Of a stretch of DNA of 64,000 bases, positions 1 to 64,000 are shown in pieces. The notes under the pieces were generated by a model. The model did no database searches and was not told the DNA's origin. It saw nothing but the letters and a program-made list of their open reading frames with translations. Numbering within the stretch: position 1 is the first letter of the stretch; each line of letters opens with the position of its first letter. The translations under genes and the position numbers were made by a program. The DNA is from Elusimicrobia bacterium CG1_02_56_21 (GTDB lineage Bacteria > Elusimicrobiota > Elusimicrobia > Elusimicrobiales > UBA9959): contig MNUR01000085.1 in assembly GCA_001871115.1 (NCBI GenBank), positions 22,060 through 86,059 on the forward strand. Direction: 5' to 3'.

Positions 1-102
1 CGCGCCGCGGCAGAACCCGGAACTCCGGGCCTGAACAGGGGGATAAACCGCGGCCCCGGAACAGAGACCCCCGGCCTGCGCGCCGGTTTTACAAGCTCCT
101 CA

Positions 103-369
103 ATGCCGGAAGACGAGTTCGCTTCTTTCCTACATGGAAAAGCAATACCGTTCGCGGCCACCATCTTCGGCTTCGGCGGCGGCCTCTACCAGGTATATAA
201 ATACCTTAATACTCTGGACAAAGTTCCGTTCCAGACGGAACCAGGGCTGGCGGGCATAGCGCAGTCCCTGGGCTGGTTCCTTGCCGTCACGGTAGGCTGC
301 ATATCGCTTTTCCTGTACGGGCTGTACATGCTGTTCCGCGACCTCTCTAATATCTCCGAAGATAAATAG
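103..369 (+). CDS. Small hypothetical membrane protein with two hydrophobic segments. The frame is open to the left window edge, so it may be the C-terminus of a longer protein.
   Basis: 88-aa ORF with two hydrophobic stretches (AIPFAATIFGFGGGLY and LGWFLAVTVGCISLFLYGLYMLF). Frame 1 has no stop between positions 1 and 102. Confidence 0.3.
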   Translation: MPEDEFASFLHGKAIPFAATIFGFGGGLYQVYKYLNTLDKVPFQTEPGLAGIAQSLGWFLAVTVGCISLFLYGLYMLFRDLSNISEDK

Positions 370-453
370 CCTCCAAGCGGCCAGTGCCTGAATTCCCGCT
401 GGTCCGCCATTTTGCTAAACTTTTTGCCGGAATCCCCAATGCCTGAAAATCCT

Positions 454-479
454 GGAACCTTTTTAGCCTGCCGGTGTCT
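454..479 (+). promoter_or_regulatory. Candidate ECF-type promoter (GGAAC-N17-GTCT) upstream of the sigma factor gene
   Basis: GGAAC at 454-458, a 17-nt spacer, then GTCT at 476-479. It lies about 27 nt upstream of the TTG start at 506 and matches the general autoregulated ECF promoter pattern. Confidence 0.4.
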
Positions 480-505
480 TTTATCAGAGGCCGCTGGAGG
501 CTGCT

Positions 506-1045
506 TTGGATATTGAAGAGCTTTTTGAGAAATACTCGCCCATGGTCTACAACCTGGCGCTCAGGCTGAGCGGCAATAAGAGCGACGCCCAGGATATAGC
601 CCAGGACGCTTTCATAAAAGCGGTGCGGGGGCTTGGGAATCTGCGCGAACACTCGGCCGCCGGGACCTGGCTGTACCGCATCACAATGAATGTCTGGAAG
701 AACCGGGTGCGGGGAGAGAAGCGCAGGTCTTTATGGAAGACCCTGTCCCTGGACTGGGGGAGCGACGGCGACGAAACGCCGGCGCTCCAGGTTAAGAGCC
801 CGGAAGAACCGGCCGGAACGGCCATAGAGAAGCAGGAAGAAAAAGAAGCTCTTGAAGCGGCTATGGCTCAGCTGAACCCGGAAGAACGGGCAATGCTGAT
901 CTTGCGGGAAATTGACGGCCGCTCCTATGCCGAGATAGCAGAAATAACGGAGAAGCCGCTGGGCACGGTGAAATCTGGCATTTCCAGGGCGCGCGAAGCC
1001 CTGAGACTTAAGATGAACGCAGTACTGAACGATCATGGATCATAA
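506..1045 (+). CDS. ECF (sigma-70 family, group 4) RNA polymerase sigma factor
   Basis: Region 2 motif DAQDIAQDAFIKA and WLYRITMNVWKNRVR. Region 4 HTH motif ILREIDGRSYAEIAEITEKPLGTVKSGISRAREAL. TTG start. Overlaps the next gene by 11 nt. Confidence 0.85.
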   Translation: MDIEELFEKYSPMVYNLALRLSGNKSDAQDIAQDAFIKAVRGLGNLREHSAAGTWLYRITMNVWKNRVRGEKRRSLWKTLSLDWGSDGDETPALQVKSPEEPAGTAIEKQEEKEALEAAMAQLNPEERAMLILREIDGRSYAEIAEITEKPLGTVKSGISRAREALRLKMNAVLNDHGS

Positions 1046-1976
1046 AACCTGCAGAGAAAATATTTCCGCCTTCCTCGACGGCGAACTGCCGGAGGACGAG
1101 TGCTCCGCGCTGGAAAACCATCTTGCCGTCTGCCCTGAATGCAGAGCGGAGCTGAAACAGCTTGGCCGCCTCTCTGCCGTAATAAAGCAGCACGCTATGG
1201 AGCCGGTTCCTCTTTCTTTGAAAGGGCAAGTACTGGGAAGGCGCGGTAAGCAGGCCGCCTATCCCTGGCTCAGGCCGGTGCTGGCTCTTTCCGCGGCAGC
1301 CGCCGGGGTCCTGGTAGTATTGAACCTGGGGAAAAATCCTGAACAAACCGCGCAGCTGCGGCAGGAGTCTTTCAGCGCGGCCATGCCGATGCATAAAACA
1401 GAGAAAGCCTCTCCCCCCCGGACCGCAGAAGAACCCGCCGCGCCCGCCGGGCGCCTTTACGGTGAACTTGAAAACAAAGCGCAGGCGCCCGCAACCATAG
1501 CCGCCGCCCGCGGCTCTTATGGCCAGGCGAAATTCTCCCGTAATACCGGCTCAATAAGCGCCGCGGCGGCCGGGTCCGGCAGCGGCGCCGGGCTTTCCTC
1601 CCTTGCCGGGGCCAAGGAGAAATCGGCCGGCAGCGCCGAAGCTCTCTATGCGCGGGCTGCAAAAAAGCGGGCCGCGGCGGAATTCCGCGGCCCCGTCTGC
1701 CTCCGCGTCTATAAACCCGCATCTCTCAACGAGTCGGACTCAAATATGCACAAAGCCTTGCTCGAACTCAGGAAGAAAGGGACCAGGATAGTTGCGGCGG
1801 TACCCGGAAACCTGGTCTTCGTAAAAAACGACGGCTCCCGGATAACCCTCACAGAAAAAGACTGCAGCTACGGCTTTATTTTCTTCGACGGAAAGCAGGA
1901 CCCGCTGGTAGTAACAGACCTGGCCGGCATAAACGACAAATATAACGCCTACTTCCAAAGCCCCTCCCGGCCCTAG
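1035..1976 (+). CDS. Anti-sigma factor with an N-terminal zf-HC2 zinc finger, one TM helix and a C-terminal domain of unknown family
   Basis: N-terminus CRENISAFLDGELPEDECSALENHLAVCPECRAEL is the H-x3-C-x2-C pattern. TM helix LRPVLALSAAAAGVLVVLNL. Translationally coupled to the ECF sigma gene. Confidence 0.7.
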   Translation: MDHKTCRENISAFLDGELPEDECSALENHLAVCPECRAELKQLGRLSAVIKQHAMEPVPLSLKGQVLGRRGKQAAYPWLRPVLALSAAAAGVLVVLNLGKNPEQTAQLRQESFSAAMPMHKTEKASPPRTAEEPAAPAGRLYGELENKAQAPATIAAARGSYGQAKFSRNTGSISAAAAGSGSGAGLSSLAGAKEKSAGSAEALYARAAKKRAAAEFRGPVCLRVYKPASLNESDSNMHKALLELRKKGTRIVAAVPGNLVFVKNDGSRITLTEKDCSYGFIFFDGKQDPLVVTDLAGINDKYNAYFQSPSRP

Positions 1977-2100
1977 CGGCTGACCGCCAACAATCCACGG
2001 GCCATTGGGCCTATTTCATTTATTCCCATTGTACCCTGAATTTTATTCCGGTTTCGGCCTATCCTATTATTACGGCTAGACAGATGCGGAGGGTTACTAT

Positions 2101-2676
2101 ATGAAACCACTTATTTTCCTCGCTGCGGCAATGATAACGGCCCCGGTATTTTCCTTCGAACTCATCGGCTTGAGCCTGAAAGACATCCAGGGCAGCAATG
2201 CCGTAATGGCCGAACCTGTCCCTGAGATGGTCCCCGGTTCCGAGGACGCGCTGGACGGACAGTTTATCAGCGACAAGTCGGCGCCGTTCTATACCGTAAC
2301 CACAGCCCGGACAAATGTCTGTTCAGACGGACAAAAACTAAGCGCAGCCGACAAGAAACCCTGGGTTGAATATCAGAGGAAAAACGGCTTTGAAACCGCC
2401 TGGAAGGACGATTCTCATCAGGATGAAACCGCCACAGGAAAGGTAAACGCAATAGAAGTTCCCTATGTAGTAGTCCCCAGGAATCACAGGGAACTGCTCC
2501 GCAAAAAAGCGGAAGTCTGCGTAGTTGCCACCGGCAAATGCGTAAAAGCCGAGGTCCGGGAAATAGGCCCGGCTTTCGGCGAGGTTTCAGTAGCGGTCAT
2601 GATGGGCCTCGGGCTTAACGCCCACCCGGACTACGGCCGGCACAACGGCAAGGTCACCTACAAGTTCTACAAATAA
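2101..2676 (+). CDS. Secreted protein of unknown function with weak GH75 chitosanase-like resemblance
   Basis: Signal peptide MKPLIFLAAAMITAPVFS. The segment VPYVVVP...VCVVATGKCVKAEVREIGPAFGEVSVAVMMGLGL resembles the PYVV...GD.GP..GE.S..LA core of GH75 proteins. The family call is tentative. Confidence 0.45.
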   Translation: MKPLIFLAAAMITAPVFSFELIGLSLKDIQGSNAVMAEPVPEMVPGSEDALDGQFISDKSAPFYTVTTARTNVCSDGQKLSAADKKPWVEYQRKNGFETAWKDDSHQDETATGKVNAIEVPYVVVPRNHRELLRKKAEVCVVATGKCVKAEVREIGPAFGEVSVAVMMGLGLNAHPDYGRHNGKVTYKFYK

Positions 2677-2693
2677 AATCAGCCCTGCAATAA

Positions 2694-2725
2694 AAGAAGG
2701 CCGCCAATGGCGGCCTTCTTTATTT
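2694..2725 (+). terminator. Rho-independent terminator
   Basis: Hairpin aagaaggccgcc/ggcggccttctt followed by a T-rich tail, 18 nt after the stop codon at 2676. Confidence 0.75.
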
Positions 2726-2793
2726 AGCCGGGGATAAACAAATCCCCGCCCTATTCCTTAAAACATCTTTCTCCGCTTGAACATCCAGATTTC

Positions 2794-3162
2794 TTACCCG
2801 GCAATAATTACGAGCATCGCAGTCACGGCGCTGAAAGCCATTTTATTTTCCGCGCCGGGGATTCCGCCCGCGTTTATGCCCGGCAGGCCGGTTATAAGCC
2901 CCGGCGGCAGGAAGACAGCCGCCGCTACAGAAAGCAGTCACATTGTTTTGCTCATATACCGGGACAATTTATTATTAAGTTCTTCCTGGCTTATGAAAGC
3001 GCGGTCCCGCGCTGAATCTATATCCTCTATATAGCGCGCTGTCCTTTCAGCTACCTCCCGCATCTTCCCTCTCCGGGCCGCCATTGCCATGAACTTGGCG
3101 GTGGTAACCGGGCCCTTCCCGTCCAGGATAAAACCGAAAACAAGCCCGTTTTTCCCAGTCAT
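2794..3162 (-). pseudogene. Degraded ZntB/CorA-family divalent cation transporter remnant with an in-frame TGA and a large internal deletion
   Basis: The 74-aa ORF ends at TGA (2938-2940). The same frame continues as LLSVAAAVFLPPGLITGLPGINAGGIPGAENKMAFSAVTAMLVIIAG to TAA at 2794-2796. FLPPGLITGLPGINAGGIPG matches the ZntB signature [20 protein letters not shown]. The total is about 121 codons, against about 330 in full-length family members. Confidence 0.6.
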
Positions 3163-3192
3163 GATATTTTTTCCTTTTCAAAAACTTTCCCT

Positions 3193-3924
3193 TTAACGCA
3201 GGGCCCTGGCCGTAAAAACGCAGCCTTTACCCGCGGACGCTTTATGTTTTCCGTCCCCCGGCGCAAGAATAAGTTCTCCCTGCCCGCCGGCAAGGGTTTC
3301 AGAACCCTCTTTAAGAAGCAGGGTATACTGCAGCAGGAAAGTTCCGTCTATCCCTGAACTTTTGGGAAGGAGGCCTACCATAAACTTGCGCACAGTCTCG
3401 TATTTCTCGGTGTAAAGCACGGCGCTGTACTGCTCGTCTGGCAGGTAGACGAAGCTTGCCGGATAAGAATCTCTTCCGCACTTAAGGCTGGTTTCTATAC
3501 TTCCGGACCTTTGCCCCCGGCTTTTCTCCCCGGCTTCACCCTGGAGCTCGAGTATAAATTTCCAGCCTCCGGCTGCGGCGGCCAGCACAGGCTTGCCCGG
3601 GCGAAGCAGGATCTTGCCCGCAGCCTGGAAAGGCGGCCTGGCCCGCTGCCGGCCGGTGACCTCCACCTGGTAATCCAGCCTGTACAGGCCGTCTTCCTCA
3701 GGATTGAGGAAGGAGTTAAAAATTATTTCGCGCGCGGGACCGCCGCCTCGCATTTGCGGCTTGCCGGAAAAGTCTGCCTGTTCCCCCAAATTTATCTTCT
3801 GCGTATGGGAATAGGCCTCCCTGCCTTTTACGGCTTTCATCTTTACCGTCCAGGCCTCGGCTCCGGCCGCGCCGGCCGGGCAAAGCGCAAGACAGAAAAA
3901 AAATAATAATCCCGAAATCTTCAT
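3193..3924 (-). CDS. Secreted hypothetical protein
   Basis: 243-aa ORF with signal peptide MKISGLLFFFCLALCPAGAAGAEA. No recognisable family. Confidence 0.5.
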   Translation of the reverse strand: MKISGLLFFFCLALCPAGAAGAEAWTVKMKAVKGREAYSHTQKINLGEQADFSGKPQMRGGGPAREIIFNSFLNPEEDGLYRLDYQVEVTGRQRARPPFQAAGKILLRPGKPVLAAAAGGWKFILELQGEAGEKSRGQRSGSIETSLKCGRDSYPASFVYLPDEQYSAVLYTEKYETVRKFMVGLLPKSSGIDGTFLLQYTLLLKEGSETLAGGQGELILAPGDGKHKASAGKGCVFTARALR

Positions 3925-3949
3925 TGATTTTAATACCGGGGCTGACCTG

Positions 3950-4062
3950 GGAGCCTGTCCGACATAGGCAATTTCGCCTGCAATTGCCGCTTTTGTCCTG
4001 CGCTTCGGCTCGGCTCCAAAATAGACAATTTCGTCATGAAAGCCTAATGTCGGACAGGCTCC
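3950..4062. repeat. Nested palindromic intergenic repeat, family A, copy 1 (short form)
   Basis: 16-bp perfect terminal inverted repeats GGAGCCTGTCCGACAT / ATGTCGGACAGGCTCC. Inner palindrome GGCAATT...AATTGCC. Second copy at 57925-58089. The right end overlaps the TAG stop of the upstream response regulator gene. Confidence 0.8.
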
Positions 4063-4442
4063 TAGTGCCGGCAGAAGCGGGAGACCAGCGAGGTTAACTC
4101 TTCCACGCGCGAGGGCTTATAGAGCACGTCCACGGCCCCGATAGCCGAAGCCTTCCCGTCCATACCGGGCATGCCGGTAATAATAGCCACGGGGATAGCG
4201 GCCAACCCGGGGTCTTCCTGCTGAACTTTCCTGAATTCCCAACCGGTCATTACCGGCATCATCAGGTCCAGCAGGATAAGACCCGGGGGCAGGGCGGAAC
4301 CTCTGAGGTAGTCCAGCGCTTCTTTCCCGTTGCCGGCAACTGCGGTCTTATAGCCCTGGCCAACCAGGGTAGAGCTGATCAAGTCGCAGACATTCTTATC
4401 ATCGTCCACTACAAGAACTGTTGAATTCCCCGCTTTCGTCAT
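4062..4442 (-). CDS. Single-domain response regulator (CheY-like receiver)
   Basis: VLVVDDDKNVCDLI...LILLDLMMPVMTGWEF...YKPSRVEEL receiver motifs. The ATG at 4442 is preceded by GAGGG. The longest ORF extends to 4484. Confidence 0.85.
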   Translation of the reverse strand: MTKAGNSTVLVVDDDKNVCDLISSTLVGQGYKTAVAGNGKEALDYLRGSALPPGLILLDLMMPVMTGWEFRKVQQEDPGLAAIPVAIITGMPGMDGKASAIGAVDVLYKPSRVEELTSLVSRFCRH

Positions 4443-4580
4443 GGGTTTACCCTCATACCGGTATGATAACAAAAACCAAACCATTTTTCAGCGCAGGAAA
4501 AATCCGTAAGCCTTCCCCTGATTTCAGCCTCAGAGACAAAAACCAGACAACGGCCGCAGAAACACTCCTAATAGCATTTC

Positions 4581-6329
4581 TTAGCGGCCGCAGGCCCAGG
4601 CAGCCGCCTCTTCCAGGCCCGGCAAAGCCGGGTCCAGCGCTACGCTCACGCAAGTTTGGCCATCGGCCAGCCTGGCCAGGCGGTACCAGCGGTTCAGGAA
4701 ACCGGCCACCGGGTCAAAATGGAAAGCTTGTTCAAAGGCCGGCAGGGATTTGTAGTTTTGCTTCAGCCCGCTGCGCTCATAGGTCCGGTCCGGAAGCGGA
4801 ACTATCTTTATAGCGCCGTCCTCCACCATTGCGCCTCGGTATTCGGCGAGGGACTCGGTAGCCAGGGACAGAACCTGTACGCCAAGGATTTTGCCGCAAT
4901 CCCTGAGGCAGCCCGCGGCAGCGGAACTAACCGGCGCGTCAGTCCAGATCACCCCGGACCGCGCCGAGGAAAGGGCAAAATCACCTGAAGCGTTGCTCCC
5001 CGCGCGCGCAGCGGCTATTACTTCGCGATGCTCCGGGTCATAAGCAGAAAGCCAGAGCTGCACAGCCCCGCCCAAAGTCTGCGGGGCTTCGGTGAAACCA
5101 AGCAGCAGTGAGCCGCTCCCGGAGCCGTAAGCGGCCACGGCGCAAACAGTGGAACCCGCCACCTCGCTCAGCTCCCCCGGGCCTACTCCTGTAAAATGCA
5201 CTCCGCGGTCGTCGGCTATCCAGTAGGTGCGGGTCTTCTCCGGTTCATCGCCCGGCAGCGAAACCATCAGAACTCTGAAGGGCCATCTCTTCCAGGAACA
5301 GGACAGGGCCGCAACCGTAGCGGAACGGAAAAGTTCGCCCTCGGAAATACGGAACCCCGGGTCCAGCCTGTCCAGGGCCGCGGCCGCAAGCCAGCGGTCT
5401 GCCTCGCCGGGAGCGGAGAGCAGACCCTGAAAAACGGGAACAGCCAGGTCCGCTATGGCTCCGCCGCGGGGCAAAGCGCTGACTGCCGCAAAAGATACCG
5501 CAGGCAGGACGCGCCCGAGTTTACCCGCGGCAGCGGCCGCCTCCGGGGACTGGGCCCGGCTCTGCAGCGCCGGTGCCGCGGCCTCTCCTGCCGCGCGCAC
5601 TTTGGGCCACAAAAAAGCAAGCAGGCCGGCCCCGCCTACCAAAAGGGTCAGCAGAAACCACGAGCGGGCCAGTGAAGGCGCTGCCGCGCGGCTGCCGGGC
5701 TTGCTGAAATCAAAGCGCACGGGCAGCGCTTTTATAATGCGCAGCCGGTACAGTAGCGGGCTCAGCCCGAAAGCCAGCCCGGAGACGGTCATATAAAACA
5801 GAGACCAGAGCATGACCAGCGCGGTCAGCGCCGTCATCAGATAACCCCAGCCGCCTGAAGCGAATAGCTCCAGTACGCGGTGGAATTCCAGCAGGGCAGG
5901 ATAACGCGCAAAAGACGGAGCCCTGGCCAGGAAGAGATAAGCGCAGACCCCGAACAGGAAAGCGACCGGTGTATGTGGCTTGAGCTTCCTGGTGCGGCGG
6001 TCTGTAAAAGTGACTCCCAGCATGACATACATAAAACCAAAGCCGCAGACCTCACGCCAGAGCAAAGAGGGGTGCCACTGCCCCTGCACGGCCGTATTAA
6101 AAATCATCGCGGCGTAAACAGAAGAGAGGACTAGATAGTAAAGGATGCTCAGCAGGGTGCTGATCTCCTCGAATAAAACGCGCCTGAGCGCGGCTACGAG
6201 CAAATTAGCCAGGCGCGCCAGCATCCAGAACATAGCGCTTATGCTGCCCAAGGTACGCAAAGGGCTCAGCCAGGCCTGGAAATCGGGCGAGCCCCAGAGC
6301 GCGAAGGCCTGCGCCAGGTAAGATTCCAT
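4581..6329 (-). CDS. Large polytopic membrane protein with a C-terminal soluble domain, unknown function
   Basis: 582-aa ORF. The N-terminal roughly 250 aa hold multiple hydrophobic helices. No family recognised. Confidence 0.5.
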   Translation of the reverse strand: MESYLAQAFALWGSPDFQAWLSPLRTLGSISAMFWMLARLANLLVAALRRVLFEEISTLLSILYYLVLSSVYAAMIFNTAVQGQWHPSLLWREVCGFGFMYVMLGVTFTDRRTRKLKPHTPVAFLFGVCAYLFLARAPSFARYPALLEFHRVLELFASGGWGYLMTALTALVMLWSLFYMTVSGLAFGLSPLLYRLRIIKALPVRFDFSKPGSRAAAPSLARSWFLLTLLVGGAGLLAFLWPKVRAAGEAAAPALQSRAQSPEAAAAAGKLGRVLPAVSFAAVSALPRGGAIADLAVPVFQGLLSAPGEADRWLAAAALDRLDPGFRISEGELFRSATVAALSCSWKRWPFRVLMVSLPGDEPEKTRTYWIADDRGVHFTGVGPGELSEVAGSTVCAVAAYGSGSGSLLLGFTEAPQTLGGAVQLWLSAYDPEHREVIAAARAGSNASGDFALSSARSGVIWTDAPVSSAAAGCLRDCGKILGVQVLSLATESLAEYRGAMVEDGAIKIVPLPDRTYERSGLKQNYKSLPAFEQAFHFDPVAGFLNRWYRLARLADGQTCVSVALDPALPGLEEAAAWACGR

Positions 6330-6411
6330 CAGTTTTACGCCTTAGTCATTTTTAAGAAAAGAATTCCGGGAAATACCGGACCCGGCTCTAAATTCTACCT
6401 TTTACAATCCT

Positions 6412-6774
6412 TTAGAAACAGAGCCGCCGGGTTTCCCCGGCGGTTTTAGTCGCGGCCGCGGTCAGGGCGCCTATGCGCTTAAAGAAGGCCGGGAACAGCG
6501 AGCCCATCACCATCATAACGGCCGTAACCAGGCCGGTTATCCGCACCGCCTCCAGAACCAGGGAAGCGTCATACCTGCCCACTACCAGGTTTATCACAAA
6601 GCCGAAAGGGATAACCACAAAGTTGCAGCCGATAAAGTTTACCGACGGGCTCTTAGACTTATTGAACAAATATATACCAAGAAAGCAGGAGGCGAAGTAA
6701 CCACGAAGACATTGTTTTCCACAGCGATATTTTACCAAAACAAAAAGCCACCCGTAGGCGGCCTGAGTACTGGG
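6412..6774 (-). CDS. Small polytopic membrane protein, possibly a truncated Bax-inhibitor/YccA-like fragment
   Basis: The ORF from the internal ATG at 6774 avoids overlap with the kinase gene. It has hydrophobic segments only. Its last 10 codons run through a terminator-like hairpin, which suggests a truncated gene. Confidence 0.3.
   Translation of the reverse strand, partial: PSTQAAYGWLFVLVKYRCGKQCLRGYFASCFLGIYLFNKSKSPSVNFIGCNFVVIPFGFVINLVVGRYDASLVLEAVRITGLVTAVMMVMGSLFPAFFKRIGALTAAATKTAGETRRLCF
6421..6447 (-). terminator. Terminator-like GC hairpin
   Basis: gccgccggg-tttc-cccggcgg with T-rich flanks on both strands, at the end of the kinase/membrane-fragment unit. Confidence 0.4.
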
Positions 6775-6811
6775 CATCTGCACTGTGCTTAAGGGGCCAA
6801 GATCAGCTGAC

Positions 6812-7504
6812 CTATTTGACCAGCGGCAGGGACACGGTAATTTTAGCGCCGCCGCCGGGGGCGTTTTCCGCTTTGGCGGTTCCGCCATGCTGCTCAAAGT
6901 ATTTGCGCGCTATAGTAAGGCCCAGCCCTATGCCGCGCGGCCTGGTGGTAAAGAAAGGCTCGAAGGCCTTTTCTCCGTCGCCGTCAGGCAGCCCGGGGCC
7001 GCTGTCGGTAACGGATAAATACCCCGTCTTATCGTCATGAGTGCATTCCAGTGTTACTGTTCCGCCTTCCGGCATGGCCTGGACCGCATTGGCCATCACA
7101 CAGCGCAGCGCGTAGCGCACTGCCTCAATATCAACAATTACGCGCGGATCTCCCGCGTCGGGAGCCGTTTTAAGGGTGATTCCGGGCGGCAGCGGGTACG
7201 ACCCGGCCAGGTCGTCAATGCCGGCGTTCATATGGGCCGGCGCGAGGATCAGCTCACGCGTGCGGGTGAAAGCCAGGATCTCCTCCATAACATCATTACT
7301 GCGCTTTACCTCGCCCTCTATTATGCCCATATGCTTGGTGACCTTGGGGTCTACAGCCGCCCCGCCCGCGGCCAGCCTGGTCTTAATAAAATAAAGCGAG
7401 TTGGAGATGATAGCCAAAGGGTTGCGTATTTCATGGCTGACCACGCTGGCCATCTGCCTGAGCAGGTCCGGCTTGTCTTTTTTATCCGCATTGTTCATTG
7501 ACAT
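6812..7504 (-). CDS. Soluble histidine kinase core (HisKA + HATPase_c) with no sensor domain
   Basis: H-box VVSHEIRNPL, N-box ANAVQAM, G-boxes DSGPGLP and GIGLGLTIARK. Confidence 0.85.
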   Translation of the reverse strand: MSMNNADKKDKPDLLRQMASVVSHEIRNPLAIISNSLYFIKTRLAAGGAAVDPKVTKHMGIIEGEVKRSNDVMEEILAFTRTRELILAPAHMNAGIDDLAGSYPLPPGITLKTAPDAGDPRVIVDIEAVRYALRCVMANAVQAMPEGGTVTLECTHDDKTGYLSVTDSGPGLPDGDGEKAFEPFFTTRPRGIGLGLTIARKYFEQHGGTAKAENAPGGGAKITVSLPLVK

Positions 7505-7542
7505 ATAATATCCCCTATCTTTTACTAATTCCGCGCCGGCGG

Positions 7543-9297
7543 TCAGGGCTTATCAACCTTGGAGAAATCCATATAACCGTTGCTGTAGTACAGCCAGTTG
7601 TCGGACTGCGTACCGGTGATGCCCTTGCGGAAGGCCATGAATTTATTGGCAGAGTACAGCAGGATGAACGGCGCGTCCTCCGCGTATATCTCATCCATCC
7701 GTGCGAACAGCTTTTCCCGTTTATCGGCGGGCGTAAGCAGGGTCTCCTCGCATAGCTTGTCTATCTCCTTGCTGGAATACCCGGTGTACTTGGACATGGG
7801 CCCTTCGCTATAGAGCATAACATACGCGTAATTGTAATTATCCGGGTAAGCCGGCGCATAGCTGGTCCAGTTCAATGGCATCTGGAGCGCCAGATTTTCA
7901 CCGTTGGCTATAAAATCCTCCAGCGTACGCGGGGCAGGCTTCAGGACGAACCTGGGGTTTATTTTAGCGAATGCCTCGGCTACCTTTTCCCAGAGCTGCT
8001 GGCTGAGATCGTCGCCCTGCACGAAAGGGACACTGAGTTCGAACCCGGACTCCCAAAGCTTGCCGCCGAACGCTTTCTTAAAATGCTGCTCCGCCTTGGC
8101 GTGGTTATAAACATAAGGAGACACGGCCGGCGCTCCGGGGCGCGGTATGGGGCTGGTAATGCGCTGGGCCTTGTAGCGCGCCACCTCCAGCAGGATCTTT
8201 TCATAATCCAGGGAGTACGCGAATGCCTTGCGCACGTCTTTATCCGAGAAGAAATCGGCAGGGATCCCCTTGCCGTCCAGCTTGCCGCTGCCGATGAACG
8301 GATTATCCTTCGGGGCTACCTTGAACTTGTAAATAAAAACCGTTACGGCCTGGCTGGCAGGGCCTTCCTTGACGGTGAGATTCTTCATGTCGGCGAGGTC
8401 GTTCAGACAGGAACGGGAAAGGTCGGCGTAATCCACATCCCCCATCTCCAGCATGGAGAGCCGCGTGGTCTCCTTTTCCATCGGGGTGAAAATCAGGCGT
8501 TCCAGTTTGGCCCGCGCTCCCCAATAGTCCTCGTTCTTAACAAGCGTCACGCGTCCCGTCTTCTGGTCTACGGTATCCAGCCTGAATGGCCCTGTACCGT
8601 TGGCCTTGGCCCGAAGCCCCGACTTATTGGCTTTTACTCCGAAGTGTTTCTTCCACGTAGCTTGAGTCCCGTCCCATTCACCGTTGGCGGCTGCCCAGGC
8701 CCGGGAGATAATCATCGGCTTTGACGCCAGCAAAGACAGGAAAGGCTGGTAGGGTTCTTTGAGCGTGATTACAAGCTTGTCTTCGTCCGCCTTTACAGCT
8801 TTGGCGATATCGGAGTAAGAGACAGCGAAAGCGCCGTCCTTGCCGCGTATGGAGTTGAGCCCCAGGATGGGTTTTACGAACAGGCTGTTGTCGCTGGTTA
8901 TAATGGCCCTCTGCAGGGAGTAGGCGGCTTCGCCGGCGGTAAGCGGCGTTCCGTCATGGAACTTTACGCCTTTACGAACAGGGAAAGTATAAGTTAGTCC
9001 GTCTTTGGAGAGCAGGCCGTTGTCCTTTGTGGGAACCTCGGTGCTGAGCACCGGCACAAAGCCGGAGTCCGGGGATTTGCCGGCAAAAGCTACGAGCGGC
9101 TCGTAAATATTGAGCGCGATCATAGAACCCTGGCGGTCCATGTCCCCGGAGGGGTCCAGGGTAAACGGAGCGGTTACGGTGGCCATCACAAAAGTCCCCC
9201 CAGCCGAAGCCGGGACCGAAGCCGCAAGAAGCAGGGCGGCTACCGCTAAGCTGCGGGCTATTACAAGGCTGCCGGAAAGAAAGTGTATTTTTTTCAT
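7543..9297 (-). CDS. ABC transporter substrate-binding protein, family 5 (peptide/nickel type). It is an orphan with no adjacent permease.
   Basis: Signal peptide and SBP_bac_5-like motifs (VKFHDGTPLTAGEAAYSLQRA). The ATG at 9297 is preceded by GAGGA. The longest ORF starts at 9312. Confidence 0.8.
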   Translation of the reverse strand: MKKIHFLSGSLVIARSLAVAALLLAASVPASAGGTFVMATVTAPFTLDPSGDMDRQGSMIALNIYEPLVAFAGKSPDSGFVPVLSTEVPTKDNGLLSKDGLTYTFPVRKGVKFHDGTPLTAGEAAYSLQRAIITSDNSLFVKPILGLNSIRGKDGAFAVSYSDIAKAVKADEDKLVITLKEPYQPFLSLLASKPMIISRAWAAANGEWDGTQATWKKHFGVKANKSGLRAKANGTGPFRLDTVDQKTGRVTLVKNEDYWGARAKLERLIFTPMEKETTRLSMLEMGDVDYADLSRSCLNDLADMKNLTVKEGPASQAVTVFIYKFKVAPKDNPFIGSGKLDGKGIPADFFSDKDVRKAFAYSLDYEKILLEVARYKAQRITSPIPRPGAPAVSPYVYNHAKAEQHFKKAFGGKLWESGFELSVPFVQGDDLSQQLWEKVAEAFAKINPRFVLKPAPRTLEDFIANGENLALQMPLNWTSYAPAYPDNYNYAYVMLYSEGPMSKYTGYSSKEIDKLCEETLLTPADKREKLFARMDEIYAEDAPFILLYSANKFMAFRKGITGTQSDNWLYYSNGYMDFSKVDKP

Positions 9298-9319
9298 ATA
9301 GTTTGTCCTCATGCAGACT

Positions 9320-10042
9320 TCAGCGCAGGCGCGACCCGTAAGCGTTATAGGTCAGCGTCAGAGGCTCATACTCACCGAATGAGTTGGGACCGCCGGACTG
9401 GGTGACTCCGAAGGTGATCTCCCCGTTGTAAAGCGTCTGCACGTCCTGGGCGTAAGCGTTGTTGAGAGTTTCATATACCGCGCTCCAGAAGAAAGCGCCG
9501 TTACGGTCGTATTTCCAGAGCTCGGCCCTGGCCTGGTTAGCCCTTTTAACTGTAAGAGCCACATAGATATTGTCCTGTTTATCCGCGGCCAGGGCCACGG
9601 GAGCGGCCCCGGGAGTGTCGCCGATAACTTCGCGGAGGAGGAAATTATCAAATGAATAATATATCAGCGAGAAGGAGCGCTCCTTCCCGGCCCTGGTGGC
9701 AGCCAGGATCACCAGCCCCCCGGAATGAGCCACCATGCCGACGGGTTTAAGGTCCGTACCTCTGTCGTAATTCCCCTGCCAGACCATATTCCCGTCCAGC
9801 CCCATCTTGGAAATATGCAGATATTCATTGCGGTTATTATACCGGCTGGAGACAAAATAAATATCGCCCCTGGCGTCCCTGGCCACTATCCTGGACTCCT
9901 GCGCCCATAAAACCGGGCTGAACAGGATAAGAGCGGCAAAAGAACAAAAGGCCAGGAGAACCGCTTTGACGGCATGACCGCCGCCGGGTTTAACCACGCC
10001 TCCGGGCAAGCCGGGATAATTTGTATGTTCTCTGGGTTTCAT
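9320..10042 (-). CDS. Secreted hypothetical protein, possibly beta-propeller-like
   Basis: 240-aa ORF with a hydrophobic signal/anchor (AVLLAFCSFAALILFSPVLWA). No confident family. Confidence 0.45.
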   Translation of the reverse strand: MKPREHTNYPGLPGGVVKPGGGHAVKAVLLAFCSFAALILFSPVLWAQESRIVARDARGDIYFVSSRYNNRNEYLHISKMGLDGNMVWQGNYDRGTDLKPVGMVAHSGGLVILAATRAGKERSFSLIYYSFDNFLLREVIGDTPGAAPVALAADKQDNIYVALTVKRANQARAELWKYDRNGAFFWSAVYETLNNAYAQDVQTLYNGEITFGVTQSGGPNSFGEYEPLTLTYNAYGSRLR

Positions 10043-10450
10043 AAATTATAGAGCGTCCTTGCTTGATATCCTGCAGTTTACCCGCGCGGCGAATACGCCG
10101 GCATTCCAAATATAATACATCTTAACAAATCAGAGCATTTGTGTGACGGTCTGTCGGAATAGGCTGCTGCTTACGTTCAAGGTTCAAGCACATTGACCGC
10201 TTAAATAGCGGCGTAATATGATAAAATCCTCCTCGGGTAAGCTTAAGGTGGAGAAATGGCAAAGGCCGGGGAGCGGCGCGCGCTGAAGGAATTGCTGGGA
10301 CGCGGCAGGGACTCAGTTGAAGTAATACGGAAGTTGCCTGCCGCATTTACCATACCCCTTGCGCCGCTGTGACCCGGCTACTATACTAAACGTGTTCCAC
10401 GCGCCGCCCGGCAGGATAAGCTGTTTTAATTCCCAAGGAGAAGACATTGC

Positions 10451-11119
10451 ATGCTTACACTTCTCGTAATATTCATAGTCCTGGCCCTGGCCGGGACTGG
10501 TTTGACCTATGTGGGGTTGCGCGGCCTGCTGAGCAGGCGCGTAACTATCTATTCGGGAAGATGGCTGTTGGCCCTTATCGCCCTGTGCTTCCTGCCGCAG
10601 CTCATAAACGGCCTTAAACTGCTGGGCTCAGCCACCTCGCTGGCTATAATAAACATCATACTGTACCTGGGCATAATCCTTGTCTTCTGGCTAGTCACCA
10701 AAGGCCATATCCTTTTCGGAGTTTCTGAGGAAACGGCCACGGAAGCGTTAAAAGCCGCGCTGGACAAACTGGGCGTCAAACACGAGCAGCTGCTGGGCTC
10801 CGTTAAGCTGGAGGACGGCGGTATCTTCCAGGTGTCCATACAGGACTGGGTAGGAACCATGCAGCTAAAACCCAAAAATCCCGCGGCGTACCTGAGGTCG
10901 GCCCAGCTCGTAGCCGCGCTTGCCGAGCATTTTTCCGCCTCTACCGCCCCGGTGCGCTTCATGCCGTACTGGATCTACGCTTTCTGCGGCGGTTTACTGC
11001 TGGCCTCGCTGCTGTTCCTGGCCGCCCTGGTAGTGAAACACCCCGGCCACAGGACCCCGCAGCAGCCAAAGCCAAACGCTACCGCCTGCGCACAACAGCA
11101 GCCAGCGCCGCCGCTATAG
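10451..11119 (+). CDS. Hypothetical membrane protein
   Basis: 222-aa ORF with about 4 TM helices flanking a soluble central segment. GGAGAAG Shine-Dalgarno upstream. Confidence 0.5.
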   Translation: MLTLLVIFIVLALAGTGLTYVGLRGLLSRRVTIYSGRWLLALIALCFLPQLINGLKLLGSATSLAIINIILYLGIILVFWLVTKGHILFGVSEETATEALKAALDKLGVKHEQLLGSVKLEDGGIFQVSIQDWVGTMQLKPKNPAAYLRSAQLVAALAEHFSASTAPVRFMPYWIYAFCGGLLLASLLFLAALVVKHPGHRTPQQPKPNATACAQQQPAPPL

Positions 11120-11149
11120 CGATAGCCGCCTGAACCCGGCAATTATGTT

Positions 11150-11857
11150 ATGTGTCTCCCTATCAGGTGCTTAGGAAAATACTTCCGTTTCCTGTTTGCC
11201 GCGCTGCTGGCGGCCGGCCTGGGCATGGCCTTAATTCACATGGCGCAGAAGCCCGGCAGTATTATAAATCCCCCTGCCGCGCCATTAGCCGCCGCGCCAG
11301 AAACGCCGCCCTTTACGGCCGCGAGCAAAACGCTGCCCGCCCCGGCCGCCCCGGCCATACAACCGCTCGGCAGAAGCCTTGAAGGGATCACCACCCGCTA
11401 CAGGAATATTAAACCCAGCTGGATAGAGCCCATAATCTCGGGGCCCCTCGAGGGCGGGACCGTAAGAAAATATACCACCGGCTCCGGCACCGACGACCTG
11501 TACACCCTGGGCGGCGAAGTATACCGCCGGGTAATGTCCTTCCGGCTGGCCGAAATACTGGAACAGGTGGAGGGAACGCACGCCAATTTTTCCGGGCTGG
11601 TTTTCACCTACGGGCTTTACCCTAGCGCCTTCGATAAAGAATATGACGCCTCGGCCATACCGCCCGAGGTAAAGAAGCTGGCAGACGCCTACGGCGAAAA
11701 ATGCGGCGCGCTTGCCGAACCCGGCGCCCGCACAGCGGAACACCGCGAAACGCACGGCGGCTACGTTTTCTACTGCACCAACAGGGACACCACCAGGCTT
11801 ATCTACGGCGTCTGCTCCGAAGGCCTGCTAGCTGCCGGGACCGCAGCCGCAAAATAG
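11150..11857 (+). CDS. Hypothetical membrane-anchored or secreted protein
   Basis: 235-aa ORF with an N-terminal hydrophobic segment (FRFLFAALLAAGLGMALIHMA) and a Pro/Ala-rich linker. Confidence 0.45.
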   Translation: MCLPIRCLGKYFRFLFAALLAAGLGMALIHMAQKPGSIINPPAAPLAAAPETPPFTAASKTLPAPAAPAIQPLGRSLEGITTRYRNIKPSWIEPIISGPLEGGTVRKYTTGSGTDDLYTLGGEVYRRVMSFRLAEILEQVEGTHANFSGLVFTYGLYPSAFDKEYDASAIPPEVKKLADAYGEKCGALAEPGARTAEHRETHGGYVFYCTNRDTTRLIYGVCSEGLLAAGTAAAK

Positions 11858-11882
11858 CCAGCGCGCCCCCTTTCCCAAAACA

Positions 11883-11908
11883 AAACCGCCGGGGAGTCCC
11901 GGCGGTTT
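11883..11908. terminator. Bidirectional rho-independent terminator between convergent genes
   Basis: aaaccgccggg-gagt-cccggcggttt, flanked by an A-run on the left and a T-run on the right. Confidence 0.6.
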
Positions 11909-11954
11909 GACGCGACTTGGCGGATAATCAAATAGTCAACAGCGATTCTTAGCC

Positions 11955-14900
11955 CTACGCCTTACCGGCTGCAATTAAGTTGTGTGTCACCTTATCAACA
12001 TAAGCCAATAACCCTTTAGCAGGCTTTTTGTATACTTCCGCTATTATGGAGAGGTAGTTCTTCATCTGGGCGGTGTGCTTGGCGGTGTTTTCCTGGCCGG
12101 TTTTGAAGTCGATGACGGTGACGGAGGCAGGGTCTACGAGGACGCGGTCCATGCGGAAGAGGGAGCCGGTTTTGTCTATAAATTCGGCTTCTGTCAAGAC
12201 TTCGCGGCCCGGCGCGGTGTCAAATAAAGGGGCGGCGGCGGGGCTTTGCAGGAAAGACAGCAGGCCGCCAACCACCTTGGCTTTATCGAACTTGAAAGGG
12301 AAACCGGGGGCGAGGTCTTCGTAGGCGGCTTCGAGGGCCGGCTGCAGACCGGCAGGGAGTTCTATGAAGCGGGCCAGGATATTGTGAACCAGTTCCCCCT
12401 CGGCGGTCCCGAAGAAACTGTTATAGGTAGGCTTCTGGGCTTCGAAGCGCCGCTCGGGGCGGGCTTCGCCCGAGATTATTTTTACCGGGGCCGAAGGCTT
12501 GCGGCGCCCGGGCTTACGGGCGGCGGGCCTGCCCTGCTCATATTTCTCGAATAGATCCAGGAGTTTGGCTGTTTTGGCTTCGCTCTTGCGGGCTTTGCGG
12601 AGAATCAAATTGTAAAGCTCGTGCCTGGCGCGGGTGCTCACCACATAGAGCAAGTTCAGGTCCTGCACATTGGAATCTGTCTTATAGTTTTTATATACGC
12701 ACCCCAGATTAACACAATTCTCGGCCGCGGCTTTGGTGATGTGATAAACATTAATAGCGCCGTCTTTTTCCTCAAAATACATAGGGTCGCTTTGCCCCTT
12801 CTCTTCGTACATCAAATTTATCACCACCGAAAACCCCAGGCCCTTGCTCTTGTGGAAAGTCATTACCCGCACCGCGTCTATATACTCGGGCAGGGCTATG
12901 GTAAAAACCTTAGCTTTATCCTCGTCGGCGCCGGAGGCGTACTCAATAAATGAGCGCGGGCTGGCAACGCCCCCGGCCTCCAGAGTGCAGGCAGCGTCAA
13001 GGAAGCGGGAAAGGAAAGCCGACTCCTCGGGGAAATTCTCGAACAGCTCGAACTTGGCGTAGACCAGAGAGACCAGCTCGTAGAGCGGAAGATAGCCCAC
13101 TTTGCGGAAACTATCGTTAAGATAATCCTCCCAGTAAGCGCCGTACTTGGGATGATTGCGGAATTCGGCGTAAAGCAGGGCGCTCCGGTCTTTAGCGCGG
13201 GCCTCTAAGATAAATGCGTTCACCTCGGCGCGTTCTAGGCCGGTAAGCCTGTTGAAAATGTCACCGGCAATGAAATCAGCGAAAGAAAGATCGTCCGAAG
13301 GGGTTTCCAGGAACTTAAGGTAGCTCACCAGCTCGGCCACCACTTTGCGCTTACGGATATCCAGGGAACTAAGCGAAGCCACAGGGATCTTGGCCTCGGT
13401 CAGCCATTCCACCACCGGCTCTATGCGCTTATTCTTGCCCACTAAAATAGCTATCTCGCCCAGCGGGTAACGCTCCGCGGCGCTTTTAACCGCGTCCAGC
13501 AGCCATTCTTTCTGCCCGGCCGGGTCGGCCAGGTCTTCCAGCTCCAGAACTCCGGTCTTAACATAACCGTCTTTAACCCGGTCTGCCTGCACGCTCTGCT
13601 TATAGGTGGTCAGCTCGGTAATATCTTCGCCTATCAGGCCGGGAATATTCTTAAGCTTATCCTTGAAAATCCTGTCCACGTAGGCAAGAACCTCGCCATC
13701 CGAGCGGTAATTAACCGGCAGGTTCACGTATTTAAGCTCATTATCCAGCGATTCCAGGCTGATATTGGCGGCTTCTTCTTTTTTTCCCTCGGCTTTATCC
13801 AGCAGGTCCCGCATTATCTTGTAATCCGCGTTGCGGAACATATAAATAGCCTGTTTAATATCCCCCACCACGAACAGGGAACCGCTCCCGGAGAGACCTT
13901 CTTCCACCAGCGGGCGGATCACGTCCCATTGCAGGCGGTTGGTGTCCTGGAATTCGTCAATAAGGAAGTGGGAGATGCGCTCGCCTAGTTTTAGGTAGAC
14001 CTCAGGCACATTCTCTTCTTTAATGTAGGCCGCGAGCTTCTTGGCTATATCATTAATATGTATAACATCGGTCTTGCCGCGCTTTACTTTTTCAAGCTCG
14101 GTCTTGAAGAGGTCGTAGATGCCTACATAAGGATGATAATAAGCCACGGCGTTCAGCTCGGTCAGCTCTATCACCAGATCGCTTAAATGGGCTATGTCTT
14201 TTTCCCAGCCCGCGGGGAACTTGCCCTTCTTAACGCCGTTAAAAACGCCGAAGGTAAAACTGTAAGCGGCCAGGAAATCCGTTAAATTAGCGGCCTCTAT
14301 GGCTGCGGCGGCTTTCTCTTTAACGTATTCTTCCCCGAAATGTTTTATAAGGCTCTCTGTATGCTTTAGCGCGGCCTTGAACTTTACTTTGAGCAGGGCT
14401 TCATGGTCCCCGGGGGAACTTTTTATAAACCCGGTGGTTTTCCCTTCCTGGTTTAAAAAATTATTAAAATTATCTTTAACCCGCTGGGCCGGGTTCCACG
14501 GATAAGAGCCGGTCTTGGGCAAAACCGCCAGGAACTTATCCACCGTCCCGGCCGGCAGCTCGCTCTTGCCTATCTTCGAGAACATTGAATAAAGCGCCAG
14601 GTCTATAAGCACGTCATAGGCCATTGTGATCTCGGCTTTGAGGGGCAGTTTAAGCTCGTCTACGGAAGCGCTCATAATACGCGCCAGGAAGCTGTCTATG
14701 GTCTGTATATGGAAATCCGAATAGTTGGCTATTACCCGGTCTACAAGCTCGCCGGCGCGCTTATGGGCCTCTTCCCGGGAAAGGGAGACCAGTTGAAGGG
14801 TCTCGTCCATTTTCCGGCAGTTCTTATCCAGCGCCAGCTCTTTAAGCCAGGCCAGAATGCGGGCTTTCATTTCTTTAGCGGCGTTATTTGTAAAAGTGAC

Positions 14901-15080
14901 CGCTAGTATACCGGTAAGGTCGTTGCCGGGGACTTTCTCGGAAAGGAGGAACTGCACATAGCGCCGGGTGAGGGTATAGGTTTTGCCCGATCCTGCCGAG
15001 GCGCTTATTAAAAGGGCGTGCGGGAACTTAAGGGTTTTATCCCCCTCCAGCACAGGCCCGGCTTTTACGGTTTTCCCCAT
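11955..15080 (-). CDS. UvrD/Rep-family helicase fused to a C-terminal PD-(D/E)XK nuclease (AddA/RecB-like)
   Basis: Walker A SASAGSGKTYTL, motif DEFQDTN. C-terminal nuclease motif MDRVLVD...VIDFKTG...QMKNYLSII. Confidence 0.85.
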   Translation of the reverse strand: MGKTVKAGPVLEGDKTLKFPHALLISASAGSGKTYTLTRRYVQFLLSEKVPGNDLTGILAVTFTNNAAKEMKARILAWLKELALDKNCRKMDETLQLVSLSREEAHKRAGELVDRVIANYSDFHIQTIDSFLARIMSASVDELKLPLKAEITMAYDVLIDLALYSMFSKIGKSELPAGTVDKFLAVLPKTGSYPWNPAQRVKDNFNNFLNQEGKTTGFIKSSPGDHEALLKVKFKAALKHTESLIKHFGEEYVKEKAAAAIEAANLTDFLAAYSFTFGVFNGVKKGKFPAGWEKDIAHLSDLVIELTELNAVAYYHPYVGIYDLFKTELEKVKRGKTDVIHINDIAKKLAAYIKEENVPEVYLKLGERISHFLIDEFQDTNRLQWDVIRPLVEEGLSGSGSLFVVGDIKQAIYMFRNADYKIMRDLLDKAEGKKEEAANISLESLDNELKYVNLPVNYRSDGEVLAYVDRIFKDKLKNIPGLIGEDITELTTYKQSVQADRVKDGYVKTGVLELEDLADPAGQKEWLLDAVKSAAERYPLGEIAILVGKNKRIEPVVEWLTEAKIPVASLSSLDIRKRKVVAELVSYLKFLETPSDDLSFADFIAGDIFNRLTGLERAEVNAFILEARAKDRSALLYAEFRNHPKYGAYWEDYLNDSFRKVGYLPLYELVSLVYAKFELFENFPEESAFLSRFLDAACTLEAGGVASPRSFIEYASGADEDKAKVFTIALPEYIDAVRVMTFHKSKGLGFSVVINLMYEEKGQSDPMYFEEKDGAINVYHITKAAAENCVNLGCVYKNYKTDSNVQDLNLLYVVSTRARHELYNLILRKARKSEAKTAKLLDLFEKYEQGRPAARKPGRRKPSAPVKIISGEARPERRFEAQKPTYNSFFGTAEGELVHNILARFIELPAGLQPALEAAYEDLAPGFPFKFDKAKVVGGLLSFLQSPAAAPLFDTAPGREVLTEAEFIDKTGSLFRMDRVLVDPASVTVIDFKTGQENTAKHTAQMKNYLSIIAEVYKKPAKGLLAYVDKVTHNLIAAGKA

Positions 15081-15189
15081 TCTATATGTAATTATAAGAT
15101 ATTACCCCGCTAAGGGCATCGAGTTTAAAAAAAGAAGCGCTGCCTTGGCGACTTTTATATAATTGAGTAAGGAAAACAGGAAATCAACT

Positions 15190-15912
15190 ATGAAAAAACT
15201 ATTAAGCTGCGCTATTTTAATCTCTCTCGCTTCTTCCGCCATAGCGCAGGAGGCCCCCGCGCCTAAAAAGTGGAAAGACGCTTCCGAACTTTCATATGTT
15301 CAGACCTCAGGGAACTCCAAGACCTCCACCCTGGCCGCCAGGAATCTTTTCAATTACAACGGTGAAAAATCCGCGCTGGAAGTGGCCGCAGGCGGCCTGG
15401 GCACGGAAAGCGAAAAAGTAGTGACCGCTGAGCAGTACAACGCTTCTGCCAAGGTCAGCCAGAAGGTTTCGGATAAAAACTATACCTTCGAGAAGCTGGG
15501 CTGGGACAAGAACCGCTTTGCCGGTATCCTGGACCGCTATGACCTGGCTGTCGGTTTAGGCCGCAATTTGCTGGACCTGCCTAATGATAAACTTTCACTT
15601 GAGGCCGGCGGCGGTTATATCTTTGAAGACCGGATCGGCTCCAATAACCAGTCTTTCGGAACCTACCGCGGCTATGTCAGGTACACCCGCACGCTCTCAC
15701 CCACGGCCAATGCCGGCCAGAATTTTGAATATCTGGGCAATATGCAGGACGCCGGCGGCTACCGCATAACCTCAGAGACCTCGCTGATTTCCAATATCAA
15801 CAGCCATTTCTCACTTAAAACATCTTACCTCTGGAAATACGCAAACAGCCCCGCCGCGGGTTTCGACAAGACCGACACTATAACTGCGATGTCGATAATA
15901 GTTAATTATTAA
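15190..15912 (+). CDS. DUF481-family (YdiY-like) outer-membrane beta-barrel protein
   Basis: Signal peptide MKKLLSCAILISLASSAIAQ. SYVQTSGNSKTSTLAA is typical of DUF481. Alternating beta-strand pattern. The longest ORF starts at 15163. Confidence 0.65.
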   Translation: MKKLLSCAILISLASSAIAQEAPAPKKWKDASELSYVQTSGNSKTSTLAARNLFNYNGEKSALEVAAGGLGTESEKVVTAEQYNASAKVSQKVSDKNYTFEKLGWDKNRFAGILDRYDLAVGLGRNLLDLPNDKLSLEAGGGYIFEDRIGSNNQSFGTYRGYVRYTRTLSPTANAGQNFEYLGNMQDAGGYRITSETSLISNINSHFSLKTSYLWKYANSPAAGFDKTDTITAMSIIVNY

Positions 15913-15933
15913 GCCGGGGAAATAAAGGCGAAA

Positions 15934-16377
15934 ATGTTCAAGGACTTTAAACAGTTTATAATACGCGGCAATGTGGTGGACATGGCCGTCGGCGTAATAA
16001 TAGGCGCGGCCTTCGGCAAAATAGTGTCCTCACTGGTCAACGACATAATAATGCCGCCCATCGGGAAACTGCTTGGCGGGGTGGATTTCACCAACCTCTA
16101 CGTTAACCTCTCCGGCGGCATTTATCCCAGCCTGGCCGAGGCACAGAAAGCAGGGGCCGTAACTGTAAACTACGGGGTTTTCCTTAACACCGTAATCAGC
16201 TTCCTGATAGTGGGCGGCGCGCTATTTCTGATGATCAGCCAGATCGATAAGATAAAAAAGCGCTTCGAGGCGCCTGCCGCGGCCGCGGCGCCTGTCACCA
16301 AAGAATGCCCGCTCTGCCTTTCCACAATACCGCTTAAGGCCGTAAAATGCGCCCATTGCGCCTCGTCCCTTAGCTGA
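15934..16377 (+). CDS. mscL: Large-conductance mechanosensitive channel MscL with a C-terminal CxxC...CxxC extension
   Basis: MFKDFKQFIIRGNVVDMAVGVIIGAAFGKIVSSLVNDIIMPPIG is the canonical MscL N-terminus. The tail is KECPLCLSTIPLKAVKCAHCASSL. Confidence 0.95.
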   Translation: MFKDFKQFIIRGNVVDMAVGVIIGAAFGKIVSSLVNDIIMPPIGKLLGGVDFTNLYVNLSGGIYPSLAEAQKAGAVTVNYGVFLNTVISFLIVGGALFLMISQIDKIKKRFEAPAAAAAPVTKECPLCLSTIPLKAVKCAHCASSLS

Positions 16378-16401
16378 ACCGGAAGGCCGGGCGCAAAAAA
16401 C

Positions 16402-16432
16402 GAGAGCCCCCGAAAACGGGGGCTCTTCATTT
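16402..16432 (+). terminator. Rho-independent terminator of mscL
   Basis: agagccccc-gaaaac-gggggctct followed by tcattt. Confidence 0.7.
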
Positions 16433-16733
16433 GGCACAATGGCCGGTACTGCACAGCGCACACTGGGGGAGGCTGGAGACCAGAGACGCAAACCGCCCCG
16501 GGACCAGGCCACCCGCCGGACGGACCGCCGACCGGGCCCCGGGCAGCCGCAGCGCCCTGGGGGCGGACACGGACCGGGGAAAAAGCGCCGGGGCCGGGAC
16601 CGACCCGAAACCCGCCAACCGCACCGACGGCGCACCAAAAAGAACAAGACTACGTATCGAGTATAACAGCCGTTTCTTGACTTGTCAAGGGGGGCGGGGT
16701 CAAAGGAGAAAAATATTTCCGGCGGGCGCCGGT

Positions 16734-17585
16734 TTACCTGAGTGAAAAGCCGTCCAGCTTTATAAAGTTATAGCCGCGCCTGCGCAATTCGGGCACGGCC
16801 AGTTCCAGGGCTTCCCTGTTCGGCCATTCGGGATGGTTAAAATGCATTATGACCACGGCGCCGTGCCGGGCGCCTTTAAGAATATTGCGGCTCATCTTTT
16901 TAGCGGAGAAGCGGTTGGCGTCACCGGCCAGAATATCGTAGCTTACTACTTCCATGCCTATGCGCCCCGCCACCCTCAGCGAGAGCTCGTCGGTATAAGC
17001 CGTGGCGGAGCGGAAGAAAATAGGGCGGCGGCCGGTAAGTTCGTATATATAACGCGCGCCCAGTTCCATCTCGTCAATAACCCCGCCGAGGTCCCTGGTT
17101 GCGCGTACCCCGTATACGGTTTTGCCCTCAGTAGAGCAAAGGCGGTGCCTGAGGCCATGGTTCTCTATTTCAAAAAGCGGGTCCGCTGCCAGCTCCGCGA
17201 ACACTTCCTTGTTCTTCTCTATCCAGACCCCGGTCACAAAAAGAGTAGCCGGGATCTGCTCGCGGCGCAAATACTCTATCAGCTTCATATTGTAGCCGTC
17301 GCTGCGCCCCCCGCAGGCGTCGAAGGTGAAAGCCATAACTTTATGGTTCTCGTCCCCCGCTTTGTCCCTGGGCACCCTGGCATTCTTAACAAATTCGCTG
17401 AACCGGCCGGGGCCGGCTTTTTTAAACTCGCCCATTATGCGCTTCTTGAAAGCCAGGTATTCTTCAGTATAATAGGATTTAAAAACGTCGGACTTCTCTT
17501 TAACCGGAAGGGCCGCCGAGTAAGAAGCCAGCAGGCAAAGCGCGGCTGCGGCGGTAATCTTAAGTTTCGGCACGGTGATGCGCAT
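16734..17585 (-). CDS. Secreted polysaccharide deacetylase (NodB/CE4 family)
   Basis: Signal peptide. FTFDACGG...ATLFVTGVW...IENHGLRHR motifs. Confidence 0.8.
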   Translation of the reverse strand: MRITVPKLKITAAAALCLLASYSAALPVKEKSDVFKSYYTEEYLAFKKRIMGEFKKAGPGRFSEFVKNARVPRDKAGDENHKVMAFTFDACGGRSDGYNMKLIEYLRREQIPATLFVTGVWIEKNKEVFAELAADPLFEIENHGLRHRLCSTEGKTVYGVRATRDLGGVIDEMELGARYIYELTGRRPIFFRSATAYTDELSLRVAGRIGMEVVSYDILAGDANRFSAKKMSRNILKGARHGAVVIMHFNHPEWPNREALELAVPELRRRGYNFIKLDGFSLR

Positions 17586-17627
17586 AAATAATCAACCTGC
17601 TGAAGCGGGAGCGGCCGCCGAGCCGGG

Positions 17628-19304
17628 CTACTTCGTAAAATACGGGTGCTCCAGGTACGGCTTCTTCTCGGGCTTAACCTCGGTCTTCTTTATTTCCATC
17701 TCGCTGACCAGAATAGAAGGCGTAACTATGGTCCCGGGCGTGGTCCAGGCCAGATTATAAACATAAGCCTCTTTTGAGACCGCCGTTATGTCGCGCAGGG
17801 CCCGCAGGCTGGTTCCGGTGAACTCTATGCCGTGCACCGGTTCCTCCCGGCCGTCCAGGTATACCTTATAGGCGGTGAAAGGGCCGGCGAGGTCGCCCAG
17901 ACCGTCGAGCCTTATGCAGTATTCAAGTTCAACCTCCCGGCAAAGGTCCAGGAACTTTTTCTTAAGTTCCGTCAGGGAGACTACCCTGGCCGGATTGTCT
18001 TCCGGCAGGATAAAAACATTGGAAGGAGAGCCGGCGGGATATTCGCTGAAAGAAGCCCGGCCGTGGCCGTTGGATTTCTTAAAATCACGGGTAGCCGCCC
18101 TCGACATATAATAATCGGTCAGCTTGCCCTTCGTGACCAGGTTTATTTTCTGCGCCGGCACGCCTTCTTCGTCCGCCTCATAGAAGCCGGACAGCGGCAC
18201 GCCCTCATAATAGCGGGCGGAAGGGTCATCCACGACATTGATAAAAGGCGAGGTAACGCGCATCCCGAGGCGCTCGATAAGTTCCCCCGCCCTGCGGAAA
18301 ACGGTGTCGTTGGACCAGCGGTTCTTCTCGGTCCAGACCTCGCGCGGATTGGCCGCATTATTCACCAGCAGGGTCTCGAAAAACTTGCCCGCGGCGTCTT
18401 TTTCAAACAGCACCGGGCCTATATAAGCCTTTACCGGTTCCGACTTGCTCATCCGGGTCAGGTCCTGCCCCAGCAAGTCCGCCTCGGCCAGAAGCTTCTC
18501 CAGGGCGGGAGCGTCCTTGGCCAGGCAGAAGTCGTCGGTGCGGGAAGACCTGAGCCTGAACCCGTCCCTGGCGTAGCCGGCGGCCGCTATGGACACGGCC
18601 CCGGCGCAGGAAGGCTGGCTGTAGGCCGAACCTTCGCTGTTAAGATAGCGAACCCCGCCGGAATTAAAGTTCAAACGCACCGAGGAATACTTCACCTCCG
18701 GGTATTTAAGGAAGACCGCGGAAACCTTGCGGACGTTTTCCCGCCAGACTTCTTCATCCAGGCGCTCGGCCTTGAAAGCCCGGTACAGTTCAGACGGGGC
18801 CTGCGGCGCCATGTCTTCGTAGAGCTCGGCCATGTTCTTGGATTCCACGAACGCTTTTTTCTTGGACAGGGTCTCAAGAGCTTTTTTATAGGCTTTATCG
18901 GTAGCCGACCACACTGCGAAGCGCAGCGCGTCATAGTCGTCTTCGAGTGAAACAGACCAATCCGTTTCCGTCCGGTAGCCTTCCCAGGAAATAGGGGCGT
19001 AATGGCTATTGTCGAATTTGGGGCTGCCGGTGCGCAGGTCCACCTTAAGGCGGCGGTAATCCACGGAGTTCAGCGCCTCTACGGCTCCGAAGCCGGCCGA
19101 AACGCTGAAAGAATGCCCGTCACCGATATGATAGGACAGGAAATATGGCTTGCCCAAATTGTCCATATTCAGCTTTTCCATAGAGCGGGACATTTCGTCC
19201 TTCATTGCGGCAAAAACTTTATCTCCGGCCGGGGGAGCCGCGTTTACGCGGGCCGCGCAGGGCGCAGCGGCCAGGGCTAAAGAGAGCATTATTGTTTTTT
19301 TCAT
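17628..19304 (-). CDS. PmbA/TldE-like subunit of a TldD/PmbA-family metallopeptidase, with signal peptide
   Basis: The ATG at 19304 gives MKKTIMLSLALAAAPCAARVNA, preceded by AAGGA. Length and C-terminal core resemble TldD/PmbA, and the gene is paired with the upstream HExxxH protein. The longest ORF starts at 19391. Confidence 0.65.
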   Translation of the reverse strand: MKKTIMLSLALAAAPCAARVNAAPPAGDKVFAAMKDEMSRSMEKLNMDNLGKPYFLSYHIGDGHSFSVSAGFGAVEALNSVDYRRLKVDLRTGSPKFDNSHYAPISWEGYRTETDWSVSLEDDYDALRFAVWSATDKAYKKALETLSKKKAFVESKNMAELYEDMAPQAPSELYRAFKAERLDEEVWRENVRKVSAVFLKYPEVKYSSVRLNFNSGGVRYLNSEGSAYSQPSCAGAVSIAAAGYARDGFRLRSSRTDDFCLAKDAPALEKLLAEADLLGQDLTRMSKSEPVKAYIGPVLFEKDAAGKFFETLLVNNAANPREVWTEKNRWSNDTVFRRAGELIERLGMRVTSPFINVVDDPSARYYEGVPLSGFYEADEEGVPAQKINLVTKGKLTDYYMSRAATRDFKKSNGHGRASFSEYPAGSPSNVFILPEDNPARVVSLTELKKKFLDLCREVELEYCIRLDGLGDLAGPFTAYKVYLDGREEPVHGIEFTGTSLRALRDITAVSKEAYVYNLAWTTPGTIVTPSILVSEMEIKKTEVKPEKKPYLEHPYFTK

Positions 19305-19314
19305 GGCCTTGTCC

Positions 19315-21015
19315 TTATTTGGCCGCCCTGGGGGCGCGCGCCGGCGGTTCCAGCACCGGCGGTTTCTGCTGGGATTTCTGGGATTTCTCAACCTCCATCT
19401 CGGTTATCAGCACGCTGGGAGAAATGGCCGAAACGGGGACCCAGCCGGATTCCGCGCCGCAGGTTCCGTTGAACACCGCGTCGTCGTCGGCCGCGGCGGC
19501 TATCTTGGCGAAGCTGGTTATAGGCGTACCCACAATATCCACGCCGCGCACCAGCTGGTCCGGGCGGCCGTCGGTGTAAACCCTGTAGACCAGGAGAGGC
19601 AGAACCTTGAAAGACTGGCCCGACCCCCTGCCGGTATTAGTGAAGCCGCCGGAGATATCCTCAAAAACCAGGCCGAAAGGCTTGCCCTGCTTTACGCATT
19701 CCTCAATAAGCTGCTTGTGCAGCTCCGGGTAGGTGCTGGTGACGGAGGCCGTCATCCTGAGGTTGCCCATCCGCGACACCGTAGGAAGCCCGGAAGAACG
19801 CCGGCCGTGGCCGTTGGAAGCCGGGAAGCCGCGTATCGGAGAGCGGTTCATCAGGAACCCTTTCAGCACGCCGTTCTCTACCAGGCTGGCGCGCTGGGCT
19901 TTAACGCCTTCGTCGTCGTAACGGTAGAAACCGCGCAGCGGGATGCCGCGGAAATCCCTGATAGCAGGGTCGTCGTAGAGAGTAATAATGTCCGAGGTCA
20001 CTTTCTGCCCCACTTTCTTGGCGAAGGTCTGGCCGGAATCTTCAAGCTTCTGGCGGTGCCCTTCCAGGCGGTGGCCTATGATCTCGTGGAAATAAACGGC
20101 GGCCGCGCGGGCTTTTAAGATGGCCGGCCCGCTGTAAGGCTCAACAACGGGGGCGTCCTTAAGCGCCTTTAATTCCGCGATGGAGCGGTCGATATCGGCA
20201 TTGACCTTTTCCTCCGAGGGCAGGCCGGCGAATGAGTCCGCGGCATATTGCTCGCCGCGGCTTATCTCCATGCCGTCGGTGGTGCGGCTGGTAAGAAAAT
20301 AATTAAGCGTCAGATAATTGTTCCCGGTTTTTATCCTCGTCCCTTCGCTGTTAACCAGGTAGCGGTTCTCGTTCTCGTAACTTAAGGTCGCACCGGAATC
20401 GTAAATATACGGATAGCCGGCCAGGCGGGCGGAATGTTTTTTCAGGCGCGCGCTCCAGGCGGCCTTGTCCGGGGCCGGGAGGGTTACGGTTTCGTAAAAA
20501 ACCTCGGCGGCGGCCGGGGAGAAGTCGGGGGAGGGATCGTCCTCGGCCGCGGTCACGGCCTTGTTCATCTTAACCTTGGTAAAACTCTCCTGCGCTTTCT
20601 TGTAGACTTTATCGGTGTATTCCCAGATGCGTGCCCGGAGCGCGTCCTCATTGCCTTCAAGCGCCACGGGCAGGTCCGCCGTCTCCGCGTAGTTCTGCCA
20701 GGCCGCCCCGCCTTTTACCTGGTGGGTATTATCCAGCTCCATATTGTTTATGCGCAGGTCTATATCCAGCTTGCTGGTCTCAAATCCGGTTTCATAGTCC
20801 AGGGCCCCCAGTTTGGAGGAGAGATACCCGACTTTGGATTTTGTCAGCTCATAGCCGAGATAGTAAAGCGGGACTTTTTCCGCTTTTTTAAGCCCGGAAA
20901 ACGAGCGGTCAAGTTCTTTGACCAGGGCGTTCATTACCAAGTCTTTGCTTTGTTCGGAGGCTGAAAGGACCGAAGGGAAGATAAAAATACAAAATGACAG
21001 GAACAGTTTAAACAT
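19315..21015 (-). CDS. TldD-like zinc metallopeptidase, with signal peptide
   Basis: HEIIGHRLEGHRQ matches the TldD HExxxH motif. Signal peptide MFKLFLSFCIFIFPSVLSA. Confidence 0.75.
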   Translation of the reverse strand: MFKLFLSFCIFIFPSVLSASEQSKDLVMNALVKELDRSFSGLKKAEKVPLYYLGYELTKSKVGYLSSKLGALDYETGFETSKLDIDLRINNMELDNTHQVKGGAAWQNYAETADLPVALEGNEDALRARIWEYTDKVYKKAQESFTKVKMNKAVTAAEDDPSPDFSPAAAEVFYETVTLPAPDKAAWSARLKKHSARLAGYPYIYDSGATLSYENENRYLVNSEGTRIKTGNNYLTLNYFLTSRTTDGMEISRGEQYAADSFAGLPSEEKVNADIDRSIAELKALKDAPVVEPYSGPAILKARAAAVYFHEIIGHRLEGHRQKLEDSGQTFAKKVGQKVTSDIITLYDDPAIRDFRGIPLRGFYRYDDEGVKAQRASLVENGVLKGFLMNRSPIRGFPASNGHGRRSSGLPTVSRMGNLRMTASVTSTYPELHKQLIEECVKQGKPFGLVFEDISGGFTNTGRGSGQSFKVLPLLVYRVYTDGRPDQLVRGVDIVGTPITSFAKIAAAADDDAVFNGTCGAESGWVPVSAISPSVLITEMEVEKSQKSQQKPPVLEPPARAPRAAK

Positions 21016-21101
21016 TTAACCTCCGTGGCGGGGCTTGCTATCAATAACCGGCCCTTTAGGTAAATTGTATAAAATCCCACCCCTCCTGAGTCTTAATAAT
21101 C

Positions 21102-21479
21102 TTGCCCCGCAACCCGACAGCCCCTTGTCGGGCTCGTCTGCTATGCTATATGAAGTTAATGACGCAGGGGACAGGGGGGTTTATGAAATGGAATGTTAAA
21201 GAATGGGTTACTGAAAGCTACCGCGCGCGCAAAACGGGCGCGCTTACAGCGTATATCTACCGCTCTCTTAAATGGCCGGACTTTTACAGCAGCTGCGCGC
21301 CGGCTTACGAAGTAAGGTACGGGGGCGCGGTAATAGCCATTATCAGGTTTGAGGGAAAAGGCGCCACGGTGCGGTCCCTGGCCGCGGCCGGAAGCTTCCC
21401 CGAGATAACAGACCTGGATTTGGTTGAAATGGCGCTCTGGGTGAGCAAGCTGCGGGCGGCCTGCTCAGGCCTTAACTGA
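21102..21479 (+). CDS. Hypothetical protein
   Basis: 125-aa ORF only. The start is uncertain and it converges on the rhomboid gene with a 15-nt overlap. Confidence 0.3.
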   Translation: MPRNPTAPCRARLLCYMKLMTQGTGGFMKWNVKEWVTESYRARKTGALTAYIYRSLKWPDFYSSCAPAYEVRYGGAVIAIIRFEGKGATVRSLAAAGSFPEITDLDLVEMALWVSKLRAACSGLN

Positions 21480-22142
21480 GGCTTTATCTTCGAAAAGGCA
21501 GGAGGGCAGGGTGAAACCGAAGATGATGCCGGCAGCCAGGCCGCCGAAATGGGCCCAGTTGTCCACATAGGGGGTAAGTACGCCCATCAGAAGCTGGAAA
21601 GCCCCCCAGCCCAGCAGAGCGGCGCCTATGCGCCGGTCCCGCACGTGGAAAGAGCCGCGGTAGCGGTAGAAGAAAACTATAGCAGCGCCCATCAGCCCGA
21701 AGATGGCACCGGAAGCGCCTACTGCCGGCTTGGGCTGCATAAAGGCGCTTACAAAAGAAGCGGCCAGGCCGCTGAAAAAGTAGATATAAAGGGCGCGCAT
21801 ACGGCCCCACGCGCGCTCGGAGGCCAGGCCCAGCACATAAAGCGCCAGGCAGTTGCCTAAAAGGTGGCCGTAGCCGCCGTGCAGGAACATCCCCGTGGCC
21901 AGGCGCCAGCTCTGGCCGGAAAACACCTTTTCCCCGTAAATAGCCCCGGCGGCTATTATAGCCGCCTTGCTTTTAAGCGCGCCCGCCTTAAGCTCCCAGG
22001 CGAAAGCCAGGATATTGGCGGCTATAAGCGCCAGCGCAAATACCGGCGTGGCCGACATCCCTTTCTCAAAATCTATCCGGGAAGGCCTGAAAGGGTCCTC
22101 GGCCAGCATATCCGGAGTTATCTTCCTGGGAGGCTCAGGCAT
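21465..22142 (-). CDS. Rhomboid-family intramembrane serine protease
   Basis: Catalytic GASGAIFGLMGA and downstream WAHFGGLAAG, plus LHGGYGHLLGN. Confidence 0.85.
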   Translation of the reverse strand: MPEPPRKITPDMLAEDPFRPSRIDFEKGMSATPVFALALIAANILAFAWELKAGALKSKAAIIAAGAIYGEKVFSGQSWRLATGMFLHGGYGHLLGNCLALYVLGLASERAWGRMRALYIYFFSGLAASFVSAFMQPKPAVGASGAIFGLMGAAIVFFYRYRGSFHVRDRRIGAALLGWGAFQLLMGVLTPYVDNWAHFGGLAAGIIFGFTLPSCLFEDKASVKA

Positions 22143-23047
22143 CAGCGCTTCTCCCCGGTGTCCAGCATTATGCCCAGGGCCAGGGAGATGCGCCGGTCCA
22201 TAGAGCGCAGGGAATCTGAAGACAGATCCAGCACATAGCGGTCAAGTATAGTCAGCTTGCGGTTAAACTCGCCCACCATGTTCCCGGCCCGGTTATATAT
22301 TATGAAGTCGGTGCGGAGCAGTCCGAAGAAACTCCCCAGGAAACGGCGGAGTATGGACAGGATCATCGAGTCCTCTTTAGCTATAAAGCGGGAAGTTCCG
22401 CTGCTGTCCTGGCAGTACCAGCGTTTGCGGAAGATATTATGGAGGCGCTTTTTTACCAGCCTTACCACCGGGGCGCTCTGCGTGTCCAGCACGGTGAAAG
22501 CGGCGGTCAGTATCTGTATCTTGCTGTCCTGCAGTATAGTAAGCAGGATCTCGGCCTTGCTTTCATCGCGATAGACGGTGATATGGCGCTTTTTAGCCAG
22601 CAGCGCCGCCGTAAAATAAATTACGGGGATAGCGCCGAAAACGGCCCAGAATGATAAAAAAACAAGGAGTAAAGGGTCCCCGCCGCCGCTTTTAAGGACG
22701 GCCCGCACTGCGGCCGAGCCGAAAAAATTAAGCAGTCCGGCGAAGATCCCGGCGAAGATTGCGAGCACATTGAGAAAGATATAGCGGGGCCGCTCTACGT
22801 ACATAAGCGGGGCGCCGGCTTCGTCCGCCACGCCGTATTTCTCGCGGATAGCCATATGCTTCTGGTTAAGCAGGAATTTATCGCGGGCGAAGGCGGGGTC
22901 GCCTTCCTGGGCGTGCACCGGGGGAGCGGGAGGAAGTGCGGGGACCTCTATGCCTGCGCCGCACTTGGGGCAGGCCAGCGAGGAACCGGCGTATTCGTCT
23001 TTAAGATTATAGGCCGCGCCGCAGGCGCAGTTTACGTTAACGGACAA
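22142..23047 (-). CDS. Zinc-ribbon protein with a scramblase/LURP-one (tubby C-terminal-like) domain interrupted by TM helices
   Basis: N-terminus CACGAAYNLKDEYAGSSLACPKCG. YxjI/scramblase-like strands (FLLNQKHMAIREKYGVADEAGAPLMYVERP; DFIIYNRAGNMVGEFNRKLTILDRYVLDL). Its stop codon overlaps the rhomboid start by 1 nt. Confidence 0.5.
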   Translation of the reverse strand: MSVNVNCACGAAYNLKDEYAGSSLACPKCGAGIEVPALPPAPPVHAQEGDPAFARDKFLLNQKHMAIREKYGVADEAGAPLMYVERPRYIFLNVLAIFAGIFAGLLNFFGSAAVRAVLKSGGGDPLLLVFLSFWAVFGAIPVIYFTAALLAKKRHITVYRDESKAEILLTILQDSKIQILTAAFTVLDTQSAPVVRLVKKRLHNIFRKRWYCQDSSGTSRFIAKEDSMILSILRRFLGSFFGLLRTDFIIYNRAGNMVGEFNRKLTILDRYVLDLSSDSLRSMDRRISLALGIMLDTGEKR

Positions 23048-23094
23048 GGCACCCCCTTAGTGCTCCGCTGTCACCGTGACGGCGGCTGAAAATA

Positions 23095-25029
23095 TTAAAC
23101 AAGCTGTTTTATCCTGGCAACCAGGTCCGTAATAGATTCTGTCATCTTGGAACAATCGATGTAGGTCTCTAAATTAAGTTTCTGCCTGCCGTCCGGAGAG
23201 CACCAGAAAACCCGAAAGAGCAGGCCTTCTTCGGTAAGCTCGGCGTGGGCGCCCAGCGGGGTGGCGCAGCCGCCTCCGAGGGTAGCTAGGAAAAGTCTTT
23301 CGCATTCGGCGCAGATGCGCGTGCGGGCATGGTCCAGCCGGCGGACCAGGCGCATGGTCTGCAGGTCGGCCGTGGCGGCCTCTACGGCTATAATTCCCTG
23401 GCCGGGGGCCGGAACAACTTCATCGGCGGTAAAAACCTGGGTGATCCTGTTTTCAAGGCCCAGGCGCTTCAGGGCGGCGTAAGCCACCACTATTGCGTCG
23501 CACTCGCCGCGGTCCAGCTTGGCCAGGCGGGTGTCCATATTGCCGCGCAGGGGGCAGAACACAGCGCCGGGCTTGAGCCTGGCTATCTGGAAGCGCCTCC
23601 GGGAAGAGCCGGTGGCGATCTTCGCCCCGGGAGGCAAATCCGCCAGGCTGCAGCCGGTGCGGGTAATAATAGCGTCGCGCGGATCCTCGCGCTTTAAATA
23701 AGCCCCTATCCTCAGGCCTTCGGCCAGGTCGCCGGGCAGGTCTTTAAGGGAATGCATGGCCAGCTTTATCCCGCCGTCCAGGAGGTCTCGCTCTATTTCT
23801 TTTACAAAAAGGCCTTTACCGTCCGCGGCTATAAGCTTCTCCACCGGATCGGTCAAAAAAATGTCGCCGCTGGTCTTTATGATCTTCTGGCTTATCTCTA
23901 CGCCCTCTTTCCTCACCAGGTCGCAAATGATATTAGTCTGCGCCAGGGCCAGGCGGGAGCCGCGGGTCCCTATCCTCAGGGGCTCGGTAAAAACCGCGGG
24001 GTCCACGGAGGAATCCTGCGAGAACTTCTCCCAGATCTCCGCGCTCTTGGCGTCTATTATGCCCTGCGCCTTCTTTATTTCCTCCGAGAGCTGGGCCAAA
24101 TTCTCGGCCACTATCCGCTCCAGGTCGTCGATATTGTAAAGGTAAACATTGGAAAGGCTGCCCACCTCGGGCTGGATATTGCGGGGCACCGAAATGTCCA
24201 CCAGGAAAATAGGGTTGCCGTGGCGCAGCGCCATTATCTTCTTCATCCCGTCTTTGGTTATTACGGGCTCGGAAGAAGAGGTGGAAACCAGGACCACGTC
24301 GGCTTCGGAGAGGGCGGTCTCGAGGTTCTCCCAGGGTACGCTCTGCGCCGAAAACTTAGCCGCCAGCTCCTGGCCTTTGGCCCGGGTACGGTTGATAACA
24401 GTAAGGGCGGCTTTCTTTTCAGCGAAGGCCGAGGCGGCGGCTTCGGCCATCTCGCCGGCGCCCAACAGCAGCACCTTGGCTTTGTCCAGGTCGCCGAAGA
24501 TGCGGCCGGCGTACTGCACGGCCACAAAAGCCACCGAGCGGCCGCCCTGGCTTATCTTGGTATTCGCGCGCACATGCTTGCCCACGCCTATAGCGCGCTG
24601 AAAAAGGGTATTGGTCAGGCGGCCGGTGGTTCCCGCGCTTTTGGCCCCGTAGTAGGAATCTTTAAGCTGGCCCAGGATCTCGTTCTCCCCCACCACCATC
24701 GAGTCCAGGCCGCAGGCCACATTGAGCAGATGGTCCATGGCCTCTTTGCCGGTCTTGCTGTACAAATGTCCGCCTGAAGACTTATTGTCGTCGTACTGGG
24801 ACTGGTCGCTTAAGAACCCTATCAGGGCCGTTTCGCAGTCTTTCTTTTTTCCCACGGCGTAAAGGTCCACGCGGTTACAGGTGGAAACCCAAACCAGCTC
24901 TTCCGCCGCCAGCTTGCCGCTGGCCAGAGCCCTGAGCAGCAGGCGCTTGCGCTCGGGGCTTATGCTGAAAGCCTCCCGTGTTTCCACGGTACAGGTTTTA
25001 TGAGAAAGGCCGACAAGAACTAGTTCCAT
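23095..25029 (-). CDS. hemA-hemC: Bifunctional glutamyl-tRNA reductase / hydroxymethylbilane synthase (HemA-HemC fusion)
   Basis: HemA: VSTCNRVDLY and NADPH site LLLGAGEMAE. HemC from about residue 347: LRIGTRGSRLALAQT...KTSGD...GNMDTRL...GGGCATPLG. One uninterrupted 644-aa ORF. Confidence 0.9.
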   Translation of the reverse strand: MELVLVGLSHKTCTVETREAFSISPERKRLLLRALASGKLAAEELVWVSTCNRVDLYAVGKKKDCETALIGFLSDQSQYDDNKSSGGHLYSKTGKEAMDHLLNVACGLDSMVVGENEILGQLKDSYYGAKSAGTTGRLTNTLFQRAIGVGKHVRANTKISQGGRSVAFVAVQYAGRIFGDLDKAKVLLLGAGEMAEAAASAFAEKKAALTVINRTRAKGQELAAKFSAQSVPWENLETALSEADVVLVSTSSSEPVITKDGMKKIMALRHGNPIFLVDISVPRNIQPEVGSLSNVYLYNIDDLERIVAENLAQLSEEIKKAQGIIDAKSAEIWEKFSQDSSVDPAVFTEPLRIGTRGSRLALAQTNIICDLVRKEGVEISQKIIKTSGDIFLTDPVEKLIAADGKGLFVKEIERDLLDGGIKLAMHSLKDLPGDLAEGLRIGAYLKREDPRDAIITRTGCSLADLPPGAKIATGSSRRRFQIARLKPGAVFCPLRGNMDTRLAKLDRGECDAIVVAYAALKRLGLENRITQVFTADEVVPAPGQGIIAVEAATADLQTMRLVRRLDHARTRICAECERLFLATLGGGCATPLGAHAELTEEGLLFRVFWCSPDGRQKLNLETYIDCSKMTESITDLVARIKQLV

Positions 25030-25042
25030 TGTTTAGTATTGC

Positions 25043-25906
25043 TCAGAAGAATTTATGATAAGCGATTACCCGGCTAGACAGCACCAGGGTTGCGGCTATA
25101 AGGATAAAACCGGCCACATTCGCCCAGGCGGCCTTGGTCCCGCGCCAGTCTCCGTACTTCCGGAGCGCCAGGTACAGGCCGTAAACGGCCAGGGTGGCCA
25201 GCGCCCCAAGTTCTTTAACGTCGGAGCCGGGCAGGCGGGAATACTTTACGTAAAGCTGCACGCTGGCAATTACAAAGCCGGTCAGAAAAAGAGGGAAACC
25301 TATTTCCACCAGCCGCCAGATAAGTTTATCCATGTCGCCTATGGAAGGCAGAGCGAAAGCCGCGTCATGGGATTTGCGGGTTCTGAGCTCCCTGTCCGAA
25401 AGCAGCAGGGAGGAACTAGCCCCGAAAGCGTTTATGAACAGGGCGTAGGAAACTATGAACAGGACATTATGCAGGGCTGAAAGGCCGCTCCTGGCCTGAG
25501 ACGAGAAAGCTTCAAGTCCGGGAACCGCGGTAAAAAGCGGGAACGCCAGCGCGATCAGGCTCCAGGGCAGGACGAAAACAAAAGTAAGGCCGGTACCCCT
25601 GCGCAGCTCAAGCAGCAGCAGCAGGGCGTTTACGCAAAGGCCGAGCGCCAGAACCATCCCCCGCGGCGTATTGAGCGGGGTGATATATAAATTCTCGGGG
25701 ACGATCCAGAAATAAAGGGTCAGCGCTATGAAAGCCGCCGCCTGGAGGATAACCGCGCCTCCCAGAAAAGCCAGCGCGGCTTTAAAAACTTTTTCTATCC
25801 GGTTGAAGACAAAGAATATCCCCGTAGCCAGGGCCAGTAGCGTAAAGCCGAAAGCCAGCCTTACGCAGAAGGAAGAGATCGCCGAAAAATCAGGAATATC
25901 GCCCAT
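25043..25906 (-). CDS. CcsA-family / HemX-like cytochrome c assembly membrane protein
   Basis: Polytopic protein with a CcsA-like C-terminal third. It sits next to hemA, as HemX does in hemAXCDBL operons. The ATG at 25906 lies 4 nt from the upstream stop. The longest ORF starts at 25999. Confidence 0.65.
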   Translation of the reverse strand: MGDIPDFSAISSFCVRLAFGFTLLALATGIFFVFNRIEKVFKAALAFLGGAVILQAAAFIALTLYFWIVPENLYITPLNTPRGMVLALGLCVNALLLLLELRRGTGLTFVFVLPWSLIALAFPLFTAVPGLEAFSSQARSGLSALHNVLFIVSYALFINAFGASSSLLLSDRELRTRKSHDAAFALPSIGDMDKLIWRLVEIGFPLFLTGFVIASVQLYVKYSRLPGSDVKELGALATLAVYGLYLALRKYGDWRGTKAAWANVAGFILIAATLVLSSRVIAYHKFF

Positions 25907-25910
25907 TGTA

Positions 25911-26663
25911 TCAGCGCTTGAACGCGGTTTTCCCCAGGATAACTGCGTAGCTGTAGCCGGAGCCGAAATCTTTATCTTTGGCAACGGTGCCGCGGGCAAT
26001 CACGGTCTCGCCCACTTTAACTACTTCGGAGGTGGTGGCCAGCAGGTCGTGAGTGGCGGCTTTAGCGTCGCCGGAACCGTCCTGGATATGCACCCAGTTG
26101 CGGTCCATGATCTCCGTGGACACCTTTACCACTTTCCCCCTGACGGAAACTGTCTTGCCGTCCAGTTCTTTCCGCTTGCTGAAGATTTCGGCGACGGTAT
26201 AACCGTCCTTACCTTCGGCTTTGGAGATCCTGACGGAGAGCTGGCCGGAGACTTTTCCATGGGAAGCCGCAATCTGGGCTGCCTGGGCCATATGCCCGCC
26301 CTGTGCGCTGCCGTCCGAGAATATGATCTTTTTAAAAGTCCGGTTCAGGGTCTTGCTGCGGAAGTCGTTCATTACTATGCCGCCGGCAAAATAAACTTCT
26401 TCGCCTACTTTCACCTTGCGCTGGGCCGTAGCCACCCAGACTGATTCCGTCCCCTGGGCCAGCCTGATATAAGTGTATCCGCCGGAATCCATGGTCTCGG
26501 CCACTTTGCCGGTCACGGTCTCCTGCGCGGCAGCGGGCATCATAGCTTCCGAGTGACCGGCTTCCCGGGCAGGATCCACGGCTTTGTCTTTGGCCCGCAG
26601 GAAAGTCATTACCGCAAAGCCGCAGACCGCGAAAACCACGGCAAAATAAATATTACGGCGCAT
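25911..26663 (-). CDS. Membrane-anchored protein with two OB-fold-like repeats, possibly NrfJ-related
   Basis: TM anchor IYFAVVFAVCGFAVMTF. Two repeats of the type GKVxxxxDSGGYTYIRL...VxxG / GKVVKVSTEIMDRNWVHIQDGSG. AGGAGG-like Shine-Dalgarno before the ATG at 26663. Confidence 0.45.
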   Translation of the reverse strand: MRRNIYFAVVFAVCGFAVMTFLRAKDKAVDPAREAGHSEAMMPAAAQETVTGKVAETMDSGGYTYIRLAQGTESVWVATAQRKVKVGEEVYFAGGIVMNDFRSKTLNRTFKKIIFSDGSAQGGHMAQAAQIAASHGKVSGQLSVRISKAEGKDGYTVAEIFSKRKELDGKTVSVRGKVVKVSTEIMDRNWVHIQDGSGDAKAATHDLLATTSEVVKVGETVIARGTVAKDKDFGSGYSYAVILGKTAFKR

Positions 26664-26695
26664 AAGTTCCTCCGGTGAATAGTACTTCTTAGATC

Positions 26696-27535
26696 TTAGC
26701 TTCTGCCATAACTGTGCAGGCCGGACATCAGGTAATTGACTCCGAAATAGGTGAACATAACCAGGACAAAGCCCCACAGCATAAGGCCGGCGAACTTCTT
26801 GTCTTTCCAGCCCTTGGTCCTGCGCAAATGAATAGCCACCGCGTAATAAAGCCAGGTTATCAAAGACCAGGTTTCTTTAGGGTCCCAGGACCAGTAAGAG
26901 CCCCAGGCCGAGTTGGCCCAGACCGCGCCGGTGATTATTCCCAGGGTAAGCAGCCAGAAACCCACCAGGCAGGCCCGGTAAACAAGAGATTCAAGGCTAA
27001 TTTTCTTCTCATCATGCTTTAACTTGCCCATGAAAGAATAAACCGCGGCCCCGAGAAAAGAAAGCAGCAGAGCGCCGTAACCGGTCATAACGGTGCTGAC
27101 ATGGATAAGCAGCCAGTTGGACTGCAGCGCCGGGACCAGCGGTGAGATATCAGATTCAAGGAAGGAAGCTCCGCCCAGGCTTAGCACAGCGACCAGGGCT
27201 GTCCAGGGGGCCAGCCACTCAATAGCGCGCCCGGGGACGGCCGCGTGCTTATGCCCTTTCCCGGCTTTTTCTACAGCGGAAAAATGCCAGAACAGCAAAT
27301 AGGCGCCTACAAAGGCCCACACCAGGAAAACCATGGATTCGTACTGGTTGGAGAGCGGCGCCCGGCCGGCAATATACCAGCGCGCGCCTATATGATAGGT
27401 GCTGGAAAGAAAACCGGCGAAGAGCGCGAAGATAGAGTATCTGAATTTCCCGGGCATGCTGAAAAGAAAACCGGTCAGCGTAGCCGCCATAGCCACCGCG
27501 TAAAAAACAAAAGAAGCTTTAAGTGATATTTCCAT
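26696..27535 (-). CDS. ccsA: System II cytochrome c biogenesis protein CcsA/ResC
   Basis: WWD motif WGSYWSWDPKETWSLITW and conserved His residues. 1-nt TAATG overlap with ccsB. Confidence 0.9.
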   Translation of the reverse strand: MEISLKASFVFYAVAMAATLTGFLFSMPGKFRYSIFALFAGFLSSTYHIGARWYIAGRAPLSNQYESMVFLVWAFVGAYLLFWHFSAVEKAGKGHKHAAVPGRAIEWLAPWTALVAVLSLGGASFLESDISPLVPALQSNWLLIHVSTVMTGYGALLLSFLGAAVYSFMGKLKHDEKKISLESLVYRACLVGFWLLTLGIITGAVWANSAWGSYWSWDPKETWSLITWLYYAVAIHLRRTKGWKDKKFAGLMLWGFVLVMFTYFGVNYLMSGLHSYGRS

Positions 27536-28584
27536 TATTTCATCTCCTTCCAGAACTCCATGGTAAGCCCAAGCATCAGCGCGGCAAAACCGGAGTAGAT
27601 GAAAATTACACTGGGGTCTTTAGAAATCTGGATGCTGGAAAAACTAAGGTTCTTCGGGTCGTAACCTGACTGGTAAAGCCTATAGCCTTTGAAGCTGGCC
27701 GGCGAATTCACATTTATAAGCTTCTCAAACTTCTCAACCCCGTCCTCAAGAAAGGCCAGGCGGCTCTCGAACTGCTTTACCCTGCCGGGCCTGTATTCGT
27801 AGACATACCGCACCCCGCCGGTGTCGGACACTCCGTGAAAATCGGGATGGTTGGCAAAAAGATAACTGGGCTTGGCGGCTTTGGAGCCGGCTATCTTCAC
27901 CGCGAGGGCGGGGTTTTCCCTGTCCTCGCTTAAGCTCACCGGGCCGGCATCGCCTATTGTGAAGCTGGGATAGAACTTAAGCACCGTGATGTCGGCCGCC
28001 TCTGATTTAAAATGAGCCTCAGTGCCCGGCTGAACTTCCACCGATTCCAGGAGGTCTTCCCCGCCTTCATGTCCGGGGTCTTCGCGCTTTTTAAGTGCGT
28101 GGATAAAGTGCTTCTCCTGATCATAATAGACTATATTGAAATCTTTGAGCTGTACCGAAAAGGGCATGGCCACCGGGGTTCCGGCGTCGCCCGCGAATTC
28201 GCTCTCGGTCTGCCCGGTTTCCAGGGCCAGGGTTCCGCGTACCGAGAATATACCGTGCACCGCGCCTCCCACAAACATCAGCATAATCCCGAGATGGCTC
28301 AGGAAAACCCCGGGGCGCAGTTTAAGAACTTTCCACTGCCTTACGGTGCAGGCCAGCATGTTCAGGAAGCCGCCGGCCATCAGGGCCAGGAACCAGAAAC
28401 TGGAGAAAACATTATTGAACCGTAAATAAACGACCCAGTTGCCGCCTATGGGGCCGAACATCTCCTGGTAAGCCTGGTGGGACTCGCCCTGGGGAACCAC
28501 GCCGCCTATTATGAATGCCGCCAGCATCAGGCCCGAAAGAACAAAGAAGAATTTTATTGAAGAGAGGGGCTTTATAAGTTTCAT
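27535..28584 (-). CDS. ccsB: System II cytochrome c biogenesis protein CcsB/ResB
   Basis: ResB-like topology: N-terminal TMs, a large periplasmic domain and a C-terminal TM. Placed immediately upstream of ccsA. Confidence 0.8.
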   Translation of the reverse strand: MKLIKPLSSIKFFFVLSGLMLAAFIIGGVVPQGESHQAYQEMFGPIGGNWVVYLRFNNVFSSFWFLALMAGGFLNMLACTVRQWKVLKLRPGVFLSHLGIMLMFVGGAVHGIFSVRGTLALETGQTESEFAGDAGTPVAMPFSVQLKDFNIVYYDQEKHFIHALKKREDPGHEGGEDLLESVEVQPGTEAHFKSEAADITVLKFYPSFTIGDAGPVSLSEDRENPALAVKIAGSKAAKPSYLFANHPDFHGVSDTGGVRYVYEYRPGRVKQFESRLAFLEDGVEKFEKLINVNSPASFKGYRLYQSGYDPKNLSFSSIQISKDPSVIFIYSGFAALMLGLTMEFWKEMK

Positions 28585-28752
28585 CGCTACATTCCTTAAG
28601 CAAGCAAGTCTTATTCAGGCGCCGGAACCGGGGAATTTAGGAAAGTACTGCACCACAATTATATCAAAACGGCGGGTTTGGCCGCAAAATGAATAGGGCA
28701 GCGGTTTGGAGGATTTTTCGTCGCATCCGCTGCCCCTCCAGGCTAAAGTCTG

Positions 28753-29406
28753 CTACTGATGGCAGCCTTTGCAGGTTTCTTTATAATCTTTCCTGAGCGG
28801 AACCTTTTTATGCCCGCCTATATCGTGACATTTCACGCAGCCCATCATTTCGGCGTGGGCCTTATGCGGCATTGTTTTGCCGGAGATGGCCGCTATGCCG
28901 TTGGAGGCCGGGACCTTGACGGTTTCCGGCGGGACCTTCACGCCCACCGCCTGGTGGCACTGGGTGGCGCAATAGGAACCGGAAAGAAGCGGCTCGGCCG
29001 AGATATCGGTCAGTTCGACGGCAAGGGCGCGGCCGGTTTCGCCCAGCGCGCGGTCGGCTTCGCGCATGATCAGGGAGGCGAGGTATACATTGTGCTCGCC
29101 GTGAGCCGCCGACAGGAACTGCTCCAGCCTGAAGGCGTGGGCCAGTGACAGGCGCGCTTTTTTAAGCTCGACCTCCGGCTTGGAGGACTTGGCCAGTTCG
29201 CCCTTCGCAGCTTCTATCTTGGCAGCCAGCTGCTTCAGAGAGTTCCTAACATCGTCCTTCACATGGCCCCAGGTCCCCTTGAACTTCTCGCCATGGCATT
29301 TCGAGCAGGCCTGCTCCGAGGCTTTCTGGGTATGGCCGCTGTAGCCGCCGGCCTCGGATTTGTCCTGGTAATGGCAGCCTATGCAGTTGACGCCGGCCTT
29401 GAACAT
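28753..29406 (-). CDS. Multihaem c-type cytochrome (4 CxxCH + 1 CxxxCH), apparently 5-prime truncated with no signal peptide
   Basis: CIGCH, CSKCH, CATQCH, CVKCH, CKGCH. The frame stays open upstream to a TAA at 29497-29499 that is followed at once by CH-QDKH, which looks like the tail of another haem motif. Confidence 0.6.
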   Translation of the reverse strand: MFKAGVNCIGCHYQDKSEAGGYSGHTQKASEQACSKCHGEKFKGTWGHVKDDVRNSLKQLAAKIEAAKGELAKSSKPEVELKKARLSLAHAFRLEQFLSAAHGEHNVYLASLIMREADRALGETGRALAVELTDISAEPLLSGSYCATQCHQAVGVKVPPETVKVPASNGIAAISGKTMPHKAHAEMMGCVKCHDIGGHKKVPLRKDYKETCKGCHQ

Positions 29407-29644
29407 CGGGCTGGCCAGCTCGGGCAGCGAAGAGCCCTTTATATCCGCCGGGAGCCTGCCGGAATAGAGTTCCAGCTGCGTAAAATGCTTGTCCTGGTGG
29501 CATTAAACCTGTTCCAGAAAGGAGGACCGGCTATAAATTCACGACGGAACCACGACGAGTGATTTCAGGCTCATTCTTGGATTAGAAAATGCTGCCCGCA
29601 CTATTTGCATTTCAGGGAACTCAAATATACATGCGGGCCGCGGC

Positions 29645-29684
29645 GAAAAAACAGGCCCGCAACTTTAGTTAAAGCCGCGGGCCT
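29645..29684 (-). terminator. Rho-independent terminator after the MtrB-like gene
   Basis: On the minus strand, aggcccgc...gcgggcct followed by gttttttcg, about 30 nt after the stop at 29715. Confidence 0.6.
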
Positions 29685-29714
29685 ATCCTGACAGCCGGTC
29701 TGTTATGCGGCCTT

Positions 29715-31826
29715 TTAGAACTTATAGGCCAGCGAGGCGGTCAGCGTGTGGCCGCTACCGGACAGGGAAGAATACTGTTTGTCCTGGTAACGGTCAAAGG
29801 CGTACCGGCCCTTGATAGAGACGTCCCTGGCGTAGGCGTAATCCGCGCCGACGGAAAGAACGTGCAGATAATTATCTACGGCGCCGTCGTTAGTGGAAGC
29901 CAGCTCGGTGGCGATAAGGCCGCTGGCGATATCCCCCTCGGAGCGGCTGAGCGCGTAGCCGCCAGTCAGCTTCAGGTTCTCTTTCACCTGCCAGTCGGTA
30001 TCCATGGCAAGGGTGGTCGTGTTGATCAGGGACTTGGACTTACCGTGGTTAGTGAACAAGAGCGCTGTTTCATAGCGGCGTTTATTGCTGGTATTATAGA
30101 AGTTCTGAAAGTCGCTCTGGTTCCAGTCTACGCTGACGGATGAGTTGGTTTTGGCGGTAAAAGCCGCGCTCAGGGAAGCGCCGGCAGAATGCAGCACATT
30201 GTGAATGTTTTGCGACATGGTATTATTAGTTACCGCCCCGGTCATAGCTGTATAATCAAGCCCGGTATTGCGGGTGCGGCTATAGCTGTAATAAAAACCC
30301 AGCACCTTGCCGCCCGCAGTTACATAACTGGCATCCGTCTTGACATTAAGAGCTTCCTGCGCCTCTGCCACGGTACCCACCTTAGCCGCTTTCTGATAGG
30401 AAGGGGTCAGGTGTAAAACCAGGCCGTCTACAGGCCGCATAGCGCCTTTCAGGAAGACAGTATCGGATTCGGAATCCGCTTTATAAAGGATTCTCTGGGA
30501 AGGGATGCTCACGCCGGCATTGGTACCCAGAAGGAAGCCGCGTTTCTTTGTTTCATGCTTCCAGCCGGCGCCAAGGCTGTTTTTAGAACCGGCGGGCCGC
30601 AGCGTGGCGTTAAATCCATACTCCGCAGACTTAATGGAAGTCAGTTTCAGGTCCAAAGATTCCTTGTTGGTTGGGTCGTTAAACAAACCGGCGGCGTACC
30701 GGGTAGAATTATTCCACCTGTTTGCGGTTTTCACATAAGCTTCTGTCTCTACGGAGGGGATAGCCAGGCACTTGCCGCTGAGAAAGAAGTTATTGGTGGC
30801 TATCTCGCCTTTTTTATAGTTATTGTCTGTCTGTTTGGTAGCGAAAGAATCCTGGGAAAGCACAGACATCCCGTAGCCGGCCGCCAGGGAAGAATTCTTA
30901 AAAGTCTTGGAGAGCCTTAAAGAATTGGAGTTCAAAGTGCTGTCCTGGATGAAGTGCAGGGGTTTGCTCTGGTTCGCGGCGGTCATCGCGGGATAATACG
31001 CGTCTTTGAAATCCCCGATCGTATAGCCCCTTGCCTGATTTTCGAACTTCTCGAAAGACGCGTCGTAAGCTAATTGGAACCAGTTAAGAGGAGAGGCTGT
31101 AAAGTTAGCTGAAGTCCGGCCCATGAGCTCGTTGACGGGCTTATCGTAACCATGCCAGCGCCTGAGAGGAAAACCACTTTGGAAATCTCCCCCCCCGGAT
31201 ACCCAAGTAGCATAGGTGTTCCCAGTTCTGTTATAGCCTTCATGCTTAACCGAGACGGACGGAATATCGCGCAGCGGCCCGGATTTGGATTTAATCCCTA
31301 CGCCGTAATTAGTGCGGTCCAGCCTGAGAGGGGAACCGCCGGAATCATTGTTAAAGCGCGCCACATAGCCGTCGCCCGTGCCGGTATAAGCGGCGTCCGT
31401 GCCGCCGGTAACATTATTGGCCCTATTGCGGTAATCCAGGCCGACCGAGGCCGAGCGGTACTGAGAATAGAACCCGGAAACATTCACCAGCTCCGAGTCC
31501 ATCCGCACCATGCCGGAGTGGGTGTAAAAACCATAACCCTTCCGCTGAATTGCGATAGAATCTTTGCCGTTGGAATAGGAAAGATCCAGGTCCAGGTCCA
31601 GGTAGGCGCCCGAAACACCGCGGTCCGACCATCCTTTCTGGTAGTCGTAGCGCTGCAGGAACCGGGTATCAGCCGCGTTCCCGCCGCCCACATATTCATA
31701 TATAGACAGCTTGGGCGCCAGTGTGCCGTTGAACCAGCCTTTGCCGGCGGCGCCTTCCTGTGCGTTCACTATAGCCGGGCAGAACAGCGCGGCTAGCAGA
31801 AGATTTAGCAGATTTTTGGATTTCAT
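29715..31826 (-). CDS. MtrB/PioB-like large outer-membrane beta-barrel (porin partner of the decahaem cytochrome)
   Basis: 703 aa, signal peptide MKSKNLLNLLLAALFCPAIVNA, Tyr/Gly/Asn-rich alternating strands, C-terminal SLAYKF. It lies 38 nt downstream of the decahaem gene, the same order as mtrAB/pioAB/mtoAB. Confidence 0.65.
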   Translation of the reverse strand: MKSKNLLNLLLAALFCPAIVNAQEGAAGKGWFNGTLAPKLSIYEYVGGGNAADTRFLQRYDYQKGWSDRGVSGAYLDLDLDLSYSNGKDSIAIQRKGYGFYTHSGMVRMDSELVNVSGFYSQYRSASVGLDYRNRANNVTGGTDAAYTGTGDGYVARFNNDSGGSPLRLDRTNYGVGIKSKSGPLRDIPSVSVKHEGYNRTGNTYATWVSGGGDFQSGFPLRRWHGYDKPVNELMGRTSANFTASPLNWFQLAYDASFEKFENQARGYTIGDFKDAYYPAMTAANQSKPLHFIQDSTLNSNSLRLSKTFKNSSLAAGYGMSVLSQDSFATKQTDNNYKKGEIATNNFFLSGKCLAIPSVETEAYVKTANRWNNSTRYAAGLFNDPTNKESLDLKLTSIKSAEYGFNATLRPAGSKNSLGAGWKHETKKRGFLLGTNAGVSIPSQRILYKADSESDTVFLKGAMRPVDGLVLHLTPSYQKAAKVGTVAEAQEALNVKTDASYVTAGGKVLGFYYSYSRTRNTGLDYTAMTGAVTNNTMSQNIHNVLHSAGASLSAAFTAKTNSSVSVDWNQSDFQNFYNTSNKRRYETALLFTNHGKSKSLINTTTLAMDTDWQVKENLKLTGGYALSRSEGDIASGLIATELASTNDGAVDNYLHVLSVGADYAYARDVSIKGRYAFDRYQDKQYSSLSGSGHTLTASLAYKF

Positions 31827-31864
31827 TATATTTTCTCCAGTTATATATTTCCGAATAAGAGCGC

Positions 31865-32704
31865 TTAGTAGCGCAGGTGCTGGTCGAAAGCGCTGCCGTG
31901 TATTCCGCCGTGGCAGGCGGTGCAGTTCCTGAGCGCGGCGCCGGTAATACGCGCGCCGGCTGCCGCGCCGACAGCGTGCCGGTTGTCAGCCAGGGAATGG
32001 CAGCGCAGGCACAGAGCGGGCTGGGCAACCGTCAGCAGTTTCTTTATGGGAGAGCCGTGGGGATTATGGCAGGTAAGGCAGTCTTCGGTAACCGGCGGAT
32101 GCTCCATGGTATAGGGTCCGCGCACCGCCTGGTGGCACTTGGTGCAGGTCTCTGTCTTGGCAGTCAGGGCCTGTTTTTTATCGGTATGGGGGTCGTGGCA
32201 GTCCACGCAGGAGATTCCGCCTTCCTTTAAGGGATGGTGGGAAAACATATTGAAGCGGGCGGTCACTTCCTTATGGCAGGAAGCGCATAAGGCGGAATTG
32301 GCGTCCTTGTATTTTGCCGTGTCCGCGCCCTTTACGACCTTGGGCGTATGGTTGCTGTGACAGGCGGCGCAATTGAGGCCGGCCTTTTTATGGTCGGAGA
32401 ACGCCCAGTTCATCCGGTTGGCGTCTTTTACATGACAGACCTGGCAGGCGGCCGCGCCGGGCCTTGCGGGTTTTGTTTCCGGGCCGGGGTTGGCTAAATG
32501 TTTTTCAGTGCCGCTGTGGCACTTCGAGCAATCCTGCTTGCCGTGCACGCCCCTGGCGTGGGAAGACGAGGCTGCGTCATGGCAGGCTGAACACGCCGCA
32601 TTGGCTGTCGTGTCGGCGCGGGCCGCTGGCGGGTTCGAGAGTATTCCTACAGCGAAAGCCAGCAGGGCAATGACCCCACAGGCCTTTACGTTAATCCTAT
32701 TCAT
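31865..32704 (-). CDS. Periplasmic decahaem c-type cytochrome, MtrA/DmsE/PioA-like
   Basis: Signal peptide plus ten CxxCH motifs in 279 aa (CSACH, CSKCH, CQVCH, CAACH, CASCH, CVDCH, CTKCH, CLTCH, CLRCH, CTACH). The C-terminal CTACHGGIHGS resembles the MtrA family. Confidence 0.85.
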   Translation of the reverse strand: MNRINVKACGVIALLAFAVGILSNPPAARADTTANAACSACHDAASSSHARGVHGKQDCSKCHSGTEKHLANPGPETKPARPGAAACQVCHVKDANRMNWAFSDHKKAGLNCAACHSNHTPKVVKGADTAKYKDANSALCASCHKEVTARFNMFSHHPLKEGGISCVDCHDPHTDKKQALTAKTETCTKCHQAVRGPYTMEHPPVTEDCLTCHNPHGSPIKKLLTVAQPALCLRCHSLADNRHAVGAAAGARITGAALRNCTACHGGIHGSAFDQHLRY

Positions 32705-32872
32705 TTAGTTCTCCTGTTTTTTAAAGACCAAGGTCTTATTTGTACTGCGCGTATGTGCCGCAAAAGGCAATACAGTACCAATACACTAGCAAACATGCGG
32801 CAACCGCGTATTAATGTAAAGCAATTGCCGCATTGATTTAAGTTAACCGGTTTAAGCGCGGTCAGCCGCTAA

Positions 32873-33139
32873 GGGCTTGTTAAAGAATAACTGACGCATT
32901 TGGCTGAGCTGATTTTGGAGCGAGCCGAAGCGGCGTGAAGCGACACGTACTCCATGTACTTTAGCGGAACGCCGCAAAGGCGCAGCCCAAAAGCGGCTCA
33001 GCCCCCCGGGGGAGGCCCATCTTTGAACCGGCTGCCGCGTTGCTCCTCACTCACAGACCACCGGTATGCTCGTTCATCGCGCCTTGCATCCGGATCAAAT
33101 ATGGGCCTCCAAATGCGTCAGTTATTATTTAACAAGCCC
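32873..33139. repeat. MITE-like nested palindromic element, family C. It shares its core with family A.
   Basis: 31-bp terminal inverted repeats GGGCTTGTTAAAGAATAACTGACGCATTTGG (32873-32903) and 33109-33139, with 1 mismatch. Inner palindromes GCTGAGC...GCTCAGC and GGAGGCCCAT...ATGGGCCTCC. The core TTTTGGAGCGAGCCGAAGCG...GCGCAGCCCAAAAGCGG matches the reverse complement of family A. Confidence 0.8.
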
Positions 33140-33852
33140 TAACGCCGTGAAACCTGCTCCAGCCTGGCTTTGTCTTTCACCGCGACGTTCCGGCCGGCGA
33201 CGGAGATCCAGCCTTTCTTGCGGAATTCGGCCAGCAGGCGGCAAAGAACTTCCGGGGAGGTCCCGAGCATTTTGGCCAGGTCTCCCCTGGTCTCCGGGAA
33301 CTGTACGCTGGCAGAGCCCTTGGCAACGGCCCTCTCCACTATATATTTAGCCAAGCGTCCTCTTACGGTTTTAAAGCCGAAGTCCAGCAGCTGCTCCTCG
33401 GAGCGGCCAAGCTCCGCGGCAAAGCGGGTCAGCAGGGCGCGGCAGACCTGAGGGATCTCCAGGAAATTTTTCTCGAAATAGGCCCCGTCCAGGAAACAGA
33501 TCCGGCAGTCTTCCAGCGCTTCGCCAGTGCCCAGATAGGCTTCACCGGCAAGGAAAGAGCGGTCCCCCAGCAGGGCCGGGGCCTCTATCACACGGGGAAT
33601 GCTGGAATGAAGCCCCGTATCCGTCCTTATTATTTTAACCCGGCCTGTACAGAGGAAATACACGCCGAAAGGGCGATTGCCCTCGTAAAAAATAATATTG
33701 CCTTTGCGGTAATCATTGGTTATCCTCTTTTTGCAGAAGCCCTCCCATACCGCGTCAGGAACTGCGGCGAAGACCGGCATTTTCAGCATCGGGCATTTGC
33801 ACTTTGCCGCTTCAAAGGTTTCACACTTACACTTCGGACTGATAGTTTTCAT
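33139..33852 (-). CDS. Crp/Fnr-family transcriptional regulator with an N-terminal Cys cluster
   Basis: cNMP-binding-type beta-roll (IIFYEGNRPFGVYFLCTGRVKI) and C-terminal HTH (RGDLAKMLGTSPEVLCRLLAEFRKKG). N-terminus has SPKCKCETFEAAKCKCP. Confidence 0.85.
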   Translation of the reverse strand: MKTISPKCKCETFEAAKCKCPMLKMPVFAAVPDAVWEGFCKKRITNDYRKGNIIFYEGNRPFGVYFLCTGRVKIIRTDTGLHSSIPRVIEAPALLGDRSFLAGEAYLGTGEALEDCRICFLDGAYFEKNFLEIPQVCRALLTRFAAELGRSEEQLLDFGFKTVRGRLAKYIVERAVAKGSASVQFPETRGDLAKMLGTSPEVLCRLLAEFRKKGWISVAGRNVAVKDKARLEQVSRR

Positions 33853-33882
33853 AACAGTTCTCCTGAATGGTCTTAGTCCGGC

Positions 33883-35058
33883 CTAAACTGCCGGCTTTGC
33901 CGAGATCTCCTCATCAGTAATATAGCAAGCGGGATCGGCTTCCCACATATCGCCGGTAGCGCGAAGCGCGCGCACCCGGAAACCTCCGCCACAAACGTCT
34001 TTCCAGGCACAGGTTCCGCAGCGGCCCTTTAATAGAGGAAGGCGGTTCCTGAGGCCGGCCAGTACGGGGTGTTTCCCCTCCCCCCACACTTTACTGAAGG
34101 GGGTCTGGCGGATATTGGCTATGGTAAGGTCCTGCCAAAACTGGTCCGGGTGTATATTCCCCTTCCAGTCTATATTGGAAAGGGTGACGCCGGAGCCGTT
34201 GGCCCCGCCGCCGTTCCACTGCAGGATCTCGAGAACGGCCGCGGCGCGCTTCGGGTCCTTCTTGAGCAGCTTAAGGTAAAGATAGACCGCGTCGCAGGGA
34301 TTGTCCACGGTGAGGATCTCGGTGGGCTTGGGCTTTTTCGCCAGGATCTCCGCGCGGCGGATGATGGTCTCCATGGCCTTCCGGGATTCGGCGTGGGTGA
34401 GATCGTCGCCGCTGATTTCCCCGCCCCGGCCTGAATAGACCAAATGGTAGAAACAGGCCCTGGGGATCTCCTCGCCTTCTATAAAGTCGAAGATCTTATC
34501 CAGGTTCTCCACATTATGCTTGGTCAGGGTAAAGCGCAGGCCGGTCTTCTGCCCTACCTCTTTAAGGTTGCGCAGGCCTTTGAGCGCGCCCTCGAAAGCC
34601 CCGTCCACGCCGCGGAATTTATCGTTTATCGGGCCGATCCCGTCGAAAGAGATGCCGACATAAGTGATGCCCAGGGACTTGATCTTTTTGGCCATGTCCG
34701 GGGTTATCAGGGTCCCGTTAGTGGAGATAGTAACCCTTATGCCTTTGCCGGTGGCGTAAGAAGCCAGCTCGAAGAAATCCGGGCGGGTAAGCGGCTCGCC
34801 GCCGGAGAAAAGCAGGGCCGAGACGCCCATTTGTCCGACGTCGTCTATCATCACTTTAGCTTCCGCGGTGGTAAGTTCGTCGGTGTCCAGTTCCCCGGTG
34901 GAATTCGCGTAGCAGTGCACGCATTTCAGATTGCAGCGCTTGGTGCTGCTCCAGACCACGATGGGCCTGCGGGCGCCCGCGCCCTCTTTATTGCCGCCGT
35001 AGCGCAATTTCACTGAGGGAGTATCGATGCTGCACCACATTTTTGTTATATCAAGCAT
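33883..35058 (-). CDS. NirJ/AhbC/AhbD-family radical SAM enzyme with a SPASM domain (alternative haem biosynthesis)
   Basis: CNLKCVHCY radical SAM motif. C-terminal CGTCAWKDVCGGGFRVRA. Sits among ahbAB and other haem genes. Confidence 0.75.
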   Translation of the reverse strand: MLDITKMWCSIDTPSVKLRYGGNKEGAGARRPIVVWSSTKRCNLKCVHCYANSTGELDTDELTTAEAKVMIDDVGQMGVSALLFSGGEPLTRPDFFELASYATGKGIRVTISTNGTLITPDMAKKIKSLGITYVGISFDGIGPINDKFRGVDGAFEGALKGLRNLKEVGQKTGLRFTLTKHNVENLDKIFDFIEGEEIPRACFYHLVYSGRGGEISGDDLTHAESRKAMETIIRRAEILAKKPKPTEILTVDNPCDAVYLYLKLLKKDPKRAAAVLEILQWNGGGANGSGVTLSNIDWKGNIHPDQFWQDLTIANIRQTPFSKVWGEGKHPVLAGLRNRLPLLKGRCGTCAWKDVCGGGFRVRALRATGDMWEADPACYITDEEISAKPAV

Positions 35059-35094
35059 ATTTATATTCCTATTTATGTAAAACGCTGTAGTCTT

Positions 35095-36198
35095 TTATTT
35101 TTTAGCTTTTGCCTTGGGTTCATAGAGGCAGTACGGCTCCTGGCCCATGTAGTCGCCGGTGGTCCCGAAAGCCCTGGCCCGGCAGCCGGCGCAGATAACC
35201 CGGTATTCGCAGACCCCGCATTTTCCTTTAAGGGCGTCCGGGTCGGTGATGGTCTTGAAGACCTCGGAGTTCTCCCAGACCTCCCAGAAATTCTGTTTCC
35301 GCAGGTCCCCGGCCGGCACGGGCAGATAACCGCAGGGGAAAACCTCCCCCTTGTGGGAGATGAAGGCGATAGCGCTGCCGGCCAGGCAGCCGCGCATCTG
35401 GGCGGTCCGGCCCGCGAACTCGGGGCTGGAAGCGGCAACTTTCTGGCGGACTATCCTGGTCTGGTGCGGCGCGCAGGTGGCGCGTATCTCCATGCCGCCG
35501 GGCGCGGGATGAGCGTGACCGTGGCCATGGGCCGGGTGCCCGGCGGCGCCCTGCTGCACCATCAGCCAGTTGAGGAATTCCTCGTAGTTCTCGGCGCCGA
35601 GGCGCATCGCGTCTGGCAGCTCGGCGCCGCAGCCCACCGGGACCAGCAGGAAGAAATGCAGGGCGTCCACCCCCAGCTCGCGGGCCAGTTTCACCACCGC
35701 GTCGCGCTCGGCCACGTTCCTGGTGCTGACCGAGCAGTTGATCTGGGTGGAGATGCCGGCGGCCCTGAAAAGCTTGAGGGCGTTCACGGCCTTGTCGAAA
35801 GAGCCTTTCTGGCCGCGGAACTCGTCGTGCGTGGAAGCTATCGCCCCGTCCAGGCTGACGGAGATCCGGTGCGGGCCGTAGGAGGCCAGCATTTTGGTCA
35901 TCGCTTCGTCCACGAGCGCGCCGTTGGTGGCGATGGCGAAGGGGATGCCTTTCTCCTTGGCGAAGGCGAGCAGCTCGGGCAGGTCTTTCCGCATCAGCGG
36001 CTCGCCGCCGGAAAAGACCACCATCGGCGGGCGGCCTTCGCCTTTGAGCGAGAGCAGGATAGCCTTGAATTCGTCTGTGGGGAGTTCATATAGTTCATCG
36101 CCCCTCTCGGGGACATTGGTCCGGCGGCAGTGCACGCACTGCAAGTTGCAGCGGGAAGTGGTTTCCCAGAAAACTAACCTCGGCGGATTTCTTTTCAT
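35095..36198 (-). CDS. NirJ/AhbC/AhbD-family radical SAM enzyme with a SPASM domain and a His-rich insert
   Basis: CNLQCVHCR motif. C-terminal CGVCEYRVICAGCRARA. Insert GHPAHGHGHAHPAPGG. The ATG at 36198 is preceded by AAGGA. The longest ORF starts at 36225. Confidence 0.75.
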   Translation of the reverse strand: MKRNPPRLVFWETTSRCNLQCVHCRRTNVPERGDELYELPTDEFKAILLSLKGEGRPPMVVFSGGEPLMRKDLPELLAFAKEKGIPFAIATNGALVDEAMTKMLASYGPHRISVSLDGAIASTHDEFRGQKGSFDKAVNALKLFRAAGISTQINCSVSTRNVAERDAVVKLARELGVDALHFFLLVPVGCGAELPDAMRLGAENYEEFLNWLMVQQGAAGHPAHGHGHAHPAPGGMEIRATCAPHQTRIVRQKVAASSPEFAGRTAQMRGCLAGSAIAFISHKGEVFPCGYLPVPAGDLRKQNFWEVWENSEVFKTITDPDALKGKCGVCEYRVICAGCRARAFGTTGDYMGQEPYCLYEPKAKAKK

Positions 36199-36231
36199 GG
36201 TGGTGTCCTTCAAGTAGCGTATCAAAGTCTG

Positions 36232-36361
36232 GGGCCGTCAGGTGTTCTGCCCTGCGAACCCTGGAAGAGGAAACCCTTGCGTCGGTTTTCCCCCGCCCGG
36301 GAAAATTAGGGCGGGGCCCCCTTTCCGCAAAGGGTTCACAGGGCAGAACACCTGCCGGCCC
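36232..36361. repeat. Structured palindromic intergenic element, family B, copy 1 (candidate cis-acting RNA)
   Basis: Outer arms 36239-36254 CAGGTGTTCTGCCCTG and 36339-36354 CAGGGCAGAACACCTG (perfect 16 bp, extendable to 36232/36361 with 1 mismatch). Conserved core GAACCCTGGAAGAGGAAACCCTTGCGTCGGTTT...GGCGGGGCCCCC..TTCCGCAAAGGGTTCA is shared with 41143-41251. Confidence 0.75.
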
Positions 36362-36365
36362 GGGC

Positions 36366-37652
36366 TCATAAAAGCAGGGCCTGTTCCGCGGCTTTCAGCG
36401 TCGCTTCTATGTCCGCGGGCTTGTGGGCCGTGGAAATGAAGCAGGTCTCGAACTGGCTGGGCGGCAGGTAGACGCCGCGCTCAGCCATCGCCCAGAAATA
36501 GTCGGCGTAGCGCTTCGTATCGCAGCCGGCGGCGCCGGTCCAGTCTTTCAGCGGGCCTTTAGAGAAGAAAAGGGTGAACAGCGAGCCCACCCGGTTAAGA
36601 GTAAGCGGCAGGTTCCCCTCCCTTATAATAAGGCGCAGGCCTTTCTCCATGGCCTGGCCGGAAGCCTCCAGCTGTTTATAAACTCCAGGCTTTGAAAGCT
36701 TTTTGATCGCGGCGCAGCCGGCCGCCATGGCCAGGGGATTGCCGGAAAGCGTGCCGGCCTGGTATACCTTCCCGGCCGGGGAAAGGTGCTTCATTATTTT
36801 CTTGCCGCCGCCGTAGGCGCCGACTGGCAGGCCGCCGCCTATTATCTTCCCGAGAGTGGTCAGGTCCGGCTTGATGCCGTACAGGCCCTGCGCGCCGCCG
36901 AAGCCGACGCGGAAGCCGGTGATGACTTCGTCGAAGATGAGGAGAGCGCCGGTAGCGGTGCAGGTCTTCCTCAGCGCGGCCAGGAAGCCCGGCTCCGGAA
37001 GCATCAGGCCCATATTGGCGGCTACGGGCTCCACTATCACGCAGGCGACTTCTTTGCCGCTGCGCTTCATATAGGCCCGGAAGCCTTCGATATCGTTATA
37101 TTCCAGCGAGACGGTATTGCGCGCGAAAGCCGCCGGAACGCCGGGGCTGGAAGGAGAGCCGAAAGTAGCCGCTCCGGAGCCCGCTTTCACCAGCAGGGAA
37201 TCGGCGTGGCCGTGGTAGCAGCCGGTAAATTTGACTATTTTATCCCGGCCGGTATAACCGCGGGCCAGCCGGATGGCGCTCATTACGGCCTCGGTGCCGG
37301 AGGAGACGAAACGCAGCTTCTGGATAGAGGGCAGGGCTTTCTTTATCATTTCGGCCAGCACGGCTTCGGCCTCGGTGGGAGCCCCGTAGGAAGTTCCTTT
37401 GCCGATGGCGCCCGTGATAGCCTTCTGTATGTCCGGGTCGGCGTGGCCGAGTATCATCACGCCCCAGGAAGTGACATAGTCCACATAAGAGTTCCCGTCC
37501 ACATCCTTAAGCCGCGAGCCTTTGGCTTCTTTTATAAAGAGAGGCGTTCCGCCTACGGCGTTAAAGGCCCTGACGGGGCTGTTGACCCCTCCGGCCAGAT
37601 GCTTAAGGGAATAGTTCCAGAGTTTTTTGGATTTATCAGTTTTGAGTTTCAT
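36366..37652 (-). CDS. hemL: Glutamate-1-semialdehyde 2,1-aminomutase
   Basis: Class III aminotransferase with a typical HemL N-terminus (GGVNSPVRAF) and FDEVITGFR. Confidence 0.95.
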   Translation of the reverse strand: MKLKTDKSKKLWNYSLKHLAGGVNSPVRAFNAVGGTPLFIKEAKGSRLKDVDGNSYVDYVTSWGVMILGHADPDIQKAITGAIGKGTSYGAPTEAEAVLAEMIKKALPSIQKLRFVSSGTEAVMSAIRLARGYTGRDKIVKFTGCYHGHADSLLVKAGSGAATFGSPSSPGVPAAFARNTVSLEYNDIEGFRAYMKRSGKEVACVIVEPVAANMGLMLPEPGFLAALRKTCTATGALLIFDEVITGFRVGFGGAQGLYGIKPDLTTLGKIIGGGLPVGAYGGGKKIMKHLSPAGKVYQAGTLSGNPLAMAAGCAAIKKLSKPGVYKQLEASGQAMEKGLRLIIREGNLPLTLNRVGSLFTLFFSKGPLKDWTGAAGCDTKRYADYFWAMAERGVYLPPSQFETCFISTAHKPADIEATLKAAEQALLL

Positions 37653-37683
37653 ATTTTAGCTGCTGCTAATGTGCTGCGCTTCT

Positions 37684-39024
37684 TTATAACTTCAGCGCGT
37701 CTACAAAATCAGCGAGTTCTTTATCGGTTCCGTCGAAAGGGGGCATGGTAGCTGCGGGATTCCTTAAGATGTTCTTCAGCTCTTCTTTGGTGTGCAGCTG
37801 CAGGGGTTTCTCCAGGTTAGGGCCGAAAGTACCGCCTTCGCCGTTATAAGTGTGGCAGACCAGGCAGCCGCGCGCTTCCAGCTCCACTTCCACATCGTGT
37901 TTTGAAGCCGATGGTTTAACCGGCGCGGACTTGGCCGCGGCGGTTTTAACGGGTTCGGGTTTAGGCGCCTGCTTTGCCGGAGTTTTCACTTCTGCGGCAG
38001 CCTTGGTTTCTGCAGCCGCAATCCCGGCTTTTTTAGGCGCGGCTACCAGAGCCCCGGTCATATACATATGCCCGTATATCAAATAAGGCTTCCTGGCCCG
38101 CTCGCGTGTGTAAGCTCCGAATGAAAAAGCTGTGAGCGCGGCCAGGCCGCCGGCGAGCAGAACTTTCCGCTTTGTCTTACGGGAGAGCAGGTAAACGGCG
38201 GAACAGGCAACGGCTATCGTGGCCAGGCTGGCCATGGGCCAGAAGAATTTGGCTACCGGGCCTTTTACTATGCTGTCGAAGACCGCCAGATTTATGTATT
38301 TAAGGGTGAATAAATAAGACAGGCCGCTTAAAGGCTGGAGCAAAATAGCCACGGCGAAGATGGTTCCGCAATAATCCAGCATCCAGGAATAATAGCCGGC
38401 GTCGGCGGCCGGCGCTTTACGCAGTTTAATGAAAGCGTAGATATAGCCGAACATAGCTGAATTTATCAGGCAGGGGAGCAGCACATGGGTGCTGGAGGCG
38501 GCGAAGCTGGGATTAAAGACCGCGTTCATAAGACGGGGATCCTGGAAATAGGTACCCGGGGTCAGCATAAAAGACCAGGCGGCGTTTATGACCAGCGCCG
38601 CGGCTATACCGGAAGCCGCCGCTACCCCGCCTATGAAGATATGCCGGCCTTTATTTGGGTTATCCCAGGTTCCGCCGTAGAGCGCGGTAGAAGCCATCAT
38701 TACCAGGAAGAGAACCGCTTCAAGGAAAAGCGGCCAGAAGAAGATATTGTAAAGTTTTGAAGTGAACTCGGGGAAAAGCCCGATGAGGAGAACCACAAAA
38801 GTAACGCCCAGCACGCCGTTTATCTTCATCATGTCGGAAAGGAAATTTATATAACCTTTCGCGAACCTGTCATGAAAAGCGCTGTTCTTCCTGTAGCCTA
38901 TCCATTCCCCGGTAAAAGCCAGGAAAACACCCCCAACCGCCACGAAAGCGAAAAAAACATGGGTAACAATGACCAGCGCCATTACCAGGGAATTACCGAG
39001 GAAAGGGAAATTTATATGGGGCAT
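37684..39024 (-). CDS. Cytochrome bd subunit I (CydA)-like membrane protein fused to a C-terminal monohaem cytochrome c domain
   Basis: The N-terminus LVMALVIVTHVFFAFVAVGG...FWPLFLEAVLFLVMM resembles CydA helices 1-3. About 9 TM helices, an Ala/Lys/Pro linker, then CLVCH...MPPF. The family call is tentative. Confidence 0.5.
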   Translation of the reverse strand: MPHINFPFLGNSLVMALVIVTHVFFAFVAVGGVFLAFTGEWIGYRKNSAFHDRFAKGYINFLSDMMKINGVLGVTFVVLLIGLFPEFTSKLYNIFFWPLFLEAVLFLVMMASTALYGGTWDNPNKGRHIFIGGVAAASGIAAALVINAAWSFMLTPGTYFQDPRLMNAVFNPSFAASSTHVLLPCLINSAMFGYIYAFIKLRKAPAADAGYYSWMLDYCGTIFAVAILLQPLSGLSYLFTLKYINLAVFDSIVKGPVAKFFWPMASLATIAVACSAVYLLSRKTKRKVLLAGGLAALTAFSFGAYTRERARKPYLIYGHMYMTGALVAAPKKAGIAAAETKAAAEVKTPAKQAPKPEPVKTAAAKSAPVKPSASKHDVEVELEARGCLVCHTYNGEGGTFGPNLEKPLQLHTKEELKNILRNPAATMPPFDGTDKELADFVDALKL

Positions 39025-39063
39025 GTTTTATCAGTTTCCTCCTCTATCCGGGACAGCTATTTC

Positions 39064-39531
39064 TTAAAAGTACGCCATGCTGGTCTTTTTAAATTCTCTT
39101 AAGCTCTCAAGAACCAGGTACTCTTTGGCCCCGGTCTTTTTTACCAGTCCGCTGACCACCTTTAAGATTTCGGCGCGGCTGCGGCCGTGGACCATAGTAT
39201 AAAGGTTATAGGACCAGCCCGGGCGGACAACGCGCTCATAGCAGTGGCTTATGGCCGGGGAGGCTGCGGCGGTCTTGCCGAAAGAAATAGCCCGGCCGGC
39301 CGGGATCTTCCAGGCTACCATAGCGTTGGCAAAATAACCGGCGCGCTTATGCCTGACTATAGCGCGCACGCAGCGCAGCACTCCGGATTTTTTGAATTTC
39401 TTAAGCGCGGCCAGGAATTCTTCCTCTTTAATACCCAGGCCGGCCGCCATCTTTTTAAAAGGCTCGGGCTCAAGAGGGATATCTCCCTGGAGGGCGCGGA
39501 CTATGGCTTCTTCGGTCTTCTTTAATTTCAT
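39064..39531 (-). CDS. Sirohaem decarboxylase subunit (AhbA/AhbB, NirD/L/G/H family, AsnC-like)
   Basis: IVRALQGDIPLEPEPFKKMAAGLGIKEEEFLAALKKFKKSGVLR and SHCYERV. ATGA start/stop overlap with the upstream paralog at 39528-39531. The longest ORF starts at 39669. Confidence 0.75.
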   Translation of the reverse strand: MKLKKTEEAIVRALQGDIPLEPEPFKKMAAGLGIKEEEFLAALKKFKKSGVLRCVRAIVRHKRAGYFANAMVAWKIPAGRAISFGKTAAASPAISHCYERVVRPGWSYNLYTMVHGRSRAEILKVVSGLVKKTGAKEYLVLESLREFKKTSMAYF

Positions 39532-40118
39532 ATGGGAAAGAAAGTCTTTATCTTGAACATTGTTTTCACCGGGAAGGAATAACATTTCTCCACCCCGGGC
39601 AGCCGCCTGAAAACGGCTATCTGCCGGTTCACCCCGGCCATGGTTCCCCGCACTCCTACGGTAAACCAAAGGTTCATTTCCCCCGCCCTTTCATAACAAT
39701 GGGTAACTCCGGGGAATTTAGAAATTTCTTTAGCTACGGCCGCCAGCCGGGAGGGTTTCACCCGCGCACCGGCGAGCGTGGAAGAAAAACCCAGCTTGCG
39801 GGTTTCAAAGCTGCCGCCTATCCTGCGGACCACGCCTTTTTTCTTATAAGTTTTAAGCACTTTAAGGACATCGGCCCCCGTCACGCCTATCCCGGCGCCC
39901 AGGGCTTCAAAAGGGCGGCTGCAGGCGGGAATATCCGTCTGGGCCGCGTCCAGGACCAGTTTTTCTATTCTTGTAGCCCGAATTCCGCTTGCGGAATTCC
40001 CCGCGCAGCGGGCGGAAGGCCCAGCGCTATGCGCGCCCGGCCCGACGGGGCGTATGCCTCCCGCAGGGCGCCCGCTATGCGGGCGGTAAACTTCACCAGA
40101 AGTTTTCAGGCTAGCCAT
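39528..40118 (-). CDS. Sirohaem decarboxylase subunit (AhbA/AhbB family) with a low-complexity N-terminal extension
   Basis: LVLDAAQTDIPACSRPFEALGAGIGVTGADVLKVLKTYKKKGVVRRIG and THCYERA. The only ATG overlaps the hemB end by 13 nt. Confidence 0.7.
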   Translation of the reverse strand: MASLKTSGEVYRPHSGRPAGGIRPVGPGAHSAGPSARCAGNSASGIRATRIEKLVLDAAQTDIPACSRPFEALGAGIGVTGADVLKVLKTYKKKGVVRRIGGSFETRKLGFSSTLAGARVKPSRLAAVAKEISKFPGVTHCYERAGEMNLWFTVGVRGTMAGVNRQIAVFRRLPGVEKCYSFPVKTMFKIKTFFPI

Positions 40119-41092
40119 TTGGCGGCGTCCTTGGCGTGGTAGGTTATTATCATGTCGGCCCCGGCCCTTTTAATAGAGGTCAGGATCTCCAGGACCATGG
40201 CTTTCTCGTTTATCAGGCCTTTCTGCGCCGCCGCCTTCACCATCGAATACTCGCCGCTCACATTGTAAGCCGCGGTCGGGAACTGGAATTTTTCTTTTAC
40301 AGCGCGCAGGATGTCCAGGTAGGCCAGGGCCGGCTTCACCATTACGATATCGGCGCCCTGCCTCACGTCGAGCTCCACCTCGCGCAGCGCCTCGAGATAA
40401 TTGGCCGGGTCCATCTGGTAGGTTTTCCTGTCCCCGAACTGCGGGGCGGACTGGGCCGCTTCGCGGAAAGGCCCGTAGAAAGCGGAAGAATATTTGGCGG
40501 CGTAGGAAAGTATGCCTACGTCCTGGAAACCTTTCCCGTCCAGGGCTTTCCTTATCGCCCCGACGCGGTTGTCCATCATATCGGAAGGAGCGACCAGGTC
40601 GGCGCCGGCTTCGGCGTGCACCAAAGCTTCTTTGACCAGCAGCTCGAGCGTGCGGTCATTGTCCACCAGCATTTCGCCGGCGCGGTTCTTCCTGACGACG
40701 CCGCAATGCCCGTGGCTGGTGTATTCGCAAAGGCAGACGTCGGTCATCACGGCGATATCCGGCACGGACTTCTTTATCAGCCTGACGGCCTCCGGCACGG
40801 GGCCCCCGGGGTCATAGGCTTCTTTCCCGAGCGGGTCTTTTTTAGAGGGCAGCCCGAAAAGTATCAGCGAGTTTATGCCGAGGGCGCGGCATTTCGCGGC
40901 TTCGGCCGCCGCCTCGTCCACGGACAGGTGGAAGCAGCCGGGCATGGAAGAGATCTCTTTTTTGTATTTTTTACCGGGGACCACGAAAAGCGGGTAGACG
41001 AAATTGTCGGCGGTAACGCGGGTTTCCCTGAACATGTCGCGGGCCCATTTCAGGTTCCTGAGTCTGCGAGGGCGGGCTGAATCGGAAAGCAT
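40106..41092 (-). CDS. hemB: Porphobilinogen synthase (delta-aminolevulinate dehydratase), Zn type
   Basis: CLCEYTSHGHCG zinc site, SDMMDNRVGAIR, MVKPALAYLD. Confidence 0.95.
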   Translation of the reverse strand: MLSDSARPRRLRNLKWARDMFRETRVTADNFVYPLFVVPGKKYKKEISSMPGCFHLSVDEAAAEAAKCRALGINSLILFGLPSKKDPLGKEAYDPGGPVPEAVRLIKKSVPDIAVMTDVCLCEYTSHGHCGVVRKNRAGEMLVDNDRTLELLVKEALVHAEAGADLVAPSDMMDNRVGAIRKALDGKGFQDVGILSYAAKYSSAFYGPFREAAQSAPQFGDRKTYQMDPANYLEALREVELDVRQGADIVMVKPALAYLDILRAVKEKFQFPTAAYNVSGEYSMVKAAAQKGLINEKAMVLEILTSIKRAGADMIITYHAKDAAKWLA

Positions 41093-41142
41093 GTGGTCTT
41101 CTCCTTGAAGTCTGGCGGCTGTTAGCCTGCGGGTTCGGGCCT

Positions 41143-41251
41143 CCAGGGAACTTCCCCCGTGAACCCTGGAAGATGGAAACCCTTGCGTCGGTTTCCCCCC
41201 GTCAGGCGGGGCCCCCCCTTCCGCAAAGGGTTCACGGGGGAAGTTCCCTGG
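41143..41251. repeat. Structured palindromic intergenic element, family B, copy 2
   Basis: Perfect 25-bp arms CCAGGGAACTTCCCCCGTGAACCCT (41143-41167) and AGGGTTCACGGGGGAAGTTCCCTGG (41227-41251). Same core as copy 1, different outer arm sequence. Confidence 0.75.
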
Positions 41252-41261
41252 CGGACCTCCA

Positions 41262-42776
41262 CTAACGGGCTTTCTTAAAATATCCCTGCGCCGCTTCCAC
41301 GAGGCCCGGGATAGTGTAATCCTTCGCTTCGAAATCGGGTTTAAAGCCCTCCGATTTCATGGTGCCGGAAGTGATGGGGCCGATGCTGCCCATGGCCACG
41401 CCTTTAAGAAGTTTCTTGTCGGCGCCCTTGAAGCTCTCCATAAAACCGGTAACCGTGGAAGAGCTGGTAAAGGTGACAAGGTTTACCTCCCCTGCCTGCA
41501 GCAGCTTCTTCAGTTCCGGGAAATTGCCCCTGTCGGGAACGGTATTATAGGTGGGGATCTCGGTTACCAGGGCGCCGGCTTTTTTAAGGCCCGCATTAAG
41601 CATATCCCTGGCCATAGCGGCCCGGGGCAGGAGTATTTTCTGACCTTTCACTTTACCCAGCGCTTTCAGAATTGACTCGGAGATATACTTTTCCGGGACC
41701 AGGTCGGCATTTATGCCCCTGGCGCGCAGCGCCTCCGCCGTAGCGGGCCCGATAGCGGCCACTTTCGCGCTCCCGAAGCGGCGCGCGTCCAGGCCGAGCT
41801 TATTAAGCCGGTTAAAGAAAACTTCCACGCCGTTGGCGCTGGTAAAGATTACCCAATTGTAGCCGCCCAGCCCTTTTATTTCTTTATCCAGTGCGGAAAA
41901 AGTTTTAAGAGGTTCTATTCTTATTGAAGGGAAAACAATAACTTCGGCGCCCAGGCCGGTGAATTGCTGAGCAAGGGCGCTGGCCTGCTCCCGGGAGCGG
42001 GTCACCACTATTTTCCTGCCGAAAAGCGGCCTTTTCTCGAACCAGGCCAGCTGCCCGCGCAGGCCGGCCACGCCGCCCACCACGGTGACGGCGGGGGCTT
42101 TTATGTCCGCCTTGCGGGCGAGTTCGGCTATAGTAGAAAGGGTCCCGGAAAGGGATCTCTGCCGGGGCGTGGTCCCGTTGGAAACGATAGCGGCCGGGGT
42201 GGAGCCTTTCAGCCCCGCGGCCATGAGCTTGGCGGAAATGACGTCGAGGCTTGAAACGCCCATCAGGAAAACCAAAGTCCCGCCGCCGGAAGCCAGGCTG
42301 TCCCAGGGGAGTTTAAGCTCGCCATTCTTCTGGATATGCCCGGTAAGGAAGGTCACCATAGGCGCGAAAGAGCGGTCCGTGACCGGGATGCCGGCGTAAG
42401 CCGGCGCGGCCACGGCCGAGCTGACCCCGGGAACTATTTCAAAAGGTATTTTAGCGGCCGCGAGGTCCCTGGCCTCTTCCCCGCCGCGTCCGAAGATGAA
42501 AGGGTCCCCGCCTTTAAGGCGCACTACCGTGCCGCCTTTTTTGCCGAGGCGGACCAGGAGGGCGTTGATATCCTCCTGCTCCATGGCGTGTACCGCGCCG
42601 CGCTTTCCCACATAAAATTTTTTGGCTCTCTCCGGCGCCATGTTCACAAAATCGGGGTTGGACAGGGCGTCGTAAACCACATAGTCGGCCTTGCGCAGGC
42701 ACTCCGCGCCTTTGATCGTCAGCAGGCCGGGATCGCCGGGGCCGCCGCCCACCAGGTACACTTTGCCTTTCGTCAT
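41262..42776 (-). CDS. cobA-hemD: Uroporphyrinogen-III C-methyltransferase / uroporphyrinogen-III synthase fusion (CobA-HemD)
   Basis: N-terminal SUMT motif GKVYLVGGGPGDPGLLTIKG...VVRLKGGDPFIFGRGGEE. The C-terminal roughly 250 aa are HemD-like. Confidence 0.9.
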   Translation of the reverse strand: MTKGKVYLVGGGPGDPGLLTIKGAECLRKADYVVYDALSNPDFVNMAPERAKKFYVGKRGAVHAMEQEDINALLVRLGKKGGTVVRLKGGDPFIFGRGGEEARDLAAAKIPFEIVPGVSSAVAAPAYAGIPVTDRSFAPMVTFLTGHIQKNGELKLPWDSLASGGGTLVFLMGVSSLDVISAKLMAAGLKGSTPAAIVSNGTTPRQRSLSGTLSTIAELARKADIKAPAVTVVGGVAGLRGQLAWFEKRPLFGRKIVVTRSREQASALAQQFTGLGAEVIVFPSIRIEPLKTFSALDKEIKGLGGYNWVIFTSANGVEVFFNRLNKLGLDARRFGSAKVAAIGPATAEALRARGINADLVPEKYISESILKALGKVKGQKILLPRAAMARDMLNAGLKKAGALVTEIPTYNTVPDRGNFPELKKLLQAGEVNLVTFTSSSTVTGFMESFKGADKKLLKGVAMGSIGPITSGTMKSEGFKPDFEAKDYTIPGLVEAAQGYFKKAR

Positions 42777-43324
42777 ATTTGCCTTAGAAGTCTGAAGTAG
42801 GCCTGTTTGTCGGCCTTCGCTTTGGACGCGAGCATTTTAACGCGCAGCTGCCGCAAAGCCTCAACTTTTTCAGCGAAAGCGCCGCCGTAGGTTTTCTCCA
42901 GCTGAAGGCGGATCTTTTTCGCCAGGGCCGGGCTGGCCCCGCCGGTAGAAACGGCTATGGTCAGGGGCCCGTTCCTGAAAACCGCGGGCACTATGAAATT
43001 GCAGAGGGCCGGCCTGTCCACCACGTTCACCAGCGCCCCGCTCCTGGCCGCCGCCTCGCCTACCAGGGCGTTCACTTCTTCGGAATCTGTGGAGCAGACT
43101 ACCAGGGCCGCGCCTTTCAGGTCCGAAAGCCTGAATTTACGCCTGAAAAACCTGACCTGCCCTTTTTCGCCGAGCTTTGCGAAACCCGGGTGTAAAAGGG
43201 GAGCCACGACCTTAACTTGCGTAGCGCCGGACTTAAGCAGCGTTTCCGTTTTGCGGAACGCTACCTCGCCGCCGCCTACCACGAGGCATGGCTTCCCCTT
43301 TATGTCAAGGAACACCGGGTACAA
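42773..43324 (-). CDS. Precorrin-2 dehydrogenase / sirohydrochlorin ferrochelatase-type protein (SirC / CysG N-terminal domain)
   Basis: FLDIKGKPCLVVGGGEVAFRKTETLLKSGA...NVVD...IAVSTGGASPALAKKIR. 4-nt overlap with cobA-hemD. Confidence 0.85.
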   Translation of the reverse strand: MYPVFLDIKGKPCLVVGGGEVAFRKTETLLKSGATQVKVVAPLLHPGFAKLGEKGQVRFFRRKFRLSDLKGAALVVCSTDSEEVNALVGEAAARSGALVNVVDRPALCNFIVPAVFRNGPLTIAVSTGGASPALAKKIRLQLEKTYGGAFAEKVEALRQLRVKMLASKAKADKQAYFRLLRQI

Positions 43325-43332
43325 AAAGGCTT

Positions 43333-43782
43333 TTATTTCGCTTCCTCTTTCTTCTCTTCGCTCTTCTTCCTGTCCACGTCTACGTGGGGGCTGTGGCAGT
43401 CGCGGCAGTCGCGGCCTTTGCCGTTTATCATCTTTTTCTTATCGGCCATGGGGGCTTTCATGTGAAGGCTGCCCGCGCCGTGGCAGGCTTCGCACTGCAC
43501 GTTGGCCATTTCCGGGGTAGCTTCCATGGAGACAAAGCCGCCGGTTTCGCCCATGCCGGTAACATGGCACTTTACGCACTCGGGTTTTTTCCGGTCTTCG
43601 GCGGTAAGAGCATCTATCGCCGTAGCATGCTTCATCTTCATCCAGGTAGCGTGCTGCTTGGAATGACACATTTTGCACTTGCCTGCGCCGAGGTACGTAG
43701 CTGTTGCGGGCGCGTCCTGGGCCACAACTATTCCGGCTATGCCCATGAACACCAGACACCCGAGCAATGATATCGTTTTCAT
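43333..43782 (-). CDS. Periplasmic tetrahaem c-type cytochrome
   Basis: Signal peptide MKTISLLGCLVFMGIAGIVVAQ. CKMCH, CVKCH, CEACH, CRDCH. AGGAGG Shine-Dalgarno before the ATG at 43782. The longest ORF starts at 43866. Confidence 0.8.
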   Translation of the reverse strand: MKTISLLGCLVFMGIAGIVVAQDAPATATYLGAGKCKMCHSKQHATWMKMKHATAIDALTAEDRKKPECVKCHVTGMGETGGFVSMEATPEMANVQCEACHGAGSLHMKAPMADKKKMINGKGRDCRDCHSPHVDVDRKKSEEKKEEAK

Positions 43783-43996
43783 TTTTCCTCCTGAGGATCT
43801 AGAACAGATAAAACAATACTTATTTAGAAATGGTTGCAGGCTGGCGGACTGCCCACGGACTTGCAAGCATTACTCTGATTATACAGTTTTTTTTGAGGTT
43901 ATGCCAAAGAGCCGGACCCGGCCGCTATAGGACCGGGTTCCAGAGCGCTGCCGGGTTAAAAAAGCTTATTGAATAAGGGAAAGCCGAAATTCGGGA

Positions 43997-45319
43997 TTAA
44001 GGGTTTTCGGAGGGAGCCTTGTCGCGGCCCCATCTGCCGGGGGAAACCCCGGTTTTAAGGTTTCCGGACTGGACTGCGGCTTTATCCCCGCTTATCCCGG
44101 CAGAATGCGGCTCAGTATCAGCCTGCAGCCGGCCGGTCAAGATAGGAACGGCTATTTTAAGTATTAAGGTGTAAATAAAGAAACCAAGGGCCCAGATTCC
44201 CGCGCAGATCAGGATTTCGTTATAGGTAGGCAGATATTCGACTATCTCGCCCAGGGGATTGGGAATAAAAGCCGGGATTATAAAACCCATCCCTTTCTCT
44301 ATCCAGACCCCTATTATAGCCAGGACGCAGGCAGCGTTGAGCCATTTAAGTTTGCGGGAAGCCGGCAGCATCAAAAGCAGGAAAGCGGTCACGTTCATCC
44401 CCAGCGCGGTCCAGATCCAGGGAACCAGCGCGCTATGTCCGTGCAGGCCGAACAGGAGATATTTAATATGCGCCACATGCTGGGTCTGCATGTAAAACTC
44501 TTTAAAGACTTCGCTGAGAAAAAGAAAAATATTTATCGCCATCGCTACCTGTACCACGTCCCTCAGCCGCAGCACCGCCCCGTCCAGGATATTATAGGAA
44601 GTATAGCGCCGCACCAGCTGGAGAATGAGAATAAGGAAGGCGGGTCCCGCCGTGAAAGCCGAGGCCAGGAAACGCGGCGCGATAATGGAAGAATGCCAGA
44701 AAGGACGCCCGGCCAGGCCCTGGTAGAGAAAAGCCGTAACGGTATGAATGCTTACGGCCCAGACTATTGAAAGCAGGACAAAAGGGATATAGAGGAGCTT
44801 GAGCGGCTCCCGCTTTAAAAAACGCATATAAAGCAGGTACCCGGCGACATAAGCGTTAAGGAAAAGATAACCGTTTAAGACTATAACATCCCAGGTAAGC
44901 AGGGAGCTGGGCCAGTTAAAATTTCCCAGCGGCGGCGGCAGCATATGCCAGACCCTTTCCGGGCGCCCCAGGTCCACGGTTACGAACAGCATGGCCATTA
45001 TAAGCGTGGCAACGGCCAGGATCTCGCCGAAAACCACCACATCGTGCATATGATGGTCGTGATAGATATAAACCGGGATAACCATCATTACCGCCGCGGC
45101 GGCCATGCCCACCAGGAAGGTGAAATTGGCAATATAAAGGCCCCAGGAGACATGATCCGACATCCCCGTGGTCCCGAGACCGTGCACGAACTGCACGCAA
45201 TAAGCGTTGATCCCGGCCAGGGTAATAAGCGCAAGGGCCGACATCCAGGCGTAATAGCGCCAGTCGCCGTTCAGGACTTCCCCTGCGGAAAGCCGGAAAA
45301 ATCTGAGAAGATTAGACAT
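43997..45319 (-). CDS. NrfD/PsrC-family integral membrane quinol-interacting subunit
   Basis: About 10 TM helices with a NrfD-like N-terminus (WGLYIANFTFLVGMAAAAVMMVIP). The ATG at 45319 overlaps the FeS gene end by 8 nt. Confidence 0.8.
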   Translation of the reverse strand: MSNLLRFFRLSAGEVLNGDWRYYAWMSALALITLAGINAYCVQFVHGLGTTGMSDHVSWGLYIANFTFLVGMAAAAVMMVIPVYIYHDHHMHDVVVFGEILAVATLIMAMLFVTVDLGRPERVWHMLPPPLGNFNWPSSLLTWDVIVLNGYLFLNAYVAGYLLYMRFLKREPLKLLYIPFVLLSIVWAVSIHTVTAFLYQGLAGRPFWHSSIIAPRFLASAFTAGPAFLILILQLVRRYTSYNILDGAVLRLRDVVQVAMAINIFLFLSEVFKEFYMQTQHVAHIKYLLFGLHGHSALVPWIWTALGMNVTAFLLLMLPASRKLKWLNAACVLAIIGVWIEKGMGFIIPAFIPNPLGEIVEYLPTYNEILICAGIWALGFFIYTLILKIAVPILTGRLQADTEPHSAGISGDKAAVQSGNLKTGVSPGRWGRDKAPSENP

Positions 45320-46265
45320 CGGTGTAATAATAGAACCTGGGCACCGTGCCAAGTTCTTCCTTAAAGATATATACGCGCTTGTCGCGGATAATGCTGGAGA
45401 TCTCGCTGTCAGGGTCCAGCATATTCCCGAATTTCCGCGAGCCCGTGGGGCAAACTTCCAGGCAGGCCGGGTATTTCCCCGCCCGCGTCCGCTGCAGGCA
45501 GAAAGTGCATTTCTCCATTGTGCCTTTAGGCCTGGGCCGGTTGGAGAGATAATCTATCTTCGGATTAAAATCTTTTTCAGGCAGATAGGGCTCTTTGAAA
45601 TTAAAACGCCTGGCATGGTAGGGACAGGCGGCCTCGCAGTAGCGGCAGCCGATGCACCAGTTATAATCCACCACCACTATCCCGTCGGGCTCCCTCCAGG
45701 TGGCTTTAACCGGGCAGACCTTGGTGCAGGGCGATGTTTCACAATGATGGCACTGCACCGGCATGTAGTAATGGCCCTCTTTAGGGACCTGGCCCTCGTA
45801 ATCGATGCTGGATTTCTCCACATCGATATTCCCCTTCTCCATCTGCAGCACGCTTATATATTGTATCTGGGGGTCCCGGGACTGGTTATTTTCTTTCATG
45901 CAGGCGTAAACGCATTTCCGGCAGCCCACGCAGCGCCCGATATTAAGGGCGTAAGCGTACTGCACCCCGTCCATAGGCGGAAGGGCGGTCAGTTGCGGGG
46001 CGGCCCCGTATTTTTCCTGCAGCTGAGAGGCTATCCTTTCAAGGACCTCTTTCTTCTGGCCGGGAGTAAGCTCGGTAAAATGTTTTTGCAGCATCTCTCG
46101 CAAAGGAGGGAATCCGCCAAAATCCCTCAGGGGAGAGAGCGCGGCCGCCGCGGCTGCGGCGGCGCCGGCGGCAGCCACGGCGAGGAACTGCCTGCGGGTA
46201 ACGCCGGAGCCATAGGGCTTGGGATGGGAAAAGGGGGCTCCTTGCGGATCTTTTTCTTCGGCCAT
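45312..46265 (-). CDS. Tat-exported 4x[4Fe-4S] ferredoxin subunit (NrfC/PsrB/DmsB-like)
   Basis: Twin-arginine signal VTRRQFLAVAAAGAAAAAAAA. Cys clusters CVGCRKCVYAC, CHHCETSPCTKVCP, CIGCRYCEAACP, CTFC...CLEVCP. TAATG overlap at 46265. Confidence 0.85.
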   Translation of the reverse strand: MAEEKDPQGAPFSHPKPYGSGVTRRQFLAVAAAGAAAAAAAALSPLRDFGGFPPLREMLQKHFTELTPGQKKEVLERIASQLQEKYGAAPQLTALPPMDGVQYAYALNIGRCVGCRKCVYACMKENNQSRDPQIQYISVLQMEKGNIDVEKSSIDYEGQVPKEGHYYMPVQCHHCETSPCTKVCPVKATWREPDGIVVVDYNWCIGCRYCEAACPYHARRFNFKEPYLPEKDFNPKIDYLSNRPRPKGTMEKCTFCLQRTRAGKYPACLEVCPTGSRKFGNMLDPDSEISSIIRDKRVYIFKEELGTVPRFYYYTDV

Positions 46266-46873
46266 TAATGAGTCTCTCCCGGAGTATTGTGTTTTAACGG
46301 GGCCGGAGCGGCCTTCATCGGCTTGAAAGCCGGGGAGTGGGGGTCGTGGCAGGCAATGCAGACCAGGTTCTTTTGCTCGCCAGCGGTTTTGTCCCAGTAA
46401 CCATTGCGGCGCCCATGGGTCCCTCTCTGCCAGTCCCTGTACGTGGGGCCGTGGCATTTAGCGCAAAGCGTTTCCACTTTGGAAAAAGGTATCTGCCCGC
46501 CGCCATTGGCCGCAAAAAAATCCCGCTTGCCGTTATTATGGCAGTTGAAGCAGCGGTTGTTCGAACCGTGCTTTAAAACCACCTTATTATGTATTTCGGG
46601 GGCTGTCCTGGGGTCCTGGTCGGTGGGGTCCGAGTGGCAGTCTCCGCAGGCCATGCCCATGGTCCCGAGTTTTTTTCCTACTGTCCTGACGGGGGAAATA
46701 TCGTAATACTCGGGCTTCATTACAAAAGCGCGGGGGCCCTGCTCAGAGGTGTGCCTGTTGGTATAGAAGAACCAGGCTGCCGCAACGCAAGCCGCGCCTA
46801 CCGCTATAAGCAGCAGCGTGGGGATTTCCGTATTACGGAAAGCGTCGGTTTTTTTCCAGTCTTGCTCTGACAT
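46265..46873 (-). CDS. Membrane-anchored tetrahaem c-type cytochrome
   Basis: N-terminal TM IPTLLLIAVGAACVAAAWFFY. CGDCH, CFNCH, CAKCH, CIACH. Confidence 0.8.
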   Translation of the reverse strand: MSEQDWKKTDAFRNTEIPTLLLIAVGAACVAAAWFFYTNRHTSEQGPRAFVMKPEYYDISPVRTVGKKLGTMGMACGDCHSDPTDQDPRTAPEIHNKVVLKHGSNNRCFNCHNNGKRDFFAANGGGQIPFSKVETLCAKCHGPTYRDWQRGTHGRRNGYWDKTAGEQKNLVCIACHDPHSPAFKPMKAAPAPLKHNTPGETH

Positions 46874-46949
46874 TTTTAAACAAATCTAAACGCTCCGGAT
46901 AACCGGAATTCAAGCGCAAAGAGAAAACAAAGGCTGCGCTCTTCCCGGT

Positions 46950-47291
46950 TCAGGGCTTTTGCGCAGCGCCGGGAGTTTTTACAAATTTAACCAGTTCCGC
47001 TATCTGCTTGTCGCTCAGCTTATTTTTAAAGGCGGGCATTTTCCCTTTCCCGTCATGAATCGCCTTTGCTAGGTCAGCGTCAGCCTTTGCCTGTACTTCC
47101 TCGCTGGTAAGGTCCATCTCCGAGGGAGCTACTTTAAAGACTTTAGTCATTGCAGGGACGCCTTTTGCGTCTTTGCCGTGGCAGGAAACGCAAAGGCTTT
47201 TATAATTCCGGGAGGCTTCAGCGGCAAAAGACGGCATAGCCTGCCCGCAAAGCAGCAGAATTCCCGAGATCGCGGCCGTTCTTTTTATCAT
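46950..47291 (-). CDS. Monohaem class I c-type cytochrome
   Basis: Signal peptide, CVSCHGKDAKG and a distal Met in GKMPAF. Confidence 0.85.
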   Translation of the reverse strand: MIKRTAAISGILLLCGQAMPSFAAEASRNYKSLCVSCHGKDAKGVPAMTKVFKVAPSEMDLTSEEVQAKADADLAKAIHDGKGKMPAFKNKLSDKQIAELVKFVKTPGAAQKP

Positions 47292-47439
47292 GATGTTTTT
47301 CTTGCCGACTATTTAAAGCGTAAAGCCCTGCTGTCCGGTCAGGCAGATATCAGCAGGTTCCGGAACATTTTTAAATTATACAATTTCATCCCCTCCAGGT
47401 AAAGAGAACTTCGATATAATCACTACTAATATTCTGCTA

Positions 47440-48195
47440 TTACGCCGCATTCTCGCCCAGCGGAGGGCGCTGACCGCCTTTGCCGGCAAACCTTGATATC
47501 CAGATGCTCAGCTCGTAAAGGACCAGCATAGGCGCCGTAAAAAGAAGCATGTTAAAAATATCGGAGGTAGGGGTGATAACGGCCGCAACTATAAGTATCG
47601 CTACTATCGCGTAACGGTATTTGCTTCTCAGCAGGCGGTGGTCGATGATCCCCAGCCTTGTAAGTATATAGCTTAGAACCGGCATTTCAAAAACGAGGCC
47701 GCAGCCCATAACGGTCCAGGTGACGAAAGAAATATAGTTCTGGGCCGAGATTAGCGGCTGAAGCTCTTCTCCCGCAAAGCCGATAAGGAAAGCGATAGCC
47801 GGAGGGATCAGGATAAAATAAGAGAACAGGACTCCGAGCGAAAAAGAGAGCATTACCCCCCCCACAAAGACAAAAACATTGCTTTTCAGTTTCGAACCGG
47901 CGGCCGGCTCTATGAATTTCCAGGCCTGGAACAGCAGAAAAGGCATGGACAGTATCAGGGCGGAGATAAATGAAATATTAAGGTAGACCGCCAGGGCTTC
48001 GGTAGGCGAAAAGAAGACCAGCTTGTCCACTACCCCTGAGATAGGCTGCTTTATGACCTTAAACAGCAGCGAGGAATAATTGAAGGACAAGCCGAAAGCG
48101 CAGGCGAAAAAAGCGAGCGAATACAGCAGCCTGCGTCTTAATTCATCCAGGTGGGACGGTAAAGGAAGTACGGGGTCCATGAGGAGTAAAGACAA
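47440..48195 (-). CDS. tatC: Twin-arginine translocase subunit TatC
   Basis: HLDELRRRLLYSLAFFA..., six TM helices, typical TatC layout. Confidence 0.9.
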   Translation of the reverse strand: MSLLLMDPVLPLPSHLDELRRRLLYSLAFFACAFGLSFNYSSLLFKVIKQPISGVVDKLVFFSPTEALAVYLNISFISALILSMPFLLFQAWKFIEPAAGSKLKSNVFVFVGGVMLSFSLGVLFSYFILIPPAIAFLIGFAGEELQPLISAQNYISFVTWTVMGCGLVFEMPVLSYILTRLGIIDHRLLRSKYRYAIVAILIVAAVITPTSDIFNMLLFTAPMLVLYELSIWISRFAGKGGQRPPLGENAA

Positions 48196-48246
48196 AAAAA
48201 CCGGGGCGGAAGCTTTAGCCTGGCCTTTATCTATACCTGCTTTAAA

Positions 48247-48432
48247 TTATTTCAGCAGTTTTTCGTCAGCCGGGGATTTCTCTTCCGTGGTTTCCCTCAT
48301 GCCTTTTTTGAATTCTTTTATGGTCGTGGCTACGGACTTGCCCAGCTCGGGAAGCTTGTTGGCGCCGAAAAGAAGAACGCAGATAAACACTATAAAAAGC
48401 ATTTCCGGCGTATCCATTCCTAATATTCTCAT
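48247..48432 (-). CDS. tatA: Twin-arginine translocase subunit TatA/E
   Basis: LFIVFICVLLFGANKLPELGKSVATTIKEFKKG. Confidence 0.85.
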   Translation of the reverse strand: MRILGMDTPEMLFIVFICVLLFGANKLPELGKSVATTIKEFKKGMRETTEEKSPADEKLLK

Positions 48433-48474
48433 AATAACCTCCGGCCACTAAAAACTGTCATCTAACTCCCTATA

Positions 48475-49938
48475 TTATACCTCTTTCCGCAGGGCTAATG
48501 AGCGGCGCCTTATCTCCAGCGCGATACCCCGGAAGATCAGGACATGGGCCGGGTAAAGGGAGTACCAGTAAAGATTGCCGAACAGGCCGAAAGGCTCAAA
48601 ATACGCGGTGATGCGGAAGATAGAAGCCCCCCGCACATCCGGGACCGCCTCAAACTGCAGCCAGCCCTTGCCCGGCAGCCGCATCTCGGCGCGGAGCAGC
48701 AGCATTCGCCCCTCTATAACCCGCTCTACGCGCCAAAAATCCAGAACCTCTCCCTGGCGCACGCTGTCCGGGTTGCGGCGCCCGAGGCGCATCCCTATGC
48801 CGCCTATCAGCCTGTCCTGCAGCGCTTTCAGCGCCCAGAGCCACTGGGCATAGAACCAGCCCCGCTCTCCGCCTATACCGGAGAAAACCTTAAAGACGGT
48901 CTCGGCGGGCGCTTCTACTGACAGAACATGGGCGTGGCGGATAAGACCTTCCCTGTCCTCAAAAGTATAAGACTTGGCGTAGGAAGGCGTAAAAGCGGCT
49001 GTCCAGGAAGTTTCAACTTTATGCTCGCTCAGGCGTATCAGCGCGTATTTCACGGCCGTATCATAGTCCAGCGGCTTTATCCCGGGGAAAAATTCCTCCG
49101 CCTCTTTCCCGCTGCAGGTAACCTCGCAGAGCAGGCTTTCTATAAGGGGGCGGGCAAAAACTCTGGGTACCGGGGTTATCAAACCCACTATCGCGCTGCC
49201 GAATCCTATATTTCCGTAGCGCAGGTCTATAAACCGGCGCTTCAGGCCCCTGATATCGGCGTAAATGCGCAGCAGGTCCTCGTAGGGATGCGAGGTAGCC
49301 CCGCCTATCTCTATTATACGCCCGGCGGTTTCTGGTTTTTCAAGAGAGGTTACAAGGTAATTCAGGGCGTCCCGTACCGCTATCGGCTGGCAGCGGGCCT
49401 TGAGCAGCCGGCTGGTGGGAATTACCGGCAGGCGCTCTACCAGGTAGCGGATCATCTCAAAAGAGATGCTGCCGGAACCTACTATTATAGCGGCCCGAAA
49501 TTCGGTTACCGGGGTACCCAGGGATTTAAGTATCTCTCCCACGCGGTGACGGGAGTTCAGGTGCTTTGAAAGCCCGGGGCCTTCTTTGCCCATCCCCCCC
49601 AGATAGATTATCCTGCCGCAGCCCGCCGCGGCCGCGGCTTTGGCGAAATTCAAAGCGGAGGCGGCCTCCATTTTCTCAAAACCGGGCACGTCGGCCATGG
49701 AGTGCACAAGGTAATAGGCGGCGTCTATCCCGGCCAGGGCTTTGTCCAGGCCTTCGTTCTTATAAACATCGCCCTTGATTATCTCTACGCTGCCTGCCCA
49801 GGGGCGCCCGTCCAAGTGCTCCGGGTTCCGCGCCAGGCAGCGCACGAAATAACCTTTAGCAATAAGGCGCGGAATAAGCCGGCCGCCTATATACCCGGTG
49901 GGGCCGGTAACCAGAATTTTTTTATTTGTTCGGTCCAT
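48475..49938 (-). CDS. NAD(P)-binding (NmrA/SDR-like) protein fused to a DUF2867-like C-terminal domain
   Basis: KILVTGPTGYIGGRLIPRL Rossmann motif. The C-terminal half resembles DUF2867. Confidence 0.65.
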   Translation of the reverse strand: MDRTNKKILVTGPTGYIGGRLIPRLIAKGYFVRCLARNPEHLDGRPWAGSVEIIKGDVYKNEGLDKALAGIDAAYYLVHSMADVPGFEKMEAASALNFAKAAAAAGCGRIIYLGGMGKEGPGLSKHLNSRHRVGEILKSLGTPVTEFRAAIIVGSGSISFEMIRYLVERLPVIPTSRLLKARCQPIAVRDALNYLVTSLEKPETAGRIIEIGGATSHPYEDLLRIYADIRGLKRRFIDLRYGNIGFGSAIVGLITPVPRVFARPLIESLLCEVTCSGKEAEEFFPGIKPLDYDTAVKYALIRLSEHKVETSWTAAFTPSYAKSYTFEDREGLIRHAHVLSVEAPAETVFKVFSGIGGERGWFYAQWLWALKALQDRLIGGIGMRLGRRNPDSVRQGEVLDFWRVERVIEGRMLLLRAEMRLPGKGWLQFEAVPDVRGASIFRITAYFEPFGLFGNLYWYSLYPAHVLIFRGIALEIRRRSLALRKEV

Positions 49939-49954
49939 GGCGGAGGCAGGACGA

Positions 49955-51460
49955 CTAGACCGGCAGAATTGAACGCTCTTTGGCCCAGTTGCGCAGAAAA
50001 TCCACGGCCTCCGCTTTTATAACGGAGAGAGGGCGGGTAAGTTTCAGCTGCTCGAGAACATGTTTAGCGGAGATCTTTTCATTTGCGCCGGAGGCGCTGT
50101 ACAGGGCCGAGATAACGGCCTGCTCTATCTCGGCGCCGCTGAACCCGGCGCAGTTTTGCGCAAGACCGGGCACGTCGAATAATTCAGGGTCCAGGCCGCG
50201 CTTTTTAAGATGGATCTTCAGTATGGCCTCGCGCACCGGGGCCTCAGGCAGATCGGCAAAGAATATTTCATCAAAACGGCCCTTTCTCAGAAGCTCGGGC
50301 GGCAGGTTATTTATATCGTTGGAAGTAGCCGCGATAAAAGAGCGGTCTTTGCGCTCCTGCATCCAGGTGAGCATGGTCCCCAGGACGCGCTTGGACACGC
50401 CGCCGTCTATCTCCCCCGAAGAGGAAGCGAAGATCTTTTCTATCTCGTCTATCCACAGGCAGACCGGGGCCAGGCGCTCCACAGTGGCCAGCGCTTTGCG
50501 CAGGTTTTCTTCGGTTTCGCCGATATATTTGGAATAAAGCCGGTTCAGGTCCAGGCGGTAAAGCGGGATGCCGAGCTCGCCGGCTATAACCTTGGCGGCC
50601 AGCGACTTGCCGCAGCCCTGCACTCCCAGCAGCAGCAGGCCCTTGGGCGGAGGGAGAGGGCCTTCGCTGAAGAAAGAATTCCTGCGGTCTTTTACCCAGC
50701 GCTTAAGGCTGCCGAAGCCCGCTATAGCGGCATTATGCTCGGAGCCGAAATACTCAAGTATCCCGTCCTGGTCGAAAGCTTCTTTCTTGAATTTCTCCAG
50801 CTCGGAAATATCGCTGGCGTCAAAACAGCTGTCTTTTAACAGGCAGAGGTTTATCGCGTTCCTGACCTGCTGCAGGGAAAGGCCCTTCAGCGTTTTAATA
50901 ACGCGCTTCAAAGACTCGGGCGGCATATTGATAACCAGATGCGCCGAAGTCGTCTTGAAATCGGAAATCATCTTATTCACCTCGGACATTATCTGCTTCT
51001 CGTCCGGGTAGCCGCCGGAGATACGCGCGGCCAGCGGGGCTATGTCGGGCGGCAGTTTAACCTCGGTCCCCACCAGGACCACGGTGGTAGGGGTCCCCTT
51101 TATACGGTTGAGCATGTCCTTGAAAAGCCTGGCCGCCGCTGCGTCATTGAGGAAGCGGTCCAGGTCCGAAAAAGCGAAGACAGCGCTGTGCGGGTCTTTT
51201 ATCAGGTCATTGGCGATGCGCAGCATCGCGGCGGGATCCCCGGTTTTATAAAAGGAATTTTCATTCTTGCCTATGCGCAGCCCCTTGGTGAGCGACCAGG
51301 TATAAAAGGTGAGGGACTGCGCCTGCGCCACGCTATGAAGCTGCCCCAGGATATAGTTCTCGTCTATAGCGTCCACCAGCACAAGGGGATAGCGGGATTT
51401 GATAAGGAGTGATATTTCTTCTTCGAAATTCATAAGGCGGCGCAGGGACCGGCTAAGCAA
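49955..51460 (-). CDS. Stand-alone AAA+ ATPase (classic clade) with an uncharacterised N-terminal domain
   Basis: Walker A GVQGCGKSLAAK, Walker B LWIDEIEK, second region of homology SNDINNLPPELLRKGRFDEI. Confidence 0.85.
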   Translation of the reverse strand: MLSRSLRRLMNFEEEISLLIKSRYPLVLVDAIDENYILGQLHSVAQAQSLTFYTWSLTKGLRIGKNENSFYKTGDPAAMLRIANDLIKDPHSAVFAFSDLDRFLNDAAAARLFKDMLNRIKGTPTTVVLVGTEVKLPPDIAPLAARISGGYPDEKQIMSEVNKMISDFKTTSAHLVINMPPESLKRVIKTLKGLSLQQVRNAINLCLLKDSCFDASDISELEKFKKEAFDQDGILEYFGSEHNAAIAGFGSLKRWVKDRRNSFFSEGPLPPPKGLLLLGVQGCGKSLAAKVIAGELGIPLYRLDLNRLYSKYIGETEENLRKALATVERLAPVCLWIDEIEKIFASSSGEIDGGVSKRVLGTMLTWMQERKDRSFIAATSNDINNLPPELLRKGRFDEIFFADLPEAPVREAILKIHLKKRGLDPELFDVPGLAQNCAGFSGAEIEQAVISALYSASGANEKISAKHVLEQLKLTRPLSVIKAEAVDFLRNWAKERSILPV

Positions 51461-51779
51461 AACCCTGCCGGAGCCCGACGCTTACGCAGCGCGGAGGGCG
51501 AGGCTGGGAAGGGCGGGCACGGTGTGCGGGTGGCCGCAGGCCACTGCAGTGACCCTGTTTTTGCGTTCCGGTCCCCACGCCGCCCCGGCACCGAATAAGA
51601 ACAGACTAACCCTACAAGAGTCGGATTGATCGCGCCCGGCAGTCGGTCACAGGCTCCCGGACCTCCGTCGCTCACCGGGACCTTCGACCCCGGCTCCGCG
51701 TGCTCGCTCCGCCGGTCCGCCTTTCGATTCCTGCCGCGGGACATAATTATGTCCCGCTCCGGGTTCCTTAGAACAGAAA

Positions 51780-51854
51780 TGGTGCGCCCGGCAGGAATCG
51801 AACCTGCACTAGAAGCTTCGGAGGCTCCTGTGATATCCATTTCACCACGGGCGC
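51780..51854 (-). tRNA. tRNA-Arg (anticodon CCG) with encoded CCA
   Basis: The reverse complement folds as GCGCCCG-TG-GTGA..ATCAC-A-GGAGC-CTCCGAA-GCTTC-TAGT-GCAGG-TTCGATT-CCTGC-CGGGCGC-A-CCA. The acceptor stem is 7 bp and the anticodon loop is CT-CCG-AA. Confidence 0.9.
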
Positions 51855-52090
51855 GCTTGTCGCACCCCGCATACGCGGGGCGGATTAACCGCCGGCCCTC
51901 TAAAGGAATCCGGCCGGTGCTCTACAGGGGGGCTAAGCTCCCCTTTGTCGCTCGCTTTTCACGCCATTAAAGACGTAACCGCTCGCTGAACCCCTCTTAA
52001 GAGGTCCCCGCGCTCGCTAAAGAAGGTAAAGCGCGGGCTTATCTTAAAATACAGCACAAAACTTATTTTACCTTATTTCCGCCGTACACA

Positions 52091-54739
52091 TTAAACATGC
52101 TTCTTCGCTATTTCAACCAGGCTTTTTTCAAAAGCCTTCAGGTCAGCTGGGATCTCCCCCCCGCCCTGCGCGAAGTCTTTGCGGCCGCCGCCGGAACCGT
52201 TGACGGCGTCGGCTACGCTCTTGGCTATGGCCGAAGCGTCAACTTTCACATCCCCCGTATGGGTGATTATAAAAGAAAACTTGCTCTCCGACCTGGAGTA
52301 AATAAAAAGCAAAGTGGACCTCAGGTCTTTCTTGACCTCGTCGGACAGTCCGCGCAGGTCTTTCATGCCAAGCGCGCCAGCGTCATAAACCAGGAAACTT
52401 GAGCCGGAACCGTCTATCCCCTCGACCAGGAGTTTTTTTCCGTCTTTAGCCGGAACCGCTGGGGCGGACTTCGCTTTGCCCGCTTTCAGCTCTTTGATAT
52501 TCTCAAGCAGCTGGGCCACGCGCGCCGGCAGGTCCTGCGGCGGGATAGAAAGCCTGGAAGCGGCGGCTTCGGCGAAACCCGCAAGCCTGGAAAGATGCGT
52601 CACGGCGGCCGGACCGGCCACCCCTTCTATACGGCGAACTCCGCGAGAAACGGAGGAATCCTTGAGGATCTTGATCACTACGAGCTCGCTAAGGGAATCT
52701 ATATGGGTCCCGCCGCAGAGCTCCAGGCTGTAGCGGTCCCTGGCCGCGTCCCAGCCGCCGCTGTTTATAAGCACAAAACGCGCGGGGTCCTGGTATTTTT
52801 CTCCCAGCAGGGTAGTGGCGCCGAAGTTCCCGGCGTCTTTAAGAGGCCGCTCCATCTTAAAAACCCTGAATCTTTTTTTTATAGCTTCGTTCGCTATCTT
52901 CTCCACCGCGGACAGCTCCTCTTTGTTCGGAGTTTTGGTGATGGTATAGTCGAACCGGAAACGCTGGGAATCCACGTCCGAGCCGGCCTGCCGGGTGCCG
53001 TCCCCGAAAACTTCTTTAAGAGCGGCGTTCACCACATGCACCGCGGTATGGTTGCAGGCGATATCATGCCGGGACGAAGAAACCCGGGCCAGAACTTTCA
53101 TTCCCTTTTTAATTTCGGAGACGGGTTTCACATAGTGGAAATAGACTTTGGCCACCGGTTTCTGTGTATTGGCTACGCCCGCGACCTCTATCCCGCCGGA
53201 GATTAAATGCCCGGTATCCCCCACCTGGCCTCCCGATACTGCGTAGAACGGGGTACTATCCAGCACCGCGTAACCGTCGGCTCCGGCCGGCAGGGTATCT
53301 ACTATATTCCCTTTCAGGTCGACCAGGCCGAGAATTTCTGATTCTGTTTCTGTGACTTCGTAGCCTTTAAAAACGGTCGCGGGGAATTTTTCCTCGGCGG
53401 TCTGGAAGATAAAACCGTCCTTCTCCCCGGAATCTTTCCAGTTGGCGCGGGCCGTTTCCTGGGCGGACTTCCGGGCGGCTTCGAAGCCGGTTTCGTCCAG
53501 CGGGATATTCTTTTTAAGCGCAAGTTCGCGCGTCAGCTCTATGGGGAAACCGTAAGTTTCATAAAGTTTGAAAGCTTCCTTCCCGGGGACGCCGCGCGGA
53601 TATTTTTCCAGCAGGTCGGAGAGGAATTTTTCGCCGGTCTCCAGGGTCTCTATAAAACCCTGCTCCTCGAATTTGAGGGCGGCCGAGATCTGCTTTTCGG
53701 CCAAGATCACTTCCGGGTAAACATCCCTGAAGATTTCATGGACCGATGGGACCAGGGCGTGCAGGAAAGGGTCTTTGGCGCCGAGGATGCGGCCGTAGCG
53801 GGCGGCGCGGCGGATAAGGCGGCGCAGCACGTAGCCGCGTCCTTCATTGGAGGGCATAATACCCTCGGCTATCAGGAAAGAAGAAGCCCGGAGATGCTCG
53901 CTGATAATACGGTAAGCCGAGCCGGCCTCCCCGGAAGAACCCGGCTCCACTTTAAGAAGTTTCGAAGCCGCCTGCACTACAGGCTGGAAAAGCGAGGTTT
54001 CGAAAGGCGATTCTTTGCCTTCTACTATAAAAGTAAGGCGCTCCAGGCCCAAGCCCGTGTCTATATTCTTGCGGGGCAGCGGCTTAAAAGTCCCGCCGGC
54101 CTGCTTGTCGAACTGGGTGAAAACATGGTTCCAGATCTCTATATAGCGGTCGCATTCGCAGGCCCCGGGGCCGGCGCAGCCTTTATGGTCGTATTTCTCT
54201 CCGCGGTCCCAGTAAACCTCGGAGCAGGGACCGGAAGGGCCGGTATCGCCCATGGCCCAGAAATTATCTTTATCTCCCAGCTCTATTATATGGGAGCGCA
54301 GGTTCGCGGGGAGGATGCTTTCCCAGATAGCGCGGGCTTCCTCGTCGCGCGGCGCCACGCCGCCTTTATAAATGGAAGGGTAAAACCGCTCCGCCGGCAG
54401 GCCCAGTTCCTTGGTGAGGAATTCCCAGCCCCAGGAGAGGGATTCTTTCTTGAAATAATCCCCGAAGGAGAAATTCCCGAGCATCTCGAAAAATGTCAGG
54501 TGCCTGATGGTCTTGCCTACATTATCGATGTCGGTAGTCCGGAAACTTTTCTGGCAGGAAGCCGCCCGCTTCATATCCGTCTTAAGCCCGAGATAATAAG
54601 GCTTGAACTGCACCATGCCGGCCGAGGTAAAAAGCAGCGAAGGGTCCCCCTCCGGTATCAGCGGGCTGGATTTGACTACGGGGTGGCCGTTCTTGGCGAA
54701 GAAATCCAGAAAACTTTTGCGAATCTCGTAGCTTTGCAT
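52091..54739 (-). CDS. alaS: Alanine--tRNA ligase
   Basis: MQSYEIRKSFLDFFAKNGHPVVKSSPL... is the canonical AlaRS N-terminus. Editing-domain HxxxH/CGGTH present. The longest ORF starts at 54784. Confidence 0.97.
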   Translation of the reverse strand: MQSYEIRKSFLDFFAKNGHPVVKSSPLIPEGDPSLLFTSAGMVQFKPYYLGLKTDMKRAASCQKSFRTTDIDNVGKTIRHLTFFEMLGNFSFGDYFKKESLSWGWEFLTKELGLPAERFYPSIYKGGVAPRDEEARAIWESILPANLRSHIIELGDKDNFWAMGDTGPSGPCSEVYWDRGEKYDHKGCAGPGACECDRYIEIWNHVFTQFDKQAGGTFKPLPRKNIDTGLGLERLTFIVEGKESPFETSLFQPVVQAASKLLKVEPGSSGEAGSAYRIISEHLRASSFLIAEGIMPSNEGRGYVLRRLIRRAARYGRILGAKDPFLHALVPSVHEIFRDVYPEVILAEKQISAALKFEEQGFIETLETGEKFLSDLLEKYPRGVPGKEAFKLYETYGFPIELTRELALKKNIPLDETGFEAARKSAQETARANWKDSGEKDGFIFQTAEEKFPATVFKGYEVTETESEILGLVDLKGNIVDTLPAGADGYAVLDSTPFYAVSGGQVGDTGHLISGGIEVAGVANTQKPVAKVYFHYVKPVSEIKKGMKVLARVSSSRHDIACNHTAVHVVNAALKEVFGDGTRQAGSDVDSQRFRFDYTITKTPNKEELSAVEKIANEAIKKRFRVFKMERPLKDAGNFGATTLLGEKYQDPARFVLINSGGWDAARDRYSLELCGGTHIDSLSELVVIKILKDSSVSRGVRRIEGVAGPAAVTHLSRLAGFAEAAASRLSIPPQDLPARVAQLLENIKELKAGKAKSAPAVPAKDGKKLLVEGIDGSGSSFLVYDAGALGMKDLRGLSDEVKKDLRSTLLFIYSRSESKFSFIITHTGDVKVDASAIAKSVADAVNGSGGGRKDFAQGGGEIPADLKAFEKSLVEIAKKHV

Positions 54740-54868
54740 GGCTTGAAGCGTCCTTTGCTCTCTTATATATTCAGGATTATACAATTTTGTCCCGCTGCCG
54801 GGCCCCTAAAGAAAAAGTCCGGGAGGTTTGTCCTTCCGGGCTTTCTCAGGAAACGCGGACCACTTTGT

Positions 54869-55867
54869 TTAGAACGCAATTGCCGCAAGTTTGTAGAAGC
54901 CGGCCGCTATAAGCGCGGCGGCGGGAATGGTGAATATCCAGGCCCAGACTATCTGGCCGGCCACTCCCCACTTAACCGCGCGTATGCTCTTGACCATTCC
55001 AACGCCCACTATTGAGCCGGTTATGGTATGGGTGGTGCTTATGGGCACGCCAATGGCGGAAGCCCCGAACAGCACCAGCGAAGCGCCGAACTCGGCGCAG
55101 AACCCGTCCACCGGGCGCAGCTTGGACAGTTTATTGCCCATGGTCTTAACGATGCGCCAGCCGCCGGACATAGTGCCCAGAGCTATTGCCGCATGACAGG
55201 ACAGGACTATCCAGAGCGGAATATGGAATTCCGTGCCCAGGTAACCGGCGCTGAACAGCAGCCCGGCTATTATACCCATGGTTTTCTGCGCATCATTACC
55301 GCCATGGCCCAGACTGTAAGCCGCCGCACTAAGCAGCTGCCCTTTGCGGAACAGGTGATCAACCTTGGATGGAGTTGAGCGCGCGAAAAGATTATAAATA
55401 ATCGTGGCCAGCAGCATCCCCAGCAGCATTCCTACTACGGGAGAGATGACTATGAAAGCCACGGTCTTTATTATTCCTTTCATCACCAGCGCCGTCGGTC
55501 CGGCTTTTACAAGCGCGGACCCTATCAGCCCGCCCACCAGGGCATGCGAAGAGCTGGAAGGGATACCGTAATACCAGGTTATCACGTTCCAGGAACAGGC
55601 GCCCATCAGCGTGCCGAAGATAATATAACTGTCCACCTGGGCTATATCAACTATACCCTTGCCTATTGTTCCGGCCACATGCAGGCCGAAGAAGAGGAAG
55701 GCGATGAAGTTGAAGAAGGCGGCCCACAATACCGCGTACTTGGGAGAAAGCACGCGGGTAGCCACTATGGTGGCTATAGAGTTGGCGGCGTCGTGGAAGC
55801 CGTTCGAAAAGTCAAAGAACAGCGCCAGAGCGATCAGAAAAATAATGGCTATGAACGTACTATCCAT
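54869..55867 (-). CDS. pit: Inorganic phosphate transporter, PiT family
   Basis: NGFHDAANSIATIV and GHGGNDAQKTMG signature repeats. Confidence 0.9.
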   Translation of the reverse strand: MDSTFIAIIFLIALALFFDFSNGFHDAANSIATIVATRVLSPKYAVLWAAFFNFIAFLFFGLHVAGTIGKGIVDIAQVDSYIIFGTLMGACSWNVITWYYGIPSSSSHALVGGLIGSALVKAGPTALVMKGIIKTVAFIVISPVVGMLLGMLLATIIYNLFARSTPSKVDHLFRKGQLLSAAAYSLGHGGNDAQKTMGIIAGLLFSAGYLGTEFHIPLWIVLSCHAAIALGTMSGGWRIVKTMGNKLSKLRPVDGFCAEFGASLVLFGASAIGVPISTTHTITGSIVGVGMVKSIRAVKWGVAGQIVWAWIFTIPAAALIAAGFYKLAAIAF

Positions 55868-56486
55868 GTTTCACCAGTATGGACTCGATCACTTTGGCTG
55901 CATGCTCGCAGTTATCCAGCGTGGCTTCGGCCACTTCGAACATCTCTTTCCACTTTATCACCATGATAGGGTCTTTCTCGGTCTCGAACAACCGGCTTAT
56001 GGCCGTTTCCCGCACCAGGTCGCCCATATTCTCAAGGCGGTTGACCTCTATGCAGTGGTCCAGAACGCGGCGGGCGCGCTTGGTATCGTGCATATGATTT
56101 ATTGCGTTGGAAAGGGCGATGGCGGACTGGTCGATAAGATCGATGAACTGGGCGAAGTACTCGTTGCCCGGGTCCAGTTTATAGAGCTTCATGCGGCTGG
56201 CCATAGCGTTGATCATATCCAGCACATCGTCCAGCTGGTTAGCCAGAGCGAAGATGTCTTCCCGGTCTATGGGGGTGATGAAAGTGCGGTTGAGCATGTC
56301 CGTTATCTCGTGGGAGAGGGTATCTCCCTCGTGCTCCAGGTCATGAATATGCCTGGCGGACTCTTCGCTCATCACGCCGTCCTTAAGTATTGATTTAAAG
56401 AAAGCGGAAGCCTTGACCAGATTCTCGGCCTGCAGGTTGAAATAGTCGAAAAACTTTACTTCCTTCGGGATAAAATTAAGTGCCAT
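55860..56486 (-). CDS. DUF47 / PhoU-like phosphate transport regulator
   Basis: FFDYFNLQAENLVKASAFF..., HDLEHEGD. 8-nt overlap with pit, the classic pairing. Confidence 0.85.
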   Translation of the reverse strand: MALNFIPKEVKFFDYFNLQAENLVKASAFFKSILKDGVMSEESARHIHDLEHEGDTLSHEITDMLNRTFITPIDREDIFALANQLDDVLDMINAMASRMKLYKLDPGNEYFAQFIDLIDQSAIALSNAINHMHDTKRARRVLDHCIEVNRLENMGDLVRETAISRLFETEKDPIMVIKWKEMFEVAEATLDNCEHAAKVIESILVKHG

Positions 56487-56561
56487 ATTTTCTCCTTGTC
56501 CGCGTTTTAGTTGCGCTTCCTTTATAGTTTAAGAAAAGCGCTTGAAGCTGTAATGAAGCCT

Positions 56562-56579
56562 GTGTAAAATGTGTGTAAA
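56562..56579 (-). promoter_or_regulatory. Candidate Pho-box-like direct repeat upstream of the DUF47-pit operon
   Basis: The minus strand reads TTTACAC-ACAT-TTTACAC, two 7-mers with 11-bp periodicity, 76-93 nt upstream of the ATG at 56486. Confidence 0.35.
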
Positions 56580-56606
56580 CGGAACAAAACCCTGCGGCTT
56601 TTTCCC

Positions 56607-57845
56607 TTAGAATTTAATATTCAGGTCGGCCTGAAGCAGCCGCTCGCTCTTCAGGTTCCCGCTGAGAGGCTTTGCGGAGTAGTAATCAAACTCCAGCCCC
56701 GCCCCGCGCGTAAGGCCAAGCGCCAGCCGCGCCTCGTGGCCTTTAACGCTGGTGCTGCCGCCGTAATAGTCAGAATCCGGGTAATTATCCAGCCAGGCGT
56801 CTTTTTCAAGCCTGCGCAGGGAATAGCGCAGCTGCCACTCTCCGGGCGCCTCAACCTTTCTCTGGCCTATTTTCAGGCCTCCTATCCAGCCGGAATTATT
56901 ACTGCCGTGATCAAGAGAACGGACATAATTCCCGAAAACGCCGAGATAAGAGACTTTACACCCGAGCGCGCCCAGCAGCCGTACCGGATTACGGATATTG
57001 GCGTTAATTTCAAATTCCGGACTAAAAGCGTCATAGCCGTATTTATAGTTTCCAGCGTCCAGCGTATTAGCCTGCTGATAGCCTTCTGCCACGGAGGGGC
57101 GGTAGGCAAGTGCGGCCGAATGCTTTAAATGGCTGAAGGCGTAAACAGCCGCAGCCGCCTTGAAATCATAAACGCCGCCGGCGCTCTTCCAGCTTAGCCC
57201 CGGCTGGGCGAACAGCAGGCCAGGATCCTGCGGGTCATTTGAAAGCTCGTTAAGCACCAGGTACCCGGCATTGCCGAAGAACTTCCAGTTGCCGCCTAAA
57301 GCTGAAGTCACCCTGGCGCTAAGGCCCTCCGGATTAATATCCCCGTCCCAGAGCAGGTCATTGGTAAGCCACAGCGGGTTTTTAGAGCGCCCCGCCGTAA
57401 CAGATAGGGTGTCGGAAGCTTTATATTCTGCGAAAGCGTAATCAATATAAATATTTTTCTTTCCGTGATTGTCGGTAAAGGTCAGCATTGTGGAACGCGG
57501 ATCGGCGCCGGAGCCGCTGGCAAACCCGAAAGCTCCCGAAACGCGGTCGTTTATTTTAGCGTCAAAGCCCAGGCGCAGCCGGTAGCGGCCGCGGTGCCTG
57601 GAGTACTGTTTGTTCTCGTTATCATTTAACTGGTAGCGCATCCGCATGTCCCCGCGCAACTTCAGCGCCTGCTGCGGGGGGAGGGCTGCCGCGGGAGGAG
57701 CGCTTGCCCGTATTTCGCCGGCCTCGGAGCTGTTAATTATATTTTTCTCAACAAGCCGGTCCAGCAGGGTATCCATCTCTCCGGCGCTGGCGGGCGGGAC
57801 CGCCGCAAAAAACAACAGGCTAAGCATGATTTTCTTCAAGGTCAT
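56607..57845 (-). CDS. Outer-membrane porin, possibly phosphate-regulated
   Basis: Signal peptide, N-terminal LLDRLVEKNIINSSEAGEI helix, beta-strand-rich body, C-terminal DLNIKF. Confidence 0.6.
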   Translation of the reverse strand: MTLKKIMLSLLFFAAVPPASAGEMDTLLDRLVEKNIINSSEAGEIRASAPPAAALPPQQALKLRGDMRMRYQLNDNENKQYSRHRGRYRLRLGFDAKINDRVSGAFGFASGSGADPRSTMLTFTDNHGKKNIYIDYAFAEYKASDTLSVTAGRSKNPLWLTNDLLWDGDINPEGLSARVTSALGGNWKFFGNAGYLVLNELSNDPQDPGLLFAQPGLSWKSAGGVYDFKAAAAVYAFSHLKHSAALAYRPSVAEGYQQANTLDAGNYKYGYDAFSPEFEINANIRNPVRLLGALGCKVSYLGVFGNYVRSLDHGSNNSGWIGGLKIGQRKVEAPGEWQLRYSLRRLEKDAWLDNYPDSDYYGGSTSVKGHEARLALGLTRGAGLEFDYYSAKPLSGNLKSERLLQADLNIKF

Positions 57846-57876
57846 GCTATAAGTTTAGGAAAAACGCTTAACGCCT

Positions 57877-57894
57877 TGATAAAAACCGTGTAAA
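57877..57894 (-). promoter_or_regulatory. Candidate Pho-box-like direct repeat upstream of the porin gene
   Basis: The minus strand reads TTTACAC-GGTT-TTTATCA with the same 11-bp spacing, 32-49 nt upstream of the ATG at 57845. Confidence 0.3.
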
Positions 57895-57924
57895 TTATGG
57901 GTAAATTTGAGGATCAGAGGACTA

Positions 57925-58089
57925 GGAGCCTGTCCTACATAGGCAATTTCGCCTGCAATTGCCGCTTTTGTCCTGCGCCTTCGCGCCGCTCAACTCACAA
58001 CCTCCGTCGAGAGTGCTCGTCTCGCGGCGCTTTGGCTCGGCTCCAAAACAGACAATTTCGTCATGAAAGCCTTATGTCGGACAGGCTCC
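57925..58089. repeat. Nested palindromic intergenic repeat, family A, copy 2 (long form)
   Basis: Same termini as 3950-4062 (GGAGCCTGTCCTACAT / ATGTCGGACAGGCTCC, 1 mismatch) and the same flanking modules, plus an additional central segment of about 52 bp. Confidence 0.8.
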
Positions 58090-58166
58090 TGGAAGGCGAG
58101 AAGACTAGAAAGACGAGGAGCTCCTTACGGACCAATCCGCCAGTCTTCTATTCCTCAAATTCTCTA

Positions 58167-59522
58167 TTATTTCGGGATGGTGAACCAGAAGGAAGAACCG
58201 CGGCCCTCGGAACTTTCTACGCCGACACTGCCGCCATGAAGTTCTACCAGGTGTTTAACTATGGAAAGCCCCAGGCCCGTGCCGCCTATTTCGCGCGACC
58301 TGGCCTTGTCTACGCGGTAGAAACGCTCGAAGACCCTGGCTAGATGCGCGGCAGGGATGCCGGGGCCGGTATCCTCTACGGAAATCTTTACGCTTTCTTC
58401 GCCGGCAGAAGCGGATATTTTTATGCTTCCGCCTTCGCTATTGTACTTTGCGGCATTATCCAGCAGGTTTATAAGAACCTGCGAAAGCTTGTACCGGTCG
58501 GCTTTCACCTCAAACCCGGCCGGAACCAGGTTAAGGACGGAAACCTTTTTTTTAGCCAGAATAACCGTCAACCCGCTCGCGGCGTCATCTACCCTGTCCT
58601 TAAGGTCAAACGGCTTTATTTCAAGCTGGGCCTGTGCGGACTCCGCGTAAGACAGCTTCAGCAGGTCGTTTACCAGATTATCCAGCCGGAGCGCCTGCTC
58701 GTGTATGCTGCGGGCGAAGCCGGGCCCGTGCTCCCGGTCTTCAAGCGCGCCGTTAAGCAGGGTTTCGGCACAGCCCCTTATGGCGGTAAGCGGGGTTTTC
58801 AGCTCGTGCGAGACATTGGCCACAAAATCCCGCCGCATATTTTCCAGCTTGCGCGGCCCGGTGATGTCCCTGGCCACCAGGACGCAGCCGCCTATAACCC
58901 CGTTCTCAGCAAGAGGAGAAGCGCTCACGCTCAAGACCGTGCCGGGAAAGGCCTCCGGTTCTATCTCAAAAGAAACAGGCCGGCCGCTGGAAAGAGCCTT
59001 GATGGCCGCGGAAGACAGTTCCGGGCCGGCGGGCATACCGGAAAGGCGCATTCCTTCGGCGTCAAAACTCCGCGCCCCCATCAGCTCGCGGGCCCGCGGG
59101 TTTATCCGAGTTATAACGCCTCCGCCGTCGGTGACCACGATAGCCTCGGACATATCCCGGAAGGCCGCCTCCAGTTCAAGACGCCGCAATTCCGCCTCGC
59201 GTATCCTGACGTTGATCTCGCCCGCCATATAGTTAAGCGTTTCAGAAAGTTTTTTTAGTTCGCCGGAAGACCCTGCCGGGATCCGGTAGTCGAAGTCTCC
59301 GGCCGCAAAGCGTTTTGAACCCTCTATTATCTTGCCGAACTGCCTGCCGATAAGCAGGACTCCCGCCAGACCTATGAGCAGAACGGAGAAGGATGACAGA
59401 TAGAATGAAAGTGTTATATTGCGGCTCAGGTCCGAAAATAAAAAAAAGGCTGAAAGCGCCAGGACGAGGACCAGCAGACAGGAGAAAAGCGCCCTGAACC
59501 TGAAGGTGGAGAATATATTCAT
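58167..59522 (-). CDS. PhoR-like sensor histidine kinase (TM-HAMP-PAS-HisKA-HATPase)
   Basis: H-box FVANVSHELKTPLTAI and G-boxes DTGPGIP and GTGLGLSIVKH. Placed next to an OmpR/PhoB-type regulator. Confidence 0.8.
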   Translation of the reverse strand: MNIFSTFRFRALFSCLLVLVLALSAFFLFSDLSRNITLSFYLSSFSVLLIGLAGVLLIGRQFGKIIEGSKRFAAGDFDYRIPAGSSGELKKLSETLNYMAGEINVRIREAELRRLELEAAFRDMSEAIVVTDGGGVITRINPRARELMGARSFDAEGMRLSGMPAGPELSSAAIKALSSGRPVSFEIEPEAFPGTVLSVSASPLAENGVIGGCVLVARDITGPRKLENMRRDFVANVSHELKTPLTAIRGCAETLLNGALEDREHGPGFARSIHEQALRLDNLVNDLLKLSYAESAQAQLEIKPFDLKDRVDDAASGLTVILAKKKVSVLNLVPAGFEVKADRYKLSQVLINLLDNAAKYNSEGGSIKISASAGEESVKISVEDTGPGIPAAHLARVFERFYRVDKARSREIGGTGLGLSIVKHLVELHGGSVGVESSEGRGSSFWFTIPK

Positions 59523-60209
59523 TTAAGACTCGAACCTGTACCCGTAGTTCTTTACCGTCACTATGCGCTTACCCTCGGCCCCGAGTTTTTTGCGAAGGGT
59601 GCCTATATGCACGTCCACCGTCCGGGTCTCCACTTCTATAGAAGCGTCCAGGCCCCAGGCTTTCTCCAGCAGGGCCTCGCGCGAAAGCATTTTCCCCCCG
59701 GCCGCCATCAGGGCTTTTAAAAGCTCGAATTCCCGGGCTGTTATGTTCCTGGGCTTTCCTTTTAGCAGCACAAGCACGCGCGAGCAGTCCAGCTCGAGCC
59801 CGCCGGCGCGGTAAATTTCAAGTTTTTCCACCGCGGCGGCAGAGCGGCGGAGCACGGCTTTCACGCGGGAGAGAAGTTCCTTTACGCTGAAAGGCTTTGT
59901 TACATAATCGTCGGCGCCCATCTCAAGGCCCACAACCTTGTCGGACTCTTCGCCCTTGGCCGTAAGCATTATTATCGGGATGGAGGCGGTTTTCGCGTCC
60001 ATCTTAAGGCGGCGGCAGACCTCCAGGCCGTCCAGGCCCGGCAGCATCAGGTCCAGGATTATCAGGCGTGGCCGCTCTTTGGCGGCCAGCAGCGCGGCAG
60101 AGGACCCCTCGTGCGCGAGCACGGTACGGTAGCCCTCTTTTTTAAGATTATAGTCCAGCAGCCTGGCTATGTCTTTTTCATCCTCTACTACCAGTATCTT
60201 CTCGTCCAT
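59523..60209 (-). CDS. OmpR/PhoB-family response regulator
   Basis: MDEKILVVEDEKDIARLL...ILDLMLPGLDG receiver domain. C-terminal winged helix VDVHIGTLRKKL...VKNYGYRF. Confidence 0.85.
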   Translation of the reverse strand: MDEKILVVEDEKDIARLLDYNLKKEGYRTVLAHEGSSAALLAAKERPRLIILDLMLPGLDGLEVCRRLKMDAKTASIPIIMLTAKGEESDKVVGLEMGADDYVTKPFSVKELLSRVKAVLRRSAAAVEKLEIYRAGGLELDCSRVLVLLKGKPRNITAREFELLKALMAAGGKMLSREALLEKAWGLDASIEVETRTVDVHIGTLRKKLGAEGKRIVTVKNYGYRFES

Positions 60210-60270
60210 ACAAAAATATGATAGCAAAACAAAAAACAGGGAGCGGGAGCTTTTTTATTATAATTCCATT

Positions 60271-61023
60271 ATGCTTTCAAAAAGGTCGGCCACGATGAGC
60301 CTGTGGAACAAGGTCATGGCGAACGCGCGCAAAAGACGGCTTTTCGCGGACGGGGACGCCATACTCCTGGCCGTTTCGGGAGGGCCGGACTCCGTGGTCA
60401 TGCTTGATTTCTTCGCGGGGCAGGCAAGAAAGCACCGCCTGAAGCTTTATATCTGCCATATCAACCACAACCTCCGCGGCAAGCTGGCCGACGCTGACGC
60501 CGCTTTTGTAAAAAAGCTGGGCGGGGCATACGGCATTGAGACCTTTATACTTTCAGCCGACGTCAAAACCCTGGCCAGGAAGGCCGGGACCGGTATAGAG
60601 CACGCCGCGCGCAAAGCCCGCTACGGGCTGCTGTCCGCCACGGCTTTAAAGAAAAAATGCCGCCTGGTGGCCACCGCCCACCATTCGGATGACCAGGCCG
60701 AAACCATCCTTTTGAATTTATTGCGGGGCACGGAACCGAAAGGCCTGCTGGGCATACCCGGAAAGCGGGAACTTTGCCGCAGGGGCAGGACCAGGGTGGA
60801 CCTGGTGAGGCCCCTGCTCGCGGTTACGCGGCTGGAGATAGAAAACTACGCCGCGGCAAACGGCCTGGCGTCCAGGAAGGACCATACCAACGACGATGAG
60901 TACTATACCCGCAACTGGGTACGCAAAACCCTGCTGCCCCTGATGCTGAAAAAGCAGCCCCGCCTGCGGGAACATCTCTCTGAAATGTCCTCAAAGCTCT
61001 CCGGCGTGTTGAAAATCCGATAA
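60271..61023 (+). CDS. tilS: tRNA(Ile)-lysidine synthase, short form (PP-loop ATPase domain only)
   Basis: LLAVSGGPDSVVML PP-loop motif and TAHHSDDQAETILLNLLRG. The start is ambiguous: ATG at 60271 or 60295, with the longest ORF at 60169. Confidence 0.85.
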   Translation: MLSKRSATMSLWNKVMANARKRRLFADGDAILLAVSGGPDSVVMLDFFAGQARKHRLKLYICHINHNLRGKLADADAAFVKKLGGAYGIETFILSADVKTLARKAGTGIEHAARKARYGLLSATALKKKCRLVATAHHSDDQAETILLNLLRGTEPKGLLGIPGKRELCRRGRTRVDLVRPLLAVTRLEIENYAAANGLASRKDHTNDDEYYTRNWVRKTLLPLMLKKQPRLREHLSEMSSKLSGVLKIR

Positions 61024-61053
61024 ATAATTTAGGGCGGCGGGGAACGCCGCCCT

Positions 61054-61467
61054 CTATATCTTAAGGCCCGGCTTTCCCGCGGGGGAATCATAATCCCCGA
61101 AGAAAGGCAGGTCGGTAACTTCGTCTATGGCCTTGCGCAGGGCGGCCAGGCTAAAAGGCTTTTTAAGGAAACGCAGCTTAGGGTCGCTCTCCGCGAGGGA
61201 ATTGCCCTTTTCCAGCTCCAGGCCGCTCCAGAGAATAAACGGTGAAGCGGAATATTCCGGCATGGTGCGGGTTTTTTTATAAAGCTCTATTCCGTCGAAG
61301 CCCGGCATATTGATATCCGAGATCATCAGGTCCGCGCGGGTCTCTTTGATTTTTTTCAGGAACTCCGCCCCGTCGGCGGCCAGCGTAATCGCATGGCCCT
61401 CATGCTCCAGGTAGGGGACCAGCATGTCCAGCAGGTTCCGATCGTCGTCGGCTATGATGATATTCAT
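61054..61467 (-). CDS. Single-domain response regulator (CheY-like receiver)
   Basis: MNIIIADDDRNLLDML...LMISDINMPGFDGIEL...KKPFSLAAL. Confidence 0.85.
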   Translation of the reverse strand: MNIIIADDDRNLLDMLVPYLEHEGHAITLAADGAEFLKKIKETRADLMISDINMPGFDGIELYKKTRTMPEYSASPFILWSGLELEKGNSLAESDPKLRFLKKPFSLAALRKAIDEVTDLPFFGDYDSPAGKPGLKI

Positions 61468-61469
61468 GT

Positions 61470-62201
61470 TCAGGTCCTCCTTGCCTCGTCTATAAGTTTG
61501 GCCGGGTAGCCTATGGGCAGAACTTTTATAACCCCGGTATTTTTCTGGGCATGGGCCGCCATCAGACCGGACTTGGCAAAGCCCAGGGTAAGCGTCAGCC
61601 TGGCTATTATAAAAACCCCGCTGTGGTGCCCCGTGTCGGCGCTCAGCCCGGACGGCAGGTCCACGGCGACTATAGGCCGGCCGCTCTTATTCATAAGCTG
61701 TATGACCCGGTGGACCGGGCCGGCAGGCTTGCCTACCGCGCTTATTCCCAGCAGGGCGTCGACCAGCAGATCGGCGCCGGAGAAAGCGGCGGAAAGGGCG
61801 TCCAGGCCTTCTTTTGCTGTCATCTCCACGGGAACCCCGGCGGCTTTGGCGGCCGCCAGGTTCTTTACCACAAGCTCTCCATAGCCCGTTTCTTTGGGCG
61901 GAAGGATGAAAACTTTAACCTCTGCCCCGGCTTGTTTTAAATAACGGGCGGCAGTCAGGCCGTCCCCTCCGTTATTTCCCTTTCCGCAGCAGACCACGGC
62001 TTTTAATCCGGCGGGCCGCTTGCCCAGCCCTGCTGCCGCGAATTCCACGACGGCCTGCGCCACGGCGCGGCCCGCGTTCTCCATAAGGACATCAGAAGCA
62101 ACGCCGTACTCCATCGAAGCCTTCTTGTCCAGGTACTTCATCTTTTCGGCGGTGACAACGGGGAAGCCGTCGAACTCTTTAACTTGCGGTATTTTAGACA
62201 T
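61470..62201 (-). CDS. NAD(P)H-hydrate epimerase (YjeF N-terminal domain)
   Basis: VVCCGKGNNGGDGLTAARYL and DALLGIS motifs. Confidence 0.85.
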   Translation of the reverse strand: MSKIPQVKEFDGFPVVTAEKMKYLDKKASMEYGVASDVLMENAGRAVAQAVVEFAAAGLGKRPAGLKAVVCCGKGNNGGDGLTAARYLKQAGAEVKVFILPPKETGYGELVVKNLAAAKAAGVPVEMTAKEGLDALSAAFSGADLLVDALLGISAVGKPAGPVHRVIQLMNKSGRPIVAVDLPSGLSADTGHHSGVFIIARLTLTLGFAKSGLMAAHAQKNTGVIKVLPIGYPAKLIDEARRT

Positions 62202-62219
62202 ATAACTTTCGCCCCCGGT

Positions 62220-62765
62220 TCAGATCACCAGCCAGATCAGCCAGGCCAGGGAATAAACGCAAACGGCGAAGAATACCACGGAAAACCCGGCATAAGGGAG
62301 CCAGACGGAAAGCAGAGCCTTGTTTACCGAGACCGGGTAAAGCCTGCGTACCAGGCGGACCCTGGCATAAATAATAAGCAGCAAGCACAGACAGAACCAG
62401 AGGAAACCGTTAAGTATGTGCAGCTTCGCGAAAAAAGCCAGCGGGACAAGAAGCGCCAGGAAATAATCCGAGCAGCCGAAGGCCAGGAAGAGCCTGGAAG
62501 CGCTGCCTTTAACCCCGGTCAGGTCCATGAACAGGTGTATCGCGGAAGCAAAGAAAAAATTAGCCGCCAGCACCAGCAGGAGCACCATGGAAAAAGACAT
62601 CACTCCCGGAGGGACCGCCGAAAAAATACGCAGGAATACGAACAGGCCCAGGGTGCCTGAAAAGTAACCCAGCAGGCCGGTGCGCCCGAGGCCTTCCGGC
62701 CTCTCCGCTCCGGCCAGCAGTTCCGGCTTGTTTATTATTGTTTCCAAAGCTACAAAAGTATTCAT
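62220..62765 (-). CDS. Polytopic membrane protein, possibly Yip1-like
   Basis: 181-aa ORF with about 5 hydrophobic helices. The family call is tentative. Confidence 0.4.
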   Translation of the reverse strand: MNTFVALETIINKPELLAGAERPEGLGRTGLLGYFSGTLGLFVFLRIFSAVPPGVMSFSMVLLLVLAANFFFASAIHLFMDLTGVKGSASRLFLAFGCSDYFLALLVPLAFFAKLHILNGFLWFCLCLLLIIYARVRLVRRLYPVSVNKALLSVWLPYAGFSVVFFAVCVYSLAWLIWLVI

Positions 62766-62807
62766 CTCTCCTCCAGTCCAGACCTACCCCGCAACCTGAC
62801 CCGGCGC

Positions 62808-63875
62808 CTATTTCCCGTACCAGTGGTATTCCAGGCTGGCCGCGGGGCTGACGGAATCAAATACGGATTTTGCGCCGAATAAAGAAAGCTTGCTGTCCAT
62901 CAGGGAAAGAAAGTTCTCGAACGGGTCGGAGTCGGTGAGCACGCGGGGGTTCTTGCCCAGCCCGCCCAGTTCCCCGGCCTTATCAATAGCGTCCTGGAGG
63001 TCTCCCAGGCTATCCACCAGCTTCACTTCCAGGCCCTGCCTGCCGGTATAAATACGGCCGTCGGCCAGGAGCTTCACCTGGTCCGCCGGCATTTTACGCC
63101 CCGCGGAAACGGCCGTGACGAACTGGTCGTAAGAATCGTCTATCATGGCCTGGAGCAGTTTGCGTTCCTCGGGAGTCATCTCGCGCGAGGCGGAACCGAT
63201 ATCCTTGAACTTGCCGGACTTTATGACCTCGCTCCTGAAGCCTACTTTCTTCATCAGCCCCTCAAAATTACCTACGCTGAAGATCACGCCGATAGAGCCG
63301 GTTATGGTTCCGGGCTGGGCTATTATCTGGTCGCAGGCCGCGGCCACATAATAACCGCCGCTGGCGGAAACTTCTCCGAAGCGCGCGATAAAAGGCTTCT
63401 TGGTTTCTGCCTTGGCCTTAAGAATGGCCGAATATATTTCCTGTACCGCGCCCACTGTGCCGCCCGGGGAGTTTATATCCAGGACTATCGCTTTAACTTC
63501 TTTTTTCCCGGCCAGGGCGGTGATCCGCTTGGCTATCTGCTGGCTGCCGCGCTCCCACGAGCGGGAAGAATTGCCCTGGGAAATAGCGCCGTAAATAGGG
63601 ATGACAGCCACAGCGTCTTTCTTTGACTGGCCGATGCCCGTCAGCTTGGAAAGGTCTAGGTCTTTGGGCTTGGACTTGCGGACGGCGTCCGCTCTGTTGA
63701 TAACAGCTAACGCGGCTATAAGAGAGAGCGCGTAAAGACCGGCTATTATCTTCAGCCAGAGGGCCGCTCCCCTGGGCGACGCCGCCGGGGCCGGCTGAAC
63801 GGAGGGCGCCGGCTGCGCCCCGGGCTCAGGCTGTTCTCCGGGATTTACTCCGCCGAAATTATTTTGTTCTTCCAT
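62808..63875 (-). CDS. sppA: Signal peptide peptidase SppA (S49 family, 36K type)
   Basis: LDINSPGGTVGAVQEI, ASGGYYVAAACD, GSIGV. Confidence 0.85.
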   Translation of the reverse strand: MEEQNNFGGVNPGEQPEPGAQPAPSVQPAPAASPRGAALWLKIIAGLYALSLIAALAVINRADAVRKSKPKDLDLSKLTGIGQSKKDAVAVIPIYGAISQGNSSRSWERGSQQIAKRITALAGKKEVKAIVLDINSPGGTVGAVQEIYSAILKAKAETKKPFIARFGEVSASGGYYVAAACDQIIAQPGTITGSIGVIFSVGNFEGLMKKVGFRSEVIKSGKFKDIGSASREMTPEERKLLQAMIDDSYDQFVTAVSAGRKMPADQVKLLADGRIYTGRQGLEVKLVDSLGDLQDAIDKAGELGGLGKNPRVLTDSDPFENFLSLMDSKLSLFGAKSVFDSVSPAASLEYHWYGK

Positions 63876-63904
63876 TTAGTCCTCCGGACTGTAAAACCGC
63901 AAAG

Positions 63905-64000
63905 CTATAAACTGCCGGCGTCCATCACGCGGTTGCGTCCGCTTTCCTTGGCGGCGTAAAGCGCGGCGTCCGCCCTGGCCACAAGCTCTTCCGGGGCGCG
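63905..64000 (-). CDS. C-terminal end of a GGDEF-domain (diguanylate cyclase) protein, truncated by the window edge
   Basis: The minus-strand frame reads RAPEELVARADAALYAAKESGRNRVMDAGSL*, the typical GGDEF C-terminal motif AD.ALY.AK..GRNR. Confidence 0.6.
   Translation of the reverse strand, partial: RAPEELVARADAALYAAKESGRNRVMDAGSL

Follow-up and report, generated by a model that had tools for sequence, protein, structure and literature searches.

The window, i.e., the whole 64,000-nt stretch analyzed, comes from an uncultured groundwater Elusimicrobiota MAG of the order Elusimicrobiales. An earlier note had described a block of 25 minus-strand genes at positions 23095-48432, and this was borne out: all 25 ORFs were on the minus strand (Table 1). 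Its statement that most junctions are short or overlapping was correct as well, since 16 of the 24 were ≤51 nt or overlapping, one was 76 nt, and seven were 148-434 nt. From the CobA-HemD fusion down to the HemA::HemC fusion, independent gene calls on a public contig with identical DNA (DCOM01000073.1, the L036 stretch) agreed. Profile HMMs, predicted folds, and PDB matches confirmed almost all assignments in the note, and HMM support was obtained for MtrA/MtrB, NrfCD, and Ahb. The minus-strand run, however, covered ~39 kb (~21465-60227), running on for ~12 kb past the block through housekeeping genes with the same short spacing on either side, and also held rhomboid, NmrA-like, AAA, tRNA-Arg, AlaRS, and phosphate transporter genes. 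The edges of the block are therefore functional, not structural.

Table 1. Genes and other features of the block, in the direction of transcription
Feature	Position	Strand	Basis
TatA (61 aa)	48247..48432	-	PF02416 TatA_B_E 54.6 bits
TatC (251 aa)	47440..48195	-	PF00902 196.6 bits
Monohaem class-I cytochrome c (113 aa)	46950..47291	-	signal peptide; one CXXCH; PF13442/PF00034
Membrane-anchored tetrahaem cytochrome (202 aa), CbcS/ActA-like position	46265..46873	-	four CXXCH; one N-terminal hydrophobic helix
NrfC/DsrO/CbcT-type four-cluster FeS protein (317 aa, refined start)	45312..46265	-	Tat signal; Fer4_11 and related Pfam
NrfD/DsrP/CbcU/ActC-type quinone-interacting membrane subunit (440 aa)	43997..45319	-	PF03916 135.8 bits
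c554-like periplasmic tetrahaem cytochrome (149 aa, refined start)	43333..43782	-	four CXXCH; PF13435 63 bits
SirC/CysG-N-terminal-like precorrin-2 dehydrogenase (183 aa)	42773..43324	-	PF13241, PF14824
CobA (SUMT)-HemD fusion (504 aa)	41262..42776	-	PF00590, PF02602
Repeated long-hairpin element, copy 2 (~125 nt), filling the cobA-hemD/hemB gap	41137..41257		31-nt arms, 94% complementary
HemB (porphobilinogen synthase)	40106..41092	-	PF00490 495.7 bits
AhbA-like sirohaem decarboxylase subunit	39528..40118	-	NF040708 127.2 bits (cut-off 140); PF22451, PF17805
AhbB sirohaem decarboxylase subunit (155 aa; start from public gene call)	39064..39531	-	NF040707 167.6 bits (cut-off 125)
Fusion of CydA-like membrane protein and C-terminal monohaem cytochrome c (446 aa)	37684..39024	-	PF01654 residues 14-234; PF13442
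HemL (glutamate-1-semialdehyde aminomutase)	36366..37652	-	PF00202 245 bits
Repeated long-hairpin element, copy 1 (~125 nt type), filling the hemL/ahbD gap	36232..36361		31-nt arms, 94% complementary
AhbD-like radical SAM/SPASM enzyme, candidate haem b synthase	35095..36198	-	TIGR04545 351.9 bits, top NCBIfam (cut-off 500)
AhbC/NirJ1-like radical SAM enzyme	33883..35058	-	TIGR04054 509.8 bits, TIGR04546 480.2 bits (both cut-offs 650)
Crp/Fnr-family regulator	33139..33852	-	N-terminal CxCx7CxC motif; PF00027, PF13545
MITE-like insertion (269 bp), directly after crp stop	32872..33140		32-nt terminal inverted repeats
FNR-type box TTAACTTAAATCAA and second half-palindromic site	32811..32846	-	120-142 nt upstream of decahaem start
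MtrA/MtoA/PioA-like periplasmic decahaem cytochrome (279 aa)	31865..32704	-	ten CXXCH; signal peptide
MtrB/PioB-like 26-strand outer-membrane barrel (703 aa)	29715..31826	-	signal peptide; C-terminal ...AYKF
5'-truncated multihaem cytochrome remnant	28753..29502 (ORF 28753-29406, homology to 29502)	-	no signal peptide
CcsB/ResB (System II), short form (349 aa)	27535..28584	-	PF05140 123 bits
CcsA (System II haem-handling/lyase subunit)	26696..27535	-	PF01578 159 bits; TIGR03144 228.2 bits (cut-off 187.6)
Membrane-anchored protein of unknown function (250 aa)	25911..26663	-	two weak OB-like repeats
HemX-like CcsA paralogue (287 aa)	25043..25906	-	PF01578 60 bits
HemA::HemC fusion (644 aa)	23095..25029	-	TIGR01035 344 bits, residues 4-346; TIGR00212 298 bits, residues 351-625

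Module 1 (48432-43997) holds tatAC, a gene for a monohaem cytochrome c, and three translationally coupled genes for one complex. PF02416 and PF00902 matches backed the proposed TatA and TatC; an NmrA-like gene lay 42 nt upstream of tatA, and a promoter-like site (47403-47375) was located within the 148-nt gap upstream of the monohaem cytochrome c gene. In the three-gene complex, the stop of the membrane-anchored tetrahaem gene overlapped the nrfC start by 1 nt, and nrfD overlapped nrfC by 8 nt. The proposed NrfC/NrfD quinol module with an anchored tetrahaem cytochrome was supported by PF03916, NF045798, and Fer4_11 matches and by the twin-arginine motif (TRRQFL) of the FeS protein, whose top NCBIfam match was DsrO (162.5 bits, cut-off 200). 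The NrfD-type subunit matched DsrP (NF045798, 423.5 bits, cut-off 350), and its top PDB sequence matches were to ACIII ActC (6f0k_C, 2e-15). The trio of membrane tetrahaem cytochrome, FeS protein, and NrfD has the architecture of the ActABC core of alternative complex III and of Geobacter Cbc4 (CbcSTU; bioRxiv 10.1101/2025.04.14.648717), and such a Cbc4-like complex would link the quinone pool to cytochromes of the periplasm by electron exchange. The order NmrA-cyt c-TM tetrahaem-NrfC-NrfD was kept in the related locus L129, with a homologue of the monohaem cytochrome c between NmrA and the NrfCD module; the tetrahaem cytochrome shared 48-53% identity with the equivalent gene in L129/L130. In the relatives L131/L132, tatA-tatC followed nrfD (NrfC-NrfD-TatA-TatC).

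Module 2 (43782-33139) is the core conserved across the clade: the c554-like cytochrome, the Ahb haem b pathway, a CydA-like di-haem-b::cytochrome c fusion, and the Fnr-like regulator. The c554-like gene, the first of this conserved core, was found upstream of sirC in L001, L002, L005, and L006; here it followed a 214-nt gap containing an 11/12 sigma-70-like site (43907-43878), and in L001/L005 beta-oxidation/ETF genes lay upstream of it on the opposite strand. From c554 to crp, the core was kept at 74-97% identity in L001, L002, L005, L006, and L048, and relatives at the genus or family level shared c554-SirC...AhbC-Crp as their conserved part. The enzymes named for the Ahb route were confirmed, the SirC-like protein by TIGR01470 (141.9 bits, cut-off 62.3); a separate sirohydrochlorin ferrochelatase was absent, so the claim that all steps to haem b are encoded was not supported. 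The fusion of the CydA-like protein with cytochrome c, which had been missing from the earlier list of genes, shares the architecture of a CydA homologue of cable bacteria. Its AF2 model (pLDDT 82.5) matched CydA chains (TM 0.59-0.69), and H22, H128, H180, E102, C387xxCH, and M427 were invariant among 42 homologues. Across the whole clade, the genes for this fusion and the c554-like cytochrome were embedded in the haem operon. A second genome (L008) suggests an NmrA-cyt c-c554-hem adjacency; modules 1 and 2 may therefore be joined more frequently than L001/L005 would indicate.

The Crp/Fnr regulator at the end of this core was confirmed by PF00027 and PF13545, and its N-terminal Cys motif and C116xC118 were conserved in orthologues and paralogues. 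Its recognition helix reads E-V-L-C-R, in contrast to E-x-x-S-R in E. coli FNR. Within the 25-gene block, an FNR-type box was found only before the decahaem gene. The same box preceded every decahaem gene of L001, L005, L006, and L046, and in 77 kb of these loci, seven of the nine occurrences of TAAATCAA lay ≤250 nt upstream of decahaem genes. The Fnr-like protein would bind at the predicted site TTGnnTTAAATCAA. Given the position of the box, the neighboring regulator most likely turns the MtrAB-like pair on or off according to oxygen or redox state.

Module 3 (32704-29715) bore out the proposed decahaem/porin pair. The MtrA-like decahaem cytochrome matched TIGR03508 (177.1 bits, cut-off 192.2), with 6r2q_A as its top PDB match (E 1.8e-32). 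The 703-aa barrel protein had no Pfam match of its own, and 27 of 36 homologues matched PF11854 MtrB_PioB; its AF2 model (pLDDT 79) showed 26 strands, with MtrB (6r2q_B) as the best match (E 1.4e-18, TM 0.65/0.69). The pair is of the MtrAB/MtoAB type, with a periplasmic decahaem cytochrome that would be threaded through a 26-strand barrel. Orthologues of the pair (51-69% identity) occurred elsewhere in unrelated contexts, one of them adjoining tryptophan and aromatic amino-acid biosynthesis genes. In relatives, the array slot held one to three MtrAB-like pairs, which fell into three types, and in some cases also a CbcL-like cytochrome; in this genome, a single pair remains beside a truncated cytochrome remnant. 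Of the soluble cytochromes claimed, the monohaem and the c554-like tetrahaem proteins stood, but the 217-aa "multihaem" protein proved to be this remnant, lacking a signal peptide and with an in-frame stop inside a lost CXXCH motif; its relatives are 270-700 aa long and match over the C-terminal ~210 residues.

Module 4 (28584-23095) comprises the System II genes ccsBA, a gene of unknown function, hemX, and hemA::hemC. CcsB/ResB and CcsA were confirmed as System II components, and the proposed HemX paralogue is a weak CcsA-like match. The intervening 250-aa protein matched no family above threshold in profile searches, and its gene was missing between ccsA and hemX in L052/L056. CcsB-CcsA-HemX-HemAC occurred on its own in these two loci, with an amino-acid permease as the neighbor in L056, and HemX-HemAC adjoined hydrogenase genes in L054. 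HemA::HemC was also fused in L051-L054; hemA was a separate ORF, mostly of 411-438 aa, in 21 loci of other lineages. A CcsA-like gene beside hemA is widespread in other phyla.

The wide gaps fell at module edges, at promoter- or terminator-like sites, and at inserted repeats; three of the seven (148-434 bp) contained inserted repeats, and one lay beside the truncated remnant. Both hairpin copies had stable predicted RNA folds (copy 1, -95.7 kcal/mol, z -7.9; copy 2, -87.5 kcal/mol, z -5.8). Copy 1 was present at the same site in L048 (96% identity); copy 2 matched no Rfam family and was absent from the same site in L001/L005. The arms of the MITE-like insertion (32872-32903 and 33109-33140) were 97% complementary; at this crp 3' junction, L046/L048 instead carried a gene with a faint Zeta_toxin match and a crp 3' fragment. 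A terminator-like hairpin (28685-28669) was located in the 168-nt gap upstream of ccsB. Judging from spacing and consensus scans, which for promoters used a sigma-70 consensus that may not be that of the host phylum, the block probably forms five to eight transcription units.

The earlier note knew of no described locus of this kind, and literature searches found no description of one. ORFs with at least four CXXCH motifs were present in 0 of 51 HemA-centered loci of other lineages, which argues that the concentration of haem and cytochrome genes is not due to chance. In the database search, however, no population other than this one (L036-L041, L049, L050) showed the whole 25-gene order. At least four modules occurred separately in relatives: tatAC with the Cbc4/ACIII-like complex; the Ahb core with the CydA-like fusion and Fnr-like gene; the decahaem-porin pair; and ccsBA-hemX-hemA::hemC. 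The relatives' contigs are mostly short, and in other species the position of ccsBA after the array, for example, is beyond view. The notion of a one-off juxtaposition of separately regulated operons held for the whole block but not for some of its sub-links. What is both real and unusual is more limited: throughout one Elusimicrobiales clade, a variable array of MtrAB-like pairs comes after the haem core and Fnr-like gene in every case, and a conserved FNR-type box precedes each pair. The description "self-sufficient" was not supported, with no sirohydrochlorin chelatase, no CcdA/ResA-type thiol pathway, no Sec, and no extracellular cytochrome encoded in the block; nor was "potentially transferable," with no integrase, transposase, or plasmid match and with housekeeping genes as flanks.

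The decahaem-porin pair might instead work like MtoAB/PioAB, with Fe(II) or some other donor outside the cell supplying electrons that pass through the periplasm to the Cbc4-like complex or CydA-like::cytochrome c and on to the quinone pool or an oxidant, a direction that we consider possible but rather doubtful. The metagenomes came from groundwater, a CbcL/MtoC-like cytochrome follows the array in relatives (PMC6295460), and the two-gene pair is without an MtrC-type surface cytochrome, as are MtoAB/PioAB (PMC6831781, PMC4412085). Fnr-type control, however, usually accompanies anaerobic respiration, and a terminal oxidase and Cyc2 are both absent from the window; since MtrAB-type conduits run both ways in vitro, gene content does not decide the direction.

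It is improbable that the gene order is a functionally meaningless accident, in which unrelated housekeeping operons (haem synthesis, cytochrome maturation, Tat) came to be neighbors of respiratory genes on a chromosome with a strong strand bias. The AlaRS, phosphate transporter, and rhomboid genes within the ~39-kb run would fit such an accident, as would the frequent occurrence of hem/ahb clusters and hemA-hemX pairs alone and the restriction of the whole order to one population. Yet five distinct genomes had a decahaem-porin array after the haem core and Fnr-like gene, Tat adjoined the NrfCD module in two different orders, and the clade-wide placement of the c554-like and CydA-like::cytochrome c genes inside the haem operon and the 0/51 count also argue against it. 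A single co-regulated, self-sufficient cassette whose transfer could give a new host extracellular electron transfer is very improbable: 25/25 genes on one strand, 17/24 junctions of ≤76 nt, exceptional functional coherence, multihaem genes never seen at HemA loci of other lineages, and tetranucleotide usage mildly off the flanks in modules 1 and 3 speak for it, but the complete order occurs in one population only, modules come apart in relatives, the FNR box is confined to the decahaem promoter, seven gaps reach 148-434 nt, the strand run and tight spacing go on through the housekeeping genes of either flank, mobility genes or plasmid matches and the chelatase, CcdA/ResA, and extracellular cytochrome are missing, and one member is a truncated remnant.

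The interpretation in the note is supported only in part: comparison with relatives shows a patchwork whose modules are conserved separately, rather than a single self-sufficient mobile cassette. We consider it fairly likely that the block is a lineage-specific chromosomal neighborhood, with four or more independently conserved modules arranged head-to-tail on the strand that bears almost all of the local genes. Electrons from quinol would travel by way of the Cbc4-like complex and/or CydA-like::cytochrome c to soluble cytochromes, the decahaem cytochrome, and the cell surface, or in reverse. The clustering may reflect selection that keeps a haem supply in high demand and its cytochrome consumers inherited together, rather than a single operon or mobile element.

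The 25 genes between 23095 and 48432, which the earlier note had singled out as one functional block, were borne out by an ORF listing and by our own greedy gene call with starts refined afterwards, and all of them lay on the minus strand. Public gene calls on an identical contig agreed over the stretch it covers (L036, from CobA-HemD to HemA::HemC). With the refined starts, 16 of the 24 internal junctions overlapped or measured at most 51 nt and one measured 76 nt; the seven large junctions were 148, 214, 169, 167, 434, 308, and 168 nt. The minus-strand run went on beyond the block, from about 21465 to 60227, taking in a rhomboid gene, an AAA ATPase, tRNA-Arg, AlaRS, a phosphate transporter, and a two-component system, and the border gaps were short too (42 nt between the NmrA-like gene and tatA, and 47 nt between hemA::hemC and the next gene). 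Strand and spacing therefore delimit no unit, and the block was set apart by function only. The functions that had been assigned from the sequence were largely confirmed, by profile searches for the haem, maturation, Tat, and regulator genes and by a fold match for the barrel. The barrel and CydA-like proteins were 100% identical to proteins of 'Elusimicrobia bacterium CG1_02_56_21' and of GCA_002322375.1, and the nearest relatives of the source were Elusimicrobiales/Elusimicrobiaceae MAGs. An ECF-type sigma factor gene paired with a zf-HC2 anti-sigma factor gene, unrelated to the block, lay at the left edge of the window.

Comparison with loci from public and metagenomic contigs indicated that the clustering is meaningful in part. 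The whole order, read earlier as a single cassette, was seen only on contigs from the same population (L036-L041, L049, and L050), and what recurred in the clade was the haem core followed by the conduit array. The core c554-sirC-cobA/hemD-hemB-ahbA-ahbB-cydA-like-hemL-ahbD-ahbC-crp was found at 74-97% protein identity in L001, L002, L005, L006, and L048; clade-wide, the tetrahaem cytochrome and the CydA-like::cytochrome c protein were fixed inside the haem operon and the conduit array was fixed behind it. Upstream of c554, L001 and L005 carried beta-oxidation/ETF genes on the opposite strand and no nrfCD or tat genes. The genes ccsB-ccsA-hemX-hemA::hemC stood alone in L052 and L056, with an amino-acid permease upstream of ccsB, while hydrogenase genes lay beside hemX-hemAC in L054 and an NmrA-like gene followed hemAC in L053; judged by these neighborhoods, the four genes appear to be a module of their own. 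In other lineages, none of 51 HemA-centered loci of at least 8 kb (866 kb) had a multihaem ORF (at least four CXXCH motifs) near hemA.

Positions of the features of the block, its surroundings, and the compared loci
Feature	Locus	Position	Strand	Remark
tatAC/nrfCD module	window	48432-43997	-	
Haem core, c554 to crp	window	43782-33139	-	
crp, Fnr-like regulator	window	33139-33852	-	
Decahaem-barrel module	window	32704-29715	-	
ccsBA-hemX-hemA::hemC module	window	28584-23095	-	
CydA-like membrane protein fused to monohaem cytochrome c	window	37684-39024	-	
HemA::HemC fusion	window	23095-25029	-	644 aa; HemA part ends at about residue 346
Membrane-anchored protein of unknown function	window	25911-26663	-	250 aa; two weak OB-like repeats (GGYTYIRL... 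/ ...WVHIQDGSGD)
Truncated four- to five-haem cytochrome remnant	window	28753-29502	-	no signal peptide
FNR-type box	window	32833-32846		142 nt upstream of decahaem start
Promoter-like sites before cyt c and c554	window	47403-47375 and 43907-43878		11/12 matches for c554
Terminator-like hairpin before ccsB	window	28685-28669		
Long-hairpin element, about 125 nt	window	36232-36361		-96 kcal/mol, z -7.9
Long-hairpin element, second copy	window	41137-41257		-88 kcal/mol, z -5.8
MITE-like element, 269 bp	window	32872-33140		32-nt terminal inverted repeats, 97% complementary; begins at crp stop codon
NmrA/DUF2867 gene	window	48475-49938	-	
tRNA-Arg(CCG)	window	51780-51854	-	sole tRNA in window; 3.3 kb outside block
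136-aa ORF	window	51430-51840		overlaps tRNA-Arg(CCG)
ECF-type sigma factor and zf-HC2 anti-sigma factor	window	506-1976	+	
Array after crp	window			type 1 only, then truncated remnant
Array after crp	L046 (same content in L047)	4105-17089		types 1, 2, and 3, then CbcL-like 11-haem cytochrome b fusion and another 11-haem protein
Array after crp	L001	16828-21308		two type 2 copies, near-identical tandem duplicate
Array after crp	L005	15924-20893		type 3 and CbcL-like protein
Array after crp	L006	15383-17351		type 2
Orthologous decahaem-barrel pair	L043	9129-12130		69% and 51% identity; between cold-shock gene and trpB-trpA plus aro genes
ChaN-type haem-binding protein (PF04187)	L053	3657-4916	-	two genes away from hemA::hemC

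The conduit array followed crp in every locus of the clade compared, with variable content. The decahaems of the three conduit types were 33-37% identical, and BLAST detected no similarity of the type 1 barrel to types 2 and 3; the haem genes beside these variable arrays were 84-97% identical between close relatives. The crp/decahaem junction was itself unstable, with a gene showing a faint Zeta_toxin match and a crp 3' fragment in L046 and L048, a second crp paralogue in L001 and L006, and the MITE-like element in the window (one weak partial match, at 57961-58048). Orthologues of the pair (51-69% identity) were also located elsewhere, between glycosyltransferase genes in L042, by a sigma-54 two-component system in L045, and in L043, where PRAI, IGPS, and trpD lay upstream, placing the pair within a neighborhood of amino-acid biosynthesis. 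By these placements, the decahaem-barrel pair moves on its own, and the mobile unit is this two-gene pair, not the 25-gene block.

For the block itself, described earlier as a potentially transferable cassette, a mobile island was rejected along with that description. No integrase, transposase, or conjugation genes were present in the window, no repeats bracketed the block, no plasmid homologue of the barrel was found, the tRNA did not form a border, and the flanks consisted of housekeeping genes. Composition was unsupportive as well: GC in the block (0.53-0.58) bracketed the 0.56 of the flanks, and tetranucleotide usage deviated mildly in the nrfCD/tat and conduit modules only, in a test biased by the inclusion of flank windows in the reference. 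The ORF overlapping the tRNA had no family match and is probably spurious. Two gaps inside the haem cluster (167-169 nt) were filled by copies of a long-hairpin element, which had an inner core in common and outer stems that differed in sequence and stayed complementary within each copy. At the hemL/ahbD site, the element was present in L048 and partly in L004, and it was absent from the haem-cluster sites in L001 and L005. Possible identities are a small palindromic mobile element and a hairpin for processing or stabilizing mRNA; a riboswitch or other known RNA in these gaps was dismissed, the only Rfam match in the window being tRNA-Arg.

The decahaem protein carried ten CXXCH motifs and a signal peptide and, in a phmmer search against the PDB, matched MtrA of the solved Mtr complex (6r2q_A, E 1.8e-32). 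Its score with TIGR03508 (DmsE family) was 177.1 bits, just under the cut-off of 192.2; it is therefore an MtrA homologue but no trusted-cut-off member of that family. The 703-aa barrel protein had no Pfam match of its own, and 27 of its 36 homologues matched PF11854 (MtrB_PioB). Searching PDB sequences with a profile of the barrel family gave no matches, and MtrB was found by fold comparison only: the AlphaFold (AF2) model (pLDDT 79.4, pTM 0.73) contained 26 strands, and its best PDB match was MtrB (6r2q_B, E 1.4e-18, TM 0.65/0.69), followed by matches with a TM of at most 0.46 and E-values at least eight orders of magnitude weaker. On the evidence from both proteins, the proposed MtrAB-like decahaem/porin assignment therefore stands, and the pair is an MtrAB-like conduit whose electron transfer is predicted from homology. 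No MtrC/OmcA-type extracellular decahaem lipoprotein was encoded in the window, and for this reason the pair resembles MtoAB/PioAB in composition. MtoAB from Sideroxydans, PioAB from Rhodopseudomonas, and the MtrAB core of Shewanella likewise have a periplasmic decahaem gene and then a large barrel gene. In contrast to MtoAB, PioAB, and MtrCAB, the present pair belongs to the phylum Elusimicrobiota, lacks a neighboring MtrC, MtoD, or CymA gene, follows an FNR-type box, and adjoins a haem biosynthesis operon, and relatives of the window carry arrays of up to three diverged pairs. The Pcc clusters of Geobacter (orfR-ombB-omaB-omcB) are also tandem porin-cytochrome units by a transcription factor, with a copy number that varies between genomes; however, they consist of an octahaem periplasmic cytochrome, an unrelated porin, and a 12-haem surface lipoprotein, whereas the units described here are MtrAB-type two-gene pairs under a putative Fnr-family regulator.

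Behind the conduit, a 217-aa multihaem cytochrome that had been listed among the soluble cytochromes proved to be a truncated remnant. Its relatives had 270-700 aa and aligned to it only via their C-terminal ~210 residues. Homology to a 341-aa relative began at 29502, right after an in-frame stop within a lost CXXCH, and the first 102 residues of this relative had no counterpart in the window. By these alignments, the remnant belongs to another multihaem family, of which it keeps the C-terminal portion behind a stop codon. The 308-nt gap between the barrel gene and the remnant held no coding-strand ORF of at least 80 aa, and the remnant is probably a deletion scar at the place where relatives have further conduit pairs. 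Descent from the CbcL-like cytochrome of the relatives was rejected, with a similarity that was only marginal and at the level of haem motifs, and a role as the surface partner of the conduit was ruled out by the missing signal peptide.

When the regions upstream of the conduits were examined, the box TTGnnTTAAATCAA was observed 90-199 nt before every decahaem gene in the clade, covering all three conduit types, and also upstream of the CbcL-like gene; the window carried it as TTAACTTAAATCAA. Seven of the nine occurrences of TAAATCAA in the loci of relatives (77 kb) fell within the 250 nt before decahaem starts, and the box was absent before the orthologous pairs located elsewhere. Scans of the window with the 14-mer (one mismatch allowed) and with the 8-mer core found it before the decahaem gene and once at 56390 only, the latter probably being fortuitous; on this distribution, an FNR/CRP box common to all sub-blocks was rejected. 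The Fnr-like regulator had a conserved N-terminal CxCx7CxC motif plus C116xC118, and its recognition helix (E-V-L-C-R) was close to the E-x-x-S-R of E. coli FNR, which reads TTGAT. We infer that the conduit genes would be switched by this candidate regulator and that control through this box would not reach the haem, ccs, tat, or nrfCD genes. Consensus scans gave weak promoter-like sites before the cyt c gene and c554 and a weak terminator-like hairpin before ccsB.

Within the haem core, the CydA-like::cytochrome c fusion had been absent from the earlier list. Its CydA fold was confirmed (TM 0.59-0.69 to CydA chains), the PDB alignment to 5doq_A spanned the conserved His positions, and the b-haem histidines H22 and H180, the CXXCH, and a Met were invariant in 42 homologues. 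A CydB partner was adjacent in none of 35 loci, the neighbors in the window being ahbB and hemL. A cable-bacteria CydA homologue with a C-terminal cytochrome domain has the same domain architecture (36-44% identity), likewise without an adjacent cydB, and both have the haem-ligand His and the CXXCH/Met of the c domain. In cable bacteria, Zixibacteria, Brocadiaceae, and Anaerolineae, the fusion gene stood alone, in unrelated surroundings; only in the Elusimicrobiales clade did it lie between ahbB and hemL, a position conserved across the clade.

Three proteins, encoded by genes overlapping by 1 and 8 nt, made up the quinone-linked module: a tetrahaem cytochrome anchored in the membrane, an FeS protein with four clusters and a Tat signal (TRRQFL), and a subunit of the NrfD type. 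The NrfD-type subunit scored above the DsrP cut-off, with ACIII ActC as its best PDB sequence matches, and the DsrO-like FeS subunit scored below the DsrO cut-off. Profile matches, Tat signal, and gene overlap together upheld the proposed NrfC/NrfD-type module with an anchored tetrahaem cytochrome. An identity as DsrMKJOP was rejected because DsrM, DsrK, and the trihaem DsrJ were missing; only the O-like and P-like subunits were present, and the cytochrome was the anchored tetrahaem protein. Cbc4 (CbcSTU) of Geobacter sulfurreducens has the same order of overlapping genes for a tetrahaem cytochrome, a Tat-exported 4x[4Fe-4S] protein, and an NrfD-type subunit (bioRxiv 10.1101/2025.04.14.648717), the likeness being one of architecture, and the same three-part order can be compared with the ActABC core of alternative complex III and with DsrJOP. 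Unlike ACIII, the window module had no ActDEF genes and no molybdopterin partner, and, unlike Cbc4 and ACIII, it was flanked by tatAC and a monohaem cytochrome c. L129 (67% identity in NrfD) had the order NmrA-cyt c-Band7-tetrahaem-NrfC-NrfD, then a c7-like cytochrome and molybdoenzymes; L130 had the tetrahaem-NrfC-NrfD core alone; and L131 and L132 (79% identity) had NrfC-NrfD-TatA-TatC. Given the adjacency in the window and in L131/L132, Tat and the quinone module are thus repeatedly linked in differing orders. By gene order, the quinone module seems to travel separately from the haem core. The NmrA/DUF2867 gene was a recurrent neighbor of modules, lying by cyt c-NrfCD in L129, hemA::hemC in L053, and cyt c-c554-hem in L008.

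The earlier note had also described the block as self-sufficient and as encoding all steps to haem b. Profile searches confirmed the HemA::HemC fusion, HemL, HemB, CobA-HemD, and the SirC/CysG-N-like dehydrogenase. AhbB scored above its cut-off (NF040707, 167.6 versus 125 bits) and AhbA slightly under (NF040708, 127.2 versus 140 bits). The AhbC candidate had NirJ1/AhbC as its best matches (509.8 and 480.2 bits; equivalog cut-offs of 650) and the AhbD candidate had AhbD (351.9 bits; equivalog cut-off of 500), so that both radical SAM proteins score below equivalog level and can be placed by sequence in the right family. Sirohaem supply was represented in the window by CobA-HemD and the 183-aa SirC/CysG-N-like protein, and no sirohydrochlorin ferrochelatase (CbiX, SirB, or CbiK) was found among the ORFs scanned. 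A System II pair was present, CcsB/ResB (PF05140, 123 bits) and CcsA (TIGR03144, 228.2 bits versus a cut-off of 187.6), with genes overlapping by 1 nt; HemX, weakly CcsA-like, TatA, TatC, and the Crp/Fnr regulator were likewise confirmed. The window ORFs scanned included no thiol-reduction partner (CcdA/DsbD with ResA/CcsX), which may be encoded elsewhere in the genome. Because both the ferrochelatase and a CcdA/ResA-type thiol pathway were missing from the window, neither self-sufficiency nor a full route to haem b was demonstrated. Sec, by which c-type apocytochromes are exported, was not encoded in the window; Tat serves the FeS subunit.

In the HemA::HemC fusion, HemC stands in place of the usual C-terminal region of HemA. 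The fusion was also found in the close relatives L051-L054 (644-711 aa), and in 21 loci from other lineages hemA had an ORF to itself, 411-438 aa long in most cases. As in Bacillus hemAXCDBL, hemA adjoins a CcsA-like hemX, and, as for the Ahb pathway of sulfate reducers and archaea, cobA-hemD, sirC, ahbA/B, ahbC, and ahbD are clustered; the same hem/ahb sub-arrangements and hemA-hemX pairs were common in metagenomic loci of other phyla. Compared with the known clusters, however, hemA and hemC form one polypeptide here, the cluster has a tetrahaem cytochrome, the CydA-like::cytochrome c gene, and an Fnr-like regulator set within it, and the conduit and ccsBA split it in two. The gene for the 250-aa protein lay between ccsA and hemX only in this species (missing in L052 and L056), and profile searches gave no family assignment for its product. 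In L053, a ChaN-type protein was encoded near hemA::hemC.

We considered how these parts might work together. The Ahb route would supply haem b, CcsBA would attach haem to Sec-exported apocytochromes, and Tat would export the FeS subunit. The Cbc4-like complex, the CydA-like::cytochrome c protein, or both may connect the quinone pool to the periplasmic monohaem c and c554-like cytochromes, which, by analogy with MtrAB, would exchange electrons with a barrel-held decahaem reaching the cell surface, and the Fnr-like protein would turn the conduit on upon a change in oxygen or redox state. By sequence, the direction could be either way, reduction of Fe(III)/humics or uptake from Fe(II). Taken jointly, this would make the locus a redox- or oxygen-switched extracellular electron transfer locus in which the Fnr-like protein at the end of the Ahb operon drives exchangeable conduits via TTGnnTTAAATCAA and the CydA-like::cytochrome c protein, co-transcribed with the haem genes, is a quinol-to-periplasm coupler; we offer this combined reading tentatively and rate it as rather unlikely in its entirety.

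All components are of known kinds. New are the MtrAB-type conduits in Elusimicrobiota, a phylum now added to the known distribution of such conduits; the association, specific to this clade, of a variable conduit array and its shared box with an Fnr-like regulator and an Ahb haem operon; and the embedding of the CydA-like::cytochrome c gene and the HemA::HemC fusion. The main comparative genomics survey of the phylum makes no mention of multihaem cytochromes or iron, and only CbcL homologues are tabulated elsewhere; in keeping with the earlier note, which knew of no described locus of this kind, the literature searched contained no equivalent.

For genome mining, the locus cautions that a same-strand block may be long and coherent in function and still be a mosaic, and comparison with close relatives is what tells an operon or island from a neighborhood. 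The Fnr-like protein, together with a conserved box before each of three diverged conduit types, provides a concrete regulatory hypothesis, and the fixed place within a haem operon is a new clue to the function of the CydA-like::cytochrome c fusion, including that of cable bacteria. Known metabolisms in Elusimicrobiota include fermentation and respiration with oxygen or nitrate; if the combined reading offered tentatively above is true, the phylum would also respire, or feed on, extracellular substrates.

What the first reader, a model, noticed from the sequence alone, without database searches (positions are those of the whole stretch)
23095..25029. Single polypeptide fusing glutamyl-tRNA reductase (HemA) to hydroxymethylbilane synthase (HemC)
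One uninterrupted 644-aa ORF carries the HemA catalytic Cys motif (VSTCNRVDLY) and NADPH site. After a shortened dimerisation region (junction near 24000) it continues into a complete HemC with the cofactor Cys (GGGCATPLG). These are steps 1 and 4 of tetrapyrrole synthesis. HemC-HemD and CobA-HemD fusions are familiar to me, and the latter occurs in this window. A HemA-HemC fusion is not, and it skips the two intermediate enzymes.
Basis: partly seen in the sequence, partly recalled or inferred. Interest (0 to 1): 0.6.

Follow-up and report, generated by a model that had tools for sequence, protein, structure and literature searches.

The report
Natural HemA–HemC fused haem enzyme
The window really encodes one protein that joins the first and fourth enzymes of haem-precursor synthesis, a fusion conserved across a group of uncultured Elusimicrobia; it is genuine and apparently undescribed, but it arose simply from two neighbouring genes and similar fusions occur in other bacteria.

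Summary
Window 23095–25029 (minus strand) is one 644-aa ORF. Residues 4–346 are a glutamyl-tRNA reductase (HemA) with the catalytic Cys51 and the NADPH site, but with no dimerisation domain at all. Residues 351–644 are a complete three-domain hydroxymethylbilane synthase (HemC) with the cofactor Cys588.

It is not an assembly artefact:
- The same architecture occurs in about 23 protein clusters from independent assemblies and in 12 Elusimicrobia species genomes.
- The junction has no indels and evolves under purifying selection (dN/dS about 0.21).

The nearest relatives carry a short, dimerisation-domain-less hemA whose stop overlaps or abuts the start of hemC. So the truncation came first, and the fusion needed only loss of a stop codon.

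About 40 other HemA–HemC fusion clusters exist elsewhere, including Fusobacteriaceae and WOR-3. They are phylogenetically separate, so the fusion has arisen repeatedly. JGI already auto-names some of them as bifunctional. I found no paper describing the fusion.

The most likely reading is a bifunctional enzyme with two independent active sites, fixed because the genes were adjacent. It cannot channel substrate, because HemL and HemB act in between. This is a real but modest new variant. Interest 0.3.

The parts
23095..25029 (-). Whole hemA-hemC fusion ORF, 644 aa (ATG at 25027-25029, TAA at 23095-23097)
   Evidence: 100% identical protein P0001 in ENA
24559..25014 (-). GluTR N-terminal catalytic domain (residues 6-157), including the catalytic Cys51 codon at 24877-24879 in the motif STCNR
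   Evidence: Pfam PF05201, E=4.8e-44. Aligns to 1gpj residues 3-321, with Cys51 at 1gpj position 48. Invariant in 16 family members
24112..24510 (-). GluTR NADPH-binding Rossmann domain (residues 174-306), with the invariant motif LLGAGE at 188-193
   Evidence: Pfam PF01488, E=2.7e-41; invariant columns
23980..24111 (-). Remnant of the GluTR spinal helix (helices 300-313 and 315-340) plus the 10-residue linker (341-350). No dimerisation domain follows it
   Evidence: AF2 secondary structure, pLDDT about 90 at the linker. No PF00745 hit. No indels and dN/dS 0.21-0.22. No conserved internal start codon
23356..23979 (-). HmbS domains 1 and 2 (residues 351-558), with R356, S358, K429, D430, R477, R478, R495 and R501 matching E. 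coli R11, S13, K83, D84, R131, R132, R149 and R155
   Evidence: Pfam PF01379, E=1.2e-69; residue-by-residue alignment to 1ah5/1pda
23161..23316 (-). HmbS C-terminal domain 3 (residues 572-623), with the dipyrromethane-cofactor Cys588 (codon 23266-23268), equivalent to E. coli Cys242
   Evidence: Pfam PF03900; alignment; Foldseek 1pda, target TM-score 0.91, rmsd 1.5 A
25043..25999 (-). HemX/CcsA-like membrane protein gene (Cytochrom_C_asm), ending 13 nt upstream of the fusion start. The same neighbour is conserved in relatives
   Evidence: the same gene precedes the fusion in L001-L004 and precedes the short stand-alone hemA in L083-L085
36366..37652 (-). hemL (glutamate-1-semialdehyde aminomutase), the step-2 enzyme that acts between the two fused activities
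   Evidence: TIGR00713, 613 bits against a cut-off of 527
40106..41092 (-). hemB (porphobilinogen synthase), the step-3 enzyme that acts between the two fused activities
   Evidence: NF006762, 499 bits against a cut-off of 297; Pfam ALAD
41262..42776 (-). cobA-hemD fusion (uroporphyrinogen-III synthase plus C-methyltransferase), which takes the HemC product
   Evidence: Pfam TP_methylase plus HEM4; NCBIfam

Best explanation
This is a genuine bifunctional enzyme of the C5 tetrapyrrole pathway. It is a glutamyl-tRNA reductase that had already lost its C-terminal dimerisation domain, joined in frame to the hydroxymethylbilane synthase encoded immediately downstream. The fusion arose once in an Elusimicrobia lineage, by loss of the hemA stop codon in a translationally coupled short-hemA/hemC gene pair, and has been kept under purifying selection since. 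The two active sites work independently. The N-terminal half reduces Glu-tRNA(Glu) to glutamate-1-semialdehyde through a Cys51 thioester and NADPH. The C-terminal half polymerises four porphobilinogen units on the dipyrromethane cofactor at Cys588. Separate HemL and HemB proteins, encoded in the same gene cluster, supply the two steps in between, so no direct substrate channelling is involved. The inferred benefit is obligate 1:1 co-expression and shared turnover of the pathway's controlling enzyme with HemC, and probably structural capping of the truncated, presumably monomeric GluTR by a rigidly attached HemC. What is shown: the architecture, the intact catalytic residues, conservation, selection, and the evolutionary route. 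What is inferred: enzymatic activity of both halves, the monomeric state, and the selective benefit.
For: Both halves exceed the curated equivalog cut-offs. The catalytic and cofactor residues match solved GluTR and HmbS structures one for one and are invariant across 16 family members. The AF2 model is confident (pLDDT 89.8, pTM 0.83) with an ordered linker. Its HemC half superposes on 1pda (target TM-score 0.91) and its HemA half on 4n7r (0.76). The fusion is present in about 23 clusters at 90% identity from ENA, NCBI, JGI and Logan, and in 12 Elusimicrobia species genomes, always as one ORF. dN/dS is 0.14 for the HemA core, 0.21 for the linker and 0.19 for HemC, with no indels across residues 301-360. 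No conserved internal start codon would give a separate HemC. The closest stand-alone HemAs are 361-363 aa, lack PF00745, and are followed by hemC with overlapping or abutting stop and start. The fusion clade is monophyletic in 100/100 bootstraps, and its nearest outgroup is a short stand-alone HemA in 90/100. hemL, hemB, cobA-hemD, sirC and ahbABCD-like genes lie in the same 20-kb minus-strand cluster, and the window has no second hemA or hemC.
Against: There are no biochemical data for either half. Canonical GluTRs are obligate homodimers through the missing domain (PMC4726326), and I found no report showing that a GluTR lacking it is active. Only 64 kb of this genome was visible, so a second, canonical hemA or hemC elsewhere cannot be excluded. 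The proposed benefits (stoichiometry and stabilisation) are untested; the fusion could be nearly neutral. The inter-domain geometry rests on pTM and pLDDT only, because no PAE or coordinates were available.
Confidence: 0.75

Rival explanations
1. The fusion reflects functional coupling, not just gene adjacency. HemC takes the structural place of the lost dimerisation domain and tethers GluTR into a tetrapyrrole metabolon with HemL and HemB, or it couples HemC substrate or product occupancy allosterically to GluTR activity as feedback from step 4 to step 1.
For: The linker length is invariant in 14 genomes down to 61% identity and is under purifying selection (dN/dS 0.21). The linker is ordered (pLDDT about 90), and pTM is 0.83 for the whole two-enzyme chain. 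HemA-HemC fusions arose independently in several lineages. Transient complexes of early tetrapyrrole enzymes have been proposed (PMC4726326).
Against: hemA-hemC adjacency with overlapping stop and start is very common (25 loci from other phyla), so recurrent fusion is expected from mutational opportunity alone. Fusions are rare, at about 40 of roughly 10^4 HemA-like clusters. Most other fusions keep the dimerisation domain, so HemC is not generally a replacement for it. No interface or co-variation was demonstrated here.
Confidence: 0.15
2. One half is catalytically dead and serves as a regulatory or scaffolding module. For example, a HemC-like PBG sensor could control GluTR, or a GluTR-like tRNA/NADPH-binding module could be attached to an active HemC, with the real second enzyme encoded elsewhere in the genome.
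For: The GluTR half lacks a domain thought essential for the canonical dimer. Only 64 kb of the genome could be inspected.
Against: Every catalytic, cofactor and substrate-binding residue checked is conserved and invariant in the family. Both halves evolve under strong purifying selection similar to each other. Both pass equivalog cut-offs. No other hemA or hemC lies in the haem gene cluster. The stand-alone short HemAs found here sit in hem operons with a separate hemC and no second hemA in the stretches inspected.
Confidence: 0.07
3. It is an assembly or sequencing artefact: a frameshift or lost stop codon in this one assembly merged two adjacent genes.
For: Adjacent, overlapping hemA and hemC genes are common, and a single indel could merge them. 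Some other database 'fusions' are singletons, and at least one (P0026) shows a frameshifted tail.
Against: The same in-frame junction is found in 14 independently assembled genomes and in about 23 protein clusters from four data sources, with 61-100% identity, synonymous divergence (pS) of about 0.5-0.6, dN/dS of 0.21 at the linker and no indel. Identical proteins were recovered from separate ENA and JGI samples.
Confidence: 0.01

Closest known systems
Canonical glutamyl-tRNA reductase (HemA/GtrR; M. kandleri 1GPJ, Arabidopsis 4N7R, E. coli HemA)
   Same: It has the same catalytic domain with the nucleophilic Cys in the TCNR motif, the same NADPH Rossmann domain and the start of the spinal helix. 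It scores 344 bits on TIGR01035, and the target TM-score to 4n7r is 0.76.
   Different: It lacks the distal spinal helix and the whole dimerisation domain (PF00745), which makes the V/Y-shaped homodimer and binds FLU in plants. It instead continues into HemC.
Stand-alone short HemA (355-368 aa) of Elusimicrobia and relatives (P0030-P0032, P0040 and others); NCBIfam also has a 338-position glutamyl-tRNA reductase model (NF001909/PRK00676), which I recall is the chlamydial short form
   Same: It has the same two-domain GluTR without the dimerisation domain. These proteins are its closest relatives (42-48% identity) and share the upstream hemX-like gene and a hemC immediately downstream.
   Different: They end in a tail of about 25 residues and a stop codon that overlaps or abuts the hemC start. 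In the window that stop is gone, and 17 residues after Trp333 lead into HemC.
Hydroxymethylbilane synthase / porphobilinogen deaminase (HemC; E. coli 1PDA/1AH5)
   Same: It has all three domains, the cofactor Cys and the Arg/Asp/Lys active-site set. The rmsd to 1pda is 1.5 A over 295 columns.
   Different: It has no free N-terminus. It is attached through a 10-residue ordered linker to GluTR.
Other HemA-HemC fusions in public data (Fusobacteriaceae cluster P0145, WOR-3 P0172, P0122, P0128; long forms P0024, P0025, P0125 and others)
   Same: They have the same domain order, HemA then HemC. Some also lack the dimerisation domain (613-653 aa). JGI names some 'glutamyl-tRNA reductase/hydroxymethylbilane synthase'.
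   Different: They are only 31-40% identical and fall outside the Elusimicrobia clade in the HemA tree, further away than stand-alone HemAs, so they have independent origins. Most keep the dimerisation domain (700-790 aa).
Known fused tetrapyrrole enzymes: CobA-HemD (also in this window), CysG, HemH-HemQ of C. acnes, archaeal HemA-HemB and HemC-CobA-HemD
   Same: These are bifunctional polypeptides made from neighbouring genes of the same pathway (PMC11237513; PMC13564367).
   Different: CobA-HemD, CysG and HemH-HemQ join consecutive steps, so they can hand over an intermediate. HemA-HemC joins steps 1 and 4, with two free-standing enzymes in between. No HemA-HemC fusion is listed in those surveys.

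Membership tests
Glutamyl-tRNA reductase (HemA, TIGR01035; Pfam GlutR_N + Shikimate_DH + GlutR_dimer) | Whole-protein score above the curated equivalog cut-off | tested here: met
   TIGR01035 scores 344.4 bits against a cut-off of 209.55, over residues 4-346
Glutamyl-tRNA reductase (HemA, TIGR01035; Pfam GlutR_N + Shikimate_DH + GlutR_dimer) | N-terminal catalytic domain with the nucleophilic Cys (Cys48 in M. kandleri, Cys50 in E. coli, from my own knowledge of those enzymes) | tested here: met
   PF05201, E=4.8e-44. Cys51 in STCNR aligns with position 48 of 1gpj, and the deposited chain reads Ser there. It is invariant in the family
Glutamyl-tRNA reductase (HemA, TIGR01035; Pfam GlutR_N + Shikimate_DH + GlutR_dimer) | NADPH-binding Rossmann domain with a glycine-rich loop | tested here: met
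   PF01488, E=2.7e-41, residues 174-306. G190, A191, G192 and E193 are invariant
Glutamyl-tRNA reductase (HemA, TIGR01035; Pfam GlutR_N + Shikimate_DH + GlutR_dimer) | C-terminal dimerisation domain (PF00745) forming the V/Y-shaped homodimer | tested here: not met
   PF00745 gives no hit at E<=0.01. The hemA profile is matched only to position 342 of 416. The 1gpj alignment ends at residue 321 of 404. It is therefore a member of the short-HemA subgroup, not of the canonical three-domain form
Glutamyl-tRNA reductase (HemA, TIGR01035; Pfam GlutR_N + Shikimate_DH + GlutR_dimer) | NADPH-dependent reduction of Glu-tRNA(Glu) to glutamate-1-semialdehyde | not testable with these tools
   This needs an enzyme assay or hemA complementation. 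Indirect support comes from hemL in the same cluster and dN/dS of 0.14
Hydroxymethylbilane synthase (HemC, TIGR00212; Pfam Porphobil_deam + Porphobil_deamC) | Whole-protein score above the curated equivalog cut-off | tested here: met
   TIGR00212 scores 298.5 bits against a cut-off of 164, over residues 351-625
Hydroxymethylbilane synthase (HemC, TIGR00212; Pfam Porphobil_deam + Porphobil_deamC) | Three-domain fold (two periplasmic-binding-protein-like domains plus the C-terminal domain) | tested here: met
   PF01379 and PF03900 both hit. The AF2 model compared with 1pda gives target TM-score 0.91 and rmsd 1.5 A over 295 columns
Hydroxymethylbilane synthase (HemC, TIGR00212; Pfam Porphobil_deam + Porphobil_deamC) | Cofactor-attachment Cys (E. 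coli Cys242) in domain 3 | tested here: met
   Cys588 in GGGC aligns with E. coli position 242 and is invariant
Hydroxymethylbilane synthase (HemC, TIGR00212; Pfam Porphobil_deam + Porphobil_deamC) | Catalytic Asp84 and the substrate- and cofactor-binding residues Arg11, Arg131, Arg132, Arg149 and Arg155 (E. coli numbering) | tested here: met
   D430, R356, R477, R478, R495 and R501 align with them. All are invariant except R495, which is at least 90% conserved
Hydroxymethylbilane synthase (HemC, TIGR00212; Pfam Porphobil_deam + Porphobil_deamC) | Polymerisation of four porphobilinogen units to hydroxymethylbilane | not testable with these tools
   This needs an enzyme assay or hemC complementation
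Substrate-channelling fusion of consecutive pathway steps (such as CobA-HemD or CysG) | The fused activities are consecutive, so the product of one is the substrate of the other | tested here: not met
   GluTR is step 1 and HmbS is step 4. HemL (36366-37652) and HemB (40106-41092) are separate genes

The most novel reading that the evidence does not exclude
HemC is more than a passenger. In this clade it has become the structural partner of a monomeric GluTR that lacks its dimerisation domain. It is rigidly docked through a length-invariant linker, and it either nucleates a GluTR-HemL-HemB-HmbS metabolon or transmits the loading state of HmbS back to the rate-controlling first enzyme. The independent recurrence of HemA-HemC fusions would then be a Rosetta-stone signal that GluTR and HmbS interact physically in other organisms too.
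Probability: 0.12. Interest if true: 0.55.

Novelty: new variant of a known kind. Interest (0 to 1): 0.3.

Why it matters
GluTR is the controlling enzyme of tetrapyrrole synthesis, and the textbook model is an obligate V-shaped homodimer that cradles a GSAM dimer. This clade, and a wider set of short HemAs, dispenses with the dimerisation domain altogether, and here HemC is attached in its place. That provides a natural test of whether dimerisation and the proposed GluTR-GSAM channel are really required. The fusion is also a ready-made single-chain construct that could interest groups engineering haem or ALA pathways. Finally, it is a clear worked example of how translationally coupled neighbouring genes become fusions of non-consecutive pathway steps. 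The practical caveat is that it is found only in uncultured organisms and has no biochemistry, and the simplest reading, fusion driven by gene adjacency, is unremarkable.

Tried and rejected
1. Artefact hypothesis: rejected by cross-assembly conservation and codon-level selection at the junction.
2. Fusion widespread across phyla: the GTDB scan returned many non-Elusimicrobia loci that matched both halves. ORF analysis showed that all 25 of them are separate adjacent genes.
3. Single origin for all HemA-HemC fusions: rejected by the HemA-half NJ tree and distances. This is a simple distance tree, and its deep branches are weakly supported: the grouping of the fusion clade with P0168 gets 50%, and with 17 short HemAs 11%.
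4. Internal translation start producing a separate HemC: no conserved ATG, GTG or TTG in the 26 codons before GTRGS.
5. Residual dimerisation domain: none detected.
6. Literature: six searches and look-ups found no description of a HemA-HemC fusion. Dailey et al. 2017 (MMBR) is not held, so a mention there cannot be excluded.
7. The AFDB50 fold search, which would have shown UniProt entries with this architecture, was unavailable.
9. The HemC-half homology search did not list the fusion family itself. I take this as a quirk of the word-index candidate selection. It did show that the nearest stand-alone HemCs are 43-51% identical, and some of them are Elusimicrobia.
10. The plus-strand ORF 42957-43520 that I first picked as a SirC candidate has no family. 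The real SirC-like gene is on the minus strand at about 42776-43264.
Full report
**Observation**

Window 23095..25029 holds one uninterrupted 644-aa ORF on the minus strand, with ATG at 25027-25029 and TAA at 23095-23097.
- Pfam places GlutR_N at residues 6-157, the NADPH-binding Shikimate_DH domain at 174-306, Porphobil_deam at 351-558 and Porphobil_deamC at 572-623. The GluTR dimerisation domain PF00745 gives no hit.
- NCBIfam's hemA equivalog TIGR01035 scores 344 bits (cut-off 209.55) over residues 4-346, but only up to profile position 342 of 416.
- The hemC equivalog TIGR00212 scores 298 bits (cut-off 164) over residues 351-625.

One amendment: the dimerisation region is absent, not shortened.

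**Catalytic integrity**

Aligned to E. coli HmbS (1ah5/1pda), the C-terminal half keeps these residues:
- R356, S358, K429 and D430, matching E. coli R11, S13, K83 and D84;
- R477, R478, R495 and R501, matching R131, R132, R149 and R155;
- Cys588, matching the cofactor Cys242.

Aligned to M. kandleri GluTR (1gpj), Cys51 of the STCNR motif falls on position 48, the nucleophile. The match runs only to 1gpj residue 321 of 404. All of these residues are invariant, or at least 90% conserved, in 16 family members.

An AlphaFold2 model built on a 101-sequence alignment is confident (mean pLDDT 89.8, pTM 0.83). It shows helices 300-313 and 315-340, which are about half of the GluTR spinal helix. An ordered 10-residue loop (pLDDT about 90) follows, and then the first HemC strand at 351-355. 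Foldseek superposes the HemC half on 1pda (target TM-score 0.91, rmsd 1.5 Å) and the HemA half on Arabidopsis GluTR 4n7r (target TM-score 0.76). No solved chain covers both halves.

**Real or artefact?**

The 5.8-billion-protein search found an identical protein (P0001) and 22 further clusters with the same architecture. They are 610-711 aa and 61-85% identical, and they come from ENA, NCBI, JGI and Logan. Those with names are Elusimicrobia MAGs, and JGI calls one 'glutamyl-tRNA reductase/hydroxymethylbilane synthase'. Identical fusion proteins were recovered from separate ENA and JGI samples.

A scan of GTDB species genomes returned 12 Elusimicrobia loci. Each has one continuous ORF, with only 4-5 residues between the HemA and HemC matches.

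Across 14 genomes there is no indel in residues 301-360. Nei-Gojobori dN/dS is 0.14 for the HemA core, 0.21 for linker residues 334-350 and 0.19 for HemC, at a synonymous divergence of about 0.5-0.6. No start codon is conserved in the 26 codons before GTRGS. The junction is therefore translated, constrained and old. The frameshift or merged-gene explanation is excluded for the clade.

**Origin**

The nearest non-fusion relatives (42-48% identity) are stand-alone HemAs of 355-368 aa that also lack PF00745. Two were examined in context. The gene order is hemX-like (Cytochrom_C_asm), then short hemA, then hemC. In L083/L084 cobA-hemD follows hemC. The hemA stop overlaps the hemC start by 11 nt in L083 and abuts it (TAATG) in L085. 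The same hemX-like gene sits 13 nt upstream of the fusion in the window (25043-25999) and in distant family members. So loss of the dimerisation domain came first, and the fusion needed only loss of one stop codon in a translationally coupled pair.

**Distribution and independence**

The exhaustive HMMER scan of 1.84 billion 50%-identity representatives collapses the window's family into a single cluster (P0023). It also lists roughly 40 other representatives that carry both halves at 31-40% identity. Most are 700-1013 aa and keep the dimerisation domain. A few (P0122, P0128, P0142, P0145, P0172, P0221) are short, at 613-653 aa.

Named examples are a 12-member Fusobacteriaceae cluster, most of whose full-length members were seen on several contigs, and a WOR-3 protein.

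In a neighbour-joining tree of the HemA half (73 sequences, 343 columns, 100 bootstraps):
- the Elusimicrobia fusion clade is monophyletic in 100/100 replicates;
- its nearest outside relative is a short stand-alone HemA in 90/100;
- every other fusion is further away (distance 1.2-2.1) than ordinary stand-alone HemAs (0.90-1.08).

HemA-HemC fusion has therefore arisen repeatedly. This is expected, because hemA-hemC adjacency is very common: all 25 non-Elusimicrobia loci in the GTDB scan that matched both halves were separate adjacent ORFs.

**Pathway context**

The fusion is the last gene of a run of about 20 kb of minus-strand genes:
- a SirC-like gene (about 42776-43264);
- cobA-hemD (41262-42776);
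- hemB (40106-41092);
- ahbA and ahbB (39064-40118);
- hemL (36366-37652);
- AhbD-like and AhbC/NirJ1-like radical-SAM enzymes (33883-36225);
- a Crp-family regulator;
- multihaem cytochromes;
- ResB and CcsA;
- the hemX-like gene.

This is the siroheme-dependent route to haem, feeding cytochrome c maturation. tblastn finds no second hemA or hemC in the window. The two enzymes that act between the fused activities are free-standing, so the fusion cannot channel a substrate directly.

**Mechanism**

The best-supported reading (confidence about 0.75) is a bifunctional enzyme with two independent active sites, created by gene adjacency and retained under selection. Likely benefits are fixed 1:1 co-expression, shared turnover, and stabilisation of a truncated, presumably monomeric GluTR. 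These benefits are inferred.

A more interesting rival (about 0.15) is real functional coupling, in which HemC acts as a structural replacement for the dimerisation domain, a metabolon scaffold or a feedback sensor. The invariant linker length, the ordered linker, the high pTM and the recurrence of the fusion hint at this. Common adjacency, the rarity of fusions, and retention of the dimerisation domain in most other fusions argue against it.

A dead-domain reading (about 0.07) is disfavoured by the intact residues and by equal purifying selection on both halves. An artefact (about 0.01) is excluded.

**Comparison with what is known**

Canonical GluTR is a three-domain homodimer whose C-terminal domain mediates dimerisation, and it is proposed to pass GSA to a GSAM dimer (PMC4726326). 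The N-terminal half of the window's protein belongs to the short, two-domain subgroup and fails that one defining feature. The C-terminal half is an ordinary HmbS.

Known fused tetrapyrrole enzymes mostly join consecutive steps. They include CobA-HemD, CysG, HemH-HemQ, archaeal HemA-HemB and archaeal HemC-CobA-HemD (PMC11237513, PMC13564367). Neither survey lists HemA-HemC. The string 'HemA-HemC' does not occur in the 8 million papers searched. Dailey et al. 2017 could not be read.

**Verdict**

The finding is real and conserved across a clade, and I found no description of it in the papers searched. The architecture is already present, and partly auto-annotated, in public databases. It has arisen several times, and its origin is mechanistically simple. 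I rate it a new variant of a known kind, with interest 0.3. The part most worth an experiment is the GluTR without a dimerisation domain, with HemC attached as a natural probe of whether the canonical dimer and the GSAM channel are needed.

**Limits**
- There is no biochemistry for either half.
- Only 64 kb of the genome was visible.
- The GTDB scan used two peptide patterns and is not exhaustive.
- The tree is a simple distance tree with weak deep nodes.
- The inter-domain geometry rests on pTM and pLDDT, without PAE or coordinates.
- AFDB50 was unavailable.

Noticed in passing
window 37684-39024 (-): A 446-aa protein with an N-terminal cytochrome bd subunit-I-like region and a C-terminal cytochrome c (Cytochrome_CBB3) domain, lying between hemL and ahbB in the haem cluster. 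This is an unusual combination.
   Followed up: no
window 29715-31826 (-): A 703-aa ORF with no Pfam family, flanked by multihaem c-type cytochromes (28753-29406 and 31865-32704). It could be the barrel component of a porin-cytochrome conduit.
   Followed up: no
window 22142-23047 (-) and 25911-26777 (-): Two ORFs (301 aa and 288 aa) with no Pfam family; the 301-aa ORF also has no NCBIfam hit. They lie just downstream of the fusion and just upstream of the hemX-like gene. The 301-aa protein starts with paired CxxC-like motifs.
   Followed up: no
window ~42776-43264 (-): A SirC-like precorrin-2 dehydrogenase, 56% identical to the gene beside cobA-hemD in L003. A longer plus-strand ORF with no family (42957-43520) overlaps it and would mislead a longest-ORF gene call.
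   Followed up: partly
L014 and L015 (both from MAG JAHJSU01): One Elusimicrobia MAG carries two different fusion genes on two contigs, 80% and 74% identical to the window's protein. This is either a true duplication or a mixed-strain bin.
   Followed up: no
P0002, P0014, P0016, P0017, P0018 (alignment A1, columns about 76-157 and 530-552): Some family members carry lineage-specific inserts of 15-70 residues, in a loop after HemA residue 75-83 and after HemC residue 458. The rest of the protein is collinear.
   Followed up: no
P0121 (1013 aa), P0123 (975 aa): These proteins have both HemA and HemC halves plus 250-300 extra residues. They may be triple fusions, for example with HemD. They were seen in NCBI, JGI and Logan assemblies.
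   Followed up: no
P0026 (870 aa): The C-terminal 250 or so residues are Arg/Pro-rich nonsense that begins inside the HemC domain. This is most likely a frameshift in that assembly, and it is a caution that some database 'fusions' are artefacts.
   Followed up: partly
L083-L085; P0030-P0045, P0155-P0267: Stand-alone GluTRs of about 327-369 aa without a dimerisation domain are numerous among the closest relatives: 10 of the top 120 hits and about 20 of the top 150 representatives. The canonical homodimer architecture is therefore not universal.
   Followed up: partly

Follow-up and report, generated by a model that had tools for sequence, protein, structure and literature searches.

Does an uncultured groundwater bacterium of the phylum Elusimicrobia encode a path for electrons through its outer membrane? 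Conduits of the MtrAB/MtoAB/PioAB type are the main known route for electrons between diderm bacteria and minerals, electrodes or partner cells, and our analysis of a 64-kb stretch of the genome of Elusimicrobia bacterium CG1_02_56_21 (here called the window, to which all coordinates below refer) centers on two adjacent genes whose products resemble the two parts of such a conduit. Both proteins are deposited as "hypothetical protein" (OIO01649.1, OIO01648.1). A first-pass annotation made from the DNA sequence had proposed an MtrAB/PioAB/MtoAB-like porin-cytochrome conduit at this place, and that proposal is supported by the homology to MtrA and MtrB, the 26 strands of the modelled barrel and the conserved pairing of the two genes. 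We think it probable that the two genes form one operon for a minimal porin-cytochrome conduit of this type. The pair belongs to a known system, as a divergent member, and its host is from a phylum with which such conduits had not been connected.

The two genes and their products

Both genes are on the minus strand. The first (31865..32704) encodes a 279 amino acid MtrA/MtoA/PioA/DmsE-like decahaem cytochrome, the putative haem wire, and the second (29715..31826), which begins after a spacer of only 38 nt, encodes a 703 amino acid divergent MtrB/MtoB/PioB relative, the putative insulating sheath. Each ATG has an AGGAG/GGAG ribosome-binding site 7–9 nt on its 5' side. About 26 nt past the barrel stop codon is an intrinsic terminator hairpin (29646..29689, minus strand), a GC-rich stem followed by UGUUUUUU; the RNA of positions 29630-29720(-) folds with -45.1 kcal/mol (z -5.15), and none of 200 shuffled sequences was as stable. 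With such a strong terminator directly after the barrel gene, the operon is therefore one of two genes. Its 5' untranslated and promoter region (32705..32871, minus strand) has an almost identical counterpart in L082, a close relative, in that the alignment shows about 170 nt 5' of the ATG, including the AGGAG ribosome-binding site, to be shared by the two loci.

The cytochrome begins with a Sec-type signal sequence that ends in …LSNPPAARA before DTT (an ARA/D cleavage motif) and has exactly ten CxxCH motifs, so the secreted protein of 279 residues and ten motifs that the first-pass annotation described is indeed encoded here. Ten motifs in 279 residues, kept across hundreds of homologues, are not a chance feature. 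Among the NCBIfam models the DmsE family, TIGR03508, scores best (177.1 bits, E 4.3e-52, model positions 34-256 of 258), a near-threshold match that does not reach the curated cutoff of 192.2 bits. A phmmer search aligns residues 76-272 with residues 125-324 of MtrA, chain 6r2q_A in the PDB (E 1.8e-32, 116 bits); this chain is labelled "Cystathionine beta-synthase" in the search table, yet 6r2q is the entry for the Mtr complex. Eleven histidines outside the motifs (H54, H69, H105, H119, H156, H157, H173, H202, H216, H243 and H269) are invariant or at least 90% conserved among 32 homologues, which is consistent with bis-His haems, and each of them may pair with a particular haem. The AlphaFold monomer of the cytochrome, predicted without haems, is poor, with a pLDDT of 55 and a pTM of 0.35. 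In a neighbour-joining tree built without PioA or Sideroxydans MtoA reference sequences, the protein falls in a clade of its own (bootstrap 80 for the 16-member clade and 100 for the Elusimicrobia group), separate from the Gallionella MtoA-type and Shewanella MtrA-type sequences. Thus the DmsE/MtrA family model suggested by the first-pass annotation is the best one for the cytochrome, but its score is below the cutoff, while the suggested MtrB/PioB family model found no match in the barrel; similarly, the cytochrome is related to the family of MtrA, PioA, MtoA and DmsE, but in the tree stands apart as its own clade. It does not group with non-conduit cytochromes, as its best model is TIGR03508, its best solved relative is MtrA, and a barrel gene is next door in nearly every related locus.

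The second protein also starts with a signal sequence (…PAIVNA before QEG), contains no CxxCH motif and ends in …SLAYKF, with Phe as its last residue. Searches of Pfam and NCBIfam with it gave no Pfam match and no relevant NCBIfam match, even at E<=10, so surveys that rely on HMM thresholds miss this barrel. Its homologues are more tractable: 27 of 37 of them (31-53% identity) match PF11854, the best with 5.4e-30, and HHalign of the barrel family against 15 proteins that all pass TIGR03509, Shewanella MtrB among them, gave a probability of 99.0% (E 4.8e-18, 564 aligned columns) in an alignment with canonical MtrB/PioB that covers almost the full length. The AlphaFold model (pLDDT 80, pTM 0.73) has 26 strands, where the first-pass annotation had expected about 26, and no plug domain, and its long loops alternate with turns of 2-9 residues. 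The best PDB match in Foldseek is 6r2q_B, Shewanella MtrB (E 5.6e-19, TM 0.63/0.68); TonB-dependent receptors reach a TM of at most 0.44, and MtrB is ahead of the other matches by eight orders of magnitude in E-value. Sequence identity with MtrB is about 13%, and the barrel-family profile found nothing when it was run against PDB sequences. Since neither the barrel nor the cytochrome is formally accepted by a curated model, family membership rests on profile-profile and fold evidence; this places the 703 amino acid protein with MtrB, as a divergent MtrB/PioB relative with a predicted 26-strand barrel.

Related loci and the absent surface cytochrome

Related loci were gathered with the alignment of the decahaem protein, and in nearly every one of them a large barrel gene without haem motifs comes directly after the gene of a decahaem homologue. 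The barrel gene is directly 3' of the cytochrome gene in four Elusimicrobia-type loci and 11 proteobacterial or verrucomicrobial relatives, as well as in about 70 loci that are more distant; L001-L012, L082 and L084 are among the loci with this order. The subfamily is a small one, with 180 cluster representatives among 1.84 billion, with hosts in Elusimicrobia, Verrucomicrobia, Lysobacteraceae and Sulfuritalea. L082/L083 carry the orthologous pair (94% identity in the cytochrome of L082), followed by two more decahaem-plus-barrel pairs, making three in tandem, and two CbcL-like genes, while L001 and L084, from other Elusimicrobia, have a lone pair and no extra cytochromes. In comparison with L082 the window locus looks like a reduced one, from which two pairs and both CbcL-like genes are missing and in which the next downstream gene is degraded at its 5' end. 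In L002-L006 and L012 the pair is preceded by CymA-like tetrahaem genes. Large multihaem neighbours occur in the 16-member clade only in L007 and L082, and these proteins have a C-terminal cytochrome-b561 domain and are therefore CbcL/MtoC-like inner-membrane proteins. Judged by these CymA-like or CbcL/MtoC-like neighbours, the gene layout of the relatives is Mto-type.

A scan of the whole 64 kb for open reading frames of at least 100 codons with at least two CxxCH motifs found only three besides the decahaem gene (28753-29406, 43333-43866 and 46265-46873), each with four motifs. No other reading frame in the window has more than four, so there is no MtrC/OmcA-type gene within about 30 kb on either side of the pair; the first-pass annotation had said this of the adjacent genes, and it holds for the entire window. 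An MtrC-type cytochrome likewise adjoins the pair in none of the 16 clade members, and no CymA, CbcL/MtoC, MtoD or HiPIP gene adjoins it in the window. We considered the nearest of the three, a 217 amino acid tetrahaem reading frame at 28753-29406, as a third component or a substitute for MtrC and rejected it: it is beyond the strong terminator, encodes no signal peptide, has lost its 5' end (two in-frame stop codons, TGA and TAA, precede it) and has no counterpart beside the pair in the relatives. The CymA label that it received in a tree is an artefact, as the protein has no match to the NapC/NirT family.

Might the barrel be an unrelated transporter (a TonB-dependent receptor, FadL-type channel or general porin) beside a soluble periplasmic decahaem protein? 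Its lack of a curated family match leaves room for this, and 11 of the 37 barrel homologues have weak Toluene_X/FadL matches (best 5.9e-07), but the model has 26 strands rather than 22 or 14 and lacks a plug, MtrB is the best fold match (TM 0.63-0.68 against <=0.44 for the rest), HHalign connects the family to canonical MtrB/PioB at 99%, and across phyla the barrel gene is strictly tied to the decahaem gene. A transporter is thus largely refuted and extremely improbable, and the small porin or TonB-dependent receptor that the first-pass annotation had named as fatal to its proposal is not what the fold comparison returned. The operon could also be what a deletion has left, non-functional or in decay, of a larger extracellular-electron-transfer island. 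The genes that L082/L083 have in addition are absent here, the homology with L082 runs through the hairpin and ends at 29646, right after the terminator, and the next gene is the truncated one at 28753-29406 with its upstream stop codons. Both reading frames of the pair are nevertheless full length, with signal peptides, ribosome-binding sites, ten haem motifs and C-terminal Phe intact, and the cytochrome retains its 94% identity to the L082 orthologue; moreover, the lone pair occurs in L001 and L084 as well, so it is a stable configuration. We therefore regard decay as very unlikely.

Working of the putative conduit and direction of electron flow

In the proposed conduit both proteins would be exported by the Sec pathway, and ten c-type haems would be put on the 279 amino acid protein by system II. 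Haem attachment to a decahaem protein requires a cytochrome c maturation system, and genes for ResB and CcsB are present downstream of the pair, a few kb away and on the same strand (26696..28584; ResB, PF05140 with E 1.6e-35; CcsB, TIGR03144 with 228 bits against a cutoff of 187.6); they are probably tied functionally to the cytochrome. The 703 amino acid protein would form a 26-strand barrel in the outer membrane, and the elongated cytochrome would thread through it, giving a chain of bis-His haems across the membrane along which electrons could travel from cytochromes of the periplasm or inner membrane to an external redox partner, or the other way. We infer complex formation, orientation and electron transfer, and the threading of the cytochrome from homology to the Mtr proteins. 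Because no MtrC-type surface cytochrome is found here or beside the close relatives, the reaction would take place at the haem farthest out, in the mouth of the barrel, as has been proposed for MtoAB and PioAB.

Other genes in the window may serve the same end. Directly upstream of the pair is a gene for a Crp/Fnr-family regulator (33139..33852, minus strand); the protein has a cluster of Cys near its N-terminus (CKCETFEAAKCKC), contains the Pfam domains cNMP_binding and HTH_Crp_2, and weakly matches FtrB, FixK and Fnr in NCBIfam. L082 has a counterpart with 84% identity at the corresponding place before its pair, and the protein is a candidate regulator of the operon. Two Fnr-box-like sites with two mismatches each are present in the operon 5' region (32811-32824 and 32833-32846); the window has 15 such sites where 13.9 are expected by chance, and with a count equal to chance we make no regulatory claim from them. 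Farther away is a candidate inner-membrane quinone module (43997..46873, minus strand), which consists of a membrane-anchored tetrahaem protein, a DsrO/NrfC-like FeS protein and a DsrP/NrfD-like membrane subunit. The DsrP match (NF045798) has 423.5 bits, above the cutoff of 350, and the DsrO match (NF045797) has 162.5 bits, below the cutoff of 200; the tetrahaem protein (46265-46873, 202 amino acids) has four CxxCH motifs and an N-terminal hydrophobic helix and gave no match to the NapC/NirT family. This unrelated DsrP/DsrO-type module with tetrahaem cytochromes is about 11 kb from the pair. It could connect periplasmic haems with the quinone pool, and its architecture hints at a link to the conduit. 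An exact-match search of metagenome contigs with the arm of an inverted-repeat element found no further copies.

The first-pass annotation left the direction of electron flow open, and it is indeed not readable from the sequence. The genes of the clade are laid out in an Mto-like way and MtrC is absent, which weakly favours inward flow, in which Fe(II) or a reduced mineral would be oxidised and its electrons taken up; we lean toward this direction tentatively. The same conduit may instead run outward as the last step of an anaerobic respiration, with Fe(III) (soluble or chelated), humic substances or another extracellular acceptor reduced directly at the exposed haem, or with a surface reductase or cytochrome encoded elsewhere being fed, in the manner of DmsEF or MtrAB. 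The DmsE family is the best-scoring curated model for the cytochrome, and with 64 kb of the genome in view there is room for an unlinked partner; on the other hand, no MtrC/OmcA-type or DmsAB-type gene is beside the pair in any of the clade members (16/16). The upstream Crp/Fnr-type regulator with its Cys cluster, in the window and in L082, is typical of anaerobically induced respiration, but the oxidising pio operon has also been reported to be under Crp/Fnr-family control (FixK). L082 has CbcL-like cytochromes, whose family in Geobacter acts as a quinol oxidase for outward transfer, but the CbcL/MtoC and CymA families are found in reducers and oxidisers alike (PMC6295460). Phylogeny does not separate the two directions either: Mto and Pio proteins are reported to form no function-specific clades (PMC8805035), so a tree cannot give the direction. 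MtoAB and PioAB, for their part, are reported to function without MtrC (PMC10654088). Outward flow is possible and in our judgement somewhat less likely; uptake is the direction that we tentatively prefer.

Significance and comparison with known conduits

A decahaem wire in a 26-strand sheath is known biology, and in that respect nothing here is new. The host phylum is unexpected: neither iron nor extracellular electron transfer is mentioned in the main comparative study of the Elusimicrobia. It is conceivable, if somewhat speculative, that free-living groundwater Elusimicrobia use this compact, partnerless module for genuine extracellular electron exchange, perhaps taking up electrons that Fe(II) or reduced minerals supply in an iron-rich aquifer, and that it has been amplified in some relatives to three tandem conduits with CbcL-like quinone-linked cytochromes. 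If true, iron or mineral redox metabolism would join the fermentation and the oxygen or nitrate respiration so far described for the phylum, and the barrel would stand for a subfamily that escapes current HMM screens of the MtrB/PioB and FeGenie type. As one of the most compact versions found in this analysis, and one that lacks a partner cytochrome, the pair is suitable for tests of the MtrAB core alone and for synthetic electron conduits.

The porin-cytochrome complexes (Pcc) of Geobacter, for example OmaB-OmbB-OmcB, work on the same principle of a periplasmic multihaem protein and a barrel for transfer across the membrane, but they have an outer-surface cytochrome and the window proteins are homologous to Mtr rather than to Pcc; the decahaem protein scores 154 bits against a cutoff of 325 for the GSU2203 decahaem family. 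Pcc is regarded as independently evolved (PMC12133095). DmsEF, the conduit of the extracellular DMSO reductase of Shewanella, has the same core as the window pair and lends its DmsE name to the best model, TIGR03508, although the score is below the cutoff and no dmsAB-type molybdoenzyme genes are beside the pair. PioAB of Rhodopseudomonas palustris TIE-1, which serves phototrophic Fe(II) oxidation and electron uptake, likewise combines a decahaem cytochrome with an MtrB/PioB-type barrel and works without a surface cytochrome (PMC6831781, PMC10654088); the window differs in having no PioC-type HiPIP gene, no long PioA-type N-terminal extension and no photosynthesis genes, and its pair is flanked by the Crp/Fnr regulator gene and the fragment of a cytochrome gene.

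MtoAB of Sideroxydans lithotrophicus ES-1 and Gallionella, proposed to oxidise Fe(II) or minerals, has the same two-gene core of a decahaem gene followed by a 26-strand barrel gene, again with no MtrC-type cytochrome, and mto clusters carry cymA or mtoC/CbcL genes, as do the relatives of the window pair (PMC10654088). The differences are that no cymA, mtoC or mtoD adjoins the window pair, that the window cytochrome has 279 amino acids and the Gallionella-type reading frames in L025 and L036 have 354-373, that BLASTP gives no link from the window barrel to Gallionella- or Shewanella-type barrels, and that the Mto hosts are Betaproteobacteria and this one belongs to the Elusimicrobia. Finally, MtrCAB of Shewanella (PDB 6R2Q) differs in that mtrC, omcA and mtrF are absent from the window and the clade and that its MtrA is about 50 residues longer at the N-terminus than the window cytochrome, but its MtrAB core is the best solved relative of both proteins and has in common with them the 26 strands, the ten haems and the gene order.

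The decahaem cytochrome and its barrel partner

Two adjacent minus-strand genes encode the pair analyzed here. The upstream gene (31865-32704) specifies a protein of 279 aa that starts with a signal sequence and carries exactly ten CxxCH motifs, and the other (29715-31826) a protein of 703 aa with a signal sequence, no haem motifs and the C-terminus SLAYKF. Their spacer is 38 nt long, ribosome-binding sites (AGGAG/GGAG) precede both genes, and about 26 nt 3' of the barrel stop codon lies a GC-rich hairpin followed by UGUUUUUU (folding energy -45.1 kcal/mol, z -5.15, equalled by none of 200 shuffles). This layout and the hairpin after the barrel gene make the two genes a self-contained operon. 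Both proteins are 100% identical to deposited "hypothetical proteins" (OIO01649.1 and OIO01648.1) of the CG1_02_56_21 metagenome-assembled genome.

The best NCBIfam model for the cytochrome is TIGR03508 (DmsE-family decahaem; E 4.3e-52, nearly the full model covered), with a score of 177.1 bits that is just below the curated cutoff of 192.2; Pfam gives only generic multihaem domains. Among solved structures its sole strong relative is MtrA (6R2Q chain A; E 1.8e-32, decahaem residues 76-272), so it does not fall among the non-conduit cytochromes that would have spoken against the first-pass annotation of a porin-cytochrome conduit. An alignment of 32 homologues retains all ten CxxCH motifs and conserves eleven further histidines, which fits predicted bis-His haems like those of MtrA. 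The haem-free AlphaFold model of this protein (pLDDT 55) is too poor for use.

Neither Pfam nor NCBIfam matches the barrel protein, even with the threshold relaxed to E<=10, and the profile of its family has no match among PDB sequences. In the TIGRFAMs search suggested in the first-pass annotation, TIGR03508 leads for the cytochrome, though below cutoff, and the barrel goes unrecognized. Three independent results nevertheless place the barrel with MtrB/PioB. Its detectable homologues number 37 (31–78% identity), and 27 of them match PF11854 (MtrB_PioB), the best at 5.4e-30. HHalign comparison of the family profile with a set of 15 barrels that all pass TIGR03509, two Shewanella MtrB proteins among them, gives a probability of 99.0% (E 4.8e-18) across 564 aligned columns, almost the whole length. 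Finally, the AlphaFold model (pLDDT 80, pTM 0.73) has the expected 26 strands, connected alternately by long loops and by turns of 2–9 residues, and Foldseek ranks MtrB (6r2q_B) first (E 5.6e-19, TM 0.63/0.68), followed by TonB-dependent receptors at E>=8e-11 and TM<=0.44. Neither a small porin nor a TonB-dependent receptor, the examples of an unrelated barrel given originally, agrees with these values. Few sequences belong to the subfamily: among 1.84 billion cluster representatives, searched exhaustively with HMMER, 180 match at E<=1e-3 and 71 reach E<=1e-30.

Relatives of the pair and a putatively reduced island

Relatives were sought with the decahaem alignment across species-representative genomes. 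The nearest (41–51% identical) are encoded by metagenome-assembled genomes of Lysobacteraceae and other Gammaproteobacteria, Sulfuritalea and Betaproteobacteria, and Opitutaceae, Luteolibacter and other Verrucomicrobia, and in all of them a homologue of the window's barrel lies directly 3' of the decahaem gene. In a neighbour-joining tree the window's cytochrome groups with three other Elusimicrobia-type loci (bootstrap 100), nested in a 16-member clade (bootstrap 80) that stands apart from Shewanella MtrA and Gallionella MtoA-type sequences. No MtrC-type gene lies beside any pair within this clade, and no ORF in the 64-kb window other than the decahaem gene has more than four CxxCH motifs, in agreement with the original claim that the pair has no such partner. 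A CymA-like membrane tetrahaem gene is found just upstream of the pair in the proteobacterial members L002-L006 and L012. Large multihaem neighbours occur in only two members, L007 and L082, and these proteins end in a cytochrome-b561 membrane domain, an architecture shared with CbcL/MtoC. On two other Elusimicrobia contigs (L001 and L084) the pair stands alone amid unrelated genes. Two verrucomicrobial members (L010, 7848-8645, and L011, 310-1065) have a barrel-paired cytochrome of 251–265 aa with eight CxxCH motifs, not ten. In a gammaproteobacterial metagenome-assembled genome (L008, 8786-12349; P0174) the barrel forms the C-terminal portion of a longer ORF (about 1190 aa) in which some 470 extra residues come first, either through a genuine fusion or because the ORF was called too long.

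The close relative L082/L083 (L082 region 4105-17089 and L083; ENA ERZ5996431, JGI 3300009031) shares with the window the upstream genes for AhbD, AhbC and the Crp/Fnr regulator (98%, 97% and 84% identity) and the pair itself, whose cytochromes are 94% identical and whose barrels (window 29715-31826, L082 4984-7089) only 77%. When the barrel is compared with its three closest homologues, predicted external loops are 70%, strands 80% and periplasmic turns 86% identical, so its faster divergence is somewhat concentrated in the predicted external loops. Downstream of the first pair, L082/L083 has two more (290+659 aa and 296+657 aa), making three tandem pairs in all, and then two 11-haem CbcL/MtoC-like proteins with C-terminal cytochrome-b-type membrane domains. 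Pairs two and three and both 11-haem genes are missing from the window, where the first pair alone is kept, and homology with L082 ends at 29646, just past the terminator. Beyond this break is a minus-strand tetrahaem cytochrome ORF (28753-29406; 217 aa, no signal peptide) whose 5' end is gone: its start is preceded by in-frame TGA and TAA codons (region 28753-29600), and V*CH stands in place of the CSYCH of an 85%-identical relative (P0159), so the gene appears to be 5'-degraded. The missing genes, the break in homology and this degraded gene thus give the window's locus the look of a larger electron-transfer island cut down in size; the retained pair is intact.

Genes surrounding the operon

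The pair sits in a minus-strand array for making and using cytochromes. Haem synthesis genes (23095-25029, 33883-36225 and 39064-42776, all minus strand) encode a fused HemA-HemC (644 aa), HemL, HemB, a fused CobA-HemD and the siroheme-dependent (Ahb) pathway, with an AhbB-like decarboxylase and AhbC-like and AhbD-like radical SAM enzymes. System II cytochrome c maturation is represented by ResB, CcsB and a second CcsB-like protein; between the tetrahaem gene and resB, relatives have a 483-aa gene that is missing in the window. A 446-aa membrane protein (37684-39024, minus strand) aligns with cytochrome bd subunit I (CydA) over just the N-terminal half of that subunit and ends in a cbb3-type monohaem cytochrome c domain; its neighbours include no evident CydB-like gene.

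About 11–15 kb from the pair, a minus-strand cluster (43333-47291) encodes a monohaem cytochrome c, a membrane-anchored tetrahaem protein, a Tat-signal DsrO/NrfC-like FeS protein (DsrO-like at 162 bits, under the cutoff of 200), a DsrP/NrfD-like membrane subunit (passing the DsrP cutoff of 350 with 423 bits) and a c554-like tetrahaem protein. The window has no dsrMK or dsrAB genes. Cytochrome-FeS-NrfD quinone modules such as NetBCD feed Mtr conduits in some bacteria (PMC8805035), and the cluster is like them in architecture; on that likeness it may link the quinone pool to periplasmic cytochromes, and perhaps to the conduit.

Directly upstream of the pair is a Crp/Fnr regulator gene whose product has an N-terminal Cys cluster; Fnr-box candidates in the operon promoter occur no more often than expected by chance. 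The stretch from the crp/fnr stop codon to the conserved promoter of the operon holds a nested inverted-repeat element of 281 nt (32865-33145), with 32-nt arms that are 97% complementary (32872-32903 and 33109-33140), an inner 25-nt pair and a predicted fold of -145 kcal/mol (z -8.7). It has no second copy in the window, no exact arm match in metagenome contigs and no Rfam match, and L082 has a zeta-toxin-like gene pair in its place. The sole Rfam match in the window is a tRNA gene (51783-51854, minus strand).

Electron flow and comparison with known conduits

The best-supported reading of the pair is a minimal conduit of the MtrAB/MtoAB/PioAB type, in which a ten-haem wire would be sheathed by the 26-strand barrel and, because there is no surface cytochrome, the outermost haem would be where the external substrate reacts. 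As the first-pass annotation held, the direction of flow cannot be read from the sequence. The layout in the clade, with CymA-like and CbcL/MtoC-like neighbours and no MtrC-type gene, matches that of mto clusters and is unlike that of mtrCAB clusters, and because of this Mto-like layout we lean, tentatively, towards electron uptake. CymA and CbcL/MtoC families are found in oxidisers and reducers alike (PMC6295460). Outward transfer through the same conduit seems somewhat less likely than uptake.

Our literature search found no paper tying Elusimicrobia to Mtr, Mto or Pio proteins. Neither iron nor extracellular electron transfer comes up in the main comparative genomics paper on the phylum, a survey of MtrCAB reports clusters in three phyla only (PMC8805035), and a quinol-oxidase survey includes two CbcL/MtoC homologues from Elusimicrobia with no further comment. 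The curated HMMs used in conduit screens miss this barrel. The conduit type is already well known, and it is the host and the divergence that are new; the pair is a divergent relative within that known kind.
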